Made by a program: the position numbers and the translations under genes
Assembly (NCBI GenBank): GCA_963702565.1
Contig: CAVPDE010000023.1
Coordinates: forward strand, 52,601 to 116,600
Source: an uncultured delta proteobacterium
GTDB taxonomy: Bacteria; Desulfobacterota; DSM-4660; Desulfatiglandales; HGW-15
DNA length: 64,000 bases
Direction: 5' to 3'
Notes under the pieces: model-generated
What the model was told of the DNA's origin: nothing
Seen by the model: only the letters and a program-made list of their open reading frames with translations
The model's database searches: none
Shown here: one piece after another, positions 1-64,000 of the stretch
How the letters are laid out: every line of letters starts with the position of its first letter
Numbering within the stretch: the stretch's first letter is position 1

Positions 1-1248
1 ACCTACGAGTTCCCGGTGATCATCGGCACAGAGGGAGAGCGGGCCATCGATATCTCCACGCTGCGCCAGCAGACGGGCTTCATCACGTATGACCCGGGAC
101 TCGCCAACTCGGGCACGTGCAAGAGCAGCATCACCTTTATGGACGGTGAAAAAGGGATTCTCCGTTACCGGGGCTACCCGGTGGAGGAGCTTGCGGAGCA
201 TTCGACCTTTGTGGAGACAGCCTATCTGCTCATCAACGGCGAGCTGCCGAGCCGCAAAGAACTGACCCGGTTTTCCGTGATGCTCAACGACCATTCCCTG
301 GTTCACGAAGACATGCGGGAGTTTTTCCAGAACTTTCCCAGAAGAGCCCATCCCATGGGCATCCTGTCCTCCATGGTGAACGCGCTGCGTTTCTTTTACC
401 CGGAAATCTCCGACCACGACGAAGAAATCAACATGACCACCACCAGGCTGCTCTCCAAGGTGCGGACCATGGCAGCCATATCGTACAAGATCTCCAGAGG
501 GCACAGGGTGGTCTATCCCAGGCCGGACCTTTTGTATGCGGCGAATTTCCTGAACATGATGTTCGACTCGCCCGTGATGCCGTATCAGCTGGACCGGGAC
601 GTGGTGCATGCCCTGAACGTGTTCTGGATCCTTCACGCAGACCATGAGCAGAACAGCTCGACCGCTGCCGTTCGGCTGGTGGGGAGTTCGAGGGTAAATC
701 TTTATGCCGCCATCTCTGCTGGAGTCAATGCCCTGTGGGGGCCGCTCCACGGCGGGGCCAACCAGGCGGTGGTGGAGATGCTGACTGCGATTCAAGCGAG
801 CGGAGGGGACGTGGCCCCCTTCATTGCCAGGGCAAAGGACAAGAATGACTCTTTCAGGCTCTCGGGCTTCGGGCACAGGGTTTACAAGACCTATGACCCG
901 AGGGCCAAAATCATCAAGAAAGTCTGTGACAAGGTGCTGGCCAAGCTGAAGGTCCAGGATCCGCTGCTTGACATTGCCATGAAACTGGAGGAGGTCGCCC
1001 TAAAAGATCCTTATTTCATCGACCACCACCTCTACCCGAATGTGGACTTTTACAGCGGGATCGTGCTGCGGGCCATGGGGATCCCAGTGAACATGTTTAC
1101 GGTCATGTTTGCCATCGGTCGTCTGCCTGGATGGATCAGCCAATGGAAAGAAAGCATTGATGATCCCGAGGGTAAGCTCCACCGGCCGCGCCAGATCTTC
1201 ACCGGCCACAACACGAGGCGCTATGTGCCCATCGAGGACAGGGGCTAG
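1..1248 (+). CDS. gltA: Citrate synthase, 5' end cut by window edge
   Basis: Frame is open from nt 1 (TYEFPVIIGTEG...). LHADHEQN, GPLHGGAN and GFGHRVYKTYDPRA are canonical citrate synthase motifs. Stop at 1246-1248. Confidence 0.92.
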   Translation, partial: TYEFPVIIGTEGERAIDISTLRQQTGFITYDPGLANSGTCKSSITFMDGEKGILRYRGYPVEELAEHSTFVETAYLLINGELPSRKELTRFSVMLNDHSLVHEDMREFFQNFPRRAHPMGILSSMVNALRFFYPEISDHDEEINMTTTRLLSKVRTMAAISYKISRGHRVVYPRPDLLYAANFLNMMFDSPVMPYQLDRDVVHALNVFWILHADHEQNSSTAAVRLVGSSRVNLYAAISAGVNALWGPLHGGANQAVVEMLTAIQASGGDVAPFIARAKDKNDSFRLSGFGHRVYKTYDPRAKIIKKVCDKVLAKLKVQDPLLDIAMKLEEVALKDPYFIDHHLYPNVDFYSGIVLRAMGIPVNMFTVMFAIGRLPGWISQWKESIDDPEGKLHRPRQIFTGHNTRRYVPIEDRG

Positions 1249-1328
1249 CCATGGGTGGAGTTCTTTCTTATGTCATTTCGAAGAAGCGAAGCGACTGAGA
1301 AATCTTGTTGAGGCAAGGGAACAGGGAC

Positions 1329-1850
1329 ATGGATCTTTCCGTTTTTGAAAACATGAAGGAACCGGAACTGCGGAAGTATATCGAGTTCCTTCTCTGGCAC
1401 TACCGTGTGATGGACGCTTTCTGGTTCATCAAGGTCGGCGAGCGGTTCGGGCAGACAACGGCCGAGCGGGTCAACGAAGACGTCTGGGGCAAGATTGCGG
1501 GAATGGCGGGCAAGGACCTTGTCAGCCGGTTTGAGATCAAGGAGAAGGGGCTCGGAGGATTCGTCAAGGCCCTACGCTTCTGGCCCTGGTGCATCCACAT
1601 CGGATACCGGATTGAAGAATCGCCCGTGGAGGTCATCATCACAGTGCCGTCCTGCGCCACCCAGGAGGCTCGGATCAAACGAAACCTGGGAGAGTATGAC
1701 TGCAAGGAAATGCACCGGCGCGAGTTCGACTTTTTCGCCAAGGAGATTGATCCTCGCATCCAGACGCAGTGTGTCTTTGCGCCCCCTGATCCCCATCCAG
1801 CAGACATGTTCTGCAAGTGGCGGTTTTACCTGGAAGACAAGAGGGAGTAA
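1329..1850 (+). CDS. Small conserved Cys-motif protein of unknown function (looks like DUF6125 / ATC-hydrolase-like families; family name recalled, unverified)
   Basis: ATG at 1329 (the ORF-track start at 1305 is TTG). About 50% identical by eye over its full length to the ORF at 37079-37588 (shared [32 protein letters not shown]). Stop lies 1 nt before the next ATG. Confidence 0.6.
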
Positions 1851-1851
1851 T

Positions 1852-2646
1852 ATGCCCCGCTCCTCAATTGCTTCACGTCGTTCCAAAGAGAAGCTTGAGG
1901 CTCTCTATCTCGCATACAATCGCCGATGTTACGTCCACCCCGACCCTCTCGAGTTCCTCTACGGTTTCCACGACCCGTTGGATGTCGAGGTCGTGGGATT
2001 CATTGCTTCATCCTTGGCCTATGGGAACGTCAAGCAGATCCTGAGAAGCGTCTCCCTGGTCCTGACCAAAATGGGGCCATGCCCATCAGCTTTTCTTCTC
2101 AACTCGCCGTTCAATCGGATTGCCGGCACCTTTTCAGAATTCAAACACCGGTTCACGACCGGACAAGACCTTGCCCGCCTGCTCTGGGGCGTGCGGCGGG
2201 TCATTGAGGAGCACGGTTCCCTTCAGAAGTGCTTCATGTCCCGTTTTCACCGTGATGACCCCACCGTGATCCCGGCCCTTTCAGCCTTTGTGGAGAGTGT
2301 ATTTCCCGAGGGATGTGATTTCCTGATGCCAGCTCCATGCAAAGGGAGCGCCTGCAAAAGGCTCAACCTTTTCCTGCGCTGGATGGTGAGACGCGACGAC
2401 GTTGATCCCGGCGGATGGGATGGGGTGCCTCCCTCCAAACTGCTTGTTCCGCTCGACACCCACATGCATCGCATCGCCATGACGCTGGGGCTCACAAAGC
2501 GAAAACAGGCAGACTTGCGTACAGCCATAGAAATCACAGAGGCATTCAGGAAACTGTGCCCCAGCGACCCAGTGCGATACGATTTTGTCCTGACCCGCTT
2601 TGGGATCCGAAAAGATCTGGACCCAGCAGCGCTTTTCTGCAACTGA
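1852..2646 (+). CDS. TIGR02757/DUF2400 family protein
   Basis: ATG at 1852 is in frame with the long 1495-2646 ORF, whose first 119 codons overlap the previous gene. Sequence (HPDPLEFLY, SLAYGNVKQI, KRLNLFLRWMVR, PLDTHMHR) matches my recollection of the DUF2400 family. Confidence 0.65.
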   Translation: MPRSSIASRRSKEKLEALYLAYNRRCYVHPDPLEFLYGFHDPLDVEVVGFIASSLAYGNVKQILRSVSLVLTKMGPCPSAFLLNSPFNRIAGTFSEFKHRFTTGQDLARLLWGVRRVIEEHGSLQKCFMSRFHRDDPTVIPALSAFVESVFPEGCDFLMPAPCKGSACKRLNLFLRWMVRRDDVDPGGWDGVPPSKLLVPLDTHMHRIAMTLGLTKRKQADLRTAIEITEAFRKLCPSDPVRYDFVLTRFGIRKDLDPAALFCN

Positions 2647-2654
2647 TCTTTATC

Positions 2655-2800
2655 GTGTTGCTGAAAAACGCCCATCTACGGCGTTGCCCTCACCCCTCGT
2701 CGTTGGGGCGTACTGGAGTGTACGACTCACTCCTCGGGTTTTCGGGCGCCTTGTATCTGGGCGTTTTTGAGCAACCCGCAAAAACGATCTGTTTCAGCAT
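2655..2800. repeat. Structured intergenic element (nested inverted repeats)
   Basis: 'tgctgaaaaacgccca' (2659-2674) is the reverse complement, 15/16, of 'tgggcgtttttgagca' (2758-2773). Inner hairpin ggagtg (2715-2720) / cactcc (2728-2733). Confidence 0.5.
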
Positions 2801-2879
2801 CGTGCTGTGGAACCAATTTCGTTCAACTTGCCGCGGGGTAGATCATTGCTAACTTACAGGCAATGACAAGGAGACTGCC

Positions 2880-3797
2880 ATGAAAGTCTTTATCACCGGC
2901 GGAACGGGTTTTGTAGGAACCACCCTCACCCAGAAACTCGCTCAAGAGGGAAACGAAGTCACCCTTCTGACGCGCAGCGTCAAGAGCCATCCGACTGCGC
3001 TCCAGGGCGTCTCCTATGTCGAAGGAGATCCCACTCAGAAAGGAGTCTGGCAGGAAAGGGTTGCGGACCAGGATGTGGTGATCAATCTCGCAGGCGCCTC
3101 CATCTTCAGGCGATGGAGCGATACGGCCAAGAAACTGATCTGGGACAGCCGGATTCAGACAACACAGAATCTCGTTGAAGCTCTCTCGGCAAGGAAGGGT
3201 AAGAAGACCGATCTCTTAAGCACCTCCGCTGTAGGGTTTTATGGTTTTCACGAGGATGAGGTGTTCGATGAAAGCAGCCCTTCTGGAGAAGGTTTCCTGG
3301 CCGACCTGTCAAAGGAGTGGGAATCGGCCGCCATGGAGGCAAAAGATTACGGCGTGCATGTGAGCCTCATGCGATTCGGAATTGTGCTGGGCAGGCGGGG
3401 AGGGGCGTTGCAGCAGATGATCACTCCATTCAAATGGTGGATGGGGAGCCCTCTGGGTGGCGGGAACCAGTGGTTTTCATGGATTCATGAGCAGGATCTT
3501 GTCGACATCTTCCTCTATCTCATCAAAGAAAAGAAAATCTCAGGCGCAGTAAACTGCACTGCTCCTAACCCAGTGACAAACCGCGAGTTGACGCAAAAGA
3601 TTGGTGAGGTTCTGGGCAAACCCACCTTCATGCCCGCGGTGCCGGGGTTTGTGATGAGCCTCATGCTTGGGGAATTCGGTTCCGTGCTTTTGAAGGGCCA
3701 GAGGGTCGTGCCGAAAAAACTTCTGGATGCAGGGTTCCGCTTCTCTTTCCCGGATCTCCGAAGCGCCTTAAAGGACCTGCTCACTACGCTCTCGTGA
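2880..3797 (+). CDS. TIGR01777-type (YfcH/SDR39U1-like) NAD-dependent epimerase family protein
   Basis: N-terminal Rossmann motif ITGGTGFVG. Length and C-terminal segment are typical of the DUF1731-containing epimerase family. AAGGAG lies 6 nt upstream of the ATG. Confidence 0.8.
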   Translation: MKVFITGGTGFVGTTLTQKLAQEGNEVTLLTRSVKSHPTALQGVSYVEGDPTQKGVWQERVADQDVVINLAGASIFRRWSDTAKKLIWDSRIQTTQNLVEALSARKGKKTDLLSTSAVGFYGFHEDEVFDESSPSGEGFLADLSKEWESAAMEAKDYGVHVSLMRFGIVLGRRGGALQQMITPFKWWMGSPLGGGNQWFSWIHEQDLVDIFLYLIKEKKISGAVNCTAPNPVTNRELTQKIGEVLGKPTFMPAVPGFVMSLMLGEFGSVLLKGQRVVPKKLLDAGFRFSFPDLRSALKDLLTTLS

Positions 3798-5469
3798 GTT
3801 GCCGATACTTGATCCTATGCGGTTGAGCTGCGGCATCCCCTAGGCGCGCCCTCTTGTCCGCTTCGTACTCCGTGTAATTCCCGTCAAACCAGATCGCCTT
3901 GCTTTCCCCCTCAAAAGCGAGAATGTGCGTGCAGATCCTGTCCAGGAACCACCGGTCGTGGCTGATCACCAGGGCGCACCCTCCGAAACTCTCCAGGGCT
4001 TCTTCCAGGGCTCGCATGGTATTCACATCCAGGTCATTGGTCGGCTCGTCCAGGAGAAGAACATTGGCGCCTGACTTGAGCATCCTGGCCAGATGAACGC
4101 GGTTTCGTTCCCCGCCCGAGAGAAGGCCGACCTTCTTCTGCTGGTCCGTGCCCGAGAAATTGAACCGCGCCACGTAGGCGCGGGAGTTCACCTCACGCTC
4201 ACCCAGCTTGATGGTGTCCAGCCCTTCTGAAATCATCTCCCAGATGTTCTTTTTGGGATCGAGCACGTCTCGGCTCTGGTCCACATAGGCGAGCTTCACG
4301 GTCGGGCCGAGCCGGATCGCGCCTGAAGAAGGCTCATCCTGACCCGTGATGATTCTGAAAAGCGTGGTTTTTCCGGCTCCGTTGGGGCCGATGATGCCTG
4401 CGATGGCTCCGGGTGGAACAGAGAAGGAGAGGTTTTCCATGAGGAGTCGGTCGCTGTAAGCCTTTGAGAGATTCTTTGCCTCAATGACCAGATCGCCCAG
4501 TCGGGGACCGGGCGGGATGAAGATCTCGAGATCCCTGTCCTGTTTGTCGGTCTCCTGACTCACGAGGGCTTCATAAGCACTGATCCTGGCCTTGGATTTT
4601 GCGTGTCGGCCCTTGGGGCTCATTCGAATCCACTCCAGTTCACGCTGCAGGGTCCTCTGCCTTTTGCTCTCGCTTTTTTCTTCCCGCTGGAGCCGGGTGC
4701 GCTTCTGTTCCAGCCAGGAGGAATAATTGCCCTTCCAGGGGATGCCCTCCCCCCGATCCAGCTCCAGGATCCACTCGGCCACATTGTCCAGGAAGTAGCG
4801 GTCATGGGTGACGGCGATCACCGTGCCGGGATAGTTCTGGAGATGGTGCTCCATCCAGGCGACGGACTCGGCATCCAGGTGGTTGGTCGGCTCGTCCAGG
4901 AGCAGGATGTCCGGCTGTTGAAGCAGGAGCCGGCACAGGGCAACGCGGCGTCTTTCCCCTCCGGAGAGGATCTTGACCGGTGTTTCCCCGGGCGGGCACC
5001 GAAGAGCGTCCATGGCCATTTCGAGCCGGGAGTCCAAGTCCCAGGCGTTCATGGCATCGATCTTTTCCTGGACCTCGCCCTGGCGCTCGATGAGCTTGTT
5101 CATCTCATCGTCCGACATGGGTTCTGCGAATTTCTCGCTGATTCGATTGAACTCGTTGAGCAGATCCACTACCGGCCGCACGCCTTCTTCGACGATTTGT
5201 TTGACGGTTTTGGTGTTGTCGAGTTGCGGTTCCTGTTCGAGAAGGCCCACCGTGTATCCCGGAGAAAGAATGGTCTCCCCGTTGAATTCCTTGTCCACCC
5301 CTGCAAAGATCCGGAGCAATGAACTCTTGCCCGAGCCGTTGAGGCCCAGCACACCGATCTTTGCCCCGTAGAAATAGGAGATGGAGATGTCCTTGAGCAC
5401 AGGCTTCTTGTCGTAGTACTTGCTCACCCGGATCATGGAGTAGATGATTTTGTTCGGTTCAGGAGCCAT
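3784..5469 (-). CDS. ettA: Energy-dependent translational throttle protein EttA (ABC-F)
   Basis: Two ABC cassettes: Walker A GLNGSGKSS and GPNGAGKTT, signatures LSGGERRR and LSGGERNR. N-terminus MAPEPNKIIYSM... is EttA-like. Start placed at ATG 5469 rather than the ORF-track 5511. The 3' end overlaps the convergent gene by 14 nt. Confidence 0.9.
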   Translation of the reverse strand: MAPEPNKIIYSMIRVSKYYDKKPVLKDISISYFYGAKIGVLGLNGSGKSSLLRIFAGVDKEFNGETILSPGYTVGLLEQEPQLDNTKTVKQIVEEGVRPVVDLLNEFNRISEKFAEPMSDDEMNKLIERQGEVQEKIDAMNAWDLDSRLEMAMDALRCPPGETPVKILSGGERRRVALCRLLLQQPDILLLDEPTNHLDAESVAWMEHHLQNYPGTVIAVTHDRYFLDNVAEWILELDRGEGIPWKGNYSSWLEQKRTRLQREEKSESKRQRTLQRELEWIRMSPKGRHAKSKARISAYEALVSQETDKQDRDLEIFIPPGPRLGDLVIEAKNLSKAYSDRLLMENLSFSVPPGAIAGIIGPNGAGKTTLFRIITGQDEPSSGAIRLGPTVKLAYVDQSRDVLDPKKNIWEMISEGLDTIKLGEREVNSRAYVARFNFSGTDQQKKVGLLSGGERNRVHLARMLKSGANVLLLDEPTNDLDVNTMRALEEALESFGGCALVISHDRWFLDRICTHILAFEGESKAIWFDGNYTEYEADKRARLGDAAAQPHRIKYRQLTRA

Positions 5470-5654
5470 AAGGTCTACAAACCTCCTCTGAGTTCGAAAA
5501 TGGGATAGCACAGAGGCTTGTTTTTGGGAAGGGGAATCTAGAAACCACTCCGGACTTCATTCCCGTGCATATGGGCGCGCAGCATCCTGTCATCCCGCCC
5601 AAGTTCCGCAGAGCGGGAGGCGAGCCGGGATCCAGAAGATTTCTAATAGCAGTC

Positions 5655-7277
5655 TTACACGTCGATCCAGGTGCCGTCCAGAGTGCGCACCGACCTGTAT
5701 TTCGTCCAAACTTCCAGAAAGATATCAGCCTTGAATCCGGGCAAGGCCTCAAAACCCCCTTTCGTGGCCGCGTAAAGCCGTCTCTCGTCCAACAGCTTTC
5801 GAAGAAGTTGCGCCCCGAGTTTTTCTCTGTGTCCTGCGCTTTCCGCCTGCTTCAGAGCGTCCTGAAGCGACACCTTCTCTCCTGTCAGTCGCAGGCCTTT
5901 CAGGAAATTGATGATCCGCGCTGTGATGAAGAGAGTGTAAAGGTCGTCACGCCGGAACTGATCCGTTTCAATCGCCATAGCGGTAGATCTGGACTTGAAG
6001 ATGTCCGATTCGGTCATCTCAGGGAACTCCCCGGCGATCGGGCAGCCGGGAGTCAGGTAGAAGATGGATGCTCCGATGAGCACGGGTAGAGAGGCCATCA
6101 GAGCCATGGTATCCACCATGTCATCCGGAGTCTCGTAAGGGATCCCCAGAATCTGGTAGGAGACAATATCGAATCCAAGGCTGTGAGCCTGATTCACCAC
6201 ATCGAGATATTTGTTAAGCGTATGCGGCCGCTTGAGCCTGGTCAGAACATCGGCGTTGGCGCTCACCAGGGAGATGTTCAAGCTTCGAAAGCCCGCTTTT
6301 TTCATAAGCTCCAGGATTTCCCGGTCAAGGCTCAAATAGGATATCCCGTTCATAGCCACGAGACGCAGGTCGTCTTCAGGAAACTCCGCGATGAGAGCAT
6401 TCAATATCGTCTTTAGGTCTTCCTTGGAAAAGCTCAGGTTGTCGTCTTCGAAATCAAAGACACGATATCCTTCGGAGTAGCGCTGCCTGATCTCGGAGAG
6501 AACATTGGCTGAGGAACGTCTCCGGAATTTGTCGCCGAAGGTGAGATGGACAGAGCAGAACGTGCATTGATGAGGGCAACCTCTTGATGTTGTGATGAAG
6601 CAAAGGGGTTTCTTCTCGAACAAATAACCGTTCGGGCGGAGATCAGAGAAATCGGCGAGAGGGAGTTCATCCAAAGCGAAGTTCTCGGCCATGGGGTTGA
6701 GAACTGGTTCTCCGTTTCGTTTGAATCCGAGGTTCGGCACGCTCTCCAGAGGCAGCCCCGCCTTCCATGCTTTCAGGAATTCTACGAAAGGCCTTTCCCC
6801 TTCTCCGCGGATGATGAAGTCCACGCTCGAATCATTGAGCACGGAAAGGGGAGCGGCGGAAACGTGAGAACCGCCCATGAGGATGGGGATGTTCAAGCGC
6901 TTCTTTATTTCGCGGGCACAGGCAAGGGCTTCCCGGTGATAGGGGGAGAAGAGGGACGAGATGCCCACCAGATCGGGCTTTTCATAAGTCACATCCTTCG
7001 CGATCTCTTCAAAGGAAGCACCGAAATGGTAGTAGTGAAAAAAGGTGGAGAAGGGGCTTGAGTCAGGATATTTGAAGTGCTGGCGGAGGTAGGAAAGCTC
7101 GGCGGGCAGAGGAATGGTTTTGCGTCCGTGTCCCTGGTGATAGTCCCTGACAGTCACCTGCATGTTGGGCAGGAACTTCTTGGCTGCCGCCTTGAGCATG
7201 CAGAGCCCCAGGGGCTGAAGCCGGATGTCTGTGTCGTAGAAATCCTGAACTGGAGGCTGAATGAGCAGGATTTTCAT
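5655..7277 (-). CDS. B12-binding-domain radical SAM protein
   Basis: N-terminal cobalamin-binding-like domain followed by the radical SAM cluster motif CPHQCTFCS (CxxxCxxC). Confidence 0.85.
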   Translation of the reverse strand: MKILLIQPPVQDFYDTDIRLQPLGLCMLKAAAKKFLPNMQVTVRDYHQGHGRKTIPLPAELSYLRQHFKYPDSSPFSTFFHYYHFGASFEEIAKDVTYEKPDLVGISSLFSPYHREALACAREIKKRLNIPILMGGSHVSAAPLSVLNDSSVDFIIRGEGERPFVEFLKAWKAGLPLESVPNLGFKRNGEPVLNPMAENFALDELPLADFSDLRPNGYLFEKKPLCFITTSRGCPHQCTFCSVHLTFGDKFRRRSSANVLSEIRQRYSEGYRVFDFEDDNLSFSKEDLKTILNALIAEFPEDDLRLVAMNGISYLSLDREILELMKKAGFRSLNISLVSANADVLTRLKRPHTLNKYLDVVNQAHSLGFDIVSYQILGIPYETPDDMVDTMALMASLPVLIGASIFYLTPGCPIAGEFPEMTESDIFKSRSTAMAIETDQFRRDDLYTLFITARIINFLKGLRLTGEKVSLQDALKQAESAGHREKLGAQLLRKLLDERRLYAATKGGFEALPGFKADIFLEVWTKYRSVRTLDGTWIDV

Positions 7278-7291
7278 AATACCGGTCCTGC

Positions 7292-8146
7292 TTACTTCTT
7301 TCCTTGCTTCTCTAGTTCTTTGTCTATGGCCGCCTGAAATCCTTCCAGGTTGGTATTGCGCAATAGAGTCCCGTTGACATAGATGGTCGGGGTTCCTCTC
7401 ACCCCAGCCTTTGCGCCGTCCTGATAATCCTGGTTGATGGCCTGCATGATTTGGGGATCATTCATGTCTTTATTGAACTTTTGCATGTCGAGCCCGAGCT
7501 GCTGGGCCTGTTCCTGCACAACCTGATCGTTCAGACGATTGTGGTTCTGAAAGAGGCGGTCATGGTATTCCCAGAATTTCCCCTGCTTCCCTGCTGCGAG
7601 TGCTGCCGCTGCGGCCTTCCGGGCGAACTGATGGGTGTTCAGGGGGAAATTCTTGAACACGAGTTTGACCTTGCCCTTATTTTTTTCGAGCACCTGATCG
7701 AGGAGCGGCACAATCTTCGCGCAGTAGGGACACTGGAAGTCGGTGAACAGCACGATGGCCACCGGAGCGTCCGCCGCCCCCTTGGAAGGCGAGCCTGCCA
7801 CATTGAACTCCTGCACAAACTCAAGGACCGCAAGCTGAACGGTTTTCTTTTTGCTGCTCACGAGGAGAAGGATTTCTTCTCTTGGGCCGGCCTTGATAGA
7901 GTCAACGGATTTGTCGACCGGTATGGTGTCACTCAGTTTACCGTCCGGTCCGTAAACCAGCACTTTCCCCTTGTCCGTGAGAACAAAGATATATTTCCCG
8001 CCCGCTGAAAGCGCGCTGTCCACAGGCGTCTCTTCCAGCGTCAGAGTCCTGGCGACAGTCATTTCCACTTCAGCATAGCTCGAAGCGGAAGCAACAAGTC
8101 CTATTAATAAGGGTAGGATCAGAAAAACAGCGAATTTTATTTTCAT
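7292..8146 (-). CDS. Secreted DsbA-like thioredoxin-fold oxidoreductase with an N-terminal extra domain
   Basis: Start moved to ATG 8146 (MKIKFAVFLILPLLIGLVASASSYA signal peptide, GGAGGAG upstream). CPYC active-site motif in FTDFQCPYCAK. Only 14 nt upstream of the radical SAM gene. Confidence 0.75.
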   Translation of the reverse strand: MKIKFAVFLILPLLIGLVASASSYAEVEMTVARTLTLEETPVDSALSAGGKYIFVLTDKGKVLVYGPDGKLSDTIPVDKSVDSIKAGPREEILLLVSSKKKTVQLAVLEFVQEFNVAGSPSKGAADAPVAIVLFTDFQCPYCAKIVPLLDQVLEKNKGKVKLVFKNFPLNTHQFARKAAAAALAAGKQGKFWEYHDRLFQNHNRLNDQVVQEQAQQLGLDMQKFNKDMNDPQIMQAINQDYQDGAKAGVRGTPTIYVNGTLLRNTNLEGFQAAIDKELEKQGKK

Positions 8147-8357
8147 CGGAACTCCTCCGTTTATATCTATATAAAGGATATGAAGAGCTCTGTAAATAGG
8201 ATCAAATTGTTGCGCGCATGATCGCGCGAGGCATCCGTGATAAATGGCGGGCATGCATTGACTTGGCGCGGATGAGGATTAAATTAGAATTAGAATTTAA
8301 AAGGGAGAATAGGCAACAGCCGGGTATCGGTGGGAAACCTGCAAGGGTGAAAAACAA

Positions 8358-8600
8358 ATGGATCTCAAGAAGATATTGCTCGATAGATTCGAAAAGAAGG
8401 GTATTGAACCGGTGCTGATTCCTGGTCTGCTCAAGAATATTCTGGCCACCCTAAAGGACAGGCCTGACATTACTCATGAAGAAGTGAGCGAAAAGCTTCA
8501 CTATATCGGATGGAACGATTTCGATCTGGATGAGAACACCATGCAGATCATTATAGCGGACTATGAAGCCAGTGCGCCGACTCATCCCACCTACATGTGA
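8358..8600 (+). CDS. Hypothetical protein (80 aa)
   Basis: ATG-initiated ORF with non-repetitive composition. I recognise no family. Confidence 0.4.
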   Translation: MDLKKILLDRFEKKGIEPVLIPGLLKNILATLKDRPDITHEEVSEKLHYIGWNDFDLDENTMQIIIADYEASAPTHPTYM

Positions 8601-8658
8601 CATCTAAGTTCTTCTGATCTTACCGAAGTCCCGGCGCTGAGAAAGGTCGGGGTCTATC

Positions 8659-8883
8659 ATGAAACAGGGAAGAAATCCGATTTACAGGAAGGGAGGGAGG
8701 AATCCTTTCTGTTCCAGCTATGCCCTTTGCCTGGACGAGGCCATCGGGAAATCATGGCTTTTTTGGGATTGCTCAGAATGCGAATTCAAGGCCAGCCGTG
8801 ATCCCAAAACGGAGATCATGAACAGATCGAATGACTCCATGCCATACTACGAGATCACGATCGAAACCTCCGATGACCTTTAG
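8659..8883 (+). CDS. Hypothetical Cys-containing small protein (74 aa)
   Basis: ORF with Cx5C...CxxC spacing (FCSSYALC, DCSEC). No family recognised and the RBS is weak. Confidence 0.35.
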   Translation: MKQGRNPIYRKGGRNPFCSSYALCLDEAIGKSWLFWDCSECEFKASRDPKTEIMNRSNDSMPYYEITIETSDDL

Positions 8884-8956
8884 GTCCACCTATTCACCAC
8901 AGAGGCACAGAGCATGCGGAGGGAGATTATTTTTCTCTTTGCTGTGGTGAGTCAAA

Positions 8957-10513
8957 TCATGCCTTCCGCATAACAGACATCTTCAGGGCCGAAGGGGCAA
9001 GAGACAAGCCGCCAAGGGCGGTGCATTTGAGCTCGGCCGGGAGCATCTTTCCAACCGCATAGACCGCATCAATGGTTTCATCCAGGGGAATGGGGTTGGC
9101 GTAACCGCCGAGAATAAGATCAGCGCATAGAAATGCCGAGGAGGCTGCTACTGCATTCCTGGTGTGGCAGGGAATCTCGACCGCGGCCTGAACAGGATCG
9201 CACACAAGCCCCATGGTGTTCTGAAAGGAGATCGCCGCTGCGTTGGCCGCCTGGGCTGCGGTTCCGCTTGCCGCTTCAACGACCGCAGCCGCAGCCATAG
9301 CTCCGGCTGCCGCGATCTCGACCTGGCACCCTGCCACTTCGGCAGCAAAGGTCGCACGGTTGGCTACAATCAATCCAATCGCTGATGCGGCGCAAAGGGC
9401 CAAAGCCGCATCCTGAACGCTCAACCCTTTGTCTTCAACGAGGCTCACCACAACCCCGGGTATCACGCCAGCCGAGCCTGCAGTCGGCGCGGCACACACC
9501 ACGCCTCCTCCGGAGTTGATGTGCATGACCGCCATAGCTCTGGCTCCGGCGCGGGCGTGAATTCCTCCCACGGCCAATCTTCCCTCCGCCTCCGCCTGCA
9601 AAATGCTCCTTGCAGAGGGATGAAGCAATTGCATGGGCGGAAGCTTCTCCTTGAGACCCTGATGTACCGATGCCCTCATGATCCCAAAGCGCCTTATGAT
9701 TTCCTCCATGATTTCCTGCTCGGGAAGGCCAAGGAGGGTCGCTTCGTAGTCTAAGGCTATCCGTCCAAGGGATAAAGACCGTGAAATCGCAAGGGCAATA
9801 ATTTCATCGGCGGTCGCAAACAGGGGTTCCCCCTGAAGAGGGAAGAAAACCGGAGGAGCGGTCCAGATGTGACGGACGCCTTTCAGCGCTCCTAACCTAG
9901 ACTCTGTTTGAGGGTCGAGCGCCGAATGAAGCTTGAGATGAATAAGGGCAAGATCCCCGCGAGCCTGACGCTCAGGAGGGCCGAGCGGGTTTCCGCTCCT
10001 GTTGATCAGTTCAAGAACGGCAGATTCGGTGTCTGCCATTGTCTCAATAAACAACTCGTGCGCATTCCCCGTGAGCAGGATAGGCCAGCGATCCAAGCGG
10101 ATGAACTGGAATGTCCCGCCTCCGATCGATTGGGCTGTGGTGGAGAGCGGCTTGCCGCTTCGGGAGACCATCCGAATCTCCACGGTGTTGGGGTGATCGG
10201 CTTCAGGCAAAGGCTCAGTGGTGAATTCTATTTTGAGCCCTCTTTCAGCGGCAAGGTCCAAAGCCTGGGGAAACCGTTCGTCCGTGATCGGCAGGCCCAG
10301 GAGTCCGGCCGCAAACCCGAGATCGCTTCCCTGGCGGCGATAGACCTGCGAAAAAGATCCCTTCGGGTCAAAAGCGAAGGTCGCGGATGAGGGTTCCTCC
10401 CCCAGAAGGGCGCGGGCAATCGTGCCGATGAAAAACGGCGCAGCCGTGTGCGAACTGGAAGGCCCGCGCATGACCGGACCGAGCACATCATTTAGAATGC
10501 TGATTGGTTTCAT
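8957..10513 (-). CDS. sdaA: Iron-sulfur L-serine ammonia-lyase family protein (single-chain beta+alpha)
   Basis: GPSSSHTAAP near the N-terminus. CAAPTAGSAGVIPG and GLVCDPV..EIPCHTRNA are motifs typical of Fe-S serine dehydratases. Confidence 0.85.
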   Translation of the reverse strand: MKPISILNDVLGPVMRGPSSSHTAAPFFIGTIARALLGEEPSSATFAFDPKGSFSQVYRRQGSDLGFAAGLLGLPITDERFPQALDLAAERGLKIEFTTEPLPEADHPNTVEIRMVSRSGKPLSTTAQSIGGGTFQFIRLDRWPILLTGNAHELFIETMADTESAVLELINRSGNPLGPPERQARGDLALIHLKLHSALDPQTESRLGALKGVRHIWTAPPVFFPLQGEPLFATADEIIALAISRSLSLGRIALDYEATLLGLPEQEIMEEIIRRFGIMRASVHQGLKEKLPPMQLLHPSARSILQAEAEGRLAVGGIHARAGARAMAVMHINSGGGVVCAAPTAGSAGVIPGVVVSLVEDKGLSVQDAALALCAASAIGLIVANRATFAAEVAGCQVEIAAAGAMAAAAVVEAASGTAAQAANAAAISFQNTMGLVCDPVQAAVEIPCHTRNAVAASSAFLCADLILGGYANPIPLDETIDAVYAVGKMLPAELKCTALGGLSLAPSALKMSVMRKA

Positions 10514-10547
10514 ATACAGAACTCCACGTGCCGCCCAACTTTCGGCT

Positions 10548-11588
10548 TCAAGCAGGGTCCGCTTTTGCGAGGTGGGCGGCCATGCGGATCGCCTGGATCA
10601 GGGACTGGGGGTTGGCACGGCCTTCACCTGCTTTCCCAAAAGCCGTGCCGTGATCCACGGATGTGCGGATAATGGGAAGCCCGAGCGTTACATTGACGCC
10701 GGAGAGCTGGCCCCACGTTGCCGTCTTGTCGTCGTACTGGAAGCCCACGAGCTTGGTGGGGATGTGACCCTGGTCGTGATACATGACCACCACGGCATCA
10801 TACATGCCGCCCTTCATCTTGGAGAAAATCGTGTCCGCTGGGATAGGCCCTTCGACCTGCAACCCCAAAGCACGGGCCTCGTTCACGGCAGGCAGGATTT
10901 CCTGCTCGTCTTCATATCCGAAAAGCCCGCCTTCCCCGCAGTGGGGGTTTAATCCGGCCACGCCGATGCGGGGGGAGCCAATGCCCAGACGCTTCAGTGC
11001 GTCGGCTGTGAGCTCGATCACCCGCTTGACTCTCGCCTTTACGACCCGATCGCACGCTTCCCTGAGCGACACATGGGTGGAAACGTGGACCACGCGAAAA
11101 TTCTCCTCAGCGAGCATCATGGCGTAATCCTTCGTCTTGGTCAGCTCTGCATAGATCTCCGTGTGGCCTGCAAAGGGATACCCCCCGGCATTCAGAGCCG
11201 CCTTGTTGATAGGGCATGTGACGGTTCCGTGGATGCGGCCTGAGAGGGCCAACTCGATGACCTTGGCCACATACTCAAAGGAGGCCTTGCCCTGCTCAGG
11301 CGTGACCTGCTTGTGGCGAAGCTTTTCCAGGGGGAGGTTGGCAAGATCCAGCACATCCACCGTGCCATGGGAGTAGAGTCCCTCTTCCGGTGCAGTGAAC
11401 CGGTGAATGGCAAGGTTGAGCTTTGTAAAACGAACCGCATCCGCCATGACAGCGGCATCACCCACTACCAGAGGTCTGCACAATTCATAGAGCTCAGGGA
11501 GGTTCAAGGATTTGGTGCAGATTTCCGGACCGATTCCGCCCGGGTCGCCCATAGAAATGCCGAGAATAGGCCTAGCGTGTTGAGCCAT
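10548..11588 (-). CDS. PdxA-family 4-hydroxy-acid-4-phosphate dehydrogenase (PdxA2-like by context)
   Basis: MGDPGGIGPEI, CPINKAALN, GLNPHCGEGG and VDHGTAFG motifs. Start moved to ATG 11588 (MAQHARPILG...), which overlaps the upstream gene by 17 nt. Confidence 0.85.
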   Translation of the reverse strand: MAQHARPILGISMGDPGGIGPEICTKSLNLPELYELCRPLVVGDAAVMADAVRFTKLNLAIHRFTAPEEGLYSHGTVDVLDLANLPLEKLRHKQVTPEQGKASFEYVAKVIELALSGRIHGTVTCPINKAALNAGGYPFAGHTEIYAELTKTKDYAMMLAEENFRVVHVSTHVSLREACDRVVKARVKRVIELTADALKRLGIGSPRIGVAGLNPHCGEGGLFGYEDEQEILPAVNEARALGLQVEGPIPADTIFSKMKGGMYDAVVVMYHDQGHIPTKLVGFQYDDKTATWGQLSGVNVTLGLPIIRTSVDHGTAFGKAGEGRANPQSLIQAIRMAAHLAKADPA

Positions 11589-12855
11589 GGCTTGGATCCT
11601 TTCCTGAAACGAGCATTTCATAGATTCGGACCAGTGCGTCTGAAGCGCCGAAGGCGCCGGGCTTGACGACCACCGGCAGACCGTGAAGAGGGCCCATGCA
11701 GAAGTACCCAAGAACAATACCCGGAAGAAGTTCCTGCTCAAGGAGGACAGCTTTTGCCTCAAGGGCTTTCAAGAGTGCAGAGGCAGTGTCACCGCCTGAA
11801 ACAAAGATCCCGTCAGGCCGCACATCGCGCACGATCGATGACACGAGCTCCACAAGCCCATCGAGGAGGTCCTCCCCGTAAGCCGGAGAGGGCGAAACAC
11901 TCGGAGCCTTGATTTTAAACACGACAGCCCCTGAAACCAGGCTGCCGGCGGCCGCTTGGGCCGCGTTCGAAATCCACGCCCTCCTCGCCGCAGAACCCAG
12001 GTCCCGGGGATCGAGAAAGTAGGATGAGCAGGAGAAGGATCGCACGAGTTCCAGGACCTGGACATCGAGAATTCCGGAAGCCGATCCACAAACAAAGAGG
12101 ATCCGTCTCCCCACCGGGTTGAGCAGAGTTCGGGTTCCGGCGGGGCCGGAAAAAAGAAGGGGAGAGAGGCTGGAGGCCAAGCCCGCGGATCCGACCAGAA
12201 GGGTCTTTGGGAATTGCCCGACCGCGAGGTTCGCCAGGGCATCGAGGTGGGCCTGGCTCGCTGCATCGAAGACGATGTGTCTGGCGCCCTGCCGGATCAG
12301 TCGCCGGACGTGGTCGCCGAGTCCCTCGGGAGGTCCCTCCAGGATTTCCAGGTCAACGTGGGCTATCGCATGGCGGCTCTGACGACCGAGAACAAGCGAG
12401 ACGCGCGATTCCGTCACCGGTGATACAGGATCACGAGCCATCTCTGTTTCGGCAAGAGGAACCCCTCGGAGATAATGCACGTCGTGTAGAACCGAGCGGC
12501 CTTGGGCAGGCAACGCAGGTGCGACAAAGCTCGCGTCAAATTCCAGGGTCTCTGCAAGGGCATCCAGTTCAGCGCCGATGTTGCCTCTGAGGCAGGAGTC
12601 GATTTTCTTGTAGATGCGACTGGGCCTCAGGTCTTTTATTGCAGCAGCCGCGGGCCCAAGCGCTTCAGCCGCTTGATCCGGCGGCACATTCCTGGTGTTG
12701 GTAGAAAGGGCAAGAGAGTGAGGCGCTGCCGGAAAGGGGAAGGAGCGGAGGTGATCCTGAGCGAGAAGATAGGTGGGCGCCTCTGCTCTACAGAACTGGA
12801 TGCCTGTGTCTGCAGCGCCCGTGAGATCATCGGCAATGACGGCAGCCCTCAGCAT
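11572..12855 (-). CDS. Four-carbon acid sugar kinase family protein (DUF1537; YgbK/OtnK/DtnK-like)
   Basis: N-terminal VIADDLTGAADTG motif and ~420-aa two-domain length are characteristic of DUF1537 kinases. Confidence 0.8.
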   Translation of the reverse strand: MLRAAVIADDLTGAADTGIQFCRAEAPTYLLAQDHLRSFPFPAAPHSLALSTNTRNVPPDQAAEALGPAAAAIKDLRPSRIYKKIDSCLRGNIGAELDALAETLEFDASFVAPALPAQGRSVLHDVHYLRGVPLAETEMARDPVSPVTESRVSLVLGRQSRHAIAHVDLEILEGPPEGLGDHVRRLIRQGARHIVFDAASQAHLDALANLAVGQFPKTLLVGSAGLASSLSPLLFSGPAGTRTLLNPVGRRILFVCGSASGILDVQVLELVRSFSCSSYFLDPRDLGSAARRAWISNAAQAAAGSLVSGAVVFKIKAPSVSPSPAYGEDLLDGLVELVSSIVRDVRPDGIFVSGGDTASALLKALEAKAVLLEQELLPGIVLGYFCMGPLHGLPVVVKPGAFGASDALVRIYEMLVSGKDPSHGSTR

Positions 12856-14141
12856 GAAGATCCCTTGGCAGTTTCCGGACCCAGGGGAAGCAGATCGGGC
12901 GAGTGGGTGAGCACAGTGAGACGGGCAGAAGTCCCTTGCCTTCTCAGGGCTTCCTCAATGGCCCATTCGATGCTGGGAGCATGGGTGTGTCCGAGTTTTG
13001 CCTTGTGCTCCGCCGGAATTCCGGGCGAAAAGGTAATGACCGAGGCTTTCTCTCGTACCATGGCCCAAGCCACGGCCAGGGCACAGGCGACTCCGTTCTT
13101 GAGTTCCCCGCGGCGATAGGCGGCTTTGATCCTGTCCGAAGGCCAGGAGGTGAAGTTCAGGAGCTCGGTGTGGACAGGGCTCACTCCTTCGGGAGCGGGC
13201 GTGCAGATGATGATGGTGCCGCCCGGCTTCACCATACGCTGGGCCGGGTACTGGGACTTGTGGGACTGCCAGAAGTCTAGGTCGCAGGGACAGGAGTTGG
13301 CCAAAACGATGTCCGGTGTCTCGTGGTACGGGACCCCGTAGATTTTTCGCGCCAGCCTCACGCCTTCACGAAAAACCGCTCTCATCTCTCCGAAGAAGAA
13401 CCCGGCCACCCGGCCGGTCGTGTCCATGACCACATTGAAGATCGTGTTCATGCCCACCTTGTCGGCCATGTCGTCCATGTCCTGCCGAACCGGATTGTCT
13501 TCATATCCCAGAAAGGAATCGCCCCCGCTTTCACAGGAGAGCATGTGGGTCTCGGCAGTGGTTATGGCCCCGCAAACGCCGGGCTGAATGATCTTGGACG
13601 AACCGGAGAAACCCGGGATGTGATGAGGCACAATGGCCCCCAACCCGATCACCACATCGGCTTCCGCGACCAAGCGGTTGACCAGGAGCGGTGTTCCGCG
13701 GCTGGAGGTCCCCAGGTCCACAAGCACGTCTGGATTGCGCCACTCATGGTTCAACACCCTGATGCGTTTGAAGACCGCAGGCCCCACCTTGGCGACGATC
13801 TCCTGTTCTGTCATGTAGCGGTGGGTCCCCAGGGCGATGAGGCAGGCGATCCTATGATCAGGCACGCCTGCCCGGTTGAGGCGACGGAGGAGAGCCGGAA
13901 TCATGTGGTCGACAGGGGTGGAACGGGTGTTGTCGTCGCTGACCAGAAGGACCCGATCCGTAGGCTTCACCGCGGTTTCCAGGGGAGCTTGATGAATCGG
14001 ATGGTCAAGGCTGTGCTCGATTTCGGTTTCCACGGCCGCAATCGTGGGGTAGGGCTTCGGGCTCAGGACCTCGGCGAGATTTCGGTCCGGCACTTGAAAC
14101 CGGTAGGGCTTTCCGTCAAACGGGATGGTGACCTCAGCCAT
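12849..14141 (-). CDS. LarA-superfamily (DUF2088) nickel-pincer-dependent hydroxy-acid racemase/epimerase homologue, copy 1
   Basis: LALGTHR, VPHHIPGFSGSSK and a His 16 residues after that Lys. These align with the L. plantarum LarA positions I recall as His108, His174, Lys184 and His200. Confidence 0.8.
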   Translation of the reverse strand: MAEVTIPFDGKPYRFQVPDRNLAEVLSPKPYPTIAAVETEIEHSLDHPIHQAPLETAVKPTDRVLLVSDDNTRSTPVDHMIPALLRRLNRAGVPDHRIACLIALGTHRYMTEQEIVAKVGPAVFKRIRVLNHEWRNPDVLVDLGTSSRGTPLLVNRLVAEADVVIGLGAIVPHHIPGFSGSSKIIQPGVCGAITTAETHMLSCESGGDSFLGYEDNPVRQDMDDMADKVGMNTIFNVVMDTTGRVAGFFFGEMRAVFREGVRLARKIYGVPYHETPDIVLANSCPCDLDFWQSHKSQYPAQRMVKPGGTIIICTPAPEGVSPVHTELLNFTSWPSDRIKAAYRRGELKNGVACALAVAWAMVREKASVITFSPGIPAEHKAKLGHTHAPSIEWAIEEALRRQGTSARLTVLTHSPDLLPLGPETAKGSSC

Positions 14142-14160
14142 GGAGCTCTCCCTGCGTCCT

Positions 14161-15432
14161 TTACATGAATGTCCTGGGCAGGAACGTGCTGAGCCATGGG
14201 AGGTAGGTCACGATGGCCAGCACGATGAGGGCGACGATGAAAGGCTTCCAGATGGCTCTGCCCAGGCGATCGATGGATATGCTGGATATTCCGCATACGG
14301 CGAAGAGGACCGCCCCCACCGGGGGGGTGATCAGACCCAGAACAAGATTCAGGCAGATGACGATCCCGATGTGAACCGGGTCGATCCCAAGGCTGGCGGC
14401 AACCGGCGCGAGCACGGGGGTCACGATCACCAGGGCCGGCGCTGTTTCTATGGGAATCCCGAGGATCAGGAGAAAGACGTTGATGAGCATGAGGATGATG
14501 TAAGGGGACGTGGTCAGCTTGGTCAGCCACTCGATCACGAGCTGGGGGATCTGGTCCACGGCAACGATCCAGGCAAAAGGCTCGGACATGGCAATGAGCA
14601 GCATGACCATGCCGGATTCCAGCCCTGCTTTGAGCAGGACATCAGGAAGGTTTTTCAAGGTCAACTTGCGGTAGATAAACCCTCCCACGAGGGCAGCATA
14701 CACCACCGTGATGCCGGCGGCTTCTGTGGGGGTGAACATGCCGCTCAGGATGCCGCCCATGATCAGGACCGGCATGAAAATCGCCGGAAGCGCCTTCCAT
14801 GCAGCGACAAGGATGTCTTTGATCGGCACTCTCTGATCGCGGGGATACTTGCGAACCGATGCCTCCCAGTACATGTAGATCATTAAAGCCAGGCCCAGCA
14901 GGATGCCCGGAAGAACTCCGCCCAGAAAAAGGGCGCCGATGGAAACATTGGCCGATACGCCGTAAATGATGAAGGGAATGCTGGGAGGGATGATCGGTCC
15001 CATGCATGAGGCGGTGGAGGTCAGGGCAGCGGCCACGTCCTCGTCGTAGCCGGCCTTTTTCATGGCCGGGATCATGACCACGCCGATAGCCACCGCCGTG
15101 GCCACGGCAGCGCCCGAGATCGCGGCGAAGATGGCGCAGGCGAAAATCGTGGCATGGCCAAGCCCGCCGCGAATGTGTCCCAGCAGCATGCGGGCGAAGC
15201 TCACCAGCACCGGCGTGATGCCGCCCGCATTCATCAGGTTGCCGGCCAGCATGAAGAGCGGGATCGCGAGCAGGGGAAAGGTCGCCAGGCCGCCGAAAGT
15301 GGTTTGAATCAGTGTCGTGATGGGCATGTTGCCGATGATCAGGGCATAGGCCAGGGAACAGCCGCCCAAGGCCACGATGATGGGGGCCGACATGCAGAGG
15401 AGCGCAATGAAGGATCCGGCAAATACGATCAT
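14161..15432 (-). CDS. dctM: TRAP transporter large permease
   Basis: Polytopic ~423-aa membrane protein with DctM-like sequence. Start moved to ATG 15432, giving an ATGA overlap with dctQ. Confidence 0.9.
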   Translation of the reverse strand: MIVFAGSFIALLCMSAPIIVALGGCSLAYALIIGNMPITTLIQTTFGGLATFPLLAIPLFMLAGNLMNAGGITPVLVSFARMLLGHIRGGLGHATIFACAIFAAISGAAVATAVAIGVVMIPAMKKAGYDEDVAAALTSTASCMGPIIPPSIPFIIYGVSANVSIGALFLGGVLPGILLGLALMIYMYWEASVRKYPRDQRVPIKDILVAAWKALPAIFMPVLIMGGILSGMFTPTEAAGITVVYAALVGGFIYRKLTLKNLPDVLLKAGLESGMVMLLIAMSEPFAWIVAVDQIPQLVIEWLTKLTTSPYIILMLINVFLLILGIPIETAPALVIVTPVLAPVAASLGIDPVHIGIVICLNLVLGLITPPVGAVLFAVCGISSISIDRLGRAIWKPFIVALIVLAIVTYLPWLSTFLPRTFM

Positions 15433-15920
15433 CGCGCCTCTCCTTCCGCCCTCAGACCGAGAAAGCCAAGAAACTCCTCCAATGTGAGAAAGAACATGAT
15501 CAGAAAGCCCAAGGGAAGAGCTGCATAAGGGAAGGTCATGATCAGGCCGATGGCAGGGGAAGTCTGTTTCCAGTTGTAAATGGTCTGGAAAAGCCCATAG
15601 CCGAACATGGCGCCGAAGAAACCCAGAGTTAAGACGTACATCGAGAACTTCAGCATTCTTGCGGTCGCAGGCGGAACAGAGTCCAGAACCGAGGTCATGC
15701 TGACCATGTACCCTTTCTTGAGCCCCACCGCTCCTCCCAGCATGGAAGCCCAAACCAGGGAGTAGGTGGAAACTTCCCCTGTCCAGATATTCATCTTTTG
15801 AAACACGTAGCGGCCGATCACCTCATAGGGGATGACCATGGCGATGACGGCCATGAAAAGGATCGTGCCCCAGCTTCCCAGTTTCACGAGCCATTCGTTG
15901 AAACGCGTGAGTGCGCGCAT
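15429..15920 (-). CDS. dctQ: TRAP transporter small permease
   Basis: 163-aa four-TM protein directly upstream of dctM. Start at ATG 15920 (MRALTRFNEWL...). Confidence 0.8.
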   Translation of the reverse strand: MRALTRFNEWLVKLGSWGTILFMAVIAMVIPYEVIGRYVFQKMNIWTGEVSTYSLVWASMLGGAVGLKKGYMVSMTSVLDSVPPATARMLKFSMYVLTLGFFGAMFGYGLFQTIYNWKQTSPAIGLIMTFPYAALPLGFLIMFFLTLEEFLGFLGLRAEGEAR

Positions 15921-16002
15921 TGAACAACTCCCGCCCGCCTGAACAACGAGGGTGCATGGGCGCCTGTTCCTGTGAGAAGAGAAGGCGCCCGCAACCCCCC
16001 TT

Positions 16003-16989
16003 CTACTTCGCATTCATGATGGTTTCAATCTCCGCCTTGGGGAACTCTTTGCTGAAGGCATCATAAGTGGGTCCCATCGCCTTCCGGAAGCTCTCCCGGT
16101 CCACGTCGCGGATGACGGTGACTCCCTTCTCGGTCATCTCTTTGAGCTTCGCCTCTTCAGCGTCGCGGTTGATCTTCCTCTGGAATTTGCCCACCTCATA
16201 GGAGGTCTTGAGGAATAGCTCCTGGTCCGCCTTGGGCATGGCGTCAAAAGTCTTCTTGCTCATGAGAAAGGGCGATGGTGAGTAGACGTGCGCCGAAAAA
16301 GAGAAGAATTTCTGGCCCGCATCCCACAGCTTGTTGCTGTAAATCACGGCAATCGGGTTTTCCTGGCCGTCAATAACCTTCTGCTGCAAGGCGGTGAAGA
16401 CTTCGCCCCAGGACATGGGCGTGGGGTTCAGGCCTGCATCCTTCCACGCGGAGAGATGAATCTTGTTTTCCATGGTCCTGATCTTCAGGCCCTTGGCGTC
16501 CTCTACCTTCTTGACCGCGATCTTGGAATTGGTCAGGTGGCGGAAACCGTTTTCCCAGAAGGAAAGGGCCTTGATTTGGGCCTTCTCAAAGTCGTCCAGG
16601 AGTTTGCGGCCAATAGCGCCGTCCAGCACAGAGTCCACGTGATTGAAGTCCCGGAAGAGAAAAGGAAAGTCCAGGATGTTGATGGAGGGGCTGAACCCTC
16701 CCAGAGGTCCGGTCGACGTGACGAGCAGGTCAATGGCGCCCTGCTGAATGCCTTCGGTCATCTCGCGCTCGCCTTTGCCCAACTGGTTGCTCGGGTAGAG
16801 TTTGATGACAATGCGGCCCTGGGTCCTTTCGTTGATCAGATCCGCGAACTTCTGGGCTCCCACCATGTAGGGGTGGTCCATGGGCTGGGTGGAGGCCAGC
16901 CTCATGGTGGCCTTGTACTGGGCCGACGCCGGCCCGATCCAAAGGACAACCATTACCACTGCAAGACACAACACCAACGCTTTCTTCAT
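16003..16989 (-). CDS. dctP: TRAP transporter substrate-binding protein
   Basis: Signal peptide MKKALVLCLAVVMVVLWIGPASA. DctP-family sequence including the carboxylate-binding Arg context (ENGFRHLTN). GGAGGAA RBS. Confidence 0.9.
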   Translation of the reverse strand: MKKALVLCLAVVMVVLWIGPASAQYKATMRLASTQPMDHPYMVGAQKFADLINERTQGRIVIKLYPSNQLGKGEREMTEGIQQGAIDLLVTSTGPLGGFSPSINILDFPFLFRDFNHVDSVLDGAIGRKLLDDFEKAQIKALSFWENGFRHLTNSKIAVKKVEDAKGLKIRTMENKIHLSAWKDAGLNPTPMSWGEVFTALQQKVIDGQENPIAVIYSNKLWDAGQKFFSFSAHVYSPSPFLMSKKTFDAMPKADQELFLKTSYEVGKFQRKINRDAEEAKLKEMTEKGVTVIRDVDRESFRKAMGPTYDAFSKEFPKAEIETIMNAK

Positions 16990-17134
16990 GTTCGTTCCTC
17001 CTTTTTCATCAATGCGGATCATTAATCGTCTTGAACCGATACAAACGCAATAACCGAACAAATCCACCCCGCCAGAGGCGGATAAACCTCGCCCCCCTTT
17101 ACTCAAGAGGGGATGGGGGGATTTTGAATGACTG

Positions 17135-17155
17135 AGCAAAATGATAATTCATTTG
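17135..17155. promoter_or_regulatory. Candidate operator palindrome inside the operon's largest intergenic gap
   Basis: 'gcaaaatga taat tcatttgc': the arms are reverse complements apart from one extra A. Confidence 0.25.
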
Positions 17156-17214
17156 CTGTGTTTGTATCAGCGTCGACAGTGCATTTCTCCTGCCTCGGCC
17201 CTTTCCACCGGCGG

Positions 17215-18534
17215 CTACCTTTCCCCCTTTTGCACCAGCATGGGAAAGGTATTGGCCCCCTGGGGCATGATCGTGATTCTCGGGTTCTTGGTGCCGCACT
17301 TCTCATAGGCCAGTCGCAAGGCTTCATCCATGGTGCTCACCGGGAGAACGCCGGCTTTCGCAGCCAGTTCAAGGTTTTCCCGGCGCGTGAGGAGTATCAT
17401 GCTGCCTTTGCGACCATATTCGATCTGTCGCACTGCCACCCAGCCCGAGATCAGGAAATTGGCTCTCACGGCTTTTTCCATTTCCAGGAAGGTGGGATAG
17501 CTGAACCAGTCAAAAAACTCCTTGGGGTCTGCGATGTCAGGGCATTCGGCCAAGGCCACGACCGCTCCGCCCTGCTTCATGGCACAGACGGCATTGTCGA
17601 TTGTTTTCTGGCTCTGGTACAGATTGATGTCCTTGGGGTATCCGCCTGCCGTGGCGATCACGATGTCGGCCTGCTCCTCGATTTCCACCCCGAAAATATC
17701 ATCTACCATCCGCGTGGCTTCAAGCCAAGCTGAAATCCAGTTGCCCGCAAAGATCCCCGTGATCTCGCCGTCTAGATTGGGGACCACGTTGACGATGAAA
17801 TCCGGTTTTGCAAAAGCCGCCACCTCCATCATGTCTTCATGGGCCGGGTTTCCCTTGGTCATCTTGTTGGCGGCAAGAGCGCTGGAGCCGGCGCCCACTT
17901 CCCTTTCCATGGCCCACAGGTGGCTCTGCTGGATGGTCTTCAAAGACGAGACGCCGGGCATGATGCTTTTCCGGCCTCCGCCGTAACCCACCATGTAGTG
18001 GTAGATCACGCCGCCGGTGAGGATCACTTTGTCGGCTTCGACCACAAGGCGGTTCAGGGAAACCTCCGTGCCCCGGCTGGTCCTGCCCAGGTAAACCATG
18101 TTCTCTGTGTCCCAGGCATTGTGATTGACCACACGGACTCTCCGGCACACTCCCTCGCTGCAAAGCTCCATGAACTCGTCGACCGTGTTCTGGCGGTGAG
18201 CCCCGACGGCTATGATGACGGTCATGTTGTCGTCGGAGACGCCGGCCTCGTTCAAGTAATTGAGAAGAAGAGGCAGGGTGTCCGCGTTTCTCTGCCACCC
18301 ACGGGTCACATCGCTCACCGTGATGGCAATTTTGTCACCAGGCCGGATCAATTCCCTGAGAGGCGGGCTGTCAATGGGATGGTCCAGGGCGTGACGATAG
18401 GCCGCAGCCAGATCCGCCTGGGGTTTGCGGTCGCGGCCCAGCAGCTCATTGAGAAGATGGGCTTTGGGGATAGAGAAGGAGACCTCCCCTTTCCCGTACT
18501 TCAGGGTAAAGCGTTTCTCTTTCACTTTTCCCAC
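17215..18534 (-). CDS. LarA-superfamily (DUF2088) nickel-pincer-dependent hydroxy-acid racemase/epimerase homologue, copy 2
   Basis: AVGAHRQ, IYHYMVGYGGGRKSIMPG and His 16 residues after the Lys (QQSH); also GNPAHEDM. GTG start at 18534 overlaps the panB stop by 13 nt. Confidence 0.85.
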   Translation of the reverse strand: MGKVKEKRFTLKYGKGEVSFSIPKAHLLNELLGRDRKPQADLAAAYRHALDHPIDSPPLRELIRPGDKIAITVSDVTRGWQRNADTLPLLLNYLNEAGVSDDNMTVIIAVGAHRQNTVDEFMELCSEGVCRRVRVVNHNAWDTENMVYLGRTSRGTEVSLNRLVVEADKVILTGGVIYHYMVGYGGGRKSIMPGVSSLKTIQQSHLWAMEREVGAGSSALAANKMTKGNPAHEDMMEVAAFAKPDFIVNVVPNLDGEITGIFAGNWISAWLEATRMVDDIFGVEIEEQADIVIATAGGYPKDINLYQSQKTIDNAVCAMKQGGAVVALAECPDIADPKEFFDWFSYPTFLEMEKAVRANFLISGWVAVRQIEYGRKGSMILLTRRENLELAAKAGVLPVSTMDEALRLAYEKCGTKNPRITIMPQGANTFPMLVQKGER

Positions 18535-19367
18535 TCCGCCGCCAGCTTCCCGGCCTCTCCCTCTGCCATGCGATACACGTGCTCTTCGCCCGGGAAGACT
18601 CCGCTGCGCACTTCTTTGACATACGCGGCAAACACCTTTCGGTACTCGTCGGCCACGTTGCCATACTTCTTCACGAACTTGGGGGTGAAGGCCTGGAACA
18701 GGCCGAGGATGTCCGAGCAGATCATGACTTGGCCGTCGCAGTCCCCGGCCCCGATGCCGTAAACCGGAATGGGAATTTCCCTGCAGATGATCCGGGTGAC
18801 CTCGGGCGGCACGCCTTCCACCAGCACGGAGAAAGCTCCTGCCTCGTAAACGGCCTTGGCGTCTTCAATGACGGCCCTCGCGCTTTCTGCAGTGCGGCCC
18901 TGCGCCTTGAATCCTCCAAGAGCGCTGGAGCTCTGGGGAGTCAGGCCCACATGTCCCATGACCAGCATGCCGCCGTCGCTAATGGCCCGGATGATTTGAG
19001 CCACGCGCACGCCCCCTTCCAGCTTGACACAATCCACCCCGGCTTCCTTGTAGAAGCGGATGGCGCTTCGGCAGGCCTCTTCAACTCCGACCTGGTAAGA
19101 GCCGAAGGGCATGTCGCCGATAACAAAGGTGTTGGGTGCACCCCGGCGAACGGCCTCTGTATGATAGATGCACTGGTCCATGGTGACCGGCACGGTCCCC
19201 GGGTATCCGTAAACCGCCATCCCGAGGCTGTCGCCGACCAGGATCATGTCCATGCCCGCTTCCTCAGCCAACTGGGCGGTGATGAAATCATAAGAGGTGA
19301 CCCAAACCGCTCGCTGGCCTTTCTCTTTCATGTTTTGAAGATCAAATCGTGTGAGTTTCTTTTTCAT
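18522..19367 (-). CDS. panB: 3-methyl-2-oxobutanoate hydroxymethyltransferase family protein
   Basis: VTSYDFITAQLAEEAGMDMILVGDSLGM and GDMPFGSYQ motifs with typical PanB length. GGAGGA RBS upstream of ATG 19367. Confidence 0.85.
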   Translation of the reverse strand: MKKKLTRFDLQNMKEKGQRAVWVTSYDFITAQLAEEAGMDMILVGDSLGMAVYGYPGTVPVTMDQCIYHTEAVRRGAPNTFVIGDMPFGSYQVGVEEACRSAIRFYKEAGVDCVKLEGGVRVAQIIRAISDGGMLVMGHVGLTPQSSSALGGFKAQGRTAESARAVIEDAKAVYEAGAFSVLVEGVPPEVTRIICREIPIPVYGIGAGDCDGQVMICSDILGLFQAFTPKFVKKYGNVADEYRKVFAAYVKEVRSGVFPGEEHVYRMAEGEAGKLAAEWEK

Positions 19368-19501
19368 GTGCCTTTCCTCCTGCCTGTCCCTGAAGATCCT
19401 TTTGACAATAGTTGAATCGGAGAAGGTGGGATTTTCGCATGTGGACGGCCTAAGTCAACGAAAATCTGGTCGTCCATAAGGCCTTCGGTTTCCATTCCTG
19501 C

Positions 19502-22060
19502 TCAGCGCTTGCGGGGCTTGGCCTGCCTTGTGGGGAGAGCTTTCCACGGGTCATCCGGCCAGGGGTGTTTCGGGTAGCGGCCTTTCAGCTCCTTCTTCAC
19601 CTGCTGGTACCCGCTGTTCCAGAAGCCCTTCAAGTCTTGGGTCACCTGAACCGGCTTGCGGGCCGGAGACAGGAGGTGGAGGAGCACCTTCACCCGCCCG
19701 CCGCTGATTTTCGGAGTGTCCGCCAGGCCGAACATCTCCTGGAGCTTTACCGCCAGAATCGGGATGTCTCCGGAGACGTAATCGAGAGTTACCCGGTGGC
19801 CGCTCGGCACGAGGAGGGATTCGGGTGCTCGCTCGTTCAGCACCCGCTGCTGCTCTCTTGACAGTCGGGCACGCAAGGGAGGCAGGAGGTGCAGGTTTGC
19901 CAATTGTTCCCTGGTACGGATTCCCTTTAGCCAGGGCATGAGCCATTCCTCGGGGATGGAGAGGAGACGTGTTTCCGAAAGGTCCGGCCAGTTTTCCGCA
20001 GGGAAGGTCCTTTTCATCAGGCTCGCCCGGCCCTGGAGTTGCCGGGCCTCCTCGCCGAAGACGATCCTGGCCGAGCCCGACCGGATCGCTTCGCAGAGGA
20101 GGGGGGCCACTTCCTCCTCTTTGGGTGCAAAAGGCTTGGCTGATAATTGCAGTGCCCCCAGCTTCTCCTCGACGGTAGCGATGATCCTCCCTTCCCTTTT
20201 GTCCCATTCCACTCGCCTTATGCTCTCGATGCTCTGGCTCAGTTCCTCCCGGAGGAGATCTTCGGCAACCGGCTCGGCCAGGTGCACCATGCCTTCGGCT
20301 TTCTCCCCCGCATCCACTTGCGCCGCGAGGATAAAAGGGCTCTTCGCAAGGCGGCTCGTGGAAGGAAGCCGCACGCCCCTTCCCTGGCAGAGGATGAAAC
20401 GCCCGTTTCCTTCCTCGCGCCTCTTCGCGATCCGGTCGGGAAAGGCGCGGAGGAGGAGACGGGGGATGGTCGCGCCCTCCTCTTCCCTGCATGCTCTGGA
20501 ATCCGCCCCGGCCATAAGGCGCAGGAGCTGCTGCGACGCCCGGTCCACGGCCCGCAGGGCCCAGGGATCGGTTCCTCCCGGGGCTTCTTTTTGCTTTCGC
20601 CACCGCCGCAGAAGGTCGAGTCTTCCGCCGAGATCGGAGCCTTCGCCGTACGCCATGAAGCAGGCTGCCTCACGGCGGAGGATGTCCCGCTCCGAAAGGA
20701 CAGCCGCAAGGTCCGCACCGAGGCGAGGGCATCCGAGTTCGGCAGCCCTCTGCGACAGACGCCCGAGCCGGGGATGGAGCGGCAGCCGGGCCATCCACCG
20801 GCCGACCGGAGTCGCGGAGCCCTTAGGGTCAAGAGCGCCCAATTCCATGAGAAGACGCCGGCCCGATTCCCATGCGGCCTTGGGCGGTGGGTCCAGCCAG
20901 GAGAGTTCGGTCGGGTCCTTCACCCCCCGCACCGCCAGTTCGAGGATCAGGGGGGAGAGGTCGGCTAAGAGCATTTCCGGCGGGGTAAAAGGGATCATTC
21001 CTTGAAAAGTATGGCGGCTGTAAAGGCGGTAGCAGACGCCCGGACCGAGGCGGCCGGCCCTGCCTTTCCTCTGCTCTGCCGCCGCCCTGGAAACCGCGAC
21101 CGTGACCAGACGGTTCATGCCGGTGGCCGGGTCATGCTGAAGCCTTCGGGTGAGGCCGCTGTCGATCACCACCTTCACCCCTTCGATGGTCAGGCTCGTT
21201 TCGGCAATGTTCGTCGCCAGAACGATTTTTCGTTTTGCCGAAGGGAGAATCGCCCTCTCCTGCTCTTCAAAGGGGAGGTCTCCGTAAAGAGGATGAATGG
21301 AGATGCCGGCCGCTTTGCCTTCCAGAGCGGCCCGCAAGGATTCGCAGCAAGCGCGGATCTCGCCCCCGCCGGGTAGGAACACGAGAATGTCGCCGGAGGT
21401 CTCTCGCAGGGCGGTGAGGACCGTTGCCGTGATTTTCGCCTGAAGGGGCCTATCCTGCTCGTCCGGCCGGTAGCGCTCTTCCACCGGAAAGGCTTCGCCC
21501 GCAGAGGAGATCACCGGCGCCCCGCCCAGCAGGGATGCTACCGGCCCGCAGTCCAGGGTCGCCGACATGACTAAAATTTTGAGGTCTTTCCTGAGGGCGC
21601 GGCGGATATCGAGACAGAGCGCCAGGCTGAGGTCGGCCTGAAGGCTCCGCTCATGGAACTCGTCGAAGATGACCATGGCCACACCTTTCAGACCGGGATC
21701 GGTCTGGATGCGGCGGGTGAGGATTCCCTCTGTGACCACTTCGATCCGGGTCTTCTCAGAAACCCGGCTTTCGAACCGGATGCTATAGCCCATGGTCCCC
21801 CCGATCTCCTCGCCGAGGGTTTTGGCCATCCACCGGGCTGCGGAGACCGCCGCGATCCGGCGCGGTTCGAGCATCAGGATCCGTCCCTTTTCAGGGGGTA
21901 TCCCTTCGAGCAGCGCCAGGGGGGTGCGCGTCGTTTTCCCAGAACCGGGCGGGGCCTGCAGAACCGCTGAATGGCCGGCCAGCACCGTTTCCTTTACCGT
22001 AGGAAGGATTTCGTCGATGGGGTAGGATTTCCCCTCCAGGACCCGCTTCATAGCTTTCAT
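19502..22060 (-). CDS. hrpB: ATP-dependent RNA helicase HrpB
   Basis: Walker A PGSGKTT, DEFH box (FDEFHERS), HA2/OB region and an HrpB-type C-terminal domain. 852 aa. Confidence 0.9.
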   Translation of the reverse strand: MKAMKRVLEGKSYPIDEILPTVKETVLAGHSAVLQAPPGSGKTTRTPLALLEGIPPEKGRILMLEPRRIAAVSAARWMAKTLGEEIGGTMGYSIRFESRVSEKTRIEVVTEGILTRRIQTDPGLKGVAMVIFDEFHERSLQADLSLALCLDIRRALRKDLKILVMSATLDCGPVASLLGGAPVISSAGEAFPVEERYRPDEQDRPLQAKITATVLTALRETSGDILVFLPGGGEIRACCESLRAALEGKAAGISIHPLYGDLPFEEQERAILPSAKRKIVLATNIAETSLTIEGVKVVIDSGLTRRLQHDPATGMNRLVTVAVSRAAAEQRKGRAGRLGPGVCYRLYSRHTFQGMIPFTPPEMLLADLSPLILELAVRGVKDPTELSWLDPPPKAAWESGRRLLMELGALDPKGSATPVGRWMARLPLHPRLGRLSQRAAELGCPRLGADLAAVLSERDILRREAACFMAYGEGSDLGGRLDLLRRWRKQKEAPGGTDPWALRAVDRASQQLLRLMAGADSRACREEEGATIPRLLLRAFPDRIAKRREEGNGRFILCQGRGVRLPSTSRLAKSPFILAAQVDAGEKAEGMVHLAEPVAEDLLREELSQSIESIRRVEWDKREGRIIATVEEKLGALQLSAKPFAPKEEEVAPLLCEAIRSGSARIVFGEEARQLQGRASLMKRTFPAENWPDLSETRLLSIPEEWLMPWLKGIRTREQLANLHLLPPLRARLSREQQRVLNERAPESLLVPSGHRVTLDYVSGDIPILAVKLQEMFGLADTPKISGGRVKVLLHLLSPARKPVQVTQDLKGFWNSGYQQVKKELKGRYPKHPWPDDPWKALPTRQAKPRKR

Positions 22061-22097
22061 TAAAGCCCATTGGCGGAGGCCGGGTCAAGTCAAGGTT

Positions 22098-22185
22098 TGA
22101 CTCTTTTGCTGCCAGGGGCAGGGTGTCGTGCTCATCCCGTCTAAGAAACTTGTGATCGTAAGGAGTATGACTCTTTTGCTGCCAG
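22098..22185. repeat. Two direct copies of an 18-bp motif, each followed by a short hairpin
   Basis: 'tgactcttttgctgccag' occurs at 22098-22115 and 22168-22185. The copies are followed by ctgcc-agg-ggcag and ccagc-gta-gctgg respectively. Confidence 0.7.
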
Positions 22186-22192
22186 CGTAGCT

Positions 22193-23230
22193 GGGGTCAC
22201 ATCTTGAATTGTGAATTAAGTTTCTTCACTTTTCGCCCCACCCGTGGGTCTTTCTTGATGTGTTCCTTCACATCCCTGACAATATGGCTGACTGCCGAAT
22301 AGGAAACTCCGAAAACTTGCCCAATTTCCTCATTCCGGAACGCTCCCATCTCCCAAAGGGCATAAACCACAAGATCCCGATCCTCTTTCATCCCTCCTCG
22401 AACCCTCTGTCCCGGAGTATATCCATTCATCTCTCTCCCCAGCAAGGCCGCGGCATGCTTGGCTGCCCCCTTCAAGTCGATGCTTCCAAGCACCTTCTTC
22501 AGTTGAGGGATTTCCTTGTGAGCCACAATACCTCCTCTCGAAGACCGGATATCTTCCACAAATCCCTCACTTCCTAGTATCACTCCGTGCCGGAAGTCCT
22601 CCCAGAGCCGACCCTCCTCTCCGGCATACTCCTGTACCTTCTTCCTGTAAGCCTTGTGCCCCCTTCTGCCTCCAAAATAAGACAGAATAAGATCCGTCTT
22701 CAGCCAATCGGCTCCCTTCTTCCCATAGGCGTACGCAGGATAACTGCTCCAGCGGTAGTCGATCAGGCGCTTCACCATCCCCGCTCTCAACGGGTTCCTA
22801 TGGACATAACAGGACAGTTCCACGACGTAAGCATCGTTTTCCACCACCATGGCTTTGAATCGCCCCTGGAAGAGGTGTCCGTGTCTCCCCAGCCGGTTAT
22901 TGAGCCTGCGCGCATAGGTCAGCCCGAGCCACTGCATGGCCCTGGATAGATTGGGTAGGTTTGTACGTAGAATCAGATGGTAGTGGTTGCTCATCAGAAC
23001 AAAGGCAAAGACATCTATCTTGAAGCGATCCGATGTCTCCCCAAGCGTGCGTAGGAACAGCTTCCGATCTCCATCGTCGAAAAAGATATTCCTTCCTTCA
23101 TTGCCCCTGGACAGGACATGATAGTAAGCCCCTCCATACTGTATCCGCCACGGTCTAGCCAACGTTATTGCCTCCTGAATTGCCATCACCTCTATACTGC
23201 ATAATAATTCACAATTCAAGATGTGACCCC
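22193..23230 (-). mobile_element. REPtron-like unit: RAYT-type Y1 transposase gene bracketed by perfect 26-bp inverted repeats
   Basis: 'ggggtcacatcttgaattgtgaatta' (22193-22218) is the exact reverse complement of 23205-23230. Each copy contains a tcaca/tgtga hairpin. Confidence 0.65.
22197..23186 (-). CDS. IS200-like/REP-associated tyrosine (Y1, HUH) transposase with a C-terminal DnaA-domain-IV-like HTH
   Basis: HUH motif in MSNHYHLIL, and CYVHRNPLRAGMV (Tyr motif typical of COG1943/RAYT proteins). C-terminus VVYALWEMGAFRNEEIGQVFGVSYSAVSHIV resembles the DnaA C-terminal HTH. Start moved to ATG 23186. Confidence 0.75.
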   Translation of the reverse strand: MAIQEAITLARPWRIQYGGAYYHVLSRGNEGRNIFFDDGDRKLFLRTLGETSDRFKIDVFAFVLMSNHYHLILRTNLPNLSRAMQWLGLTYARRLNNRLGRHGHLFQGRFKAMVVENDAYVVELSCYVHRNPLRAGMVKRLIDYRWSSYPAYAYGKKGADWLKTDLILSYFGGRRGHKAYRKKVQEYAGEEGRLWEDFRHGVILGSEGFVEDIRSSRGGIVAHKEIPQLKKVLGSIDLKGAAKHAAALLGREMNGYTPGQRVRGGMKEDRDLVVYALWEMGAFRNEEIGQVFGVSYSAVSHIVRDVKEHIKKDPRVGRKVKKLNSQFKM

Positions 23231-23339
23231 TCCACCCCATGGGATTGGGAATCAGGGGCGCGCAACAGAAAGGAGGGCCAACCTCCAATTCGGTCAGGCG
23301 ACATCCTGACGGAGAAAGAGCCGGCCCCAAATACGGGAA

Positions 23340-25037
23340 TCATCCTTCAGTCCACTGAAGAAACTTCTTCTCTCCCTCGTAGGTCCCGATCAGTATCAGC
23401 TCCGCGTCCTCCTGGATCGGCGCCTGCGGATCAGGATTGATCGCCATGACGCCGTCGACCTTGATGGCGGCGACGGAGCACCCTGTCATCTGTCGGATCT
23501 TGGATTGGGCGAGATTCTTGCCCACGAGCGCCTTCGGAGCCTTCAGGCGGAACACGTTCAGACCCTCGGCCAACATCAGGGTGTCTTCGTTTCTCAGAAA
23601 ATTGAAAATCGCGTTGGCCCCCAGGGAGGAATAAGACATCACGAAATCGGTGCCGGCCCGGTGAAGGGTGGACACATTGCGCTCCAGGTTCGCCCGGCTT
23701 AGGATTTGCATATCCGGCCTCAAACTTCGCAGGTATTTCGTCAGGTAGATGTTCGTGTCATCATCGTGGGTGGTGACCAGGGCCGCGGGGGCTTTTTCGA
23801 TCCAGGCCTTTTGCAGCGTGCGGATATCTGCGGCGTCCCCTACCACGTAGTTTGCCTCCTCCTGTGCCCTTCGGGGGTTTTTCTCGATAATCAGGAAGGG
23901 CATGTCCCTTTCCTTGAACCGATCCGCGATGGTCTGGCCGACACGCCCACCCCCGACGATGAGGACAGGATTCGTCGTCAGACGGCAGATGTGGTAAAAG
24001 GAATAGACATCGTCATAGGCCGAAAGGTTCTTTCTGGTGCCTGCCAGCACGAGGACGCTGTTGCGGTCGATTCTGCTCGAGGCATTGGGGATTCTGAACT
24101 GCCCCCGTTCCCAGATTCCCACCACACTCACTCCGAAGTCTTCCCTCACCCGGATTTCTGCGAGCGATCTTCCGACCAGAGGGGTTCCGAAGGCGGGGAA
24201 CTCTGCGAGGATCAATTCATCAAACTCGCTGATGACGTTCGAGCGGCAGTCTCCGCCCACGGTCCATGCCGCCAGGGAGCGGCCCAACATCTCATAAAGG
24301 TGAAGGACTCGTGTGCTCCCGGCCATTTGAAGGATGTCTTCGGAGTAGGGTGAATCGGCGGTGGTGACGATCGGGACCTGCTCATTGAGTTCACGAACCG
24401 TAAAGGCAATGTTGGTGTTGATTTCGTCCCGATGGGTGGCCACGACAAGAGAGGCCCGGTCGACCCGCATTTTGCGGTAGGTTTCGGGATCGTCGATGAT
24501 CCCTACGGCAACGCGAATGCCCGCATCGTAGAGTTCCAATGCCCGCCGGAGGTCGTCCACAATCAGAACATAGTCGTGGCGGTGACTTTTCAGCTTTTCG
24601 ATGAGGGCTGTGGTCACCGGGTCATAGGCGGTGAGGATCACGTGGTCTTTTGTTTCCGGCGGGAGTTCCTTGGGCGCGCGTTTTCTCGATTCGGCTTCGA
24701 TCCAGGGCGCGTAGAAGAACTTGATGAAGGTGAAAGGAAGGAGGGTGAGGAGGAAAACCACCCCGGACAGAAGCACGACGATGGAAAACGCGCGGCCCAA
24801 ATCCGAATGGAAGGTGATATCGCCGAAACCCAAGGTGGTCATCACCGTGAGAGTCCAGTAGATGCCGGTGATCCAGGAATAGTCCCGCCCTTCATAGGCC
24901 ATGAGAAAATGGAAAGCGATGCTGTAAGCGGTCACGAGGATGACGAGAACGAGGAGGAATTTGAAAAGCAGGCGGAGATTGCGCTTGGTGCTTTCGCCAT
25001 GAACAAAATAGCCCAGTACGGACGGGTAGTACTTCAC
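23340..25037 (-). CDS. Two-TM potassium channel with tandem RCK/TrkA domains
   Basis: Selectivity filter TTLGFGDITF. Rossmann-type RCK segments (VLIVGGGRVGQ). Proposed GTG start at 25037 is preceded by GGGGAGAG. The 139 upstream codons of the ORF-track ORF are not protein-like, so the start is uncertain. Confidence 0.75.
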   Translation of the reverse strand: MKYYPSVLGYFVHGESTKRNLRLLFKFLLVLVILVTAYSIAFHFLMAYEGRDYSWITGIYWTLTVMTTLGFGDITFHSDLGRAFSIVVLLSGVVFLLTLLPFTFIKFFYAPWIEAESRKRAPKELPPETKDHVILTAYDPVTTALIEKLKSHRHDYVLIVDDLRRALELYDAGIRVAVGIIDDPETYRKMRVDRASLVVATHRDEINTNIAFTVRELNEQVPIVTTADSPYSEDILQMAGSTRVLHLYEMLGRSLAAWTVGGDCRSNVISEFDELILAEFPAFGTPLVGRSLAEIRVREDFGVSVVGIWERGQFRIPNASSRIDRNSVLVLAGTRKNLSAYDDVYSFYHICRLTTNPVLIVGGGRVGQTIADRFKERDMPFLIIEKNPRRAQEEANYVVGDAADIRTLQKAWIEKAPAALVTTHDDDTNIYLTKYLRSLRPDMQILSRANLERNVSTLHRAGTDFVMSYSSLGANAIFNFLRNEDTLMLAEGLNVFRLKAPKALVGKNLAQSKIRQMTGCSVAAIKVDGVMAINPDPQAPIQEDAELILIGTYEGEKKFLQWTEG

Positions 25038-25431
25038 AGGTTCTCTCCCCGAGGTAAGTAAACCGCAGAATACCCGCCTGCCCTGCGAAACACTTCGCAG
25101 CGCAATGGAAGCCGCAGCAGCAACAGGCACGCTGGATCCACAAAGAATCATTTTGCGGGCACAGCGGGCAGGTCGGAGAACGAATATCGAAGGCCGAAGG
25201 AAACAACAGAAGGGGCTTAACTCTGTCGTTCGAAATGACCTTTTCGACATTCGACGTTCGGGTTTCGGAATCTGTTCTTGACTGCGTTCACAGGCCTGCC
25301 CTAGGGTATTGTAGGTCAAAGACCTTGTCAACAGTGCGAAAGAGGGGTGGGGACATGACAAAAAAGCCGACGGGGAGTAGAATATGTTCCGGGTCAGAAA
25401 CAAAACGGTGAAAAAGAGAAAGGAGGAGATG

Positions 25432-26412
25432 ATGCGAACCATTGTCTCTGTCACGGTTTTGGTTATCTCTGCCCTGGTGTGGGGTTCCGGTCAAGCGGCT
25501 GATCAAGGCAATTCGGTCAGCCTTTCATGGAAATTCAAAGAGGTGGAGTTCACCTGGACCACCGAGTTCAAATCCAAGGACCTTCAGGACTACCGCAGCA
25601 GGACCAGGCCCCGAACGATCGACTACTCCATCTACGCCTCGGATCGCGTGGACGATCAGTACATGAAAGAACTCACGGGCCTGTTCAGGAAATACGCGCA
25701 GCAGTACAACATGAGCAGGCGGGAGACGATCGATTTCGTGGGTTCCTTCGTGCAGCAGCTTCCGTACACTTCAGACAGGGTGACGACGCCTTATGATGAG
25801 TATCCCCGCTTTCCGCTCGAAACTCTCTACGAGAAGGGCGGAGACTGCGAAGACACGGCCATCCTGTCAGCCACGATTCTCAAAGAAATGGGATATGATG
25901 TGGTGCTGATTGCCTTCAAAAGGCACATGGGCCTCGGGGTGGCCTGCAACGAATGTGACGGCAACTCCTATGAGGCGTCGGGCAGGAAGTACTACTACCT
26001 GGAAACCACCGGGGAGGGGTGGAAGGTGGGAGCCTTGCCCAGCCAGTATGAAGACGAGCATCCAAGACTCTTCCCCCTGATCCCTCAGCCTATCATCGAT
26101 GCGGAGCTCTCCTGCAGGGTGATCCAGGAGGCAGGCGGCTACAAGGTCTACGAGATAGAAGTGTCGGTCAAGAACGAGGGCTCCCTGGAAGCAAAAAACG
26201 TGAAAATCTACAATGCCCTTGGGGCGGAAAAGCAGGGAATGGTGTATTCCCAAGTGCAGAGCAACCCCATGTCGATCAAGCCCGGCGAATGGGTGTCCGC
26301 CAAGGTGAACCTTCAAGCGCCCAGAAGAGTGAAGACGCGAGCCCTCGTTGCCGTGTACGGGGACAACTTCCTGAGCCGGAGCGTGTTCTCCGACTGGTTC
26401 ACGACGGACTAG
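25432..26412 (+). CDS. Secreted transglutaminase-like putative cysteine peptidase with a C-terminal Ig-like domain
   Basis: Signal peptide MRTIVSVTVLVISALVWGSGQA. GGDCEDTAIL Cys motif followed by conserved His/Asp positions. AGGAGG lies 5 nt upstream of ATG 25432. Confidence 0.6.
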   Translation: MRTIVSVTVLVISALVWGSGQAADQGNSVSLSWKFKEVEFTWTTEFKSKDLQDYRSRTRPRTIDYSIYASDRVDDQYMKELTGLFRKYAQQYNMSRRETIDFVGSFVQQLPYTSDRVTTPYDEYPRFPLETLYEKGGDCEDTAILSATILKEMGYDVVLIAFKRHMGLGVACNECDGNSYEASGRKYYYLETTGEGWKVGALPSQYEDEHPRLFPLIPQPIIDAELSCRVIQEAGGYKVYEIEVSVKNEGSLEAKNVKIYNALGAEKQGMVYSQVQSNPMSIKPGEWVSAKVNLQAPRRVKTRALVAVYGDNFLSRSVFSDWFTTD

Positions 26413-26542
26413 GAATTTCACCGCAGCACAACTAGAGACTGGTTGAAACACGGCATTTATATTATCATGCATGCTTATTTCAGGGTTGCGGGTTGTCCTC
26501 AACGCTCAACCTGCAGTCACCCATTTGCAAAGGAGGGAGTTC

Positions 26543-28322
26543 ATGGCGGATAAAACCACAGGCGGCGCAATCATAGCGCGAATGCTCAAACAGGAAGGAG
26601 TCGAGAAGTTCTTCGGAATCATCGACGGAACCTACACCCAGCTCTTCAAGAACTGTGTGGACATGGGGATGCAGATGATCACCCCGCGCCACGAGTCCAT
26701 TGCGGCGCACATGGCGGGCGCCTACGCCAGGCTGACCGGGAAGCTCGGCGTGTGTTTGGCCTCGAGCGGCCCAGGGGTTGCCAACGTGCTCAGCGGAGCC
26801 TGCGTTGAAAACGCGGAAGGCAACCGCGTGCTGCTGATCACCAGTTGCCGGCGAACACCGGTTACCTACCCTGATCGGGGTGGGGCTTACCAGTTCTTTG
26901 ATCAGGTAGGGGTCATCAAGGCCATGTCCAAATGGTCTTGTGCGGTCCCTTCCTTTGACCGGATCCCGGAACTCATGCGCCGCGCGTTGAGGGTGTGCTA
27001 TGAGGGACGTCCCGGGATCGTGCACATCGATGTGGCAGAGAATCTCATGAACGGCGAGGGTCCCGAGAAGGTCATTCTGAAGCCGCATCAATACCGCCGG
27101 ATAGAGCCTTTTGAGCCTTCCCCGGCAGAAGTGGGACGGGCCGCGGACATGCTCGCCTCGGCAGCACTCCCCGTCATTCACGCGGGCAGCGGAATCATTC
27201 ATGCCGGCGCCTACGCGGAGCTTGCGGAACTTGCTGAGATGCTGCAGGCGCCGGTCACCACTTCCTGGGCGGCCCGAGGGGTGCTTGACGAGAGAAATCC
27301 GCTCTCCATGTGCATGATCCACATCAAGGCCGTCAACCAGGTCCGCAACGAGGCCGACGTGGTTCTGTGCCTGGGGTCGCGCATTGGGGAAACCGACTGG
27401 TGGGGCAAGGCGCCTTACTGGGCGACACCCGATGTCCAGAAGCTCATCCAGGTGGATGTGGATGAGGAGGCGATCGGTCGCACCAGGCCTGTGGATTTGG
27501 GTGTGGTCGGGGATGTGAAGGTCTTCCTGCAGAAGCTGATCGGGGCGCTGAAGGACCGCAAGGTTTCACCTGCCCCAAGAAAGGAAAAGGTCTCCCGCTT
27601 GGCGGGGGAGGCGGCGGCGGATCGGGCCGAGCTGGACAAGAAGCTCCAGGATACAGGCTCGCCCATGCTTACCGGCCATGTGGGTCACATATGCAGGGAA
27701 GTGTTTCCGGATGACTGCCGTGGCCGTATTTGACGGAGGAAATGCGGCGGTTTGGGCCAATTTCTATCACCAGGTGCGGGTGCCCAACACCCTGTTGACC
27801 ACCAATCACATGGGCCACCTGGGGGCCGGTGTGGGCCAAACCCTCGGCGCCTGCGCTGCGCGTCCGGACAAGAAGGTCTACTGCATCATCGGCGACGGAG
27901 CCATGGGGTTCCATCCCCAGGAAATCGAAACCGCCGTGCGCAACCGATTCAAACCCGTATTCCTGGTGGTCACCGACAAGCAGTGGGGCATGGTCAAGAT
28001 CAACCAGAGTTTTGCCCTCAAGTTCTACAAGGCCCTGTGGAACTTCAAGGTGAAAGGGAAAGCCCTGGAACCGGAGGAAACCATCAACACCGAATTGTGT
28101 GAAATCGAGTGGGATATGCTGGCCCGATCTATGGGCGCCTATGGCGAACGGGTGTCTGACCCTGCACAACTGAGGCCCGCCCTGGAGCGCTGCCTGAAAT
28201 CCGACAAATGCGCCGTGATCCACGTGGACGTGGATCCGGTCAAGCACATGATGGCGCCTGGACTGATCCACTTCAAAAACATGCACCAGGAACCCAAAGG
28301 GGAAGTGAGTCGAGCCCATGCC
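26543..28322 (+). pseudogene. Thiamine-diphosphate enzyme (acetolactate synthase-like family), interrupted by a +1 frameshift near 27716
   Basis: The N-terminal Pyr and middle domains are in the frame of ATG 26543 (...REVFPDD). The PP domain (AVAVFDGGNAA...GDGAMGF) continues in the next frame after one extra nt. Combined length ~593 aa is normal for the family. Confidence 0.7.
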
Positions 28323-29289
28323 ATGGATAAGAATGTGTTCATCACCGGTGCCGGTGGATACATCGGCAGCCTGACGGTTGCTGCTCTTGCCAAGAGCCGA
28401 GGCAGCGTGAACAGGATCATCGCGGCAGACATCCGGCCGGTAGCCGAGGACCGTCGGGTTGCCGGAGTGGAGTACGTTACAGCAGATATCCGAGATCCCG
28501 GGCTCGGGACATTGTTCCTGGAGCATCAGGTGGACATCGTGGTCCACCTGGCTGCGGTCGTCAATCCAGGCAAAAACCCGGACCGGGATTTTCTTCATGC
28601 CGTGGAGGTGGAGGGTACGCGCAATGTCCTGAAGGCCTGCGTTTCCGCCGGCGTCAAGAAGTTCATCTACACCTCGTCAGGGGCGGCCTACGGATACTAC
28701 AGCGACAATCCTGAATGGCTGACATGAGGACGACCTCATCCGGGGCAACCCCGAGTTTCCCTACTCGGACCACAAGCGCCAGGTGGAGGAGATGCTGGCG
28801 GACCACCGGCAAGCGCATCCGGAGCTGAAGCAATTGATCTTCCGGTGCTGCACGATTCTGGGGGCCACGGCGAAAAACCAGATCACCGACCTCTTCGACG
28901 GAAAACGCGTGCTTGGGCTCACCGGCTGCGAGATCCCTTTCGTCCTCATCTGGGACATGGATGTGGTCGGGGCCATTCTCAAGGGCATCCTTGAGGAGGA
29001 TTCCACCGGCATCTACAACGTGGCTGGGGACGGGATTCTCACCATGAAGGAGATGGCCAGCCTCTTGGGTAAACCCTATGTGGCTGTGCCGCCGGGGCTG
29101 ATCAAAGGGGCCCTCTGGGTCATGAAAAAATTGAGGGTAACCCAGTATGGCCCGGAGCAGGTCAATTTCCTGCGATACAGGCCCGTCCTCTCCAACAGGC
29201 GGCTCAAAGAGGTGTTCGGGTTCTGTCCGCAAAAAACCACACGCGAAGTGTTCCAGTTCTTCCTGGAGTGCAGAAAGAGCGGTGGCTGA
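28323..29289 (+). pseudogene. NAD-dependent epimerase/dehydratase (extended SDR), interrupted by a +1 frameshift at 28722-28725
   Basis: MDKNVFITGAGGYIGS...YTSSGAAYGYYSDNPEWL, then four nt 'acat' where three are needed, then EDDLIRGNPEFPYSDHK (YxxxK) and the rest (ORF 28783-29289) in the next frame. No stop separates it from the upstream ThDP enzyme frame. Confidence 0.7.
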
Positions 29290-29358
29290 ATTAAGGCCTT
29301 AGCGGAAACGGGTGACATAACTTCGTTCGTTTGCCGGACCAGTCTGCAGTGAGGAGAG

Positions 29359-30666
29359 ATGGAAATGAATACCGTGGCTGCGCCCAAAGAGTATAAGCTG
29401 TCCAAATTCAGCACCTACTACATTTTCGCCCTGCTGTTTCTGCTGTATTTCTTCGATTATGTGGACCGGATGATCGTCACCTCTCTTTTCCCCTACATTC
29501 AGAAAGAATGGGGGCTCACGGATACCCAATCCGGCCTTCTCGTCTCGGTCGTCTACTGGTCCATCGTCGCCTTCGTCTTTCCTGTTTCGATCCTCGTGGA
29601 CCGCTGGAGCCGGAAAAAAACCATTGCCATCATGGCGCTCGATGTGGAGCTTGGCCACTGCGCTATGCGCTTTCACCAAGAGCTTTCCCCAGTTGCTCAT
29701 GGCCCGCTCCGGCATCGGTATCGGGGAAGCCGGGTATGCGCCCGCAGGCACGGCAATGCTCTCCGGCCTCTTTCCTCCGGAAAAACGCTCCCGCATGATG
29801 GGTCTCTGGAACATGTCTATCCCCCTCGGGATTGCCGTTGGGATCGCCGTCGGCGGATTTGTTGCCCAGCACTGGGGATGGCGGCATGCCTTTGGTCTGG
29901 TGGCTCTTCCCGGCGCGTTTGCTGCTATTCTCTTCTTCTTTGTCAAAGATTACAAAACAGTGGATCTGGTCAAGACCGTGGGATCCTCAGGTGCCGGGGA
30001 GCACAAAAGGCCAGGATGAGCAAGATGGATATCTTTCGGGAATTTATCCATACCCCATCCCTGATGTTGACCAATCTGGGGTTTATCGGCTGCATCTTCG
30101 TCAACAACGCCATTATTGTCTGGCTTCCCACTTATCTTCACCGCGTGGAAGGCATCTCCATGAGCGAAGCGGGAACGAAGGTGGGGGCGATCATGTTATT
30201 GGCCATCATCGGTCTTCCCGTGGGAGGATGGTTGACCGATGTGTGGTTTAAGAAAAATGTGAGCTCGCGAATGCTCTTTCCAAGCCTGACCATAGCCCTG
30301 AATACCGTCGTCATCTTTGCCGCGTTTTTCTTCCTTGACGGAAAGGCACAGTACCTGATGCTCCTGCTCATGGGGGTCTTGGCCAGCATGTTCGCTCCGG
30401 CGGCCATCATCGTCACCCAGGAGGTTATCCACCCCGGCCTTCGGGCCATCTCCTACTCCGTCTGCGTGGTTTTTCAGAATCTGTTCGGGGCGTCCATGGC
30501 GCCGATCGTCATAGGGGCGCTCTCCGATGCTTACGGCATCAAAGTGGCCATGTCCATTCTGCCCGTGTTCCTGCTTGCTTCGGCGGTCCTGTTCTTTGCC
30601 GGCTCTTTTTCTTACAAGAAGGATCTGGACAAAGTAGAAAAAGTCGCTCTGGAGTGTGAAGACTAA
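29359..30666 (+). pseudogene. MFS transporter with a compensating pair of frameshifts
   Basis: The ends of the 435-aa ORF are MFS-like, but codons ~95-220 are Arg/Cys-rich nonsense. The genuine middle (MWSLATALCAF...ARSGIGIGEAGYAPAGTAMLSGLFPPEKRSRMMG...) is in the +1 frame (ORF 29624-30019). Confidence 0.7.
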
Positions 30667-30687
30667 AGGATGGTAAGGGTTTGGTAA

Positions 30688-30992
30688 CGTTCAAAAGTGT
30701 TAGCATGGGACCGAATCTATCCGGACAGGGCTGGGAGCTTTTCCTGCGTTCCAAGGCCGCCCGGGGCGGCCAAGTCTCCCGGGCTGGTCTTTTCTACGGT
30801 TTATCTACGGGGGAGTCTTGCCCCCTCCCACTGTTCCCCGCGCATTCGCTCGGGGCCAGGGGCTTCCCCCATAGATAAACCATGAAAAGACAGCGCCCTC
30901 CCGCCAGTCACTCCGGAAAAGCTCCCAGCCCTGTCCGAGGTGTGGCGAGTGATGTGAGATCCTTTGTGCGCCCATGTAAACACTTTTGAACG
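30688..30992. repeat. 305-bp imperfect palindrome (two inverted copies of a ~135-bp unit)
   Basis: Terminal 14-mers 'cgttcaaaagtgtt' / 'aacacttttgaacg'. Perfect 23-bp arms at 30722-30744 and 30915-30937 (cggacagggctgggagcttttcc). A third block, gtcttttc.a.ggtttatcta.ggggga, is present in both arms. Confidence 0.8.
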
Positions 30993-31076
30993 ATACAAAT
31001 GGTTTAGTTTTTTGAAATGAATGGCCTTTTTCTGTAACTATTTGAAGAAGCCAAACGGTTATGGAGGATAAATCCT

Positions 31077-31883
31077 TTGCTGGAAGGTAAAGTGATCGCG
31101 GTGACAGGAGGGGCCAGCGGAATCGGACTGGCCATCTGCCGGCGTTTCGGCCGCGAAGGCTGCCGGGTGGCCGTCATTGACATGAACGGGGAAGAGGCAT
31201 CGCGCCAAGTCAAGGCCTTACAGGGATCGGGTATCGAAGCTAAAGCCTTCACCTGTGACGTGAGCCGGGAAGAGGAATGCTTACAGACCATTCAGGCTGT
31301 AATTGACGTCTACGGAGGAATTGACATCCTTGTCAACAATGCCGGCCTTACTCAGCGCAGCGCCTTTGTCGATACGCAAACCGCTGTTTATAAAAAGATC
31401 ATGGCCGTGAACTTCTTCGGAGCGCTCTATTGCACCAAGGCGGCGATCAAGAGCCTGATTGAGCGGCAGGGATTCATTATCGTGACCTCCAGCCACGCCG
31501 GCTATGCCCCGCTGCTGGGACGGACGGCCTACAGCGCCAGCAAGCACGCCCTCCATGGTCTTTTTGAAAGTCTGCGGACGGAAGTCAAAGATATGGGCGT
31601 CCACGTCATGATGCTCTGTCCAGGATTTACTCGAACGAACTTGCAGGACAGGGCTCTGGATGGTGACGGCAGCATCACCCGTCATCCGCGGTCTAAAGTC
31701 GGGGCAGAAGATACACCGGAACACGTTGCCGAGGCTGTGTTCCAGGGAGTCATCAAAAGGAAGTGTATGCTGATTCTGACACCCACAGGGAAAATGACTT
31801 ACTGGCTGAGTCGCCTGGCTCCGGGACTGTATGAGAAGATCATGGCCGACAAGCTAAAGCAGGAATTGATACGCCTGCCTTAG
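31077..31883 (+). CDS. Classical short-chain dehydrogenase/reductase
   Basis: TGGASGIGLA cofactor motif, NNAG, and catalytic S...YSASK. TTG start at 31077 lies 8 nt after GGAGGA. Confidence 0.85.
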   Translation: MLEGKVIAVTGGASGIGLAICRRFGREGCRVAVIDMNGEEASRQVKALQGSGIEAKAFTCDVSREEECLQTIQAVIDVYGGIDILVNNAGLTQRSAFVDTQTAVYKKIMAVNFFGALYCTKAAIKSLIERQGFIIVTSSHAGYAPLLGRTAYSASKHALHGLFESLRTEVKDMGVHVMMLCPGFTRTNLQDRALDGDGSITRHPRSKVGAEDTPEHVAEAVFQGVIKRKCMLILTPTGKMTYWLSRLAPGLYEKIMADKLKQELIRLP

Positions 31884-31997
31884 TCCTTTTCGTGTTTTGA
31901 AAGCAAGATCATCCGCCAGCCCCGACCTCAATGACACATGGACTTTTCTTTCTGGATTTGCTATTTAGGGGGCAGAAAACTCTAGGGAGGGAGAAGA

Positions 31998-33276
31998 ATG
32001 GCTTTCGAGACCGCCTTTACCATGGATACGTCCAGCATCAAGTACGGCCCAGGTGTGACCCGCGAGGTGGGGCACGACATGAAAGAACAGGGTACCCGGC
32101 GTGTGATGGTTGTGACCGATCCCAGCCTGACAAAGAGTCAATCGGTCTCCGTAACGCTTGAGGCTCTCCGCAAAGAGGGCATCGAAGCTGTTCTCTTCGA
32201 CCGCGTGAGCGTGGAGCCTACGGACCTCTCCTTCATGGAAGCCATCCGATTTGCGAAGGAGGGAAAGTTTGACGGTTACGTCGCCGTCGGAGGCGGCTCC
32301 AGTATGGACACGGCCAAGGCAGCCAATCTCTATGCTACCTATCCTGCAGATCTCCTAACCTACGTGAACGCACCCATAGGGCAGGGGAAACCGGTGCCCG
32401 GGCGGTTGAAGCCGCTGATCGCGATCCCGACCACGGCAGGCACAGGCAGCGAAACCACCGGTGTCGCCATTTTCGATCTCCTGGAAATGCATGCCAAGAC
32501 CGGCATTGCCCATCGCGCTCTGCGGCCGGTGATGGGCATCGTGGACCCCGAGAACACGCGCACCCTCCCCAAGATGGTGGCCGCGTGCACCGGCTTAGAT
32601 GTGTTGAGCCACGCGCTCGAGTCCCTTACGGCCCTGCCGTACCACCAGCGGCCTGCCCCTGAAAGCCCCAAGATGCGTCCGGCTTACCAGGGTGCCAACC
32701 CCATCAGTTCCATCTGGGCCTCGCGATCGATTGAAATGATCGCCCGGAGTCTCGTGCGAGCTGTCGAAAATCCGTCGGACGAGGAGGCGAGAGGCCAAAT
32801 GCTGCTGGCAGCGAGCTTTGCCGGGATCGGTTTCGGCAATGCAGGCGTTCACTTGCCGCACGGTATGTCCTATCCGGTATCCGGCATGGTCCGCGAATTA
32901 TGCGCCTGAAGGGTATCCAGCGGGCCACCCGATCGTGCCTCACGGCATGGCCGTGGCCCTGCACGCACCGGCGGTGTTCCGTTTCACGGGGCCGGCAAAC
33001 CCGGAACTCCACTTGTACGCCGCCGGACTCATGGGTGCGAACACCTCGGGCGTGCCCCCAGAGAGCGCGGGGGAACTCTTGGCCGGTACCATCGCCGACC
33101 TGTTGCGCAGGGTGGGCATGCCGAACGGACTGGCTGCAATAGGATTCAAGCCGGAGGACGTGGACAAACTGGTGGCAGGCACGCTGCCGCAGCACCGCGT
33201 CACCAAGCTGTCGCCTCGGCCGGTGGACGGCGGGGCCCTTAAACAGCTTTTCCTGAACTCCATGAAGTGTTGGTAG
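31998..33276 (+). pseudogene. Iron-containing alcohol dehydrogenase of the hydroxyacid-oxoacid transhydrogenase (ADHFE1/HOT) type, +1 frameshift near 32895
   Basis: Closely resembles my recollection of ADHFE1 throughout. The frame breaks between GVHLPHGMSYPVSGMVR and NYAPEGYPAGHPIVPHGMAV (ORFs 31998-32909 and 32818-33276). Confidence 0.7.
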
Positions 33277-34417
33277 AACGTCGGAAGTGTGTTCTGCCTA
33301 GCACAGTTCCCTGTAACGAGCCGCTTCGTTTTATGAGATAACCTATTCCAAGTCTACCCAGCCGCTCGCTCATTCCTCGCTCCGCATCACAGTCTTTTGA
33401 CTGAATTCTTCAATTTCACTCTTGATGGTGAAGCTGTCCAGTCATGTAGACTTCGTTTTGTAAACAAAAGAGTTTCAAGCTCTGTGGATTTTCACCATGC
33501 ATTTGGTATGCTTGAATTTGGCTCACACAAAAAACGATCGATTACGGACACAATGCTAAATCAGGTGAGATCCAAAGAACTGTTAGGAGAGTCCAGTCCA
33601 TCCAGAATGCAACATAAGGTATCTATACCGCAGTCTGCAAGCCTGCCAGAAGGCTCATTGATGACATCAATATTCGAGCATTTATAGGCCAAGGTTTTTC
33701 TTGTCAACCGACTTTCACTCCAATCCGCCACGGTTGAGTCACTCCTCACTCACAGAAGTCTTGGGGCCCAAGAGCCAAACTGACAACCACTGAAACCCAT
33801 TTCATGCAGGAACCTGATTGTGCATCAGGTGACGCCGAAATTTACCCAACGAAGAGAGCTAGTTATCTTTTGGATGTGGCGAGATATGACTTTTTAAGGG
33901 CCTCAAGGGACAGAATCGACGTTAAAGAACCGACGCAACGCGCAATAAATCTCAAGAAGCGGCAAACCGTCACGATTTCTGGTTTTAGACAAATGCCTTT
34001 ATCGCTACCCGAGAGAAGTTCCCGGTCCTAACCGGTGAAAAAGTACCTGTGGTTGGTCGGTTAGGAAATACCATCTTTAGAATGCGTACTTTGTCGGACC
34101 GGGTAGGCGAAATATGGATATAGCGTGAGTTTTCGAGAGCCATCCATATCATCCACCATGAATCAATGGCCAAGTCCGTCTTCTCTTTTACCGCTATCCA
34201 AATTTGCCTTGACCCATTGTGATGAATTCTGCTAGACGAATGACAGTTATGTGAGAAACTACAGTTCGGTATCCCGTTTATAATTCGACACGGCACCAGA
34301 TACGCAAAATTGTTCACTTGGGGAATTCTTCATTTACTTGCCCTGATTTTTAAGGGAAAGATAGTTTGTTGGTAGAACATCAACTTTCACGACCGATTAG
34401 GGGGAAGGAGGAGGCTG

Positions 34418-34924
34418 ATGGCTAAAGAGAGCCCGCTGAAAGATAAGATTGTGCTCGTTGTTGACGACGAGCCTGATGTTCTTGAAACGGTTGCCGCCGA
34501 GCTAGACCTGTGTACCGTCCACACGGCAAAGGACTATGACACTGCCCTGCAATACCTCCTCAGCTACACGTATGATGCTGTCATCCTGGATATTATGGGG
34601 GTGAACGGATTCGCACTCCTCAAGAGGTCTGTGGAGATGGGATTCCCTTCTGTCATGCTGACTGCGCATGCTTTGACTCCAGATGCGCTAAAGAAATCCA
34701 TCAGGCTTGGCGCCCTTTCATTTCTGCCCAAAGAGAAGATGGACCACTTGAAAGAATTTCTCGAGGATGTGGTGCTTGGTGCTAGAAACTCTCTATGGAA
34801 GAAGTTCTTCGATAAACTGGGATCCTATTTCAACAAACGATTTGGTCCGGACTGGAGGGAGAGGGACAGATTCTTTAAGCAGTTTGAAGAATCTCTCATG
34901 AAGAGCGAACAACCGAATTATTAA
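34418..34924 (+). CDS. Stand-alone response-regulator receiver protein with a short unknown C-terminal tail
   Basis: Receiver motifs VLVVDDEPD, phospho-acceptor context AVILDIMG, and MLTAH..T. Very strong RBS GGGGGAAGGAGGAGG. No kinase gene adjacent. Confidence 0.8.
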   Translation: MAKESPLKDKIVLVVDDEPDVLETVAAELDLCTVHTAKDYDTALQYLLSYTYDAVILDIMGVNGFALLKRSVEMGFPSVMLTAHALTPDALKKSIRLGALSFLPKEKMDHLKEFLEDVVLGARNSLWKKFFDKLGSYFNKRFGPDWRERDRFFKQFEESLMKSEQPNY

Positions 34925-35036
34925 GGAGAGCAAATCCGAATCATAAACCGCGACCTAGATAGACGCTTAGCCAACGAAAAATCATCCTTTACGACTGCCG
35001 CAGGTGTGCACTCTTTGACTTGTTTCATCCTTTACA

Positions 35037-36479
35037 TCAAGTATTGATTCCACAAAGCCTCTTTGCTGCTGTCTGCTTCTCCGCCATATTGATCCGGCGG
35101 GCTATCATTATCCTTTGTGCCTGGGGAGATCCGGCACCATGCATCGATTCGGTAAGATAACCTACAGCAGCTGCCCCTAGAGTGATATTTTCAATTAACC
35201 TGAGGATTCGCATCCTATTTATTGTTGGCACATCGGAATTCCCTTTCAGGTATTTCGTCAGCCATTTTTCCGTCTCTGATGCCCTGAGGTCAGCATCCGA
35301 TGGCATCGTTACCATCAGCCCACCGGCAATATCCTGCGCAATGCGTGCGATCTCGTAGGGAAACCGAGTCACGTTTTGCTTGTGGACATTAGCAAGCAAT
35401 GTGTTGACGTTATAAGTGCCGCTGGGTTCTTTGTGCCCTTCAGAGGCACAAGCGATACATCCACAGTAAAGCGTTTCATTCAGATGATTCATCTCGACAA
35501 TCTTATCTCGGATATGTGAAGCATCCGCTACACCATTATACTCAGCAGCAGTCTGCGCTGCCCCTATCAAGACATCTCCTACTCCGACCTTACATGCATA
35601 GCTCTGTCTGTGATACGCGGCAAAAGTCTCTACTAATTGAGCAGCGAATTCATATTCCTTGAACATGAAAACTCTTTCCCATGGTACAAAAACATTGTCA
35701 AAGACCACAAGCGCTTCGTGCCCACCGAAAACCATATTTCCTGTATCGATTGTTTTCCCTTCTAGTTTTCTTGTGTCGCATGACTGCCTTCCCATGATGT
35801 AGACTATACCTTTTGCATCACTGGGAAGCGCAAAGGAAATTGCATAGTCTTTATCCTCCTCCGCCATCGCGATAGTGGGCATCACGATAATTTCGTGTGA
35901 GTTGACAGCTCCAGTCTGGTGAGCCTTGGCACCCCTGACCACTATGCCATCTTTGTTTTCGCCAACTACGTGCATGTACTGGTCGGGATCCGATTGTCTG
36001 TGAGGGGGTAACTTTCTGTCCCCTTTTGGATCGGTCATGGCTCCGTCGCATGTGAGATCGTTTTCCTGAACATATTCAAGATATCTCAAAAAGCGCTCAT
36101 TGTAATGGCTGCAATATTTCCGATCTATATTGTAAGTGACAATGGAGAGTGCATTGAGAGCATCCATGCCCACGCATCTCTGGAAACAGCATCCTGTCTC
36201 CCTGCCTAGCAACCTACCCATTTTACTCTTGCTTACCAAATCTGCCACGTTTTGATGAATATGAGTAAACCGATTAATCCTCTTTCCCGTAATATGAGAG
36301 GTTGCGCTCATTATATCATCGTGGTCTGGGGAATGAGCCAACTCGTACGTCTTGGCAACTGCTCTCATCGATGGGCGGATGATTGGGTCATCCACGACGT
36401 TTTCCACCCGCTTTCCAAACATGTACACAACCAAGTTCAAACGTCTGAGGCTTTCCTCATATTGTTCTGCTGTCATCAT
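35037..36479 (-). CDS. 4-hydroxybutyryl-CoA dehydratase / vinylacetyl-CoA isomerase (AbfD, HpaB-fold) family protein
   Basis: TGCCFQRCVGMDALNA and AYHRQSYACKVGVGD match the Fe-S ligand regions I recall for AbfD. ~480 aa. Start moved to ATG 36479. Confidence 0.8.
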   Translation of the reverse strand: MMTAEQYEESLRRLNLVVYMFGKRVENVVDDPIIRPSMRAVAKTYELAHSPDHDDIMSATSHITGKRINRFTHIHQNVADLVSKSKMGRLLGRETGCCFQRCVGMDALNALSIVTYNIDRKYCSHYNERFLRYLEYVQENDLTCDGAMTDPKGDRKLPPHRQSDPDQYMHVVGENKDGIVVRGAKAHQTGAVNSHEIIVMPTIAMAEEDKDYAISFALPSDAKGIVYIMGRQSCDTRKLEGKTIDTGNMVFGGHEALVVFDNVFVPWERVFMFKEYEFAAQLVETFAAYHRQSYACKVGVGDVLIGAAQTAAEYNGVADASHIRDKIVEMNHLNETLYCGCIACASEGHKEPSGTYNVNTLLANVHKQNVTRFPYEIARIAQDIAGGLMVTMPSDADLRASETEKWLTKYLKGNSDVPTINRMRILRLIENITLGAAAVGYLTESMHGAGSPQAQRIMIARRINMAEKQTAAKRLCGINT

Positions 36480-36565
36480 GGGAATCTGAATGCTCCTGAC
36501 TGTAAGAAATATGAACACGCTTTTTCGAGTTTAGACCCCTTCTCTTACCCTTTTCAGCTGCTATC

Positions 36566-36994
36566 CTAAGAAATGGTGCAAATGATTTCGCAGATTCTGT
36601 CGCCTCCCGCCTTGGTCTTAACAATTTCCAGCCGAGCCTTTCCATCACTTGCTGCCAGGAAATACTCACGGTCGATTGCCATGACCGCCTCACATAGCTG
36701 TCTTGATGTGTCTTCCAGCCCAAAAGGGCACTTGTTCCCCCGCATATGGAATTTATGATCCGTTAAGGTAATCACAGTGATTGTGGCCGGGTCGAAATTC
36801 TCTGCGAATGCAGCTCCAAGCGTCGATAGATTGCTATCAATCAACTTTCTTTTGACCTTCAAACCCAAAGCATGTCCCTGAAGGCCCATGACACGATCAA
36901 CGGTTGGCAGAACCTCATCTCCATATCGTTCGTAAAACGCTTTAACGAGCATGCCTTGCGCTTGGATTGCATTCTGAGGCAGTTTATCTTTCAT
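36566..36994 (-). CDS. Small Cys-motif protein (ATC-hydrolase-like, PF14196-like; tentative)
   Basis: C-terminal pattern KCPFGLED...LCEAVMAIDREYF...AGGDRICEIIC resembles the ATC_hydrolase family as I recall it. Confidence 0.5.
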   Translation of the reverse strand: MKDKLPQNAIQAQGMLVKAFYERYGDEVLPTVDRVMGLQGHALGLKVKRKLIDSNLSTLGAAFAENFDPATITVITLTDHKFHMRGNKCPFGLEDTSRQLCEAVMAIDREYFLAASDGKARLEIVKTKAGGDRICEIICTIS

Positions 36995-37078
36995 TCTTTG
37001 CCCTATTGGTTTCTTCGGGTACTTGTGGGTAGTGTAAATGGGGACTGTGGCTCCGCTGTCTATTCCTATTCAATCCGG

Positions 37079-37588
37079 CTACCCCACTGTAAACCGCCAA
37101 TTACAGAAGACTCCTTCCGGGTGCGGATCAGGAGGAGCAAAGAGACATTCCACCTTTATCTTAGCGTCTATTGCCCACGAGAAGTTTTCAAATTCCGTCC
37201 TTCGCATACCTTTGCAATGAAACTCTTCCAAACCTTGCCTCAGACGTGCCTTCTGCGTCGGGCAGGATTCGCCTGCGATCATAACCTCATGGGAGTTCCT
37301 GCTAATTCGCAGGCTAAGGATTGGACACCAGGGAAAAAGGCTTAGGGCTCTGAAGAGACTATCAAGACCGCCCCCCTGAATATGGAACCGCTTTGAGAGG
37401 CCGTTTGCGGCCATAGCCGAGACTTTCGCCCAAACGGCCTCGTTAATCTGCTCCGCGATTTCTTCACCGCATTTTTCGTTAACCTTTATGAACCAAAAGG
37501 AATCCACCAATCTATAGTGCCAGAGCAGAAAATCCAAATATTCTAATATCTCCTTCTTATCCATCCTTTCAAATAGACTTAAGTCCAT
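37079..37588 (-). CDS. Small conserved Cys-motif protein, paralogue of 1329-1850
   Basis: ATG 37588 preceded by GAGAGGA. Full-length similarity to 1329-1850, with four conserved Cys positions. Confidence 0.6.
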   Translation of the reverse strand: MDLSLFERMDKKEILEYLDFLLWHYRLVDSFWFIKVNEKCGEEIAEQINEAVWAKVSAMAANGLSKRFHIQGGGLDSLFRALSLFPWCPILSLRISRNSHEVMIAGESCPTQKARLRQGLEEFHCKGMRRTEFENFSWAIDAKIKVECLFAPPDPHPEGVFCNWRFTVG

Positions 37589-37663
37589 GCGTCCTCTCAA
37601 AATATGACGGCACGGATTTCTCTTTCGAGCAAGGATTTAGTGTCAGCCGATCATAAAGATAGA

Positions 37664-38446
37664 CTACCGACCGTGAAAATGGCTGTCCCTTCTTTCGTTA
37701 AATGCAGCGATCCCTTCCTTGGCATCCTCTGTCTCTTTTACCAGAAACACGATCCCCTTCAGGGCCTCGTCCAGACCGTTGGATATGGATTCACCATCGC
37801 ACTTCCTCAGGCATCGCTTGATTTCGGCAATCGCTTTGGTCGGCTTTGCTGCCAGTTCCGAGGCAAGTCTTCTGCTTTCGTTGGCGAGCGCTTTGCCGTC
37901 GAACATCTCATGGATCAATCCAATCCTCAATGCCTCCGGCGCGGTCAGCGCTTTCCCGAAGAGCAATAAATCCACTGCCTTGCTGGGTCCCACCAGCCGG
38001 CGCAGTCGCTGAATGCCCCCGCCAGCTGGCATCAAGCCGAGGTTTATTTCAGGCAAACCAATTTTGACTCCGCCCGTTGCCATGAAACGCAAGTCACAGC
38101 AAAGGGCCAGTTCACAGCCTCCACCCATGGCGTGACCCCCGATAACCGCGATGGTAGGTTGCTGAAGAGACTCGAATCCCGTGAATACCGTCTGGATTTT
38201 CCTCATGTATTCGCGAAGTGCGGCCTTTGACAAGGACAGAATCATTTTCAGATCCGCACCGGCCATAAACACATTTCTTAGCCTACTCTCCAAAATCACT
38301 GCCCTGGTGCTTGTGTCTTCCATCAGTTCAAGCACCGCTCTCTCTAGCCCTTCGAGCAGCTCCAAACTTAGAGAGTTGACGGGCGGTGAATTCATAACCA
38401 CCCTGGCGACGGCATCGGTCTTGATCAGGTTGACGAATTCAGGCAT
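37664..38446 (-). CDS. Enoyl-CoA hydratase/isomerase (crotonase) family protein
   Basis: FMAGADLK and VIGGHAMGGGCELALCCDLRF oxyanion-hole motifs. Start moved to ATG 38446. Confidence 0.85.
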   Translation of the reverse strand: MPEFVNLIKTDAVARVVMNSPPVNSLSLELLEGLERAVLELMEDTSTRAVILESRLRNVFMAGADLKMILSLSKAALREYMRKIQTVFTGFESLQQPTIAVIGGHAMGGGCELALCCDLRFMATGGVKIGLPEINLGLMPAGGGIQRLRRLVGPSKAVDLLLFGKALTAPEALRIGLIHEMFDGKALANESRRLASELAAKPTKAIAEIKRCLRKCDGESISNGLDEALKGIVFLVKETEDAKEGIAAFNERRDSHFHGR

Positions 38447-38471
38447 TATTCTTGACCCCGCACCGAGTGAT

Positions 38472-39659
38472 TTATTCGGACCTTTCGGCGACAAACTCAA
38501 TCAGGCTCCTTACCTCGATCCCGACCTTGCTCTTTCTATTAGCCGCAGAAAGATTCTCGACACAGCGAACGCATGGTGTGAGCATGATATCCGCTACCCC
38601 CTTGGCCTCCTCGCATCGCTTTCTTGAGTGATACTCGGTGAATTCCGGAGTAAGCGTCGAGGTCACGCTATTCCCACCACCACAGCAGGCGGACCACCGC
38701 CGGACATAGGTCATTTCCCTAAACTCAGCCCCAGGTATAGCATTTATCACCCTGCGCGTTTCTCCGTATAAATCATGGTGCCGCCCGATATGCTGTTTAC
38801 CGAAATGACATGGGTCATGCAGCGTGACGCGGGTCTTACCTAGATCTTTCATATGAATCTTACCCGAATCCATGAGGTCTGAAAGCAATTCCACAGCATG
38901 AACCACTTTGAAAGGCAGTTCCCCTCCTAAGATTGCCGGATAGTCGGTATAAAAGGTTCGATAGCAGTTGGCGCATGAAACTACCAGAGTTTTGGCCCCT
39001 GACTGCTCAATTGCCTTCACGTTGCGGGCGGCCAGGGTTTTCTCCAATTCGATATCTCCCGAAAATCCCGCGTGCAACCCGCAGCACCACTCTTCTCTGC
39101 CCAGGTAGGCCGGATTGACACCTCCTTTGCGCATCAGTTCCACCAGTCCGACCGCTGTGTTAGGCTGTCTGAAAGATGCGTAGCAGCCAGCGAAATAGAG
39201 GACCTCCCCTTCTTTTGGTAGGTTCATGTCCTTTGACCATTTCGCCCTATTTTCATTCGAAGCCCCAAAAAGGTTCTGCTGGTCACGCATCTTAGTGTTC
39301 AATTCAATGCACTTTTTCGGGGCGAATCCTTCCCTGAACAGTTCCGCCTTCATAGCCCGACTGATGTACATGTGCGGAATGGGAGGACAGATCGTATCGC
39401 AGCACCCACAGTCCGGGCACGCGTAGAAAATGTCTGCGAGTTCCTTGTTCAGCTTCATTTTTCCATGGATTACCTCTCGAGCATAGAAAGCCTTGGCCCT
39501 AGCCGAATTGGAGAAAAAATTGTAATAGTCCACGGTCGGGCAGGTCCATATGTCAACTGTTTCATGGCCGTCTTTGAACGGCACATAGGGTCCTCGACCG
39601 AAACACTGTGAATCACCTACACATCGATAAACGGAGTCTTTTATATCCACCAATTTCAT
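38472..39659 (-). CDS. (Fe-S)-binding protein with two CCG domains (HdrD/GlcF-like)
   Basis: Ferredoxin-type CPDCGCCDTICP, plus cysteine-rich CCG motifs (EWCCG, HDPCH, ACCGGG). ATGA overlap with the upstream FAD oxidase gene. Confidence 0.8.
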   Translation of the reverse strand: MKLVDIKDSVYRCVGDSQCFGRGPYVPFKDGHETVDIWTCPTVDYYNFFSNSARAKAFYAREVIHGKMKLNKELADIFYACPDCGCCDTICPPIPHMYISRAMKAELFREGFAPKKCIELNTKMRDQQNLFGASNENRAKWSKDMNLPKEGEVLYFAGCYASFRQPNTAVGLVELMRKGGVNPAYLGREEWCCGLHAGFSGDIELEKTLAARNVKAIEQSGAKTLVVSCANCYRTFYTDYPAILGGELPFKVVHAVELLSDLMDSGKIHMKDLGKTRVTLHDPCHFGKQHIGRHHDLYGETRRVINAIPGAEFREMTYVRRWSACCGGGNSVTSTLTPEFTEYHSRKRCEEAKGVADIMLTPCVRCVENLSAANRKSKVGIEVRSLIEFVAERSE

Positions 39660-41083
39660 GACAACCCTCCATATGTCCGCGATGGGTTCATAATCATATT
39701 CGGATCCAAGAATTTCTTAATTTTTCGCGTCAGATCCCACTGACTTCCGAGCACTTCAAAATTCTGGTTCGGAAAGGAATCGCCGAGGTCGTATTGTACG
39801 CAACCGATGGCGCACAACTCTATGTTGAGTTCATCCCACCACACCTTTAATCTTTTCACTTCCTCCTCGTCTGTGGGATTGCCGCCCGCCAGTAGGGGAT
39901 AGGGATTGCAAGTGTTGCGCCCATGAAAGGAGAACCAGGCCGGGCAGTGCTGGGCGTCCCAGAAGTCGTGCTTTCGCGTCACGTTTTCCCAAATGTCATA
40001 AACTTCCGGAAATTTCTTTACAGCACACCAGAAATAGGTTGCTTCAATACGCTGCATCCACTTGGAAACACTCAGCCAGATACGGTAATGGGGCGGTCCC
40101 ATGGTAAGGGTTCCAAGGTTTCCCAGGTCTACCGCCTTGTTCCGTTCCGCGATTTCCACCATACGCTTTCTTTCCAAATCCAGTTCGATATCGCTTTGCC
40201 CGTCCACACTCACCATGGCGATGAAATGGATGTCTTCGGGCAGCGCCACGGTTCCCTGCACCTCCGCTGCATGGTAATTCCAGCGATTGATGAGGAAGAA
40301 GTCATAGACGAATTTTCTTTGCATCCAGTACATCGCCTCAGTCAGTTCTGAAGCGTGCTCCCTCTTCCAACCGTAACAGAGTATGGCCTCCTTTTCCGGC
40401 GCGGGCTTTACCCGAACCGCCACCTTGGTGATGATCCCCAAAGCTCCGCCAGCATTGACGAAAAGGCCCATAAGGTCAGGCCCTCCCACGTACCTCTGAT
40501 AGTGGCCCCATCCCTTTTCCATGGCCCCTGGCCCAAAGGTGATTAGTTCACCGGTGGGCATGACCACTTCAAGACCCACGATGTTATCGCCCATGGAGCC
40601 GTATCGGGTCATATAGTTGCCTGTAATATTGCAAGAAACGCCCGATCCGATCTGGGGTCCCGGCGTATACAAGGGCATGAAGGGAAAGCGCAGTCCCCGC
40701 TTGTCCAGTTCACGCATGATCCAGTACACAGAGCATCCGGCGTCAGCAACGACCACCATATTGTCCTCATCGATCTCGATGCTCTTGTTCATGCGAGACA
40801 TCTCCACTACGATACCCCCTTTATGGGCTACGTTCATGCCACAGCTGTTGGTCCTCGCGCCCTGGGGAACGATCGGAATCTTATACCTGTTCGCCAGCTT
40901 GACGACTTCCGATACCTCTAAGGCGCTGCCGGGCATCACGACCGCATCAGCCGGCTTCATCCCGATGATATCCGCGCCGGTTCCTTGCACAAACGCATAG
41001 GCCTTCAAGTCAGTCTCCGACGTGGTTACATGCCTGCCGCCGACAATGGACTCTAGTTCTCGAACAATTTCGCCATTGATCAT
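39656..41083 (-). CDS. FAD-linked oxidase (GlcD/D-lactate dehydrogenase-like)
   Basis: FAD_binding_4-type N-terminal half (VVMPGSALEVSEVVKLANRYKIPIVPQGARTN) with an FAD-oxidase C-terminal half. Confidence 0.85.
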   Translation of the reverse strand: MINGEIVRELESIVGGRHVTTSETDLKAYAFVQGTGADIIGMKPADAVVMPGSALEVSEVVKLANRYKIPIVPQGARTNSCGMNVAHKGGIVVEMSRMNKSIEIDEDNMVVVADAGCSVYWIMRELDKRGLRFPFMPLYTPGPQIGSGVSCNITGNYMTRYGSMGDNIVGLEVVMPTGELITFGPGAMEKGWGHYQRYVGGPDLMGLFVNAGGALGIITKVAVRVKPAPEKEAILCYGWKREHASELTEAMYWMQRKFVYDFFLINRWNYHAAEVQGTVALPEDIHFIAMVSVDGQSDIELDLERKRMVEIAERNKAVDLGNLGTLTMGPPHYRIWLSVSKWMQRIEATYFWCAVKKFPEVYDIWENVTRKHDFWDAQHCPAWFSFHGRNTCNPYPLLAGGNPTDEEEVKRLKVWWDELNIELCAIGCVQYDLGDSFPNQNFEVLGSQWDLTRKIKKFLDPNMIMNPSRTYGGLS

Positions 41084-41219
41084 CGCACCCTCCTCTTTGA
41101 AAATATGAATTTGCCTTTCACGGCTTTTGTATGGACGATTGCTTTCAACTCCCGAACCCTTCTAGACATGACTCTTGCTTCTTCCTTCACACGCTTAAGG
41201 GTTCTGCCGGACACCTCAC

Positions 41220-42386
41220 TCAAGTCTTCAGTATGTTCACCGTGGCTACGCACGGCTCTCCCTGCATGAAACCGCCATTACAGTGGGTTAAGCCCACTTT
41301 CGCATTCAACACCTGCCGGGTGCCCGCCTGCCCACGCAGGTGCCTAGTGATCTCCACTAACTGGGCAACGCCAGTGGCCCCTACGGGATGACCTTTAGCT
41401 AGGAGACCGCCACTGACATTGATGGGAATATGGCCTCCGATCCGCGTGGCGCCCTCCCTGATAAGTTTGGGGCCTTCCCCTTTCTTGCAAAATCCAAGAT
41501 CCTCGTAATGGAGCAGTTCTGCAATGGAGAAGCAGTCATGCACTTCAGCCAGATCTATATCTTCCGGCCCGATGCCCGCTTTTTCATATGCCTCTCTCCC
41601 GGCTCTGACATTCACCGGCAAAGTGCTGAGGTCATTGGTTTGCCGGTACTCTGCAGAAGTCAGGACGCTCGCGGCAACCAAGACAGGCTTGGACGTATAT
41701 TTGGACGCTTCGGAGGCCGGACAGAGGACTACTGCAGCCGCGCCGTCACTGAAAGGACAGCAGTCTAGCAGGTGCAGGGGATCCGCGATCATCTTGGAGT
41801 TGAGAACATCTTCTACCGAATATTTCTCTTTGTATTGGGCGTTCGGGTTCAGAAGTCCGTTGTCATGGTTTTTTACGGATATGGCTGCTAAGTCTTCAAC
41901 CTTGGTGCCATAGGCCTCAATGTGTTTTTGAGCCAGAAGGGCAAAAGCTGCAGGAAAATTCATTCCATTTCCCGATTCCATTTCCACATCAGAGGCGCTA
42001 GCCATGGCTCGGACTGCCTGGGCGGTTGGAAGACCAGTTAGTTTTTCCGCCCCCACGACGAGCACGAGATCATAGTAGCCGCTTGCCACATTAATACAGG
42101 CCTCCGTAAAGGCGGAAGACCCGCTGGAACAAGCGTTTTCCATTGTAACGATCGGAATACCGGATATACCGGCAGTTCTCATGATGACATGTCCCAGAAT
42201 CATCTCCTGGCCCGTGAAGGCACCGGAAAGGGCATTTCCACAATAGGCCTTCTGGATCCTTTCGGGCTTTGCACTGCAATCCCTCAATGCCTGCCAGATC
42301 GCATCAGCGCCTAACTGTCGAATGCTCACATCGGGGAACTTACCGAAGCTGGTCATCCCTACACCACAAATCGCAACTTGCCTCAT
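41220..42386 (-). CDS. Thiolase-fold protein of the SCP-x/archaeal type (partner of DUF35)
   Basis: VAICGVGMTSFGKF N-terminus, active-site Cys context MENACSSGS, C-terminal HCNGG. Start moved to ATG 42386. Confidence 0.85.
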   Translation of the reverse strand: MRQVAICGVGMTSFGKFPDVSIRQLGADAIWQALRDCSAKPERIQKAYCGNALSGAFTGQEMILGHVIMRTAGISGIPIVTMENACSSGSSAFTEACINVASGYYDLVLVVGAEKLTGLPTAQAVRAMASASDVEMESGNGMNFPAAFALLAQKHIEAYGTKVEDLAAISVKNHDNGLLNPNAQYKEKYSVEDVLNSKMIADPLHLLDCCPFSDGAAAVVLCPASEASKYTSKPVLVAASVLTSAEYRQTNDLSTLPVNVRAGREAYEKAGIGPEDIDLAEVHDCFSIAELLHYEDLGFCKKGEGPKLIREGATRIGGHIPINVSGGLLAKGHPVGATGVAQLVEITRHLRGQAGTRQVLNAKVGLTHCNGGFMQGEPCVATVNILKT

Positions 42387-42474
42387 GACTTCACCACCCT
42401 GTTCTTCTAAGGTTTGCAGGAGAGTTCGGTTCAATATGCATCTCTATAAACAAAGAATCCCCACAACTCTCCCC

Positions 42475-42885
42475 TCACTCTCCTAGTGGCCGGTAAGCAA
42501 AACCTAGGGCACTGTTACCCTGCTTGTCCACTTTCGAACTGGTCACCACCAGTTCCATCTCCATCCCGTTCTTGAGGCTACTGCTCTGCCACTCAGTGAT
42601 GTAAGCGAAGAGGCGGAACCCTTCCTCCACATCGATGTACCCTATAACATAGGGGGCCTCGAAATCGGGCATAGGCACTCGGACAATGGTATGAGAATAC
42701 AGCCTGCCCTTTTTGCCAAAAAAGACTTCCCGCAATCGAGTGCTAAGGCAGCTTGTGCAGGTGGGTGTGGGGGGAAAAATGAGCTTCCCGCAATCAAGAC
42801 ATTTGTGCCCGATTAAGGCAGGAGGATCCTTCCTCACCAAGGACCAATCCTCTAAGTTTTTCCGCACAAGGTTCAAATGTTCCAT
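42475..42885 (-). CDS. Zn-ribbon OB-fold protein (DUF35)
   Basis: CLDCGKLIFPPTPTCTSC rubredoxin-like ribbon followed by an OB-fold region. Canonical position upstream of the thiolase. Confidence 0.8.
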   Translation of the reverse strand: MEHLNLVRKNLEDWSLVRKDPPALIGHKCLDCGKLIFPPTPTCTSCLSTRLREVFFGKKGRLYSHTIVRVPMPDFEAPYVIGYIDVEEGFRLFAYITEWQSSSLKNGMEMELVVTSSKVDKQGNSALGFAYRPLGE

Positions 42886-42903
42886 TCTCTTGCCCCCTCG
42901 CGC

Positions 42904-44211
42904 CTATTCCACTTTTCTGTGGTCTAGTATCTTCGGTGCGTCGGCGGCGATCTCTCCCGGCTTTGACCAGGCAATTTCCGGCAATATGCCCAGGGCGATC
43001 TTAAACCGACCTACCAGGTTCTTCCTAAACTCGTCATTTTGCTCTATCTCCGGGCATTCAATTCTTATTGTCAAACGATCCGCCTTATTCGGTCTGTCGA
43101 TGACAAGCTGGTATCGGCCAAAGTCCTTGTAGGAGTTCAGAACTAGCTCCACTCTTCGCGGGGGGATGAACATGCCTTTGACCCGAGGAATATCGCCCAC
43201 TCTCCCAAGGATTCGCTTCATCTTGGGGCTTTTCCTGCCGCAGGGACATTCCGCATAGCTGATACCTTCCGTTATGTCACCCGTTCGATAATTCAATATC
43301 GGCATCGCCTTGCGATGGAGGTCGCTCGTGACGATTTCTCCCGACTCTCCGTCTTTAACCTGAAGGCCAGTATTGGGATCTATTACGCTGACCAGGGTAT
43401 CGCTATAGAGATGCACCCCCCCGCCGTATGGGCATTCCGCACCGACAAAGCCCATCTCGTTTCCGACGTACATTTCCCGGACCTCTGCGCCGAAAAGCTC
43501 CCCAATTCGCTTCTTGTCGTCATCTGTCCTGATTTCCCCGACGATGATGATCAAGCGCAGACACATGTCTCTGACCGGGTCCACACCCATTTTTATTGCG
43601 GTTTCACACAGGTGGATTGCGTAGGTAGGAAAGGCGGAGAGAACGGTTGCCCTAGTCAGTTTCATCAGTTCAACATGAGTCTCACTCATCCCGGCGCCCC
43701 CGGGTAGCACCGCGCAACCGATCCTTCTATATGCGTCATCATGCTGAGTGCCGGCTCCCACCCAGTTGTAATTGAACGATACATCGACAACGTCCCCGCT
43801 TCTCGCCCCCGCGAGATACAGCCCCATGGCAGCTCTTTCAATATATGACTTCAGGTCGGATCGGCTTAGGATGATCAACAAGGGGCCTGGAGAGTGATAC
43901 AACCTTACGATCTCATGGGCCGGGACCGACAGGAGGTCTCCATAAGGCGGCTTTCTTGCCTGCTCATCCATTAGTATCGTCTTGCTGATGAATGGAGCCT
44001 TTTTCAGGAAATCCTCAGGCGTTCTGATCCCCTCGGGCTCAAATCCTGCGTCTTTGAACCGCTTGCGATAAAAAAGATTCTCCCTGCTCACGTATTTTAG
44101 GATGCTCTTCAGCCGGGACAGCTGGATTTCTCTTTGTTCTTCGATAGAGAGACTCTCCCACTTCAGGTCCCAGAATTCCGCTTCAGGAGGCATGATTTTC
44201 TCGGTTGCCAT
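42904..44211 (-). CDS. Phenylacetate-CoA ligase-like (PaaK / F390 synthetase family) adenylate-forming enzyme
   Basis: N-terminal LSRLKSILKYV..N.FYRKRFKDAGF..E.I.T.EDF.K.PF..K pattern and ~435-aa length are typical of PaaK-type ligases. Confidence 0.8.
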   Translation of the reverse strand: MATEKIMPPEAEFWDLKWESLSIEEQREIQLSRLKSILKYVSRENLFYRKRFKDAGFEPEGIRTPEDFLKKAPFISKTILMDEQARKPPYGDLLSVPAHEIVRLYHSPGPLLIILSRSDLKSYIERAAMGLYLAGARSGDVVDVSFNYNWVGAGTQHDDAYRRIGCAVLPGGAGMSETHVELMKLTRATVLSAFPTYAIHLCETAIKMGVDPVRDMCLRLIIIVGEIRTDDDKKRIGELFGAEVREMYVGNEMGFVGAECPYGGGVHLYSDTLVSVIDPNTGLQVKDGESGEIVTSDLHRKAMPILNYRTGDITEGISYAECPCGRKSPKMKRILGRVGDIPRVKGMFIPPRRVELVLNSYKDFGRYQLVIDRPNKADRLTIRIECPEIEQNDEFRKNLVGRFKIALGILPEIAWSKPGEIAADAPKILDHRKVE

Positions 44212-44275
44212 CTCTCTTCCTCGCGTGTCTTGTAAGTACTAATGCAAACGCATTTATTCATTTGCCATTCAGCCC

Positions 44276-44322
44276 CCTCACCCTTCCCCTATCCCTCAGC
44301 TTGGGAGGAGGGCGGGGTGAGG
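44276..44322. repeat. GC-rich intercistronic hairpin
   Basis: 'cctcaccc' (44276-44283) pairs with 'gggtgagg' (44315-44322). Lies between the binding-protein gene and the PaaK-like gene. Confidence 0.4.
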
Positions 44323-44421
44323 AGGTGGCGTCCAGCGTAAAAGGATTTATTACGTTTATATTGATCCCCCCATAGGGCACCTGTGAAGGCGCGGCTCCTA
44401 TGGGTGGGATTCTTAAATGGT

Positions 44422-45636
44422 TTACTGACCCAAGACCTTTTTCGCTATCGGCTGGGGCGATTCAATCCAGTCTGAGGCCGACACGAGATCTTCCAGCCCC
44501 AAATCTGACTTGCAGATTATGCCCCCCAGTGACATCACTCTTCTTTGAGGGCTCAGCGTAATCGGCGGGACGACTCCTTGTGTGTCCCAGTTCTTGAATG
44601 TATCCCACGCGTCCACGAACTTTTCCACGGTAAGATTCTTGCCCGCCCGCTCAAGTGCTTCCACAATGAAAAGAGCCGGATACCAACCCAGGATGTAGTA
44701 ATAGCTCTTTGCCTCGAGGTCCTCGGGCTGCGCATACTTTTTCGAGATCTCAATCATCTTCTGAATCCCGGGGCTCTTTGCGTCACTCCACCTCCCCTGC
44801 GAGTCCACTGAGTAGTACCTTGTTGCCGCGTCTTTGGCCTGCTCCACAATTTTTCGGTCAGAGGCAGGAGACAACACCCCGTATGTGTCACACTGTAAAC
44901 CCTGGCTCTTCATTTCCAGCAAAAGACTGGATACATCCCCGGAATGGGCACCCACCAGAAGGTATTCGACTCCTTCGCGTTTGAATTTCGTCACCGCGGA
45001 CTTGTCGATGGGTGATCCGGTGATGTTCGGCGCTTCTGCCGCCAGTTTCAGACCATAGTGCTCCATGGCCATTTCCACGCCTTTTTTCCCAGACCTTCCA
45101 AAGTCATCATTGTTGAAAAAGAGGCCGATCTTCGCTTGTTTTTTACCTAGCTTTTCCACAAGGTACGTCACCACTGCGGCAGCCTGCAGTTCATAGGGTG
45201 TAATCATTGCAGTAACATACCTGCTCGGAGGGTTGAACAACGATGTGCCGCCGCTCACACAAAGCATAGGAATCTTTTCCTCGTTGGCAGGTTCTTTCAA
45301 AATCGTGACCGGCGGGGTCCCCCAGGCGATGACCGCCATGACTTTATCTCTGGTGGCAAGCTTCTTAAATTCCGCAAGGGACCTACTCGGTTCATATTGA
45401 TGATCGGCCACCACAAGCTCGATTTTTCTCCCGTGAACACCACCCTTCGTCTCGTTAATGTATTTGAAATAGGCCTGAAGAGCGTCCACAGATGCCTTTC
45501 CGGCGTGAGCAAGTAAACGGCTCAGGGGCGCTACGATTCCAATCTTGACTGTAGTATCGCTTATCCCCTGTGTCGAATCCGCCATAGCCATACCCGGCAA
45601 ACCCAGAATAACCGCCAGTGCAAGAATCCGAATCAT
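44422..45636 (-). CDS. ABC transporter substrate-binding protein (LivJ/K, type-I PBP fold)
   Basis: Signal peptide MIRILALAVILGLPGMAMA, then Leu/Ile/Val-binding-protein-like sequence. Start moved to ATG 45636. Confidence 0.85.
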   Translation of the reverse strand: MIRILALAVILGLPGMAMADSTQGISDTTVKIGIVAPLSRLLAHAGKASVDALQAYFKYINETKGGVHGRKIELVVADHQYEPSRSLAEFKKLATRDKVMAVIAWGTPPVTILKEPANEEKIPMLCVSGGTSLFNPPSRYVTAMITPYELQAAAVVTYLVEKLGKKQAKIGLFFNNDDFGRSGKKGVEMAMEHYGLKLAAEAPNITGSPIDKSAVTKFKREGVEYLLVGAHSGDVSSLLLEMKSQGLQCDTYGVLSPASDRKIVEQAKDAATRYYSVDSQGRWSDAKSPGIQKMIEISKKYAQPEDLEAKSYYYILGWYPALFIVEALERAGKNLTVEKFVDAWDTFKNWDTQGVVPPITLSPQRRVMSLGGIICKSDLGLEDLVSASDWIESPQPIAKKVLGQ

Positions 45637-45730
45637 TCCATTCTTCCCTTCATTGCTTGAATCAGTGTCATGGTTGCGCCTCCTGTTCCACAAAAAGGTT
45701 AAAAGAACAAAATGTCTTGAACCCCAAGAC

Positions 45731-46801
45731 CTAATAAGTGAAGGGCCAGTTTGTGAAATAGACCTTGACCCTCCGCCACCTTCCAGCCAAACCATCAGGT
45801 TCCCATATCAGGAACACCACGATGATGATGCCGTACACGAAAGTTTTCATGTCACCGAATCGCGTCGAAATGAGGGGATAATAGACGCTCAACATGTCCG
45901 TCACTGCATTCAAGAGGAAAGGAAGCAATGTGATCGCGATGGAACCTAGAATGCTGCCTACCACGCTTCCCAAGCCGCCAACGATGACCATGGAGATATA
46001 GGATATCGACAGAAGAAGTGTGAAATCATAAGGCGCAACCCTGCCCAGGCATCCTGCCATTAAGGCCCCCGCGATGCCTGCATAAACGGAGCTAATGAAA
46101 AAGGATAGTAGCTTATACTTGGTCAGGGATATGCCTATGGCCTCCGCAGCCAGATCCCGATCCCTGATTGCGCAAAGGGCCCTACCGATCTTGGACCGGC
46201 CAAGGTTTGCAGCCACAAAGACCATGGAGAGACAGAAAGCAAGCTCGAAGTAATAGAATTTCCACTCCATCCTCAAGCTGTAACCCAGTAAGGAAGGCTT
46301 CGGAATCGTCAGACCTTGGTAGCCCCCTGTAAGTCCCTCCCAGTTCATGATCGTCTGCTCGACAATGAAATGGAAAGCCAGGGTGGCCATCGCCAGATAA
46401 AGTCCCTTCATCCTCAACGCGGGCATCCCGATGATCACGCCCATGACACCGCTCACGAACCCAGCGCCGAGAACGGCCATTAGGATGGGCAACTGGAGCT
46501 TCCCGTACATCAGCGCGTACGCGTACGCCCCGATCGCTACGAAGGCTCCATGCCCGAGAGAAATTTGCCCCGTGTACCCCGTCAGGATATTCAGTCCCAG
46601 GCTTGCTATGATGGAAATCATCACAAGATTCGCGATATAGACGGAGTATCGATCCGAGATGGCAGGGTATAGCACTACAAAACAGAGGAGGGCGAAGAGC
46701 CAGAACCGTTTGAAGAGGGTTCTGAACACAATGAGCTCCTCACTGTATTCACGGCTAAAGTATCGCGTTCTCACGCGGGGTAAAAGGATTCTGCTTTTCA
46801 A
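45731..46801 (-). CDS. livM: Branched-chain-amino-acid-type ABC permease
   Basis: ~350-aa polytopic LivM-like protein. TTG start at 46801 (start uncertain). Confidence 0.8.
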   Translation of the reverse strand: MKSRILLPRVRTRYFSREYSEELIVFRTLFKRFWLFALLCFVVLYPAISDRYSVYIANLVMISIIASLGLNILTGYTGQISLGHGAFVAIGAYAYALMYGKLQLPILMAVLGAGFVSGVMGVIIGMPALRMKGLYLAMATLAFHFIVEQTIMNWEGLTGGYQGLTIPKPSLLGYSLRMEWKFYYFELAFCLSMVFVAANLGRSKIGRALCAIRDRDLAAEAIGISLTKYKLLSFFISSVYAGIAGALMAGCLGRVAPYDFTLLLSISYISMVIVGGLGSVVGSILGSIAITLLPFLLNAVTDMLSVYYPLISTRFGDMKTFVYGIIIVVFLIWEPDGLAGRWRRVKVYFTNWPFTY

Positions 46802-46808
46802 CTTGGCT

Positions 46809-47702
46809 TCACACCCTTTCTATTTCCTTGATGCCGAACAACCCATAGGGCTTGACTACAAGAACGAGCAATAGGATCAGGTATGGCGTGATCTGTTGCC
46901 AGGTTCCGCCGATATATCCTCCTACGATATTTTCCGCTATGCCTACGATGATGCCACCAAGAATCACGCCTTTAATGCTTTCAATGCCTCCCAGAACCAC
47001 GGCTGGAAGCGCCTTGAGCCCGAAGTTAGCCATGTTGGGTGTGGTGATGGTAAGCCCTGCCAGAACAATGCCTCCGAACACGGAAATGACCCCGGAGATG
47101 GACCAGGAATAGGAAAAAACCTTCGGGACATCTATGCCCATGATCATTGCCGAGGTCTGGTTGGTAGCGGTGGCCCGCATTGCAATTCCGAAACGGGAGA
47201 ACTTGTAAAAAAGGCTAAAGGCGATGACCAGAATCAGTGACAGACAGATGACGGCAATATCGCCGAAACTCAGAGAGACGTTAAAAAGTCTCACAGATTG
47301 CTTAAACATGGGCACGGTCAGTATCTGTTCTTCCTGCGTCCAGATAAGGCCCACCAGTCCTCGTATAGCGACACTCAATCCGACCGTGAGCATCACCACA
47401 GAGAAAATAGGCTCGCCAATCATCTGGCGGACAAAAAGTCGCTCTAGGATAGCACCCAGAAGGAAGGCCAGGAAAAGGGATATCGGAACGATCAGGAGAA
47501 ATGGGATTCCCAGGATCATGTTCAGCGTCAGAGTGAAGTACGCACCGAGCATCATCATTTCACCCTGCGCAAGGTTGAGGACCTTGGTGGATTTGAAAAT
47601 GATGACGAACCCCAAACCTACCAGAGAATACACACAGCCCATAGACATCCCGCTGACGATAAGCTGGCTTAAAAACTCAATTTGGGTCATCGATCTCTCC
47701 AT
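46809..47702 (-). CDS. livH: Branched-chain-amino-acid-type ABC permease
   Basis: ~295-aa polytopic LivH-like protein. Alternative ATG at 47690 has the better RBS. Confidence 0.85.
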   Translation of the reverse strand: MERSMTQIEFLSQLIVSGMSMGCVYSLVGLGFVIIFKSTKVLNLAQGEMMMLGAYFTLTLNMILGIPFLLIVPISLFLAFLLGAILERLFVRQMIGEPIFSVVMLTVGLSVAIRGLVGLIWTQEEQILTVPMFKQSVRLFNVSLSFGDIAVICLSLILVIAFSLFYKFSRFGIAMRATATNQTSAMIMGIDVPKVFSYSWSISGVISVFGGIVLAGLTITTPNMANFGLKALPAVVLGGIESIKGVILGGIIVGIAENIVGGYIGGTWQQITPYLILLLVLVVKPYGLFGIKEIERV

Positions 47703-49523
47703 CTACAGGTAAAGGGATTCAATGATCGCACTGTATTTATCCGTCACAAAGGACCGTCTAAGCTTGCGAGTCCGGGTGACCTCGGAGCTGTCGGCATCGA
47801 GTTCCTTTTTCAAAAGCTCGTATCTCTGAATACGGCCGGTCTCAGGAAGCTTCTGGTTTACCCGCTCCACACTCTGGCCGATCATTTCTATGACTTGGGG
47901 CTTTGAGGCCAAGTCCTGAAAGGTCGTATAGGGGATTCGTTTTCGCTGGGCCCAATTGCCCACGTTTTCCATGTCGATCTGGATTAGCGCCGCCACATAA
48001 GGCTTACTCTGCCCAACGACCACGGCTTCTTTGATGTAAGGGGAGAATTTGAGGCGGTTCTCGACGAGTTGCGGCGAAAACCGATAACCGTTTTCCAGTT
48101 GGATGATATCCTTCTGACGATCAATAACCACCAGATGGCCGTTTGCGTTAAAATATCCCTGATCACCGGTCTTCAACCACCCATCTGAGATGGCTTCCTT
48201 TGTGGCTGTATCGTCATTGAAATACCCCAGGAAGTGAGGGCTACGCACGAGGACTTCGTCGGTCTCCGATAGTTTTATTTCAATATCCGGCAAAGGTTTT
48301 CCCGTCGTCTCAGGATCGGCTTCCCCGGGTGGTTGGATACAGCAAACCCCGCCGACTTCTGTTTGCCCGTAGATTTGCCTCAGGTCTAATCCAATTCCGT
48401 GAAAGAAACTGTAGACCTCCGGCCCAAGGGCCGCGCCGCCAGTATACGCAAAACGGACCAACCTCAGTCCCAGCCGTTCGCGGATCTTACGAAAGAGAAA
48501 AAGGTCTCCCAGGAGATATTTGATTTTCATCCAAAACGGGACGGGCTTTCCTGAAAGCAGGCTGTTGGCGACACTTTCTCCGATAGGCATTAGGAGGTCA
48601 AAAACCGCTCTTTTCAGCCAGCTCGCGTTGTCGCGCTTGAGATAGACCGTGGTGCAGAAGCCTTCCCACACTCTAGGCGCGCAAATAAGAATTGAAGGAC
48701 AGATTTCTCGCATATTTTGAAAAACAACACTTAGTTCCATCGTTTCAGGGAAATTAACCTTGTAGCGTGCCTTCATGTGGAAGATCACAGAGAAGAATCT
48801 TTCCACGATCCATGGTAGAGGGAGGTAAGATACTTCCTCGTCGTCGGGACCATAGCTATCTAATTTCATGAGTGCTTCGGCCAACTTCAAAACACATTTA
48901 TGGCTGAGCATGACCGTCTTCGGATTTTTTGTGGTCCCCGAGGTAGTACACAGGAACGCAGTATCCTCAGGCTTAACCTGTGAAATGCTTTCCTCCAGTT
49001 CGGTGGGGCGCCCTGACAGACGTCGTCTCCCGGTCTCTTCCAGTTCCGAGTAACTAATGAGGATAGGGTGATCGTAGTCTTCCATTCCATCAGGTTCTAT
49101 GAAGATGCATTTCTGCAGAGTTGGAACCTTGTCTGCGATGTTTAAAATCTTATCTGCCTGTTCCTGATCTTCCACCACGATAAACTTGCCAGAGTTGTGA
49201 TTGAGGGCATATTCTAATTCTGGTTCAAGGCAATCTGCGTAAATACCGAGGGGAAATGCTCCGGCGCATTGGCATGCCACATCGACATACACCCACTCAG
49301 GCCTGTTCGAGGACAGAATGAGCACCACATCTCCCTTTTGAAGACCCATAGATTTAAGGCCATGGAAAACTGTCTCTACGTGATTCCGGTACCCGGCCCA
49401 AGTAGTTTCCTCCCAGATCCCGAAATTCTTGTACCTAAGGGCAACCTTCAGTCCACAATCTTTCACGGTAGATATAAAAATCCCTGGGAGGGTGGCTATT
49501 TCGTCCAAGTACTCTTCTGTCAT
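47703..49523 (-). CDS. AMP-dependent synthetase/ligase (long-chain acyl-CoA synthetase-like) embedded in the ABC operon
   Basis: AMP-binding signature TSGTTKNPKTVMLSH. 606 aa. ATGA overlap with livG. Confidence 0.85.
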   Translation of the reverse strand: MTEEYLDEIATLPGIFISTVKDCGLKVALRYKNFGIWEETTWAGYRNHVETVFHGLKSMGLQKGDVVLILSSNRPEWVYVDVACQCAGAFPLGIYADCLEPELEYALNHNSGKFIVVEDQEQADKILNIADKVPTLQKCIFIEPDGMEDYDHPILISYSELEETGRRRLSGRPTELEESISQVKPEDTAFLCTTSGTTKNPKTVMLSHKCVLKLAEALMKLDSYGPDDEEVSYLPLPWIVERFFSVIFHMKARYKVNFPETMELSVVFQNMREICPSILICAPRVWEGFCTTVYLKRDNASWLKRAVFDLLMPIGESVANSLLSGKPVPFWMKIKYLLGDLFLFRKIRERLGLRLVRFAYTGGAALGPEVYSFFHGIGLDLRQIYGQTEVGGVCCIQPPGEADPETTGKPLPDIEIKLSETDEVLVRSPHFLGYFNDDTATKEAISDGWLKTGDQGYFNANGHLVVIDRQKDIIQLENGYRFSPQLVENRLKFSPYIKEAVVVGQSKPYVAALIQIDMENVGNWAQRKRIPYTTFQDLASKPQVIEMIGQSVERVNQKLPETGRIQRYELLKKELDADSSEVTRTRKLRRSFVTDKYSAIIESLYL

Positions 49524-50290
49524 CCCTGCATCCTCTTGCTGCCCAAGTAAGCTTCGATCACGCGATGATCATTTTGAACGGTATCTGGTGATCCCTCAGC
49601 GATTTTCTCGCCATAACTCATGACCGTGACTCGGTCAGAGATATCCATGACCACGTTCATATCGTGCTCGACCAGGACGATGGGTATGTTCCAAATCCGC
49701 TTTATCCCGAGAATAAACCTCACGATGTCCTCTTTCTCCTCGAGGTTCATTCCGCTTGTGGGTTCATCGAGAAAGAGGATTTTCGGCTCCATGGCTAGTG
49801 CCCGCCCAAGTTCAACTTTCTTCTTCTGCCCATATGGCATGCTGCCCACGAGTTCCTTCCTGATGTCTTCCATCTCGAGAAAATCTATGATCTCCTCGAC
49901 TTTCCTCCTGTGGGCCACCTCCTCTCGTTTTGCCTTGCGATAGTACCAGGTTGCAGCCAAGGGGCCGTATCGGAAGTGGACGTGCCTACCCAAAAGGATA
50001 TTTTCCAGGGCAGTCAGGTTTCTGAACAATTCAATATTCTGGAAAAACCTTGCTATACCTAATTTGGCAATCTGGTGGGGCTTGAAATCATTGACCCTCA
50101 GTCCATCGATAGTAATATCGCCTACCTGAGGCTTATAAAATCCAAAGATACTGTTTATGACGCTAGTCTTCCCTGCTCCATTGGGTCCGATCAAGGCATA
50201 GATGCCGGCATCCTTGATATGAAAATCAAATTGATTGATGACTCTCAGACCTGAGAAACTCAAGGTGAGTCTGTCGATCTTTAATTCCAT
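49520..50290 (-). CDS. livG: ABC transporter ATP-binding protein (LivG-type)
   Basis: Walker A GPNGAGKTS, Walker B FLDEPTSG, H-loop VEHDM. Confidence 0.9.
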   Translation of the reverse strand: MELKIDRLTLSFSGLRVINQFDFHIKDAGIYALIGPNGAGKTSVINSIFGFYKPQVGDITIDGLRVNDFKPHQIAKLGIARFFQNIELFRNLTALENILLGRHVHFRYGPLAATWYYRKAKREEVAHRRKVEEIIDFLEMEDIRKELVGSMPYGQKKKVELGRALAMEPKILFLDEPTSGMNLEEKEDIVRFILGIKRIWNIPIVLVEHDMNVVMDISDRVTVMSYGEKIAEGSPDTVQNDHRVIEAYLGSKRMQG

Positions 50291-50299
50291 TGAATGCCC

Positions 50300-51109
50300 T
50301 TACGAGAACCAGTGTCTACGCTTCTTGTACGTCTTGACGCTTAAATAGCTTTTCCGGCGCCCGCTGGATGAAATGCCCAGGTAGAATTCCTTTACTTCCG
50401 GAGCTTCCTTAACGACAGCGGGGCTGCCATCCATCACGATACCCCCATTCTCCATGATATACACATAGTCGGCAGTGGCGAATGCAATGGAGGCGTTTTG
50501 CTCCACCACCAAAATGGATACTCCCTCGCCATTTCTGATGCTCTTGACAATATCAAAGATAGTTTCGACCATCAGGGGAGCCAACCCCAGCGAAGGCTCA
50601 TCAAGGATGAGAATCGTCGGCTTGCCCATCAGTGCGCGAGCGATAGCCAACATCTGCTGCTCGCCTCCCGACAGATACCCTGCTGTCTCCCGTTTTCTTT
50701 TCTTCAGAATGGGGAAGTAAGAGCAGACTTTTTCGTAGTCAGCGGCAAAAGTTGTTCCTGCTCTTGCAACATGTGCCCCGACCCGTATGTTCTCCTCTAC
50801 GGTCATATCCTCGAAAATCCCTCTTCCCTCCGGAACCATCATGATCCCCCGCTTCACCACCTCAGGGGTAGGTCTGGACACAATATTTTCGCCCCTCAGG
50901 CGTATGGATCCTTTTGTAACCCTCCCCTCGAGAGGTTTTAACACCCCCTTACCCATGACGCACCGGAGAGTGGTCGTCTTTCCCGCGCCATTCGTTCCTA
51001 AGAGCGCAAGGATTTGGTGCTCCTTCAGGCTAATGGACACGCCGCTGATCGCGAGTATGAACCTCTGGTAAGTACACTCGAGATTGTCTATTTCAAGGAG
51101 AGAGGACAA
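50300..51109 (-). CDS. livF: ABC transporter ATP-binding protein (LivF-type)
   Basis: Walker A GTNGAGKTT, signature LSGGEQQML, Walker B ILDEPSLG. TTG start lies 5 nt after GGGGGA. Confidence 0.9.
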   Translation of the reverse strand: MSSLLEIDNLECTYQRFILAISGVSISLKEHQILALLGTNGAGKTTTLRCVMGKGVLKPLEGRVTKGSIRLRGENIVSRPTPEVVKRGIMMVPEGRGIFEDMTVEENIRVGAHVARAGTTFAADYEKVCSYFPILKKRKRETAGYLSGGEQQMLAIARALMGKPTILILDEPSLGLAPLMVETIFDIVKSIRNGEGVSILVVEQNASIAFATADYVYIMENGGIVMDGSPAVVKEAPEVKEFYLGISSSGRRKSYLSVKTYKKRRHWFS

Positions 51110-51231
51110 AGTGTTCCCCCTTTAAATGAGAACATGTTGGGCCTGCTGATCAAGTTGCTGTTCGATTGCTCATACGCCACAAAGGAATCTACAAATAACC
51201 TTTAGGGAACCAAAACTGCAATTATTTTAGA

Positions 51232-51246
51232 GCAAAAGATGTGCCA
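51232..51246 (-). promoter_or_regulatory. Sigma-54 (-24/-12) promoter of the livF...abfD-like operon
   Basis: The minus strand reads TGGCAC-atctt-TTGCT, an exact match to the TGGCAC-N5-TTGCW consensus. It lies ~120 nt upstream of livF and faces away from the divergent sigma-54 activator gene. Confidence 0.65.
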
Positions 51247-51313
51247 TCTTTTGCGAAATTTATACCATGTGTTTTCAACATGTTATTCGACAAAAAATTC
51301 ACTTAGCAGAACT

Positions 51314-51353
51314 TTGCGCAAAATGTTATACATAACACTCAATATATTGCGCT
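51314..51353. promoter_or_regulatory. Candidate enhancer (UAS) dyads for the sigma-54 activator
   Basis: ttgcgcaa (51314-51321), tgttat-ac-ataaca (51324-51337), and gcgcaa...ttgcgc arms (51316-51321 / 51348-51353), 70-110 nt upstream of the -24 element. Confidence 0.3.
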
Positions 51354-51430
51354 TTATGTAAGTAGCAATTTTCTTAGATAGACGTGAAGTTAATCAACCG
51401 GGGACAAACGAAAAGACGGGAGACAATCTC

Positions 51431-51795
51431 ATGGAGAGTGATTTTATAGGCCGTTTCCAGCGGGACCGCGAATCCCATTTGCTCTCGTTATTGGGGCTTT
51501 TTGCTGCTAATTTTTATATTGACTGGTTGATCGATATTACCCAAATAAGGGCCTCAGAGCTTCTTTCTTTTCTGGAATCAAAGGTGAAGGAGGGATTGAT
51601 CATCGAAAAAGGGCCCAGGGGTCTACTGTTTCAAGAGTCCCAAGAAGAGGGATATCTGCTCAGGTCAGCTGGAAAAATCTGAAGCTGAGCAACTGCACTA
51701 CAAAATTTCCAAAACCATACTCAAAAACATTCCAGAAGACGACGCGGAAGTCTTGGAATTGTCCAGCCATCTTTTGCAAATCCCTAATGATGTGT
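51431..51795 (+). other. Possible disrupted N-terminal extension of the sigma-54 activator (two frame changes)
   Basis: ORF 51431-51682 (MESDFIGRF...) is followed by an open segment in the next frame (51600-51797: ...EKSEAEQLHYKISKTILKNIPEDDAEVLELSSHLLQIPNDV), which runs into the main ORF after one extra nt at 51795. Confidence 0.4.
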
Positions 51796-54630
51796 GAGAA
51801 CTGTCGCTGGCTGGTCAAAGCGGGTGATATAAAGCTGAAATCTTTCTTGCTCGAAGATTCAATTCAGCTCTTCACAAAAGTGCTCTATGATCTCCATGAT
51901 AAAACTAAGGAGGATGCGGATCGGTTATTTGTCGAAACCGTCTTGAAGTACTCGAAAATCTCTACTGCTAGGCATGATACCAAAAAGGTACTCTCTCTCC
52001 TTAATGAGGGAATGAGGAGGGCCAAACGATATGGGGATGAGACTGCTGTGGCGCTGCTGGAAATGCATGTGGCGAAAAACGAATGGCTTCGTTCCAGGTT
52101 CCGGAAGGCCCTCAAACATTTTGAACAAGGATGGGAATCAGCAAAAAAACTAAATGATAACAGATTGTTACGTTCAGCTCGGACATTCAGCACCTTCTTT
52201 CTTTACTGGCAGGGACGCTTTCAGGAAGCTGTTCGCAGCTACGAGAAATCAGTGCCTGATGTGGAGCGATATCCCAACGGGAGATACCCTCTATTAGCAT
52301 CATTGTTGGTGGGCTATTGCTATGGGCTCATCGGTCAGGTTAGCCAGGGATTGGGCATGCTTGACACCATCCGGAAGCATTGTCTTGAAAGGGGGGATCG
52401 TTACCTGGCAGCGTGGGGAGGATTCAATATGGGTGCCATCATGCTTGACACGGGTCGCCTGGAAGAGGCGATGAGATATCTTGAGCTGTCTATTGATGAG
52501 GCACATCAGGCGCGCAACGAATTCATCAGCATCGAAGGAAAGTTGATGCTGGCATTTGCGCATTACCTAAATCATGATTTTGGCCGTGCTGAGGCATATC
52601 TGAGAGAATTTAAGCGCCTGTCTAATCAAGTCAATGTGACCGTCCAACCTTACCCATACTTGTTGGAACTGTGTCGAGCAATCGAAGAGGGAAAGCTTCC
52701 AAAGATTCCTGGCTGCTCCCTTGAGGATGAAACACGCCGAATGATAAAGGACGGTAGTATTTTCATGAAGGGGGTGGCTTATAGGCACAAGGCATACATT
52801 GAGAGACGCGCCTCTCTGCAGCTGGGAGAGTGCGTGCGGTCCCTCAAATCATCGCTAAGGTTTCTTCACGAGTCCGGGCATCAAATCCAGACCGCTGAAA
52901 CGGAGATGGAGTTGGCCCGCCTATATTTACCGACGAACGTTGAGAAGGCAAAGAAGCTTATCAAGACTTCCAAAGCTATTTCCGCCTTGGGTGACCAAAT
53001 GCTACCGGAGGACATCAAATCGATCATGGCGCAGGAAAGGCAGGGCCAAAATCTGCTGAAAGAGATTTTAAAACTTGGGCAGGAAGCTGTAACTATACGA
53101 GATAACAAAGAATTGATGCAGCATATTTTTTCTGCTGTCAATCGGGTCACCGGCGCCGAACGGGGGGCTATTTTCCTTATCGATGGCACATCCCGAACCC
53201 CGAAATTCACCCTGAGGGCATCTAAGAATCTGACCTCTGATGAGATCAAGGCACCGAGCTTCGAATCCTCGATGAAAATGGTCCGCGAGGTGGCCTCCTC
53301 GGGTAAGGGGCAAATCCTGGACTCGGGAAATGCTGACCATGGTGGTTCATTATCCGGTAGCTTTATTCGGTCCAAAATCTCAGTTCCAATGATCCTCCGT
53401 GATAAGACCGTCGGTGTTTTGTACCATGATAATCGTCTTCTAAGCAGTGCTTTTCAGAAAACGGACCTTGAGCTGCTGGCTTATTTTGCTGCCATGGCGG
53501 CATTCGCCATGGACAATATTGAGGCATATGAAAAGATCAATAAGCTGAATGAAACGCTTAAGCAGGAAAAGCTCTACTATGAAGAACAGCATCTGGAAAG
53601 CATTCTTTTCGAAGACATTGTGGGAGAGAGTTCAGCAATTAAGAATGTGCTTTCTCAGGTCGGCAGGGTGGCCGATACGGATACAACTGTGCTTATTCTG
53701 GGAGAAACAGGTGTGGGAAAGGAGTTGGTCGCCCGTGCAATCCATAAAGCTAGTTCAAGGCGTGATAAACCCTTCATTCGCGTGCATTGCAGTGCACTTC
53801 CTGATTCCCTCATACCAAGTGAGCTCTTCGGGCACGAAAAAGGAGCTTTCACCGGCGCTATCAGCCGTCGAGCCGGACGGTTTGAACTCGCCAATGGAGG
53901 AACCCTTTTTCTCGACGAAGTTGGAGATCTTCCCGAGGAGATACAGGTGCGTCTGCTGCGGGTTTTGCAGACAAAGGAGTTCGAAAGAGTAGGGGGAACT
54001 GAAACCTTGCATTCTGATTTTCGCTTGATAGCCGCAACCAACCGTGATTTGGAAAAGAAGGTCCAGGCGAATAGCTTCAGACCTGACCTCTATTACCGCT
54101 TAAACGTTTTTCCGGTCCGGGTGCCGCCGCTTCGGGAAAGGAAAGATGATATCCCACTCCTAGTTGATTATTTCCTCAGTATTTACTCAACCAAACTGCG
54201 TAAGAAGGTTCAGAAAATTGAAGATAGCGAACTGGAGAGACTCATAAGGTATGACTGGCCTGGAAATATCAGGGAACTGCAGAATATCATTGAGAGAGGG
54301 ATCATTCTCTCCGCGAACAGCCGATTCGAGGTGCCTGAATTGTCGAATGACGCATGTTTAGGATATTCCCCTCCCGTCTCGACTGAACAGGTACATTCTC
54401 TGGCCGAAAGCGAGCGTAAACACATTATCCTTGCGCTCGAAAAGACAGGCTGGAAGATACGCGGATCAGGAGGTGCAGCTGAACTACTCAAAATCCATCC
54501 ATCTACACTGGCTTTTAGAATGAAAAAGCTCGGGATTAAGCGGCCTGTCGGCGTACCGAAAAGAAGAATTACTCCGCTTCTTCAGACCCGTGCAGGCCTG
54601 AGTTCGACTTGTCCGCGAGCAGGGTCGTGA
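51787..54630 (+). CDS. Sigma-54-dependent transcriptional activator: TPR-like N-region, GAF, AAA+, Fis-type HTH
   Basis: AAA+ core GETGVGKELVARAIH, GAFTGA motif in ELFGHEKGAFTGA, DEVGDL Walker B, C-terminal HTH AAELLKIHPSTLAFRMKKLGI. GAF-like region ~aa 430-590. Confidence 0.85.
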   Translation: MMCENCRWLVKAGDIKLKSFLLEDSIQLFTKVLYDLHDKTKEDADRLFVETVLKYSKISTARHDTKKVLSLLNEGMRRAKRYGDETAVALLEMHVAKNEWLRSRFRKALKHFEQGWESAKKLNDNRLLRSARTFSTFFLYWQGRFQEAVRSYEKSVPDVERYPNGRYPLLASLLVGYCYGLIGQVSQGLGMLDTIRKHCLERGDRYLAAWGGFNMGAIMLDTGRLEEAMRYLELSIDEAHQARNEFISIEGKLMLAFAHYLNHDFGRAEAYLREFKRLSNQVNVTVQPYPYLLELCRAIEEGKLPKIPGCSLEDETRRMIKDGSIFMKGVAYRHKAYIERRASLQLGECVRSLKSSLRFLHESGHQIQTAETEMELARLYLPTNVEKAKKLIKTSKAISALGDQMLPEDIKSIMAQERQGQNLLKEILKLGQEAVTIRDNKELMQHIFSAVNRVTGAERGAIFLIDGTSRTPKFTLRASKNLTSDEIKAPSFESSMKMVREVASSGKGQILDSGNADHGGSLSGSFIRSKISVPMILRDKTVGVLYHDNRLLSSAFQKTDLELLAYFAAMAAFAMDNIEAYEKINKLNETLKQEKLYYEEQHLESILFEDIVGESSAIKNVLSQVGRVADTDTTVLILGETGVGKELVARAIHKASSRRDKPFIRVHCSALPDSLIPSELFGHEKGAFTGAISRRAGRFELANGGTLFLDEVGDLPEEIQVRLLRVLQTKEFERVGGTETLHSDFRLIAATNRDLEKKVQANSFRPDLYYRLNVFPVRVPPLRERKDDIPLLVDYFLSIYSTKLRKKVQKIEDSELERLIRYDWPGNIRELQNIIERGIILSANSRFEVPELSNDACLGYSPPVSTEQVHSLAESERKHIILALEKTGWKIRGSGGAAELLKIHPSTLAFRMKKLGIKRPVGVPKRRITPLLQTRAGLSSTCPRAGS

Positions 54631-55328
54631 AAAGGCTCCTGCCCCCTCTTGATCAGGAGCGCGCTGCGGCGGGAAAAGCTATCAAGCCGAATCCATCTTC
54701 GTGCTGAGAGCCCTGTGATCACAGCAATAATGAAGGAGGGTAACCAGTACGAAACGTTAACTGCTAGTTGGGTGACAGAAGGAGAACTTTAGAGAATTGA
54801 AAATCGGGCAAGGAACGTGAGGTCAGTACAAATGATACTGTTCCGGGAGTGCAGACTTTAAGAACAACTGAGTAGCGACGCAGGAAGAATCTTCGGACCC
54901 AATCATAATCACATATAATATGACAATCCACAGCGAGACAAGGATTCTTCCGGGTGAAGAACAATGGTTCGAGTCAGGATTTAAAGGAGCAACGAGGTGT
55001 ATTCCTTGGAATACCTTGATGTTGGATCTGCAGTACAGGCTTTAGAATCAAGTCTAAACGCTTTTGAGAGGAGCGCCCCAAAGGATTTACATCTTCGGAG
55101 ACTGCGTCAAACCAGTAAAGAAATCGCTTGAATCGGACTATCCCCACCCATAGGGGGGGCTTTTCGCCCGATTCATTGCTACGCAACCGCGATTTCAGTA
55201 AAAAACCATGAGGGCATAGCCAATGGACATACCCCCAAAGGGGGTGGGTTTCTACTTCGAGCTAAAAGCCATCGACGCAGTCTCAAGAGCTTGTGTTATA
55301 GCCACTCGGACTTGATATAGAGCATCAT

Positions 55329-57029
55329 TTAAACCAGATCTCCTCTAGGCCAGAGAACCCTATTGTGTTTTATATCGAAGATGCCTAGATAATTGACCCT
55401 GACGTCAGGTAGAAAATCATTGGGAAGGAACACAAGGGTATAGAGCGGATCATGATAAGGATATCCCCTTGCTGTAAGTAGCACTTTGAATTCCTTCTCT
55501 TTGTCAGCGAGTTCCTGCAGGCTAGCCTCGGACATGATCCCACCTATGGGCAAAGGCAATTCATAACAGAGTTTTCCCTTTTCATAAACAACGATACCTC
55601 CTTTCATTTCAAGAACTCTGTTTACTGCAGCGCTCATCGCTTCCCTGTCATTTCCAATGACCAGTATTTGTGCCGCTGTATTAAAGGAAGAAGCAAGGCC
55701 TTCAATTTGGTTTCCAAAACCCTCAAGAATTCCGAGTGTTATCCAAGTTCCCTCTCTGCATATAAGCGCGACTAGAGAGAACTGAGATGAGTCAAAACTC
55801 AGAAACCCATTTCGAGAAGTGAAATCAGCCCATTTAATTCGTGTGATCGCAGGGCTTATGAGTTCAATAACAGGAAAACGGATGGATGCCTCAGTACTGG
55901 GGATTGTAAAAAGATTTTGTTTAGCGACCCAACTGCGTTTACAAAAGGAAGCCTTGGGAAAGTACCTTTCCCATTCCACTTTGGGGAATGCTTCTAAAAG
56001 GTCTCCCTTCTCTGAAACAATTTTGCCTCTTGATATGACAGTTTCTGGGGTAGGGTTGTGGATGTCTTCCAAGATCACCATATCCGCATCCCTTCCTGGA
56101 GCAATCCCCCCAATCTTATGGTCAAGGCCAAAATAGACGGCCGGGTTAATGGTAACCATTCTGTAGGCAGATATTGGATCGATGCCTTCTTTAAGAGCGA
56201 TCCGAATCAAGTGATCGGTGATCCCATGAGTCTCATAGAACTCCGGCATTGAACCATCAGTTGTCAACATAAGACGATCGGTCAAGACACGGTTTTCAGC
56301 AACCATCTTGAGAAGTGGGCCCAAGTCCGGTCTCAGTGAGCTTTCCCGCAACATGACGTAGAAACCCAGTCTCAGCCTGTCAAGAACATCCTGGCCATTG
56401 ATGCTTTCATGGCAGGACTCTATCCCTGCCAACGCAAGCCGATTAAGTTTATCGTACTTAGCGCCCGCAGTATGACCATCCACTCTTCTTCTTCAGTCGT
56501 TTGGTCAGAGCAATCAATTCTCCCATTTCGCCGTTCTCGTTGATTAGTGCCGGCCATCGTGTAATTTCGCCGAGTGACTGGACGTGAGGGTCCATGAGGA
56601 CTCTCCGCAAGTTCCTCGTCGAAAATAGATCGTTTTCCCCTTCCATAGGAGTTTGAGGTGTCGCTCTGCAGGACCAATAATATTTGATCGGCATATCGGA
56701 GAAAGCATCCATGAATGCTTTGAAAATCTTTGAGCCCATCGCCATATAGAAGATCAAGTTGTCGCAAAAGAGAGTCGTCGTTCCCCGCTTACAAGCCTCT
56801 TCACCAATTGACAATGGATTGCATATGTCCCATGGGTGAAAATGCGGTTCGATGTAACCCGGCGCGATGATTTTGGTTTTTAACTCAAGAACTCTCGTGC
56901 TCTTTCCAAGCCCATGTTCGAATGGGCCGACATAGACAATCTTCTCATTTTTTATTGTAACGTTGGCATCAAGGAACTCGCCGGAATAGACGTTGACAAT
57001 AGTTCCCCTCTGAGCAAGAGGTCTGCCAT
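55329..57029 (-). pseudogene. Adenine deaminase-family amidohydrolase, broken by two compensating frameshifts
   Basis: Three collinear pieces: MADLLLRG (ATG 57029); TIVNVYSGEF...PGYIEPHFHPWD...LTKRLKK; VDGHTAGAKYDKLN...(ORF 55329-56483). Total ~567 codons, the normal length for this family. Confidence 0.7.
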
Positions 57030-57649
57030 TTCGTTATCAGAACGTAAGGAGGGTTTCACACAAAGCCTCTCGCCAGTAATTAGTTTACCGGGTAGCGCAT
57101 GGTTGTTTTTAATGAGAGAGAACTCAATTCAGTCAAGCAGCAAAGGGGCTCGCAAAAATAGCATTCGAAGTCGAAAAAGGCCAAAGAAGCGAACCATAAA
57201 CAATGCAACAAAGACGTTGTTCGAAATGGACTTTTTGGGGCCAGGGGCTCTATTTTTCCCGGTTTCTTTGCTTCGCCACGGCAATTTCCAACTTTTTTCT
57301 GAAACATAGTATAAAACCTAATACCTGGATCTTACACTATTTTGACCAAATGCCGTGCAAGATATTTCTTGCACGACCGGCTTCTCATATATGATCAATG
57401 GGTAAGAGAGGAGCCCAAAACACCGTCTTCGGAGAGCCTCGCTATTACTGGGCTTTGCAAGGGTTTCCAAAAGCCTTGTAAAGAGGAGCTCTCAGGCGAA
57501 CCACGGGGGCTCTTTTCCCCCACTTGGGTAACGCATGTATTTTCTTGGACCGGATGGAAGCCTTTACCCATCTAGCTCCAGAAGTGAAGTTGCCTGTTTA
57601 AGTCCGTTTCGTGCAGGATTCACGTAATATATATCTCATAGAGTGCCAC

Positions 57650-58290
57650 GTTTTCAATACGGCAGTAAAGCGGCAGAGTGGTATTACTTCTTATCAGGCC
57701 CGGAGGACCGGGGTTTTTGCGACCCTGTGAGACTCCACCCGCGTAGCGGTTGGCCTCAGGTGGCCCCCGCAAGGGGGGCTCAAGCTTGTGAAAGTCCCGC
57801 TTTGTCTTTTTTACATATCATTTCTCGGATGTATTTCTTTATGTTTTTTTCATCCAATCCAACTCTGCTGACGCAATACCCCCGGCTCCAGAAGTGCAGC
57901 CCCGTCACCCTCTTGTTCCCCAGAATCTGCCGGTCGATTGGCACCGCACTCTTGCCTTCGATAAACCCTATCGCAATCGCCACACTGTGCTTAGGCATTA
58001 TGCTTACGCACATGTGGATATGGTCCGGCATTAGTGTGGCCTTCCAACTGCTCGATTCCCCGCTGCTGGCATACTTCCCTTATCAACCTCTCCCACGTGC
58101 TTCTTCACTTTCCCATACAGCATCCTCTTTCGATACTTCGGGTGGATGTGGGCCCACCATTGGAGTAAGGCTTTCTAGACGCTCTGTTGAGCACCAACAA
58201 TAGGAAAGGGGGTGCAGTTGAAAAGGATTCAACGCCTGCCAGAGACTGCCCATCAAGAGTCAGGCACAAATCGCTCCAAAAGAGCACCTG
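57650..58290 (-). mobile_element. Degenerate IS200-like element
   Basis: Contains the fragmented tnpA below, plus a stable hairpin gccccc-gcaa-gggggc (57763-57778) immediately 3' of the tnpA stop. Boundaries are approximate. Confidence 0.5.
57780..58190 (-). pseudogene. IS200-family Y1 transposase TnpA remnant (multiple frameshifts)
   Basis: C-terminal two thirds are intact (MPDHIHMCVSIMPKHSVAIAIGFIEGKSA...HFWSRGYCVSRVG). N-terminal pieces (HIHPKYRKRMLYGKVKKHVGEV; IREVCQQRGIEQLEGH) lie in two other frames. Confidence 0.65.
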
Positions 58291-58598
58291 ATTGCAGGTC
58301 AGGTATCACGGCAAATTGAATCGTGGTCAATGGCCATCATCCGCTTTTGATTAGGATTCCAATACTTGAAAATGGGTGGGTGAAGACTACGATACGCATT
58401 GTATCGTTAAGGGAGAATCAAGCTTAGAGTGCGTAATCTTCAATTTCAGACCCTCTGTGAGGGCCATCGCGCTCGGACACCGTCATGCCGAGCCGCGACG
58501 GACCGAGAAGCCCCGCGTTGCGGCTGCCACCACCCGAACCAACGAAATCGTGGCCGGCACGATGCCGTGGTCTTGCCTTTTGAAGATCTGACCCATGC

Positions 58599-59024
58599 TC
58601 ACCAATTCTTTGGCAAGCTGTCGGCCAGCAGGCAGGAGACGTTCTCTCTCTCAAGGATTCGATGGGCTTTGTGATCAAAAGTGAGCCAAAGGCCCTTCAA
58701 GTCCTTGGCAAGCGCCGCGTAGCAAGCATCATAGCCCGTTAGGCCCAACCTGACAAAGCGACTTGCTTTGAGGGCTAGGTCTTCCGTCATGGGCTGTCGG
58801 AATATGCCGCCTTGAAGAAGTGGGATAATCGCCTTCGTGAAGACTTGGACGGCGTCCGGGTGAAGACGGTGCAGCACGGAAAACACTTCAAAGGAAAAGA
58901 GTTCAGGCACAGCGAACCGTCGAGGTTCATCCACCATTCGCTTCAGCACTTCATCAGCGTTGGCGTGTGCCTCTTCCTCAATAAACCAGCGAACAGCTAC
59001 AGAAGCATCCACAACCCAAATCAT
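58599..59024 (-). CDS. vapC: PIN-domain ribonuclease toxin
   Basis: MIWVVDASVAV... with acidic residues at the PIN positions (D6, E, D..YDACY). ATGA overlap with the upstream antitoxin. Confidence 0.85.
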   Translation of the reverse strand: MIWVVDASVAVRWFIEEEAHANADEVLKRMVDEPRRFAVPELFSFEVFSVLHRLHPDAVQVFTKAIIPLLQGGIFRQPMTEDLALKASRFVRLGLTGYDACYAALAKDLKGLWLTFDHKAHRILERENVSCLLADSLPKNW

Positions 59025-59293
59025 TCCGAGTATCCCCTCAGTTGCCGCAATACTTCGAGGCTCTGAACGGATTCTTTCTTCCTCTTCCTGAGCGATTTGA
59101 AGAGTTCTAGGAGTTGAACCTTTTCCTCTTGTGCCTTTACGTCCAAGAAGCGCCTTTCGAAATCCTCCGGCGTGACCAGAACGGCCCTTACCTTCCTCCC
59201 CTTGCTAATGAGGATAGGATCGCCTTTAGCGGTCAACCGGTCGAGGATCTCCCCGAGATTGTTCCTTAGTTTCAACGCATTGACTCTTTCCAT
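59021..59293 (-). CDS. Phd/YefM-type antitoxin
   Basis: MERVNALKLRNNLGEILDRL...PILISKGRKVRAVLVTPEDFERR is Phd/YefM-like. Start set at ATG 59293 because the upstream in-frame ATG lies inside the predicted -10 box. Confidence 0.7.
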   Translation of the reverse strand: MERVNALKLRNNLGEILDRLTAKGDPILISKGRKVRAVLVTPEDFERRFLDVKAQEEKVQLLELFKSLRKRKKESVQSLEVLRQLRGYSE

Positions 59294-59324
59294 ATCCCTG
59301 ACCCCGGCAGATGAAATCGGTTTG

Positions 59325-59353
59325 ATCATAGGCTCAAAAAGTATGTATGTCAA
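59325..59353 (-). promoter_or_regulatory. Sigma-70-type promoter of the TA operon
   Basis: The minus strand reads TTGACA (59353-59348), 17 nt, TATGAT (59330-59325), ~30 nt upstream of the antitoxin ATG. An AT-rich stretch lies upstream. Confidence 0.6.
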
Positions 59354-59536
59354 GTGCATATATAGATATACATCTCGTTGCCAACGGGGGACCCTGCGCC
59401 TAAAACAATCTGGAATCTTCTTGAGGCGGATGACGGGAGAGGATGAATGCTTGACGGAATTCCCTGTTTGCATCGAAAGGTCGGTGAATGGTATTGTTAA
59501 ATTGCTGATAGAGAAACTTGGGAAGGAGCGTCAATC

Positions 59537-60430
59537 ATGAGCAAAATAGGATTCATCGGACTGGGAATCATGGGTGCGCCCATGGCCGGGCATTTTCTGA
59601 CCGCCAAGCACGAAGTATACCTCTATGACATCAAACCGCTTGCCAAGAGTCTTATCACCCAGGGGGGCATCCCTTGCCTGTCGGGCAAAGAGGTGGCCCT
59701 GAGGGCGGACATCGTCATCCTCATGGTGCCGGATACACCAAACGTGGCGAATGCGCTCTTTGCGGAGGACGGTGTGGCTGCCGGCCTATCCCCTGGAAAA
59801 ATCGTGGTGGACATGAGCTCGATTTCACCGATCGAGACCAAGGAGTTTGCGAAAAAAATAGAGGCGCTGGGGTGCGACTACCTGGATGCTCCGGTGTCGG
59901 GCGGTGAGGTTGGCGCCAAGGCGGCGTCGCTGACCATTATGGTCGGAGGGAAGCCGGAGGTTTTCGAGCGGGTGAAGCCGCTGTTCGAACTCATGGGCAA
60001 GAATATCACCCTGGTGGGCGGCATCGGAGACGGTCAGACCTGCAAGGTCGCCAACCAGATCATCGTCGCCCTGACCATCGAGGCTGTCGGTGAAGCGCTG
60101 CTGTTCGCCTCCAAGGCCGGCGCTGACCCTGCCAAGGTCCGCCAAGCCTTGATGGGAGGCTTTGCCTCCTCTCGCATCCTCGAAGTCCATGGCGAGAGAA
60201 TGATCAAGCGCACCTTCAACCCTGGTTTCCGCATCAACCTTCACCAGAAAGATCTCAACCTGGCACTATCCGCGGCACGTGCTATCGGTGTCAGCCTGCC
60301 GAACACGGCAACCTGCCAAGAGCTGTTCAATGCGTGTGCCGCCCATGACGGCAGCGCCTGGGATCATTCCGCAATGGTGCGTGCCCTTGAGATGATGGCG
60401 AATTTCGAAATCGGCCAGGCTGCACCCTGA
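59537..60430 (+). CDS. 2-hydroxy-3-oxopropionate (tartronate semialdehyde) reductase / 3-hydroxyisobutyrate dehydrogenase family
   Basis: IGFIGLGIMGAPMA dinucleotide fold and the family-typical middle (DAPVSGG..GA..A.LTIMVGG) and C-terminal regions. GGAAGGAG RBS. Confidence 0.85.
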   Translation: MSKIGFIGLGIMGAPMAGHFLTAKHEVYLYDIKPLAKSLITQGGIPCLSGKEVALRADIVILMVPDTPNVANALFAEDGVAAGLSPGKIVVDMSSISPIETKEFAKKIEALGCDYLDAPVSGGEVGAKAASLTIMVGGKPEVFERVKPLFELMGKNITLVGGIGDGQTCKVANQIIVALTIEAVGEALLFASKAGADPAKVRQALMGGFASSRILEVHGERMIKRTFNPGFRINLHQKDLNLALSAARAIGVSLPNTATCQELFNACAAHDGSAWDHSAMVRALEMMANFEIGQAAP

Positions 60431-61548
60431 CGGAAGCGGAGCGGCTGCGCAGGCTCCTGCAGTAGATGCTTGAAGCCGCAGAGGGTTAGCGGATTGACTT
60501 GAGATGATCTAGAACGGAATTTCCCGGTAGCATCCACAGACCCTCCGGTTTTTTTCTGGGGTGGCTGCTGGAGGAACTTGTAGCGGTCAGCGGATCGAAG
60601 AGTAATGTCGTGGATCTCGGTGCCTTTGAGAATGCTCAGTGTGACTTCAACGCCCGCGTTGCCCAGACCCCACACCTTCCGGTAAAAGTCGGCGAGCCCT
60701 TCCACAGCTCTTCCATTCACCTTGAGAATGAGGTCATCGGTCTGGATCCCTGCCTGTTCTGCAGGCCCTTCGGGCGTGACGCGCGTCACAAAAACACGGC
60801 GGTGGGCCGCTTCTGCGCTGATCCCCAACCAGGGCCTTGCCGGCTTTTTGGGGCGGCCGGCGGTAACGAGGTCATCCAGGATTGGAGGAAGGAGATCGAT
60901 GGGGATGAAGACATTACAGGGGAGTGAGCCGACCCCTGGAATAGGCAGCTGAGCGAAAAGGGAGCCAATCCCCAGAAGTTGACCGTCAGGCCCTATAAGC
61001 GCGGCGCCGCCGAATTCTGCAATAGGCGGGGAAGCGTAAATGGCATTCTCGAGGATATATTCCCAGGAACCAACAAAATCCTGGCGCATAATGACCCTGG
61101 CCCCGATAGCCTCATCCACACCCCCATAGCCGGCCACCATGACTGGATCGCCTTCCGTGATTTTGGAAGATTGCCCCAATTTCATGGGTTTCACGTTCAA
61201 AGGGGTGTGGGTCCGCAGGACACCGAAGCCCGTCGTATGATCATAGCCAACAAAGGCGGCCTGAACCACTCTCCCTTCAGGCCCTGTCACTTCGATGGCT
61301 TCGGATTCGACGATGAGATACCCGGTGGTGAGAATAAGACCTTTGGAATCAATGAGCACGCCGCAACCTACACGCTCTGTTCCGAGGGAGGCCGCAGTGT
61401 GAGCTTCCTTTGGAACAATAGCCCGGATCTTCACAACCGCTTTGAGCACTTCCTCGGGCGCCTCATCGCAAGCGCAGGAACGGACAAAGCGAAGACAAAG
61501 GCGACGGTTGCGCAGAGCCAGGCTCTTTTCATGGGGTTTCCTTTTCAA
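60364..61548 (-). CDS. HtrA/DegP-like trypsin-fold + PDZ protein lacking the catalytic triad
   Basis: Aligns by eye to DegP around all three catalytic positions, but reads TTGYLI (His to Tyr), TTGFGVL (Asp to Gly) and AEFGGAAL (no Ser). A PDZ domain follows. The last ~70 codons are non-homologous and overlap the convergent gene. Confidence 0.65.
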   Translation of the reverse strand: MKRKPHEKSLALRNRRLCLRFVRSCACDEAPEEVLKAVVKIRAIVPKEAHTAASLGTERVGCGVLIDSKGLILTTGYLIVESEAIEVTGPEGRVVQAAFVGYDHTTGFGVLRTHTPLNVKPMKLGQSSKITEGDPVMVAGYGGVDEAIGARVIMRQDFVGSWEYILENAIYASPPIAEFGGAALIGPDGQLLGIGSLFAQLPIPGVGSLPCNVFIPIDLLPPILDDLVTAGRPKKPARPWLGISAEAAHRRVFVTRVTPEGPAEQAGIQTDDLILKVNGRAVEGLADFYRKVWGLGNAGVEVTLSILKGTEIHDITLRSADRYKFLQQPPQKKTGGSVDATGKFRSRSSQVNPLTLCGFKHLLQEPAQPLRFRQGAAWPISKFAIISRARTIAE

Positions 61549-61596
61549 GCTTGAAGCGGCGGCATAGACCGCCGCTTCAGTAGGAGCAGGGAGAGA

Positions 61597-62862
61597 TTAC
61601 TTCTTCGCCTCTTTCATCCTTTTTTCATAGCCGTCCCGGACCGCCTTCAGTTCTTCCGGGGTCCTGCAGACCTGCTCTGCCTGGATGGCCTGCAGGTTCT
61701 TCAGCACGGCAAAACCATACTTGTCGCTGAACAGGGTTTCACCCCAGACCACATCCTCCACAACCGCGTGATCCTCTTTGCGCATGATCTTCCAGCCCTC
61801 GGGCGTCTCCCAGGCCAGAGGTTCGCTTTCTATGGCCCTGATCACTTTCTGCGCGTCCGTGCTCTTGGCTCTTTCTATGGCGGCTTTGAGGAAATAGACG
61901 CCTGCATAGGTTTCCTGAGCCATGTAGTCCGGATACTCCTTGAAACGGTCCATGTAGCCTTTGACGAAATTGCGGTTCATGGCCGTGTCCGGAGAGAGGA
62001 AGAAGTAGCGAGCGGCCACAAAGACGCCGTTGGGCAGGTCTTTCCCAAGAGGGACCAGTGTCTCCAGGGCAGCGCCGTCCGTGAAGGCGAACTTCACGTT
62101 GTTGAACACGCCGGTGGGCAGGGCCTGCTTAACGAAATTGACCGCATCCATGCCCCAGAGAGAGGACCAGACCGCGTCGGGCTTGGTTTCCACGATCTTT
62201 TGAATGAAAGGCGTGAAGTCCTTCTCCATCAGCTTGGGCCACAGCTCGCCCACGACCTCCGCGTCAGGCTGAAGCTCCTTGAGCTTGGACGCAAAGGAAG
62301 CCCAGGACTCGCGGCCGTAAGCGTAATCCGGCCCGATGTTCATCCACTTTTTATATCCCTTGGGAGCCATGAAGTAGGCGCCTGCCCGGGAGTGCATCAT
62401 GGCATTGCTGAGAGTGCTGAACACGTAGGGGTTGAATTTGGCGTCTGTCAGAGAGTTGGCCGCTGCCTGGGTGAGGATGAGGATTTTCTTTTCTTTCAGG
62501 GCCAAGTCAGCTAAGGCCACGGCAATGGCGCTCGATGTAGGTCCCATGATGAAGTCCACTTTATCCTTTTTGATGAACTTGTTGGCGATCTCAACGCCCA
62601 CCTCGGGCTTCATCTTGTCATCTTCAAAAATGGCCTCCACCTTTCTCCCCAGGATTCCCCCTTTGGCGTTGATTTCATCGAGGGCGAGCTGGACTGCCTG
62701 AGACCCATGCTTGCCATAGCCGCCCATGGGCCCGGACATGATGAAAAGAACGCCCAGCTTAATGGGCTTGGCCGGTTTCTCCGCGGCCAGGGCAGGGCCG
62801 CAGATCAGAACGATCGAAAGAAAGCACACAACGATTCCCATTTTCCATCCTCTGCTGATCAT
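61597..62862 (-). CDS. ABC transporter substrate-binding protein (LivK/urea-type PBP)
   Basis: Signal peptide MISRGWKMGIVVCFLSIVLICGPALA, then type-I PBP sequence. GAAGGGGGA RBS before ATG 62862. Confidence 0.85.
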   Translation of the reverse strand: MISRGWKMGIVVCFLSIVLICGPALAAEKPAKPIKLGVLFIMSGPMGGYGKHGSQAVQLALDEINAKGGILGRKVEAIFEDDKMKPEVGVEIANKFIKKDKVDFIMGPTSSAIAVALADLALKEKKILILTQAAANSLTDAKFNPYVFSTLSNAMMHSRAGAYFMAPKGYKKWMNIGPDYAYGRESWASFASKLKELQPDAEVVGELWPKLMEKDFTPFIQKIVETKPDAVWSSLWGMDAVNFVKQALPTGVFNNVKFAFTDGAALETLVPLGKDLPNGVFVAARYFFLSPDTAMNRNFVKGYMDRFKEYPDYMAQETYAGVYFLKAAIERAKSTDAQKVIRAIESEPLAWETPEGWKIMRKEDHAVVEDVVWGETLFSDKYGFAVLKNLQAIQAEQVCRTPEELKAVRDGYEKRMKEAKK

Positions 62863-63156
62863 GTTTGTTCCCCCTTCACTTTGTGGTTTTTGAAAGACGT
62901 TCTTATCGGCACAGAGAAAATCTGATTCAGTCAAACGAGAGGAGTGAAATGGTCATTGCGCAGGCATTGATACGAAAAGGGATCATAGGGAAAAACCCTG
63001 GGGCCGTCAATCCCGAAAATACTGAAATACCGTGAGAACACCCCCCTCTCTCAATGGTTGTCAAAGAGCTCAGGATAGAGCTATAATGCCCGTCATTCAG
63101 TGCTGATCCTATCTGAGGTAGCTGCGGGATTGCTTACAGACGCGGAGGAGAGGAAA

Positions 63157-63798
63157 ATGAAAAAGGCAATGACGCACAGGATTCTACTGGTCTTCGGTTG
63201 GTTGCTTTTCATGGGTTTTTTTTGCGGGCACGCGGTGGCTGCGGAGTTCTCTGCCGACCAGATCCAGACCAGGGGCGGACAAACGAGCCAGGGGAAATTC
63301 TATCTCAAAGGCGACAAACACCGGATGGAAATCACGGAGGCCGGGCAGTCTAGCATCATCATCACGGATACGGCCAACAAGAAATCCTACATGCTCAATC
63401 CCAAAGACAAGACCTACATGGATTTGTCGGCCATGGGGATGGGAGCCGGCCAGACGCAGACGCAATCCGAAGACGAACTCAAGAAGCTGGGAGAGTGGAA
63501 AAGCGCAGGCACGGAAACCGTGAACGGCTACGAGTGCGAGAAAAAGATTTTCGTTTACAAGGACAAATCCATGGGGGAGATGACGCACTGGATCTCCAAG
63601 AAGCTCAACTATCCGATCAAGATGTACTATCAGTCCAAAGACATGTCCATGATCACGGAGTACAAGAACATCAAGGAAGGCGGGGTGGATGACAAGCTCT
63701 TCCAGGTTCCTGTCGGGTATCAGAAGATGGCCATGCCGGGGATGGGAGGAGGGAAGATGCCCATGGGAGGCGGCTGGTTCCGACGACGAAGAGGATGA
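63157..63798 (+). CDS. Secreted DUF4412-like protein with a Gly/Met-rich tail
   Basis: Signal peptide MKKAMTHRILLVFGWLLFMGFFCGHAVA. The FYLKGDKHRMEI...SYMLNPKDKTYMDL pattern resembles DUF4412 (recalled). GAGGAGAGG RBS. Confidence 0.55.
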   Translation: MKKAMTHRILLVFGWLLFMGFFCGHAVAAEFSADQIQTRGGQTSQGKFYLKGDKHRMEITEAGQSSIIITDTANKKSYMLNPKDKTYMDLSAMGMGAGQTQTQSEDELKKLGEWKSAGTETVNGYECEKKIFVYKDKSMGEMTHWISKKLNYPIKMYYQSKDMSMITEYKNIKEGGVDDKLFQVPVGYQKMAMPGMGGGKMPMGGGWFRRRRG

Positions 63799-63834
63799 GG
63801 AGGTGCCAAAGCCTCCAGCTAAAGGTAAGAAAAA

Positions 63835-64000
63835 ATGATAAAAACAATCGCTCTAATCCTGGGGATCGTTGGTCTTTTGTGGAGCCCGACTGCGCAGGCG
63901 GCGGATTTCAGGTTTCCTTCCGTGAACGGCTGGAAGCAGGTGGGTGAGATTCAATCTTTTGACCCCAACACGCTCTACGAGTATATCAACGGGGGCGCAG
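63835..64000 (+). CDS. Secreted hypothetical protein, 3' end beyond window
   Basis: ATG 63835, signal peptide MIKTIALILGIVGLLWSPTAQA. ORF is open to the window edge. Confidence 0.5.
   Translation, partial: MIKTIALILGIVGLLWSPTAQAADFRFPSVNGWKQVGEIQSFDPNTLYEYINGGA

Follow-up and report, generated by a model that had tools for sequence, protein, structure and literature searches.

Which pathway would bring two LarA-superfamily enzymes together with PanB, a TRAP importer, a DUF1537 kinase and a PdxA-family decarboxylase? The question is raised by a 64,000-nucleotide stretch of DNA (the window) from an uncultured delta proteobacterium, in which a preliminary description had recognized nine genes as a single operon. 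Most likely, the cluster imports and degrades four-carbon sugar acids, and it would then extend the known kinase/decarboxylase core by a folate-dependent enzyme and two nickel-dependent epimerases. The description had also stated that no pathway of this composition was known, and a LarA homolog with DUF1537, PdxA or PanB was indeed not found in the searchable literature.

Gene content and limits of the cluster

We checked the ORFs and found all nine on the minus strand at the coordinates originally given, with overlaps at 18522-18534, 15429-15432, 12849-12855 and 11572-11588 and gaps of 225, 82, 19 and 34 nt. The 82-nt gap holds if DctQ starts at 15920; the longest DctQ ORF extends to 16013, and the shorter start agrees with the 163-aa product called in 99%-identical relatives. 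Pfam and NCBIfam supported the family calls, namely PanB, LarA (here LarAa), DctP, DctQ, DctM, a second LarA (LarAb), the DUF1537 kinase, PdxA and an SDH_beta/SDH_alpha fusion (SdaL). Two GTG codons are candidate starts of LarAa: the one at 18534 gives a 13-nt overlap and the one at 18525 a 4-nt GTGA overlap with the PanB stop. Because both overlap the end of PanB, the two genes appear to be translationally coupled. A promoter-like site lies 64 nt upstream of the PanB start, in the 134 nt between the HrpB helicase gene and PanB. As noted before, LarB, LarC and LarE were not detected in the window by a Pfam scan of the other ORFs, covering nearly all of those of about 130 aa or more.

Table 1 Features of the cluster and its edges, in window coordinates
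Feature	Coordinates	Strand	Basis
Promoter-like site, TTGACT-16-GAAAAT, TG-extended	19431..19458	-	consensus match only (scan)
PanB-family 2-oxo-acid:methylene-THF hydroxymethyltransferase, 281 aa, first cluster gene	18522..19367	-	PF02548, TIGR00222
LarAa, LarA superfamily, LarAH10 family, 436-439 aa	17215..18534	-	NF052525
DctP, TRAP solute-binding protein, 328 aa, signal peptide	16003..16989	-	PF03480, 297 bits
DctQ, TRAP small permease, 163 aa from internal ATG	15429..15920	-	PF04290
DctM, TRAP large permease, 423 aa	14161..15432	-	PF06808, 386 bits; TIGR00786, 442 vs cut-off 268
LarAb, LarA superfamily, uncharacterized group, 430 aa	12849..14141	-	Lar_N, 190 bits
DUF1537 four-carbon acid-sugar kinase, 427 aa	11572..12855	-	SBD_N + NBD_C
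PdxA-family NAD-dependent oxidative decarboxylase, PdxA2-like, 346 aa	10548..11588	-	PF04166, 349 bits
PdxA-SdaL junction, insertion/deletion hot spot, 3' edge of conserved cluster	10514..10561	.	blastn
SdaL, fused beta-alpha Fe-S L-serine-dehydratase-like, 518 aa	8957..10513	-	SDH_alpha, 199 bits

The conserved gene cluster is real and is present in many sulfate-reducing bacteria. Of 55 species-level genomes that could be tested, 21 carry PanB, LarAa, DctPQM, LarAb, the kinase and PdxA in collinear order; almost all of these are Desulfobacterota, and the combination is not a chance juxtaposition. The nine-gene unit first proposed therefore stands for these eight genes but not for the SdaA-like gene, which had no match in 80 related LarAb loci.

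If SdaL nevertheless belonged to a single nine-gene pathway, an SdaA-type enzyme would serve as the pathway dehydratase in place of an IlvD-type enzyme. SdaL lies on the PdxA strand, beginning 34 nt beyond that gene, and its ATG is preceded by a GGAG; a terminator-like site was looked for between the two genes and none was seen, and eight other genomes carry an IlvD-like gene in exactly this position after PdxA. By blastn against L088, L097 and L091, the junction measures 45 nt in the window, but in 97-99% identical relatives it spans 737 nt and holds a TumE/HVO_A0114 toxin-antitoxin pair, and in an 86% identical relative 8.4 kb of sensor-kinase and other unrelated genes separate PdxA from SdaL. 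The genes downstream of SdaL (DsbA-like, B12 radical-SAM and ABC-F) were found in the same order in L091. SdaL scored below the cut-off of every NCBIfam L-serine dehydratase model, its distant homologs in other phyla lie in unrelated or amino-acid-related gene contexts, and we are aware of no member of the SdaA family with a non-amino substrate. The comparative data largely refute the nine-gene pathway, which we regard as extremely improbable: SdaL is a chance, lineage-specific neighbor outside the conserved system, possibly co-transcribed with the cluster in the window.

Two modules around the importer

The cluster consists of two modules around the TRAP importer, LarAb-kinase-PdxA (Module B) and PanB-LarAa (Module A). 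Of 65 testable species genomes, 58 have PdxA after LarAb and 42 have the kinase between the two. DctM lies directly upstream in 33 of 59, with PanB in 26 and LarAa in 22 of the same number. The order of Module B remains constant when the transporter changes: TRAP, present in most loci, is replaced by ABC systems in L034 (CUT1-type) and L080 (ribose-type). The locus had been described as lacking a regulator; this holds for the window, where the Pfam scan found none adjoining the cluster, but not for its relatives, since a DeoR or IclR gene stands at the head of LarAb-kinase-PdxA clusters in 24 loci. The Brucella tetronate operon is already known to be under DeoR control. The fixed gene order, the exchanged transporters and these regulators together give Module B a catabolic signature.

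PanB adjoins LarAa in most LarAa loci and lies immediately upstream of it in 39 of 56 testable metagenome loci. The pair was also found without a nearby transporter or dehydratase, and the arrangement IclR-IlvD-PanB-LarAa-TRAP occurs without Module B in L141-L143, so that Module A is an independent unit. In L135, LarAa is located directly in front of kinase-PdxA, which ties it to the same substrate class. An IlvD-family protein, scoring above the ilvD cut-off, is the recurrent in-cluster dehydratase in other genomes, although in 13 of 80 only. A GlcD-like dehydrogenase was present in four of five clusters without LarAa compared with one of 22 with it (Fisher p = 0.0014), although the difference stems from only about two independent lineages. 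This replacement fits a 2-oxo-acid-forming role of LarAa better than that of a plain epimerase.

The LarAb-kinase-PdxA module

Among known enzymes, the D-threonate pair DtnK/PdxA2 comes closest to the kinase and PdxA. With its best NCBIfam model, D-threonate kinase, the kinase reached 214 bits against a cut-off of 450, and with the second, 3-oxo-tetronate kinase, 128 against 350; its translation carries the DDLTG and GGDT motifs. PdxA scored 295 against 583 for the D-threonate-4-phosphate dehydrogenase model and 340 against 290 for TIGR00557, and its bit scores were higher with 6E85 'D-threonate 4-phosphate dehydrogenase' (266), 2HI1 PdxA2 (261) and 4JQP (290) than with 1PS6, the PdxA of E. 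coli (199). Both proteins thus fall below the cut-offs of the characterized D-threonate enzymes, in keeping with the preliminary description, and may differ from them in specificity. The further claim of that description, that this core lacks its usual partners, does not distinguish between two known types of cluster. The PdxA-DUF1537 type, reportedly described by Zhang et al. 2016, is said to reach DHAP with kinase and PdxA2 alone, and the family and PDB names are consistent with this. The absence of dehydrogenase, isomerase and decarboxylase partners is therefore expected rather than anomalous.

Neither LarA homolog is a bona fide lactate racemase. LarAa exceeds the cut-off of the LarAH10 family (NF052525, 603 bits against 540), while LarAb reaches no equivalog cut-off, its best NCBIfam model being malate racemase (285 against 500). 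Both retain the two catalytic histidines, the lysine tether and the nickel-binding histidine. The positions that align with the catalytic and cofactor residues of LarA are R75, H110, H176, K186 and H202 in LarAa, where they are invariant in the clade, and R73, H107, H173, K183 and H199 in LarAb. Homologs of LarAb, at 63-99% identity, were found in about 80 species. The specificity positions of LarAb (H174, I175, N349 and G350) differ from the LAR, MAR, HGR and GntE signatures, and it matches no LarA group characterized so far. LarA enzymes are known to epimerize C2 of 4-deoxy-threonate/erythronate and of gluconate/mannonate.

We favor, with somewhat less than even confidence, the reading that the eight-gene unit is a catabolic cluster, inducible by its substrate, for four-carbon acid sugars (tetronates) taken up from outside. 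The importer would take up D-erythronate or a close analog; LarAb, with its nickel-pincer cofactor, would act on D-erythronate or its 4-phosphate, inverting C2 to give the D-threonate configuration; the DtnK-like kinase would phosphorylate O4; and the PdxA2-like enzyme would oxidize C3 and decarboxylate the product to DHAP and CO2. Here we infer both the substrate and whether epimerization or phosphorylation comes first.

A purely catabolic role explains poorly why LarAb-PdxA also occurs without the kinase amid housekeeping-looking genes. The kinase is missing from its usual position in 16 LarAb-PdxA genomes, lying just upstream in L058, and in at least two of these genomes (L086 and L087) the pair is surrounded by genes that look like housekeeping ones, and neither a transporter nor a kinase is close by. 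These cases, and the adjacency of LarAb and PdxA as the most conserved feature, would be accounted for if the pair served primarily in metabolite repair. In that case, the pair would epimerize 4-phospho-D-erythronate, which arises as a toxic by-product when erythrose-4-phosphate is oxidized and whose disposal is noted as a need in the literature (CpgA), and decarboxylate it to DHAP, the kinase and transporters having been added later for external erythronate. We consider this highly unlikely: acceptance of phosphorylated substrates by LarAb is purely presumed, most examples of the kinase-less synteny are from a single group of related genomes and may reflect inheritance rather than function, and the kinase may be encoded elsewhere, as in Thiosymbion, where it lies 6 kb from LarAb-PdxA.

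The importer ligand and the PanB-LarAa module

The FRHLTN motif previously noted in DctP is present. Of the solved structures, D-erythronate/pantoate binders are the nearest to DctP, at 46, 44, 43 and 40% identity to 4PDD, 4PDH, 4P9K and 4NQ8, respectively. The ligand of 4PDD we take to be D-erythronate. In a published table, the ligand is erythronate for 4PDH and pantoate for 4NQ8, with either of the two given for 4P9K. The clusters contain two DctP types, and the same four structures are the best solved relatives of both. The motif states of the window type are those of 4PDD/4PDH/4P9K and not of the pantoate binder; in the second type several of these conserved motifs are changed. The nearest solved binders are just 37-49% identical and the group also binds pantoate, which counts against a firm tetronate assignment.

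The cluster PanB looks orthodox in sequence, with 342 bits for PF02548, 298 against a cut-off of 208 for TIGR00222 panB, and the motifs VGDSLGM, GDMPF, KLEGG and VEGVP. In L081 and L082 a second, more canonical PanB beside PanE adjoins the cluster, which makes the cluster PanB a paralog there. In tetronate catabolism, LarAa would convert the remaining isomers, by inversion at C2, into the 2R form required by dihydroxy-acid dehydratases, and dehydration, by the IlvD-type enzyme where the cluster encodes one, would give 4-hydroxy-2-oxobutanoate. PanB would then run in reverse, passing the hydroxymethyl group to tetrahydrofolate and leaving pyruvate. The 5,10-methylene-THF so formed could be oxidized by these Wood-Ljungdahl-type anaerobes without releasing free formaldehyde. 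We infer the direction of PanB and the role of each LarA, and know of no PanB that is physiologically reversed or acts on 4-hydroxy-2-oxobutanoate. Reversal towards THF has already been considered in the literature. The LarAH10-family enzymes characterized to date prefer hydrophobic 2-hydroxy acids, which counts against LarAa acting on tetronates.

Most of these lineages reportedly lack PdxB and Epd, a gap known in Desulfobacterota, and the GlcDF-like DVU0826/0827 have been proposed as the missing PdxB. This gap would be filled if the cluster were a vitamin-precursor island (B5 and B6) whose importer scavenges pantoate and erythronate, with PanB, IlvD and LarAa making or salvaging pantoate and with LarAb, kinase and PdxA converting imported erythronate through 4-phosphoerythronate to 4-phosphohydroxythreonine for PLP. 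GlcD-like genes directly follow PdxA in L049, L065 and L069, PdxA and PanB both exceed their TIGRFAM cut-offs, the canonical pantoate route is IlvD then PanB, and DUF1537 kinases can phosphorylate 4-hydroxythreonine. LarAb-PdxA and PanB-LarAa each also occur in contexts that do not look catabolic, and LarAb, PdxA and PanB are 63-88% identical across orders, a housekeeping-like conservation. Even so, we find a vitamin role distinctly unlikely. PdxA is closer to PdxA2, which has been described as catabolic, than to PdxA; the regulators and exchanged sugar-type ABC transporters are typical of carbon-source operons; L081 and L082 have their separate canonical PanB-PanE pair; an epimerase has no obvious place in either pathway; and a TRAP importer of high capacity would not be expected for vitamins needed in traces.

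Pantoate could also be a carbon source. In a dual-substrate operon, TRAP would import (R)-pantoate and D-erythronate, Module B degrading erythronate and Module A pantoate, the latter via ketopantoate and reverse PanB to 2-oxoisovalerate and methylene-THF, with LarAa as a pantoate or 2-hydroxyisovalerate racemase supplying a stereospecific dehydrogenase. The pantoate ligands of the DctP relatives, the PanB score, the PanE and second PanB in L081 and L082 and the GlcD-like 2-hydroxy-acid dehydrogenase in clusters without LarAa are all in line with this. LarAH10, whose native substrate is still considered unknown, was the sole tested enzyme to racemize 2-hydroxy-3,3-dimethylbutyrate, the 4-deoxy analog of pantoate, and amidohydrolases (S58, M20) and an Opp-type ABC system lie beside PanB-LarAa in some genomes. 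We nevertheless judge the dual-substrate operon unlikely, as it gives no role to IlvD, the recurrent extra enzyme, its ketopantoate-forming dehydrogenase is not encoded in most clusters, and the motif states of the window DctP agree with the erythronate binders. The S58/Opp/M20 block adjoins an alanine racemase gene and resembles a D-Ala peptide system, and its binding protein matches NikA best, below the cut-off.

Gene content and conservation of the cluster

We assigned the genes of the cluster to families using Pfam and NCBIfam profile scores. Nine ORFs were found on the minus strand in 8957-19367, with coordinates exactly as in the preliminary description, and the stop/start overlaps and gaps listed there can be derived from these coordinates. 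Two of the genes, denoted LarAa and LarAb, encode members of the LarA superfamily, and the ninth, denoted SdaL, encodes a fused beta-alpha SdaA-like protein. LarAa could start at GTG 18534 or at GTG 18525, the latter forming a GTGA with the PanB stop codon. Terminator-like sites occurred no more often than in shuffled sequence and hence were not used; a scan of the window placed none between PdxA and SdaL. The reported absence of LarB, LarC and LarE from the window was borne out by Pfam scans of nearly all other ORFs of at least about 130 amino acids, and no LarB/LarC-type Pfam family was found among the Pfam-annotated related loci.

Genes and putative promoter of the cluster, with profile scores in bits (score vs cut-off where a cut-off applies).
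Feature	Coordinates	Strand or position	Profile evidence
PanB	18522-19367	minus	TIGR00222, 298 vs 208; NF001452, 339 vs 272
LarAa	17215-18534	minus	LarAH10 family (NF052525), 603 vs 540; Lar_N, 225; LarA_C, 61
DctP	16003-16989	minus	PF03480, 297
DctQ	15429-15920	minus	PF04290
DctM	14161-15432	minus	TIGR00786, 442 vs 268
LarAb	12849-14141	minus	No equivalog cut-off reached; top model malate racemase, 285 vs 500; Lar_N, 190; LarA_C, 20 (weak)
DUF1537 kinase	11572-12855	minus	D-threonate kinase (DtnK), 214 vs 450; OtnK, 128 vs 350; SBD_N, 198; NBD_C, 73
PdxA homologue	10548-11588	minus	TIGR00557, 340 vs 290; D-threonate-4-phosphate dehydrogenase (PdxA2, NF002891), 295 vs 583; PdxA domain, 349
SdaL, fused beta-alpha serine-dehydratase-like	8957-10513	minus	Every L-serine dehydratase model under cut-off (Fe-S type: sda_alpha, 197 vs 243; sda_mono, 139 vs 345; sda_beta, 107 vs 161); SDH_alpha, 199
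Promoter-like site (sequence match, putative)	19458-19431	upstream of PanB	

The gene upstream of the cluster encodes an HrpB helicase. Beyond it, two genes upstream of the cluster, lies an ORF for an IS200-like (Y1_Tnp) transposase of 377 amino acids (22197-23330, minus strand), which may be a sign of a rearrangement-prone region.

Homologues of LarAb with 63-99% identity were found to be plentiful in metagenome-assembled genomes (MAGs) of Desulfobacterota. The look-up returned no exact match to LarAb of the window, and a 99% identical relative served as the reference. A scan with one genome per species yielded 80 loci, mostly from MAGs. They were chiefly from Desulfobacterales, Desulfobulbales and Desulfarculales, with a few from Chromatiaceae/Thiosymbion, Rhodospirillales and Propionibacteriales. 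Among the carriers of the cluster are two cultured strains, Desulfofustis glycolicus DSM 9705 (locus L054) and Dethiosulfatarculus sandiegensis SPR (L049), which makes experiments feasible.

Gene order was determined by tblastn of the window proteins against the 80 loci and counted among testable loci. PdxA was located downstream of LarAb in 58 of 65 loci, and the kinase lay between the two in 42 of 65. DctM was immediately upstream of LarAb in 33 of 59 loci; PanB and LarAa were found upstream in 26 and 22 of the same 59. The complete collinear order of eight genes (PanB, LarAa, DctP, DctQ, DctM, LarAb, kinase and PdxA) was present in 21 of 55 loci, and these counts rule out a chance juxtaposition. 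The proposed co-conservation of the gene set in other genomes therefore holds for eight genes but not for SdaL, which was found in none of the 80 loci. An IlvD-family gene occurred in 13/80 loci, either in the DctM-LarAb interval or immediately 3' of PdxA, and both types scored above the ilvD cut-off. The preliminary description had noted no regulator. Pfam scans likewise placed none adjacent to the cluster in the window, but a DeoR or IclR regulator was found in 24/80 related loci. Known genes were masked when neighbours were clustered, since long antisense ORFs contaminate GC-rich loci.

SdaL falls within SDH_alpha at the family level. In relatives with 97-99% identity, a TumE/HVO_A0114 toxin-antitoxin-like pair of 737 nt separates PdxA from SdaL. 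This cassette lies exactly at the PdxA-SdaL junction (L088, 13581-14317; L097 was also compared) and is missing from window 10514-10561. A second small indel (8 nt vs 178 nt) was seen just 3' of SdaL, at about window 8934-8942. In a relative with 86% identity (L066 and L091, one genome), PdxA and SdaL are 8.4 kb apart, with sensor-kinase, OsmC and response-regulator genes in the interval. SdaL homologues at a greater distance (66-68% identity) come from a 5.2-Mb genome contig and from a protein cluster labelled Chloroflexi, and their gene contexts are unrelated; the DsbA-like, B12 radical-SAM and ABC-F genes 3' of SdaL are syntenic with L091. Because of the inserts in relatives, the unrelated contexts of the homologues and the downstream synteny with L091, SdaL is seen to be a neighbour that came to lie beside PdxA where a variable spacer was lost or absent. 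Judged from gene context, SdaL is outside the conserved system, and it may be co-transcribed with the cluster in the window strain. The preliminary reading of SdaL as the dehydratase and ninth gene of the pathway is at odds with the spacer variation among close relatives and with the lack of SdaL in all 80 loci, and is extremely improbable. A non-orthologous replacement of IlvD by SdaL was attractive, as eight genomes have IlvD in the equivalent position 3' of PdxA; it was ruled out by the variable spacer and by the absence of SdaL elsewhere.

LarAb, the kinase, PdxA and the importer

The kinase contains DDLTG and GGDT motifs in translation. Both the kinase and the PdxA homologue scored under the equivalog cut-offs of the characterised isofunctional groups. 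Against the PDB, the PdxA homologue scored 261-290 bits with PdxA2-type chains, including 6E85, 'D-threonate 4-phosphate dehydrogenase', vs 184-199 bits with PdxA of E. coli, Salmonella and Pseudomonas. LtnD/DenD, OtnI and OtnC were found neither among the nine genes nor among the recurrent neighbour families, and the preliminary description had listed partners of these kinds as usual for the kinase/PdxA core. However, a D-threonate kinase and PdxA2 reportedly produce DHAP in two steps, and this PdxA-DUF1537 type of pathway is said to need none of these partners; the NCBIfam and PDB names agree with such an assignment, and the absence of the partners is therefore to be expected. The core of TRAP importer, kinase and PdxA is of an already known kind. 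What is unusual in the cluster is the additions, namely two LarA homologues and PanB.

The cluster resembles the PdxA-DUF1537 D-threonate pathway in having the same two families adjacent, in its best-scoring NCBIfam models and PDB relatives, and in its predicted end products, DHAP and CO2; beside these genes it has a TRAP importer whose binding protein is a candidate member of the group that binds erythronate or pantoate. It differs in the scores of its kinase and PdxA, in building in a LarA homologue (the LarAb-kinase-PdxA triad) together with PanB and a second LarA, and in its hosts, which are anaerobic Desulfobacterota and not Proteobacteria. With the aldolase-DUF1537 tetronate pathway the cluster has in common a DUF1537 kinase and a regulator of DeoR type (in Brucella), as well as the predicted class of substrate and the predicted DHAP product. 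In contrast to that pathway, the kinase scored lower with OtnK than with DtnK, and C2 would undergo redox-neutral epimerisation, not dehydrogenation and isomerisation.

In LarA of L. plantarum, published residue roles comprise the catalytic His108 and His174, the cofactor tether Lys184, the nickel ligand His200, and Arg75. Their counterparts in LarAb (R73, H107, H173, K183 and H199) were invariant in 10 clade members, and those in LarAa (R75, H110, H176, K186 and H202) in 8 members. The specificity positions of LarAb (F175, F176, W358 and T359 of LarA1) read H, I, N and G, matching none of the published signatures FFW(E/Q), EVAH, YF(H/Q)T and xx(H/Q)K. With a score of 244 vs 460 for the lactate racemase model and no lactate racemase signature, LarAb is not a bona fide lactate racemase. 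The malate racemase Mar2 (LarAH6; PDB 6D6Z) is its closest structural (165 bits) and NCBIfam relative, but LarAb stays under the cut-off of that family, and where malate racemases have H/Q and K (positions W358/T359) LarAb has N349 and G350, both invariant. By its profile scores and signature, LarAb is in no characterised LarA group (lactate, malate and 2-hydroxyglutarate racemases, GntE). It represents a new, uncharacterised group, highly conserved and tied to PdxA, with D-erythronate/D-threonate or their 4-phosphates as candidate substrates. GntE, the D-gluconate/D-mannonate 2-epimerase in a sugar-acid operon of Thermotoga maritima, offers a parallel, as a nickel-pincer C2 epimerase that readies an imported aldonic acid for a downstream kinase and pathway; unlike LarAb, it belongs to another LarA group, takes C6 and not C4 substrates, and is not partnered by PdxA, DUF1537 or PanB. 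We found no paper in the searchable literature tying a LarA homologue (DUF2088) to DUF1537, PdxA or PanB, and the COGs of all three are missing from the published LarA genomic-context table.

DctP, DctQ and DctM are all present, and the motifs FRHLTN and IRTMEN of DctP aligned with solved binders, which upholds the carboxylate-binding Arg context that had been read in FRHLTN. The top PDB matches were 4PDD, 4PDH, 4P9K and 4NQ8, to which the window protein is 40-46% identical and relatives are 37-49% identical. Both DctP types of the clusters have the same closest solved binders, 4PDD and 4PDH (erythronate), 4P9K (pantoate or erythronate) and 4NQ8 (pantoate). In motif states, the sole basis of this comparison, the window DctP is like 4PDD, 4PDH and 4P9K and unlike the pantoate binder. 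We take the ligand of 4PDD to be D-erythronate.

Since the binding protein resembles D-erythronate binders and the kinase and PdxA resemble D-threonate enzymes, LarAb could act as a bridge. It would invert C2 of D-erythronate or its 4-phosphate, and phosphorylation followed by oxidative decarboxylation would give DHAP and CO2. We tentatively favour, at somewhat less than an even chance, a reading of the cluster as a regulated operon that imports and catabolises four-carbon acid sugars, in which this C2 inversion leads to DHAP and CO2 and PanB, run in reverse, yields pyruvate and methylene-THF. The substrates, reaction directions and step order of this reading are those we infer from families, residues, conservation and context. 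If true, it would add a third logic for tetronate catabolism, with C2 handled by nickel-pincer redox-neutral epimerisation instead of a dehydrogenase and an isomerase.

The order of the LarAb-kinase-PdxA triad is constant and its partners vary. TRAP genes accompany it in most loci; DeoR and a CUT1-type ABC system with glycerate kinase were found in L034, DeoR and a ribose-type ABC system in L080, and DeoR and a PanB fragment in L040. The glycerate kinase gene (DUF4147 and MOFRL; L034, 13624-14892, a Desulfobulbaceae MAG) immediately follows the triad and may hint at glycerate as a pathway product.

In 16 genomes, LarAb and PdxA occur without the kinase in its usual slot; in L058 the kinase is just upstream of LarAb. 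Many of the kinase-less loci share synteny with a divergently oriented GatZ/KbaZ-like gene, which together with a polysaccharide-deacetylase gene precedes LarAb-PdxA in L086 (7644-12347), L087 and about 14 further loci. A rubrerythrin gene was nearby in 20 loci, covering both context types. L086 and L087 have housekeeping-looking surroundings, with transporter or kinase absent nearby. A role of LarAb and PdxA in disposing of toxic 4-phosphoerythronate appears very improbable. Such housekeeping-like contexts would also suit a precursor island for vitamins B5 and B6, as would the PdxB/Epd gap documented in these lineages, the published proposal that GlcDF-like proteins fill this gap, and the GlcD genes directly 3' of PdxA in L049, L065 and L069. 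The PdxA2-like affinity of the PdxA homologue, the DeoR/IclR regulators, the swapping of transporters and the additional PanB-PanE pair described below argue against this explanation, which we consider quite unlikely. In a bold reading related to the hydrogen-borrowing scheme described below, LarAb may perform the missing PdxB step of PLP synthesis, passing a hydride from 4-phosphoerythronate to a 2-oxo acid. The cluster bears on the ways in which 4-phosphoerythronate and PdxB are made or bypassed in Desulfobacterota.

PanB and LarAa

In a metagenome scan seeded with LarAa, PanB was immediately upstream of LarAa in 39/56 testable loci and anywhere in the locus in 52/80, in a set that was not dereplicated. 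The pair was found in several contexts. Besides the window type, loci L141-L143 have the order IclR-IlvD-PanB-LarAa-TRAP without LarAb, kinase or PdxA, and in others (e.g., Desulfobacula) genes for an S58 peptidase, an Opp-type ABC system and an M20 hydrolase come after PanB-LarAa. PanB-LarAa also occurs alone amid unrelated genes, and no recurring functional partner was found among the neighbours at these loci. On one metagenome contig (L135, 404-3964), a gene of the LarAa type, with 71% identity to LarAa and 30% to LarAb, is located directly before kinase-PdxA, in the place of LarAb. PanB fragments, in which the C-terminal half alone fits the profile, were found immediately 5' of LarAb or LarAa in L040 (9499-9906) and L109 (1354-1839) and may be decayed PanB genes.

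We examined the S58/Opp/M20 block as a candidate pantothenate-hydrolysis system. In the Desulfobacula-like loci L094 and L121 (e.g., L121, 7237-19043), the genes after PanB-LarAa encode a DmpA-type S58 peptidase, an Opp/Nik-type ABC transporter and an M20 deacylase, and a gene for alanine racemase lies upstream. The top score of the binding protein was to NikA, under the cut-off. The alanine racemase gene and this NikA match suggest a D-Ala peptide or nickel system, and the block might provide LarA with nickel or allow D-Ala peptides to be used.

On its profile score and its conserved residues, LarAa is assigned to the LarAH10 family of hydrophobic 2-hydroxy-acid racemases, known from Megasphaera elsdenii. 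The characterised enzyme is a broad, very slow racemase with very low catalytic efficiencies, and its native substrate is unresolved according to its authors. No PanB, TRAP, PdxA or DUF1537 is given for LarA group 10 in the published genomic-context table, whereas LarAa in the examined loci was usually paired with PanB; the cluster thereby gives the family a physiological context.

Cluster PanB scored above the equivalog cut-offs and keeps the catalytic motifs, as in the pantoate-biosynthesis sequence IlvD-PanB-PanE, and IlvD-like and, rarely, PanE genes are nearby. Unlike biosynthetic PanB, it is located in a regulated transporter operon and is translationally coupled to a LarA homologue. It also co-exists with a second pair in L081 (13654-15940) and L082 (13819-15648), where a canonical PanE and a more canonical PanB lie on the opposite strand directly after the cluster PdxA, so these genomes have two PanB paralogues within 10 kb. 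The regulated transporter operon, the coupling to a LarA homologue and the second PanB-PanE pair point to a paralogous, probably catabolic (reverse) role of cluster PanB.

Under the four-carbon acid-sugar reading, LarAa would turn 2S isomers into the 2R configuration required by an IlvD-type dehydratase, the dehydration product would be 4-hydroxy-2-oxobutanoate, and PanB in reverse would cleave this to pyruvate and methylene-THF. Reversal of PanB has been discussed in the published literature. Such a route would be free of formaldehyde and useful for Wood-Ljungdahl-type anaerobes, and cluster PanB would possibly be the first catabolic PanB, with a folate-dependent retro-aldol step. The reading would account for the two epimerase-type steps, the recurrent IlvD and the separable modules (PanB-LarAa, with IlvD in some genomes, and LarAb-kinase-PdxA).

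Among clusters with PanB, TRAP and LarAb, a GlcD-like FAD dehydrogenase was found in 4/5 observable cases without LarAa vs 1/22 with it (Fisher p = 0.0014, with only about two independent lineages behind the counts). Replacement of LarAa by GlcD would agree with pantoate as the substrate of the PanB-LarAa module, as would the pantoate-binding relatives of DctP, the PanE and second PanB adjoining the cluster, and the activity of LarAH10 on the 4-deoxy analogue of pantoate. Pantoate would leave IlvD without a role, however, and we regard it as an unlikely substrate.

Alternatively, LarAa and PanB could work as an obligate hydrogen-borrowing pair, removing a C1 unit with no net change in redox state. 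LarAa would oxidise an imported 2-hydroxy acid (tetronate or pantoate) to the 2-oxo acid and park the hydride on its tethered nickel-pincer cofactor, PanB would move the C3 hydroxymethyl to tetrahydrofolate, and LarAa would return the hydride to the shortened 2-oxo acid. Net examples would be erythronate + THF to glycerate + methylene-THF, and pantoate + THF to 2-hydroxyisovalerate + methylene-THF. The pairing and translational coupling of PanB-LarAa in many contexts, the substitution of LarAa by a GlcD-type 2-hydroxy-acid dehydrogenase in some clusters, the glycerate kinase after PdxA in L034 and the very poor racemase kinetics of the known LarAH10 enzyme are in keeping with this scheme, to which we give a small chance. 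If true, LarAa would be the first LarA homologue with a physiological function other than racemisation or epimerisation.

Other features of the window

A TPP-dependent enzyme seems to be split over two overlapping ORFs on the plus strand (26471-28727). The first ORF (26471-27733) encodes the N-terminal and middle domains, and the second (27678-28727) the C-terminal TPP domain in fusion with an NAD-epimerase domain; a frameshift, a pseudogene or an error of assembly could explain the split. An iron-containing alcohol dehydrogenase (31998-33276, plus strand) is likewise in two overlapping ORFs, 31998-32909 and 32818-33276, and is likely frameshifted. GC content falls from about 0.55-0.60 to about 0.46-0.49 in 34001-38000 and 50001-58000, and these stretches may be of mosaic origin. 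The low-GC part contains an acyl-CoA metabolism cluster with an AbfD/HpaB-like gene (35037-36518) and enoyl-CoA hydratase, thiolase and AMP-ligase genes. Within the acyl-CoA cluster, a GlcD-like FAD-binding protein (475 amino acids) and a CCG-domain Fe-S protein (395 amino acids) are encoded as a pair (38472-41083, minus strand), of the same enzyme class as the GlcD/GlcF found beside LarAa-less clusters elsewhere.

Follow-up and report, generated by a model that had tools for sequence, protein, structure and literature searches.

TIR-flanked RAYT-like transposases, named in 2013, constitute the largest RAYT group. The TIRYT/TIRtron class was described by Di Nocera, De Gregorio & Rocco (2013, BMC Genomics 14:522; PMC3733652), and that paper gives GGGGWSAS as the motif of the major TIR type, a 3' TIR that overlaps the gene, and, for some members only, families of TIR repeats (single copies, dimers and groups). 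The same paper sets TIR-flanked genes apart from REPtrons. In the classification of Quentin et al. 2018 (PMC6006769), subclass 2.1 is equivalent to RAYT Group 1 (Bertels 2017), class 2 Y1 proteins carry a Y---NP signature, and a DnaA-like tail was reported for subclass 2.1.2. RAYT Group 1 has between 1 and 2 copies per replicon on average, with 6% duplicates. In the literature searched, TIRYTs are named in only two works, neither of which gives any biochemistry.

The window, that is, the whole stretch of DNA analysed here (64 kb, from an uncultured delta proteobacterium), contains at 22193-23230 a unit of 1038 bp that is probably (about 80%) a TIRtron: a TIRYT gene bounded by 26-bp TIRs, belonging to RAYT Group 1 / HUH subclass 2.1. 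It is a well-preserved example of the described class and not a new type of system, since both the TIRYT/TIRtron class of 2013 and the DnaA-like tail of subclass 2.1.2 were already described. The comparison with TIRYT/TIRtron units gave no difference in kind. Both have a RAYT-like Y1 protein that bears the HUH and Y---NP motifs, long TIRs instead of REPs, with a GGGGWSAS start (here GGGGTCAC, at the outer end of both arms), and an overlap of the 3' TIR with the gene end; TIR copies as singles, dimers and groups at moderate number were found in 70 related assemblies. The C-terminal HTH resembling Bac_DnaA_C is shared with subclass 2.1.2. The clade of the window unit is centred on Desulfobacterota/Thermodesulfobacteriota and, as far as the text of the 2013 paper shows, lies outside its 26 TIRYT examples.

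Transposase gene and DnaA-like domain

The TIRYT coding sequence, delimited from the ORF list and homologues, spans 22197-23162 on the minus strand, stop included, and gives 321 aa from a TTG at 23160-23162, while a start at the other in-frame candidate, the ATG at 23184-23186, would lengthen it to 329 aa. Since an AGGAGG is found 8 nt upstream and the shorter protein fits 321-aa homologues beginning M/L-ARPWRI, the TTG is more likely to be the true start than the ATG at 23186. The latter was the reference point when the right repeat copy was initially placed just upstream of the gene; the arm does end 18 nt before this ATG.

A Pfam Y1_Tnp domain was detected in the protein with E = 5.9e-11. 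The HUH motif (His-Tyr-His; 22977-22985, minus strand; residues 68-70 in the 329-aa numbering) is invariant in 37 homologues, as are Y127, H129, R130, N131 and P132 of the catalytic Tyr motif Y-V-H-R-N-P (22791-22808, minus strand), which shows the Y---NP signature of class 2 / RAYT-like Y1 proteins. The gene is intact. A single-sequence search of the PDB with the protein was uninformative. Foldseek with the predicted fold ranked 4er8, the E. coli TnpA-REP, first (E = 4.7e-7) and IS200/IS608/ISDra2 TnpA next, so that TnpA-REP is structurally the closest to the catalytic domain. The NCBIfam REP_Tyr_transpos equivalog scored 64.6 bits, under its cut-off of 80. Judged from its sequence, the window protein is a Y1 transposase of RAYT type (class 2, Y---NP) and not an ordinary IS200 TnpA. 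The domain match, the Tyr motif and the closest fold bear out the initial annotation as a RAYT-like Y1 transposase, and a grouping with ordinary IS200 TnpA is contradicted by the motif and by TnpA-REP as best fold match. IS200/IS605 TnpA (IS608, ISDra2) has the same Y1 HUH fold with one catalytic Tyr, but the window protein differs from it in the class 2 Y---NP motif and in the added HTH. IS200-type TnpA has a Y---Q Tyr motif and is not known to carry an HTH.

The HTH domain covers 22200-22481 on the minus strand, about residues 236-329, on profile, fold and Pfam evidence. Single-sequence evidence for a DnaA-like C-terminus is weak (TIGR00362, E = 0.005). In a profile search of the C-terminus against the PDB, the DnaA chains 8btg and 3pvp came top with E = 0.02-0.05, and the predicted C-terminal fold compared with 3pvp (DnaA DNA-binding domain) gave a TM of 0.78 and an rmsd of 2.5 Å. 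In Pfam, Bac_DnaA_C, HTH_23 and HTH_28 each match 7-8 of the 37 homologues (7/37 for Bac_DnaA_C). The C-terminus is, according to profile and predicted fold, a DnaA-domain-IV-like HTH, in agreement with the resemblance proposed earlier.

Inverted repeat arms and putative promoter

The two arms, reported initially as exact reverse complements, are indeed so over 26/26 nt, with GGGGTCACATCTTGAATTGTGAATTA at 22193-22218 on the plus strand and at 23205-23230 on the minus strand. The 5' (promoter-side) TIR is the one at 23205-23230, and its outer 8 nt fit GGGGWSAS. The 3' TIR at 22193-22218 (plus strand) extends into the gene, as annotated, and covers its stop codon (22197-22199) and six final codons; the region encodes LNSQFK-M, and NSQFKM is a family-conserved C-terminus. 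With up to 3 mismatches allowed, only these two copies of the 26-nt TIR are present in the 64-kb window (chance expectation 0.00), and relaxed patterns gave no further copy there beyond the two flanking arms.

The REPtron-like architecture proposed initially corresponds to a classical REPtron, i.e. a domesticated single-copy RAYT with GTAG-tagged REP palindromes that it spreads through the host genome. The RAYT-like nature of the protein agrees with this explanation, although the REP_Tyr_transpos score below 80 does not. The GTAG noted before the left copy was located at 22187-22190, separated from the arm by 2 nt, and in L003, L010 and L044, which are the nearest lineages, the 3' arm is followed by CTAC; however, among the matches listed, just 3 of 178 TIR copies have a GTAG outside them, where 1.5 would be expected, and it was rejected as a REP-type tag or family feature. 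The arms themselves are not palindromes. The 5-bp tcaca/tgtga hairpin described for each copy was confirmed, but it is weak (-2.4 kcal/mol, z = -1.3, with 21 of 200 shuffles folding at least as well), and among the matches listed its five pairs are all kept in just 73 of 180 TIR copies, with no compensating changes. Positions 7 and 17 of the TIR, both in this hairpin, vary uncompensated in a test biased by the DNA scan pattern, which fixed their pairing partners. The same uncompensated variation was observed in L017, which is free of this bias since it was retrieved by protein. The intra-arm hairpin was rejected as a REP-like structure. In Rfam, no match was found in the TIRtron region at E ≤ 1, nor in the whole window at the gathering score. 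In addition, TIR-flanked genes are kept separate from REPtrons in the literature.

A putative sigma-70-like promoter is located at 23191-23219 on the minus strand, with a -35 TTGAAT (23214-23219) inside the TIR, a 17-nt spacer and a -10 TATAGA (23191-23196). The pattern TTGA[AT]T followed by TAnnnn 17 nt later recurs in most of the 5' regions compared, and it is from this conserved spacing that the TIR appears to contain the -35 element; a stricter consensus promoter scan called none on the gene strand. The inner 9 nt of the 5' TIR, TAATTCACA (23205-23213, plus strand; mirror copy at 22210-22218), agree with the DnaA box TTATNCACA at 8 of 9 positions and at 7 of the 8 specified positions. This imperfect resemblance is unproven: the comparison was made post hoc, it would arise by chance in 2-5% of cases, and a perfect DnaA-box match occurs in just 10 of the 177 TIR copies among the matches listed. 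Quentin et al. compared the outer GGGGWSAS motif only and did not see the DnaA-box-like inner TIR of this clade.

The overlap of the 5' arm with the putative -35 and spacer, the HTH domain and the partial coding constraint on the 3' arm would also be expected if the inverted repeat were purely regulatory, with arms acting as operators for HTH autoregulation or pairing in read-through mRNA, and the gene were not mobile. This explanation is scarcely credible, since it cannot account for intergenic gene-free doublets and singles of the same sequence. DNA homology to unrelated loci, moreover, begins or ends at the outer ends of the TIRs or within a few bases of them, and the residues of catalysis, HUH and Tyr, do not vary among the homologues. 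A TIRtron remains the preferred reading of the unit.

Spread in related genomes and strains

A genome scan by a DNA pattern fixing most TIR positions found the TIR in at least 117 DNA stretches from 70 other assemblies. TIR-bounded homologous genes occur in about 14 distinct flank contexts. Homologues of 31-99% identity carry the same TIR on both sides, with homology beginning and ending at the TIR, and a Legionella plasmid relative (33% identical) has the same layout. These comparisons show, at the sequence level, that the TIR-bounded unit is a block recurring in unrelated genomic contexts. At least 22 of the 26 nt are kept while the proteins drop to 31% identity, an unusually high conservation for which the statistics are biased because the scan pattern fixed most TIR positions. 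The arms have the same base at positions 15 and 17 in 10 of 10 distinct lineages, and at position 7 in 8 of 10; as read from the alignments, both arms are shown to evolve in concert, even where the changes alter encoded C-terminal residues.

Related genomes also hold at least 58 internal gene-free single TIR copies and at least 25 gene-free inverted doublets of 39-202 nt, some of which are clear internal-deletion derivatives: in L060 and L075, the doublets retain remnants of the 5' and 3' ends of the gene. The doublets fold at -27 to -31 kcal/mol, and one doublet family has a length of 92 nt. The 83 gene-free copies listed are intergenic, with a covering ORF of median 56 codons against 277 at random positions, so that intergenic dispersal of the repeat, for which a check was called for, was found in related genomes (at least 83 copies, in a set of 70 assemblies carrying the TIR). 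Gene-free and gene-linked TIRs differ by a mean of 0.98 mismatches within a genome and 2.67 between genomes. From these counts, gene-free copies are shown to correspond in TIR variant to the gene that resides in their own genome, and the earlier proposal of a cognate repeat flanking the gene in inverted orientation holds.

Inverted cognate repeats at the gene and intergenic gene-free copies are shared with E. coli REP/BIME and Pseudomonas REPIN-RAYT. As in REPINs, the inverted doublets fold into long hairpins, and repeat variant and gene co-vary within a genome. Unlike in TnpA-REP and REPIN-RAYT, the TIR arm itself is not a palindrome, the conserved GTAG is absent, the copies number tens at most and not hundreds, and the protein has an extra DnaA-like HTH and a score below the threshold of the NCBIfam RAYT model. 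The internal-deletion doublets resemble the MITEs of TIR-bearing IS; unlike these doublets, classical MITEs need DDE transposases and make target duplications, and no target duplication was visible in the flanks of the copies compared. It is likewise not visible in IS200/IS605 elements, which have a similar unit of about 1 kb, but their ends are asymmetric subterminal hairpins and not perfect TIRs.

The intergenic position of the gene-free copies fits a classical REPtron, as do one sub-lineage with the unit at an orthologous site, syntenic across five species, and the finding of the exact protein on only one large contig and one short contig from another sample. With few copies per genome (1-8 recorded per related MAG, a lower bound), arms that are not kept as palindromes and GTAG near background frequency, it is nevertheless very unlikely, and the flanking repeats are not the REP palindromes initially proposed.

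The same data were considered for an ordinary selfish IS, i.e. an autonomous, currently active, TIR-bearing element without a host role. Such an element would account for the 14 or so flank contexts, the miniature derivatives, and the several full or truncated copies in each of the CAZOLJ, JAZDOU and JAXHLQ MAGs, and the many matches at contig ends. However, near-identical copies at two fully different sites were not seen within any one genome, RAYT Group 1 has few copies and few duplicates, and a search for close relatives on plasmids and phages gave just distant ones of 26-41% identity. The unit occurs in many contexts, as a conventional IS would, but five species share an orthologous site.

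In the window, the TIRtron forms the hrpB-side edge of a strain-variable segment of 4.3 kb (22134-26423, no strand assigned), which comprises a transglutaminase-like ORF, a TrkA-type K+ channel gene and the TIRtron, as established by blastn against L144-L146 and L148/L149, and by Pfam. The locus comparison across strains called for by the initial annotation revealed a presence polymorphism: the relatives L144-L146 have no element, and L149 holds a decayed copy. A clean empty site was not found among HrpB relatives, nor in a metagenome scan with the 3' end of the K+ channel gene; the variable cassette and the decayed copy came to light in this search.

On the promoter side, the 7 nt outside the 5' TIR (GGGTGGA, 23231-23237, minus strand) stay with the element, and a 129-130-nt indel starts at this point in L001/L002 and likewise in the L149 variant, its exact placement being uncertain by about 2 nt. 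On the other side, the 6 nt outside the 3' TIR (GTAGCT at 22187-22192, plus strand; AGCTAC in gene orientation) stay with the element as well, and in L001/L002 the native hrpB leader resumes right after GTAGCT. In the strain comparisons, breakpoints lie 6-8 nt outside the TIRs, and four strain-level breakpoints cluster there.

The two direct 18-bp repeats described before the left copy are real, with 21 nt and 1 mismatch (22095-22115 and 22165-22185, both on the plus strand), but they lie outside the element. The copy at 22095-22115 belongs to the native 5' leader of hrpB and is conserved in front of this gene in L144-L146, where there is no element. The copy at 22165-22185 is a local duplicate of this leader segment found in this strain only, being absent from L001/L002 and from every other TIRtron locus, and the 50 nt between the repeats gave no match among the other loci compared. 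With one copy native and the other strain-specific, the direct repeats were rejected as an element part or a target duplication.

The polymorphism, the decayed copy in L149 and a window copy with perfect TIRs and an intact ORF would suit a selfish IS, but with one copy in the 64-kb window, the exact protein on one large contig and an orthologous site in five species, this reading is quite unlikely. The term "domesticated" used initially is not supported either, considering the many contexts, the several copies in some MAGs and the polymorphic window locus; against that stands the five-species synteny. The TIRtron appears to be single-copy and intact in the source genome, at the edge of a strain-variable cassette.

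Possible mechanism and significance

The HTH may bind the inner half of each TIR, the DnaA-box-like 9-mer, as duplex DNA, and TGTGAATTA, which is DnaA-box-like, is inferred to be a candidate HTH site in the TIR. Since this site lies in the spacer of the promoter whose -35 is inside the TIR, the bound HTH would at the same time act as a repressor of the gene. The HUH/Tyr domain would nick single-stranded DNA at a site a few bases beyond the TIR, and excision and reinsertion might proceed without target duplication, as in IS200/IS605. Miniature doublets could be mobilised in trans and, as single strands, would form 26-bp hairpins like REPINs.

A joint model, in which an HTH with DnaA-box-like specificity would bind TAATTCACA or TTATTCACA, the gene would repress itself, the HUH domain would cut 6-8 nt outside the TIR, and the 3' end alone (...CCCCAGCTAC) would have carried the K+-channel/transglutaminase cassette to hrpB, is tentative and rather unlikely to be right as a whole. 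If true, it would be the first mechanistic model for the TIRYT class.

As an annotation, the outcome is ordinary: a mobile element of low copy number that borders a strain-variable cassette, and not a new system. The questions at stake are how a single-strand HUH enzyme uses TIRs and what the role of the DnaA-like domain is. For these, the clade would be a good model, as its 26-bp TIR is very conserved, miniature derivatives occur naturally, and the overlap of the candidate HTH site with the putative promoter is testable.

The inverted repeat, its gene and the encoded transposase

The 26-nt repeat GGGGTCACATCTTGAATTGTGAATTA lies at 22193-22218 (+) and its exact reverse complement at 23205-23230, so the perfect 26-bp inverted repeats reported in the initial annotation are real. 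No third copy was found in the window with up to three mismatches allowed, and by chance not one would be expected. RAYT-like genes with long terminal inverted repeats (TIRs) were named "TIRYT", and their units "TIRtrons", by Di Nocera et al. 2013 (PMC3733652); the TIRs share a GGGGWSAS motif and overlap with the 3' end of the gene. Between the arms of the window element runs a minus-strand ORF ending at 22197, with its stop codon and last six codons inside the left arm, as had been described. The ATG first proposed as start (23184-23186) is in frame, but the TTG at 23160-23162 is preferred. Since homologues are nearly all 321 aa long with the N-terminus M/L-ARPWRI, and AGGAGG stands 8 nt ahead of this TTG, the TIRYT gene was taken as 22197-23162 (-).

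The window protein matches Y1_Tnp (Pfam, E = 5.9e-11). An alignment of 37 homologues (53-89% identity) shows no variation in the HUH motif H68-Y69-H70 or in Y127-x-H-R-N-P (37/37), Y---NP being the signature of RAYT-like class 2 proteins (PMC6006769). The AlphaFold model built from this alignment (mean pLDDT 77.7) had as its top PDB match E. coli TnpA-REP with a REP hairpin (4er8; E = 4.7e-7, TM 0.73 on target), followed by the IS200, IS608 and ISDra2 transposases. Signature and fold thus support the proposed RAYT-like Y1 identity, although the NCBIfam REP-associated tyrosine transposase model gave 64.6 bits, under its cut-off of 80.

The DnaA-type HTH proposed at the C-terminus was recovered by several approaches. 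When the family sequence profile was compared with solved structures, DnaA ranked first (8btg, 3pvp; E = 0.02-0.05) with the whole of domain IV aligned, and the C-terminal ~95 residues of the model matched the M. tuberculosis DnaA DNA-binding domain (3pvp) with TM 0.78 and rmsd 2.5 Å. Pfam Bac_DnaA_C was matched in 7 of the 37 members, and HTH_23 or HTH_28 in others. In the profile alignment, the family-invariant R270 and H301 pair with a DnaA Arg and His, which correspond to the base-contacting R399 and H439 of the E. coli DnaA-DNA complex; other contact positions hold different, invariant or near-invariant family residues (N285, Y296). The window protein has an intact catalytic domain together with the HTH.

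Features around the arms fared differently. GTAG, suggested as a REP tag, is present outside the left arm at 22187-22190, and CTAC follows the 3' arm in the homologous loci L003, L010 and L044, but it is no family feature: among the matches listed, GTAG stands outside the TIR in 3 of 178 copies, versus 1.5 expected. The direct repeats are real (22095-22115 and 22165-22185; 21 nt, one mismatch) but lie outside the element. The first is conserved upstream of hrpB in L144-L146, relatives with 93-96% identical HrpB and no element. The second is a local duplication; it is missing from the close strains L001/L002, although the element is present there at this very locus. A terminator-like hairpin with a T-run (22082-22103, +) lies on the opposite strand from hrpB and overlaps with the repeat copy of the native hrpB leader. 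The intra-arm hairpin was rejected as an element feature, being no better than shuffles and keeping all five pairs in only 73 of 180 copies among the matches listed.

The TIR as the boundary of the unit

Homologous loci were retrieved by protein identity, which keeps this set free of DNA-pattern bias. Across unrelated contexts, the TIR is found on both sides of the gene in L003/L007 (protein 80-81% identical), L010/L011 (78%) and L026 (64%), as well as in L014 and L017 (56-60%), where the upstream copies are degenerate or interrupted. Among these loci, DNA homology extends from the outer G of one arm to the outer C of the other, give or take a few bases at either end. The full units collected span ~14 distinct flank contexts and measure 1035-1049 nt. 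A 33%-identical relative on a plasmid of Legionella adelaidensis is arranged in the same way; the 26-nt inverted repeat there is 92% complementary, with a GGGTCA core and the 3' arm over the stop codon.

The arms evolve in concert. At the variable TIR positions 7, 15 and 17 they mostly change together in ten distinct lineages compared (10/10 at positions 15 and 17, 8/10 at position 7), and these changes alter the encoded C-terminal residues (M/I, F/I, Q/L). Since the third-codon positions of N-S-Q-F-K are identical across the protein-retrieved loci, the TIR is constrained as DNA, beyond its coding role.

Rearrangements were also observed. L003-L009 carry an identical TIRYT on seven contigs, in the order 343/347-aa gene, 72/78-aa, 144-aa, HTH-peptidase M78, 92-aa, TIRYT and again the 343-aa gene, which suggests a tandem or circular ~4.8 kb unit around the TIRtron. 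L010 has a 24-nt tandem duplication, made up of TATGA and the initial 19 nt of the 5' TIR (2909-2962), that is absent in L011, and L010, L011 and L044 share a 28-nt one consisting of the final 15 nt of the 3' TIR and 13 nt of flank (3941-3998 in L010). On CAZOLJ010000014 (L078 7328-8000 and L038 1-807), the TIR with a 5' gene fragment is directly repeated before a further copy, while L087 has two TIR plus N-terminal fragments 1.6 kb apart, at 1740 and 3323; both rearrangements are centred on the 5' TIR.

Comparison of the locus in related strains, proposed earlier as a check, showed that presence varies: L001/L002 carry the element, L144-L146 do not, and L149 holds a decayed copy. Set against L144-L146, the window has a 4.3-kb variable segment (22134-26423) between a TPP-enzyme gene and hrpB. 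Besides the TIRtron, this segment contains a transglutaminase-like ORF (25384-26412; weak DUF553 match) and a gene for a TrkA-type K+ channel (23340-25454, -). The channel ORF has 704 aa; since the same gene is called shorter in L001 (565 aa; 581 aa in L002, at a contig end), its long N-terminal extension is probably not translated. The ORF and channel cassette recurs without the TIRtron at a different locus in L148, where homologues of window ORFs 59537-60430 and 61597-62934 flank it; the junction lies within a ~30-nt stretch of similarity (window ~23288-23312 versus ~60400-60434).

In L001/L002 the native hrpB leader resumes right after ...GTGACCCCAGCTAC, 6 nt past the 3' TIR, and an extra 129-130-nt segment (L001 1992-2121, L002 1851-1980), absent from the window, begins 7 nt beyond the 5' TIR (placement ambiguous by ~2 nt). 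This segment had no other match among the sequences compared. In L149 a deletion that starts within this segment has removed the 5' TIR and the catalytic domain, leaving the segment's first ~32 nt, at L149 295-328, fused to the middle of the TIRYT gene. L003 and L007, with 100% identical TIRYT, diverge 8 nt outside the 5' TIR. Since four independent strain-level breakpoints each lie 6-8 nt outside a TIR, there is a hint that the enzyme might cut there. The window protein has exact records on two contigs, a large one and a short one from another sample; the short one ends 5 nt past the stop codon, at the TIR end.

In five Desulfobacterales species (L029, L050, L117, L142, L130) the TIRtron occupies an orthologous site, where it immediately follows the terminator of the same membrane-protein gene upstream; some lineages are therefore vertically inherited.

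Elsewhere in the window, the ~320-nt intergenic region 30681-30999, between + strand ORFs 29359-30666 and 31077-31883, contains nested inverted repeats (inner 30722-30749/30910-30937, 28 nt, 93%; outer 30681-30709/30971-30999, 29 nt, 86%). It matched no Rfam family; a miniature element and a large structured RNA are both conceivable.

Gene-free copies and their dispersal

Scanning one genome per species (GTDB) with GGGGTCAMATCTTGAWTWGTGAA gave at least 117 DNA stretches, mostly in Desulfobacterota MAGs; the matches listed also include MAGs labelled Stahlbacteria, Kuenenia, Bacteroidota and others. TIR copies classified in at least 70 assemblies comprised at least 11 full units, 2 pairs around a gene remnant, 22 single copies beside gene fragments, 58 gene-free internal single copies, 25 gene-free inverted doublets and 24 copies at locus or contig edges (each a minimum). 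Among the matches listed, the 83 gene-free internal copies are intergenic, with a median longest covering ORF of 56 codons versus 277 at random positions in the same loci; 5% of them, versus 67% of random positions, lie in ORFs of at least 150 codons.

Doublets with less than 200 nt between arms measure 39-202 nt and all have their GGGG ends outward, among the matches listed. Short ones fold into perfect 25-28-bp hairpins (-27 to -31 kcal/mol, z -12 to -16). Two 165-nt doublets (L060, L075) retain the gene's opening codons (LARPWRI) and its final ones and are internal-deletion derivatives. One 92-nt doublet was found in at least five loci, with no visible direct repeat in the flanks. A 92-nt gene-free doublet also occurs at 7051-7142 of L111 (CBFDDH010000005), with the same TIR variant as that contig's TIRYT (2740-3817). 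The latter is 31% identical to the window protein, with at least 22 of 26 TIR nucleotides matching; the TIR is far more conserved than the protein.

In 14 assemblies with both gene-linked and gene-free copies, among the matches listed, the mean distance of gene-free copies from the TIR of the resident gene is 0.98 mismatches, versus 2.67 for other genomes, and 73% versus 20% are within one mismatch; in these statistics the query fixed most positions and the scanned genomes are related to one another. The TIR-bounded unit recurs, and its gene-free derivatives are cognate to the resident gene. Non-autonomous derivatives of the resident element would be expected to show this dispersal pattern.

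DnaA-box resemblance, possible mechanism and class

In its inner 9 nt, the TIR resembles a DnaA box (consensus TT[AT]TNCACA). Scored against TTATNCACA, the inner 9-mers TAATTCACA (55 copies) and TTATTCACT (31) match 8 of 9 positions and CAATTCACA (30) matches 7, while 10 of 177 copies match perfectly (9/9), all among the matches listed. In the syntenic lineage of L029, L050, L117, L142 and L130, the inner 9 nt of the 5' arm are TTATTCACA, a perfect match. The comparison is post hoc, with chance matches in a random 26-mer at 2-5% for 7/8 and 0.1-0.2% for 8/8. GGGG[AT][CG]A[CG] has been said not to resemble a DnaA box (PMC6006769). In most 5' regions listed, the TIR contains TTGA[AT]T, with TAnnnn 17 nt further on, so the DnaA-box-like site would fall in the spacer of a putative promoter; a stricter promoter scan did not call it.

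A possible mechanism is that the HTH binds the inner TIR, which would also autorepress the gene, and that the HUH domain nicks DNA in single-stranded form a few bases beyond the TIR. Excision and insertion would then be single-stranded, by analogy with IS200/IS605, and hairpin-forming doublets could be mobilised in trans. No target duplication is visible in the flanks.

TIRYTs correspond to subclass 2.1 of Quentin et al. 2018, equal to Bertels' RAYT Group 1, and the C-termini of group 2.1.2 are Bac_DnaA_C-, HTH_23- or HTH_28-like (PMC6006769). TIR families are moderately abundant, as single copies, dimers or groups (PMC3733652). Group 1 has the top duplicate rate among RAYT groups proper (6%), and its flanking 16-mers have ~12 copies (Bertels et al. 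2017). In the literature searched, the term TIRYT appeared only in the Di Nocera paper and in the Quentin paper with its preprint. The window element shows every defining feature of the class that was tested. It is a new member of this published class, and its architecture is not new. The initial observation was therefore confirmed, while its interpretation as a domesticated REPtron was only partly supported, since the class is known and the REP features fail. The data fit either a domesticated or a selfish element, and the window TIRtron is a well-preserved example of a known, little-studied class.

Follow-up and report, generated by a model that had tools for sequence, protein, structure and literature searches.

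Which acid is taken up and degraded by the genes at positions 35037–51109, and by which reactions, is the question raised by this locus, which lies in a 64-kb window (the whole stretch of DNA that was analysed, part of a 249-kb contig). The initial annotation described it as 15 minus-strand genes with gaps of at most 210 nt, ATGA overlaps and a consensus sigma-54 promoter upstream, and this layout was confirmed by ORF and Pfam checks. All 15 ORFs lie on the minus strand with every coordinate as predicted, the widest intergenic gap measures 210 nt (44212–44421), and ATGA overlaps at 49520–49523 and 39656–39659 can be read off the ORF coordinates. Profile searches returned the predicted Pfam families for the operon's genes, a 142-aa protein being without Pfam match. 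Terminator-like sites are not in excess in the operon region (23, compared with 18.2 ± 4.3 expected in shuffled sequence). The true starts of the thiolase (~42386), AbfD (~36479) and DUF6125 (~37588) genes probably lie inside the ORF limits, and that of the enoyl-CoA hydratase gene is possibly 38446; such downstream starts leave the operon picture unaltered.

The regulatory features upstream of the operon are:

51232–51246, minus strand: sigma-54 (−24/−12) promoter TGGCACATCTTTTGC, TGGCAC-N5-TTGC with zero mismatches
51316–51360, no strand assigned: palindromic GCGCAA/TTGCGC repeats, a candidate activator binding site
51787–54630, plus strand: sigma-54 enhancer-binding protein with TPR, GAF, AAA+ and HTH_8 domains, divergent from the operon

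TGGCACATCTTTTGC is the sole zero-mismatch TGGCAC-N5-TTGC site in the whole 64 kb and is situated about 120 nt upstream of the operon's first gene, while inverted repeats I1, I4 and I6 lie 70–115 nt upstream of the −24/−12 element. The divergent gene adjoining this unique perfect site encodes an activator with Sigma54_activat (E=3e-71), GAF, TPR and HTH_8 domains in the profile search, a Walker A motif GETGVGK at residue 639 and GAFTGA at 686. In the preferred reading, the genes would form a substrate-inducible catabolic operon under the sigma-54 promoter and the TPR-GAF enhancer-binding protein.

Dehydration and hydration are represented by two genes:

35037–36518, minus strand: 4-hydroxybutyryl-CoA dehydratase/vinylacetyl-CoA isomerase (AbfD), HpaB_N/HpaB
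37664–38500, minus strand: enoyl-CoA hydratase (crotonase), ECH_1 E=1e-49

AbfD shares 62.6% identity with its Clostridium aminobutyricum counterpart (E=2e-197 against 1u8v), and the proposed comparison of its active-site residues with that enzyme found every compared residue retained (C99, C103, H292, C299, Q101, T190, E257, Y296, K300, E455 and A460). With cluster ligands and catalytic residues complete, the HpaB-family gene is, judged by its sequence, a canonical 4-hydroxybutyryl-CoA dehydratase, for which the previous label "AbfD-like" was too weak. Because the dehydratase is canonical, the route shares its core with the classical 4-hydroxybutyrate pathway, which the locus had been said not to match. 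The crotonase holds both glutamate contexts, GGGCE and PEINLG, whose glutamates we take to be catalytic as in rat crotonase.

As a comparison set served ten other contigs bearing the flavoprotein/CCG pair described below. AbfD is present in five of the ten, a thiolase in six and a hydratase in seven, and a ligase-containing Liv transporter occurs in five as well as in one partial contig. Four contigs (L002, L087, L005 and L092) combine the transporter-ligase unit with the flavoprotein/CCG pair, AbfD and a thiolase; a hydratase accompanies them in all but L002. L093 carries the pair, AbfD, thiolase and hydratase without a Liv transporter in the stretch read, and additionally an aldehyde dehydrogenase and a CoA-transferase. 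In these five contigs, the flavoprotein is 45–81% identical to that of the window. The gene-neighbourhood analysis hence found the core of the operon co-conserved, and a literature search for a prior assignment of orthologous clusters to a known pathway returned no paper placing this cluster in one. The related contigs originate from JGI, ENA and Logan metagenomes, some of these samples presumably being peat or sediment.

Two small genes had been counted as members of the module as well:

37079–37600, minus strand: DUF6125 protein with a probable V4R-like ligand-binding fold, DUF6125 E=1e-25
36566–36994, minus strand: 142-aa Cys protein whose family resembles MetOD1/ATC_hydrolase

That membership did not hold, since neither is conserved in the cluster and both families are widespread in unrelated gene contexts. 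Among the other clusters compared, the 142-aa protein was not found and the DUF6125 protein only as a remnant in L087. The latter has more than 1700 homologs, Methanocella among them, and its fold weakly resembles those of the PoxR/MopR sensor domains, of H-NOX and of Bet3; relatives of the 142-aa protein match MetOD1 in 11 of 22 and ATC_hydrolase in 6 of 22 cases. Both proteins look like ligand-binding accessories, which would be non-essential.

The size of the substrate is addressed by a second ligase and the thiolase genes:

42904–44211, minus strand: PaaK-family acyl-CoA ligase, AMP-binding_C_2, not a true PaaK
42475–42885, minus strand: DUF35 (Zn-ribbon + OB) thiolase partner, OB_ChsH2_C + zf-ChsH2
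41220–42434, minus strand: SCP2/archaeal-type thiolase, Thiolase_C_1 + Thiolase_N

The PaaK-family ligase reaches 179–201 bits against PaaK equivalogs and misses their cut-offs of 646–700. Its PDB matches are 4r1l (E=5e-57) and the 2-hydroxyisobutyryl-CoA synthetase 6hdw (E=5e-43), and kinship with the latter, a ligase of a small hydroxy acid, was counted in favour of a small hydroxy acid here. It is kept in the closest clusters only (L002 and L087), generic AMP ligases standing in for it in L005, L092 and L093, so that it drops out as a conserved module member. The thiolase, in which the motifs NACSSG, HDC and CNGG were found, scores 443 bits against PRK06064 (cut-off 420) and 406 bits against the archaeal acetoacetyl-CoA thiolase model. 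With BbsAB benzoylsuccinyl-CoA thiolase and other DUF35/SCP2 pairs it shares the two-gene Zn-ribbon/OB plus SCP2-type layout, but the scores are far under the cut-offs for BbsB (280 bits, cut-off 750) and BbsA (71.5 bits for the DUF35 protein, cut-off 250). A bulky thiolase substrate is unlikely because L092 has a classical acetoacetyl-CoA thiolase (TIGR01930, 368 bits, cut-off 240.55) in place of the DUF35/SCP2 pair, and as generic ligases and a classical thiolase are swapped in for the PaaK-type and DUF35 enzymes, a short-chain substrate is favoured over a bulky or aromatic one. The earlier inference of bulky or branched 3-oxoacyl-CoAs is weakened by this swap, the failed BbsB cut-off and the best scores going to archaeal acetoacetyl-CoA models; the sequence comparison rather indicates a short, unbranched 3-oxoacyl-CoA.

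Uptake is encoded by a Liv-type system with an embedded ligase:

50300–51109, minus strand: ABC ATPase, LivF-like, ABC_tran E=8e-28
49520–50290, minus strand: ABC ATPase, LivG-like, ABC_tran + BCA_ABC_TP_C, its stop sharing 4 nt with the start of the next gene
47703–49523, minus strand: AMP-forming acyl-CoA ligase inside the transporter, FadD11-like, AMP-binding E=1e-54 + AMP-binding_C_3
46809–47702, minus strand: ABC permease, LivH-like, BPD_transp_2 E=3e-34
45731–46801, minus strand: ABC permease, LivM-like, BPD_transp_2 E=5e-44
44422–45636, minus strand: periplasmic substrate-binding protein, Peripla_BP_6 E=2e-51, N-terminus resembling a signal peptide

In L002, L087, L005 and L092, the LivF-like ATPase is 60–74% and the binding protein 59–79% identical to its counterparts, the latter identity suggesting a common substrate for these importers. 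The embedded ligase occupies the equivalent position in the same four contigs and in L123. Its top-scoring models are long-chain fatty-acid ligases, yet all scores are far under the curated cut-offs (298 bits for FadD11, cut-off 950) and therefore do not fix the chain length. The binding protein's top solved relative is 4n03 (E=2e-31), presumably a fatty-acid binder, which hints at a longer substrate.

The remaining two genes encode the operon's redox module:

39656–41083, minus strand: FAD flavoprotein of the D-lactate-dehydrogenase/VAO fold, new clade, FAD_binding_4 E=4e-32
38472–39659, minus strand: HdrD/GlcF-like iron-sulfur partner carrying two CCG domains, CCG E=1e-27 in two stretches

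This flavoprotein/CCG clade is rare and found solely in metagenomes, with about 47 flavoprotein relatives at 36% identity or more and the next ones at 30% or less. The CCG gene, encoding one CxxCxxCxxxCP and two CCG motifs, directly follows the flavoprotein gene in all contigs examined, in some as frameshifted fragments. FAD_binding_4, the fold (structure model with pLDDT 85, TM 0.82 to mouse LDHD) and the downstream CCG partner are shared with GlcD/GlcF- and LDHD-type dehydrogenases (glycolate oxidase, D-lactate dehydrogenase), but identity to these is 22–23%, and the genomic partners are CoA-ester enzymes, unlike theirs. At the LDHD metal-binding His-His-Glu (plus His) positions we find variable His/Ala, Pro/Tyr, Gln and Tyr, and Arg389 is almost invariant among the relatives. 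With the metal triad of D-2-hydroxyacid dehydrogenases missing, "GlcD-like" fits the fold only and not the chemistry. As a 3-hydroxyacyl-CoA or acyl-CoA dehydrogenase is encoded in none of the ten pair-bearing contigs, which include the operon's related clusters, nor in the rest of the 64-kb window, the pair is the lone candidate for the missing oxidation.

Our preferred, still tentative reading, to which we assign a probability of roughly 0.45, is a route from import and CoA activation of a small hydroxy acid to acetyl-CoA. A Liv/HAAT-type importer would bring in a small hydroxycarboxylate, most simply 4-hydroxybutyrate, which the transporter-embedded ligase and/or the PaaK-family ligase would activate. 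AbfD would dehydrate 4-hydroxybutyryl-CoA to crotonyl-CoA, the crotonase would hydrate this to 3-hydroxybutyryl-CoA, and the flavoprotein pair, as sole redox module, may form acetoacetyl-CoA with a quinone or a thiol/disulfide compound, rather than NAD+, accepting the electrons, before the thiolase/DUF35 pair would release two acetyl-CoA. Several points count against this reading: we know of no member of the GlcD/LDHD/VAO family using acyl-CoA thioesters, the close structural relatives all oxidise free 2-hydroxy acids or alcohols, the second ligase would be redundant if the substrate were simply 4-hydroxybutyrate, and a housekeeping 3-hydroxybutyryl-CoA dehydrogenase may be encoded elsewhere in the genome. 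In L088 a MaoC hydratase and a thiolase flank the pair, which was counted in favour of this reading; crotonases yield (S)- and MaoC hydratases (R)-3-hydroxyacyl-CoA, however, and a single dehydrogenase should not take both enantiomers. Of the complete import-to-thiolysis route in the initial annotation, the single sigma-54-type transcription unit, the module composition and the co-conservation of the core stand, whereas the bulky substrate is weakened and the PaaK-type ligase and the small Cys proteins drop out of the conserved module.

The long-chain models topping the embedded ligase's scores, the presumed ligand of 4n03, the presence of two differing ligases, the additional aldehyde dehydrogenase and CoA-transferase of L093 and the metagenomic origin of the related contigs would all suit a longer hydroxy-fatty or lactone-derived acid (cutin/suberin even-chain omega-hydroxy acids, 6-hydroxyhexanoate). 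The FadD11-like ligase would activate it, housekeeping beta-oxidation would shorten it to 4-hydroxybutyryl-CoA, which AbfD, crotonase and thiolase would process; for the flavoprotein pair, either the terminal hydroxyl group or an intermediate with a 3-hydroxy group may be the target of oxidation. We consider this unlikely, as an acyl-CoA dehydrogenase is missing from all clusters and the ligase scores stay far under every curated cut-off.

Two contigs without AbfD or thiolase, L003 with the pair beside a ligase and a CoA-transferase only and L089 (Thorarchaeota) with the pair adjoining an aminotransferase, fit better with a free-acid substrate. The pair would then oxidise an imported hydroxy acid, e.g. 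(R)-3-hydroxybutyrate to acetoacetate, from which a ligase would form the oxoacyl-CoA cleaved by the thiolase, with AbfD and crotonase as side entry for 4-hydroxybutyrate from mixed 3-hydroxy/4-hydroxy C4 acids such as polyhydroxyalkanoate monomers. The second ligase gains a role here, Arg389 could bind the carboxylate, and the fold is nearest to D-lactate dehydrogenases using free acids. The lost His-His-Glu site, the 4-hydroxybutyrate branch still lacking a 3-hydroxybutyryl-CoA dehydrogenase and 3-hydroxy acids not being known substrates of the flavoprotein's family nevertheless make this explanation improbable.

A loosely similar redox pair is described for the strictly anaerobic, benzene-degrading Desulfobacterota ORM2, in whose 'Magic' cluster genes for CoA-activating enzymes and hydratases accompany those for a GlcD-like flavoprotein and for an Hdr-like FeS protein whose Cys motifs are degenerate (PMC13101534). 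The likeness, compared by description only, consists of an uncharacterised GlcD-like/Hdr-like pair next to CoA enzymes; unlike the operon's pair, the ORM2 complex is trimeric, GlcDEF-like and contains two flavoproteins, the subclusters of the 'Magic' cluster are described with no AbfD, thiolase or ABC importer named, and the cluster is said to be without clear dehydrogenation, oxidation and thiolysis candidates (PMC13101534). An aromatic or alicyclic acid route, with the pair acting on a ring-bearing substrate loosely like this complex beside CoA ligases, proposed to activate benzene (PMC13101534), could draw on the PaaK and BbsA/BbsB family similarities and the resemblance of DUF6125 to V4R domains of phenol sensors but is highly improbable, given the widely missed equivalog cut-offs, the generic replacements in orthologous clusters, the intact 4-hydroxybutyryl-CoA site of AbfD, the absence of ring-reducing or ring-cleaving genes and the unconserved DUF6125.

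Counterparts of the preferred 4-hydroxybutyrate route exist among established systems. With the 4-aminobutyrate/succinate fermentation genes of C. aminobutyricum and C. kluyveri (4-hydroxybutyrate dehydrogenase, AbfT CoA-transferase, AbfD), the operon has AbfD and the intermediates 4-hydroxybutyryl-CoA and crotonyl-CoA in common, but it activates by AMP-forming ligases instead of a CoA-transferase, lacks the NAD-dependent 4-hydroxybutyrate dehydrogenase and adds an ABC importer, the FAD/FeS pair and sigma-54 control; it probably belongs to an anaerobe living by respiration or syntrophy and not, as in Clostridium, by fermentation. The reaction order (AMP-forming ligase, 4-hydroxybutyryl-CoA dehydratase, crotonyl-CoA hydratase, oxidation, acetoacetyl-CoA thiolase) matches the 4-hydroxybutyrate-to-acetyl-CoA half of the archaeal 3-hydroxypropionate/4-hydroxybutyrate and dicarboxylate/4-hydroxybutyrate cycles, and the thiolase resembles the archaeal type paired with a DUF35 partner. 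Those cycles fix CO2, whereas the operon appears catabolic and importer-linked, and in place of the archaeal fused hydratase/NAD-dependent 3-hydroxybutyryl-CoA dehydrogenase the flavoprotein/FeS pair alone is available. The operon would represent a variation on the known 4-hydroxybutyrate route that employs an unstudied flavin/iron-sulfur pair.

The operon is real and conserved, presents a variation on a familiar catabolic theme and contains a distinct flavoenzyme clade. As the initial annotation had proposed, ORF calling in the window yields 15 consecutive ORFs on the minus strand with a sigma-54 promoter upstream; intergenic gaps are at most 210 nt, and ATGA overlaps occur at two gene pairs. 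The predicted families were confirmed by Pfam, with only the 142-aa protein lacking a Pfam match.

Features of the operon and its control region, genes in transcription order
51787-54630, plus strand: divergent TPR-GAF-AAA+-HTH activator (Sigma54_activat, E=3e-71; HTH_8) with GAFTGA at residue 686 and a Walker A motif
51232-51246, minus strand: sigma-54 promoter element, perfect TGGCAC-N5-TTGC, the one exact match within the 64 kb, ~120 nt ahead of gene 1
35037-51109, minus strand: the 15 genes, as follows
Genes 1-6: two ABC ATPases, AMP-binding ligase with AMP-binding_C_3, two BPD_transp_2 permeases, Peripla_BP_6 protein
Genes 7-11: PaaK-family ligase, DUF35 protein, SCP2-type thiolase, FAD_binding_4 flavoprotein (39656-41083), two-CCG-domain protein (38472-39659)
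Genes 12-15: crotonase, DUF6125 protein, 142-aa protein, HpaB-fold protein (35037-36518)

The Liv/HAAT-type transporter set is complete, with two ATPases, two permeases and a binding protein, and its AMP-binding gene (47703-49523) sits between the ATPase and permease genes. If one mismatch to the promoter consensus is allowed, six matches are found in the 64 kb, which is not above chance (mean 4.48), and terminator-like sites in the operon region do not exceed their frequency in shuffled sequence. Palindromic GCGCAA/TTGCGC repeats located 70-115 nt upstream of the promoter are a plausible candidate site for the activator. An 83-aa ORF (51431-51682, plus), which shares the activator's strand and lies between its gene and the promoter region, may be a small gene of its own or a detached N-terminal piece of the activator.

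4-Hydroxybutyryl-CoA dehydratase (AbfD) is familiar chiefly as an enzyme of clostridial fermentation and of CO2 fixation in archaea. The last gene of the operon matches the C. aminobutyricum enzyme (1u8v) over residues 14-491 with 62.6% identity (E=2.3e-197) and vinylacetyl-CoA isomerase 6vjr with E=5e-180, while true 4-hydroxyphenylacetate hydroxylases reach only about 1e-35. Comparison of the active site with the C. aminobutyricum enzyme, which the initial annotation had suggested as a check, found all four [4Fe-4S] ligands kept (Cys99, Cys103, His292 and Cys299, in what we take to be the numbering of the published 1U8V structure); one residue is deleted between His292 and Cys299. The seven residues that we take to be the catalytic and substrate-site positions of the published mutagenesis work (Q101, T190, E257, Y296, K300, E455 and A460) are identical as well. 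Judged by its sequence the dehydratase is a canonical AbfD, which makes 4-hydroxybutyryl-CoA and crotonyl-CoA very probable intermediates of the operon's route.

Co-conservation was assessed on ten other contigs carrying members of the flavoprotein clade, namely L002, L003 (with its near-duplicate L004), L005, L087, L088, L089, L092, L093, L096 and L123. Four short fragments (L001, L006, L094 and L095) contribute only the flavoprotein and its CCG iron-sulfur partner.

Gene neighbourhoods of the flavoprotein/CCG pair on the contigs compared (identity in brackets)
L002 (80%): transporter with embedded ligase, PaaK-type ligase, DUF35, thiolase, flavoprotein, CCG, AbfD
L087 (81%): set as in L002, with DUF169, crotonase and an 80-aa DUF6125 remnant before AbfD
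L088 (80%): thiolase, flavoprotein, CCG, MaoC hydratase
L005 (Syntrophorhabdales MAG, about 50%): TetR, transporter with ligase, crotonase, flavoprotein, CCG, generic AMP ligase, KAS-III-like/DUF35 fusion, thiolase, AbfD, metallo-beta-lactamase-fold protein
L092 (51%): TetR, transporter with ligase, crotonase, flavoprotein, CCG, classical acetoacetyl-CoA thiolase, generic ligase, AbfD
L093 (45-47%): crotonase, aldehyde dehydrogenase, ligase, flavoprotein, CCG, AbfD, ligase, thiolase, DUF35, CoA-transferase
L123 and L096: pair again linked to transporter and crotonase
L003: pair with ligase and CoA-transferase only
L089 (Thorarchaeota): pair with aminotransferase only

The co-conservation anticipated for the cluster is thus seen, the pair being accompanied by a hydratase on seven of the ten contigs, by a thiolase on six, by AbfD on five and by the ligase-containing transporter on five, plus one partial case. 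A 3-hydroxyacyl-CoA or acyl-CoA dehydrogenase lies beside the pair on none of the ten, and the rest of the window lacks both too. Transporter proteins are 59-79% identical across L002, L087, L005 and L092, all of which keep the window's ATPase/ligase/permease gene order; L123 has the same components in another order. The regulator varies, with TetR in L005 and L092 and the sigma-54 activator in the window. Between the crotonase and flavoprotein genes of the Syntrophorhabdales cluster, remnants of one frameshifted transposase-like ORF were observed (L005, 9172-9981).

For the flavoprotein (FAD_binding_4, Pfam E=4e-32), about 47 relatives were identified at 36-94% identity, all of metagenome or MAG origin, with Syntrophorhabdales and Thorarchaeota among the named sources and no cultured organism among the relatives found. 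Outside this clade identity falls sharply, the next sequences being ordinary GlcD homologs at 30% or less. A search of genome contigs with the full-length alignment, whose patterns came from the generic FAD domain, gave among the matches listed only ordinary GlcD homologs (up to 31% identity) and no named organism bearing the cluster; a metagenome-contig search with the C-terminal alignment, dominated by the generic DPNxIMNP pattern, gave three true family members on the short contigs L094-L096.

A model of the flavoprotein built with 27 family members (pLDDT 85) matches mouse D-lactate dehydrogenase (LDHD) best, at TM 0.82 and 22-23% identity (Foldseek against 8jde, E=2e-33), and shows the LDHD-like two-domain fold; vanillyl-alcohol and eugenol oxidases and alkyl-DHAP synthase rank next. 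Aligned by profile with mouse LDHD (8jdc) over the full length, the family has WFSF(H/A)xRNxxNPYP and GCxQY in place of the LDHD metal-binding motifs GHVGDGNFH and GEHG. The His-His-Glu triad of the mouse enzyme, in part taken here to be H398, H405 and E442 with H405 corroborated by H405A structure entries, falls on H387, the P394-Y395-P396 stretch and Q430/Y431 of the window protein. The first position is His in only 17 of the 27 family members, the second lies in the Pro-Tyr-Pro stretch, and the Glu and the His next to it have become Gln and Tyr. Near-invariant instead are W383, R389, N390, Y395 and Y431. Since the triad positions are replaced, the family has the fold of the D-2-hydroxyacid dehydrogenases without their characterised active site, and the clade is new, its alignment predicting a D-lactate dehydrogenase fold with a rebuilt, metal-free active site.

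The CCG protein combines a single complete CxxCxxCxxxCP motif with two CCG motifs, and its gene directly follows that of the flavoprotein in every contig examined (as frameshifted fragments in L004 and L093). The FAD_binding_4 domain, the LDHD-like fold and the CCG partner bear out the GlcD/HdrD-like redox pair described initially, but the metal triad is lacking, and the flavoprotein scores 121.6 bits with the curated GlcD model TIGR00387, below its cut-off of 567.9. The genomic partners of the pair suggest a reaction not previously described in the superfamily. L088 also carries, 8 kb from its new-clade pair, a second GlcD/CCG pair that is canonical and whose FAD-oxidase_C domain is complete (10615-12492); the two coexisting pairs are probably not redundant.

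Assignment of gene 7 as a PaaK-type ligase holds for the wider PaaK-like fold family only, in which 2-hydroxyisobutyryl-CoA synthetase is as close as some PaaK enzymes, and not for the PaaK equivalogs (TIGR02155, 179 vs 646 bits; NF041878, 201 vs 700); in more distant clusters generic ligases stand in for it. The thiolase has Thiolase_C_1, the catalytic Cys and an HDC motif, with the Zn-ribbon/OB (DUF35) protein adjacent. It passes only the general thiolase domain model (PRK06064, 443.5 bits, cut-off 420), and its second-best score is with an archaeal acetoacetyl-CoA thiolase model. The bulky or branched 3-oxoacyl-CoA initially proposed as substrate for these two proteins becomes less likely, as both BbsAB equivalog cut-offs are missed (BbsA, 71.5 vs 250 bits; BbsB, 279.6 vs 750) and a classical acetoacetyl-CoA thiolase occupies the slot in L092. 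Such swaps of ligase, thiolase and regulator among the clusters argue for a conserved short-chain chemistry and speak against a bulky, branched or aromatic substrate. In L005, DUF35 is fused to a KAS-III/HMG-CoA-synthase-like domain (14280-15692, 470 aa) beside the thiolase, an arrangement recalling the archaeal thiolase/HMG-CoA synthase/DUF35 complex.

The most economical route gives one role to each conserved gene. A small hydroxy-acid would be imported and activated to its CoA ester, AbfD would convert 4-hydroxybutyryl-CoA to crotonyl-CoA, the crotonase would hydrate this to 3-hydroxybutyryl-CoA, oxidation, with the flavoprotein/CCG pair as candidate enzyme, would give acetoacetyl-CoA, and thiolysis would release two acetyl-CoA. 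For this overall reading as 4-hydroxybutyryl-CoA catabolism we estimate a probability of about 0.45. The oxidation is given to the pair because no other oxidoreductase is available; that it is an NAD-independent 3-hydroxyacyl-CoA dehydrogenase passing electrons directly to a quinone or a thiol/disulfide acceptor is by itself rather unlikely. We know of no GlcD/VAO superfamily member acting on CoA esters, the crotonase and MaoC partners would give products of opposite stereochemistry, and a housekeeping dehydrogenase may be encoded elsewhere.

Also against the main reading, the pair occurs at times apart from CoA-ester enzymes, and two ligases are present. The flavoprotein might instead oxidise the free hydroxy-acid, with the oxo-acid activated afterwards, which we likewise regard as rather unlikely. 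A similarly doubtful alternative starts from a longer fatty acid, omega- or 4-hydroxylated, with 4-hydroxybutyryl-CoA as the remainder of its beta-oxidation. An aromatic or alicyclic acid is very unlikely, given the swaps that point to short-chain chemistry. The reverse, biosynthetic direction from acetyl-CoA through 4-hydroxybutyrate to succinate was rejected, as it runs counter to the importer and the AMP-forming ligases. A role of the flavoprotein as succinate-semialdehyde reductase was judged, by reasoning only, unlikely for an FAD/CCG system on thermodynamic and mechanistic grounds.

Neither DUF6125 nor the 142-aa protein is conserved in the orthologous clusters compared. More than 1700 homologs of DUF6125 were found at about 55% identity, Methanocella included, and the DUF6125 model (pLDDT 84) gives weak Foldseek matches (E 6e-3 to 7e-3, TM 0.54) to the V4R domains of the phenol sensors PoxR and MopR, with others alike in kind to H-NOX and Bet3. 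Relatives of the 142-aa protein (56-67% identical) come mostly from Syntrophales MAGs with unrelated neighbourhoods, and about half match MetOD1 or ATC_hydrolase. Homology between the two proteins found no support (no BLASTP match; hhalign probability 0.2%). We read both as ligand- or metal-binding accessories; a link to the TPR-GAF activator is speculation. L087, the closest orthologous cluster, has a DUF169 protein in their place (13061-13849), with a DUF6125 fragment 33% identical, and variable small proteins seem to accumulate in the stretch that separates the CCG gene from AbfD.

G+C is 0.46-0.53 at 34000-58000, against 0.53-0.65 over most of 1-34000, and the operon and its activator may lie in an acquired segment. 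On one side of it is an IS200-like transposase gene (22197-23330), on the other a PIN/Phd toxin-antitoxin pair (58599-59473). Shortly downstream of AbfD, the plus strand carries a gene set of its own.

Features of the plus-strand set, 25384-33276
26471-27733 and 27678-28727, plus strand: split thiamine-diphosphate enzyme, overlapping ORFs, the second with an epimerase domain
Within 25384-33276, plus strand: MFS transporter
31077-31883, plus strand: short-chain dehydrogenase
31998-32909, plus strand: iron-type alcohol dehydrogenase, stopping at 303 aa

The alcohol dehydrogenase is followed by an ORF in another frame (32818-33276), so a frameshift is possible there. Iron-type alcohol dehydrogenases include 4-hydroxybutyrate dehydrogenases, which makes a link of this set to the operon possible. 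On the minus strand at 10548-18534, two LarA-like (lactate-racemase family) genes, a TRAP transporter (DctP, DctM), a PdxA-like dehydrogenase and an SBD_N/NBD_C kinase form what looks like a hydroxy-acid or sugar-acid utilisation cluster; a Lar_N gene is also found near the pair in L003. At the right window end lie a second Peripla_BP_6 gene (61597-62934, minus) and a gene of the 3-hydroxyisobutyrate-dehydrogenase family (59537-60430, plus), which counts succinate-semialdehyde reductases among its members.

Closest to the operon among known systems, and sharing its AbfD chemistry, are the 4-hydroxybutyrate genes of clostridia and the 4-hydroxybutyrate half of the archaeal CO2-fixation cycles. 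Compared with them, the operon adds an importer and sigma-54 control, activates by ligases instead of a CoA-transferase, and fills the place expected for an NAD-dependent dehydrogenase with a flavoprotein/FeS module. Compared by description, the GlcDEF-like/Hdr-like complex encoded beside CoA-activating enzymes in benzene-degrading Desulfobacterota is a loose parallel to the pair (PMC13101534). In the literature searched (DUF6125; AbfD with DUF35/thiolase; AbfD in Desulfobacterota and proteomics; ABC transporters with ligases), no assignment of the cluster to a pathway was found.

AbfD here is part of a conserved, importer-linked catabolic module of uncultured anaerobes, presumably from sediment, peat and reactor-type habitats, and the gene set is small and clear enough for direct testing by expression and assay. 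If the pair acts on acyl-CoA thioesters, it would be the first such member of the GlcD/VAO superfamily, and as a 3-hydroxyacyl-CoA dehydrogenase it would represent a new redox solution for that step in sulfate reducers and syntrophs. If our reading is right, 4-hydroxybutyrate, or acids ending in 4-hydroxybutyrate, would be a dedicated growth substrate in anoxic habitats.
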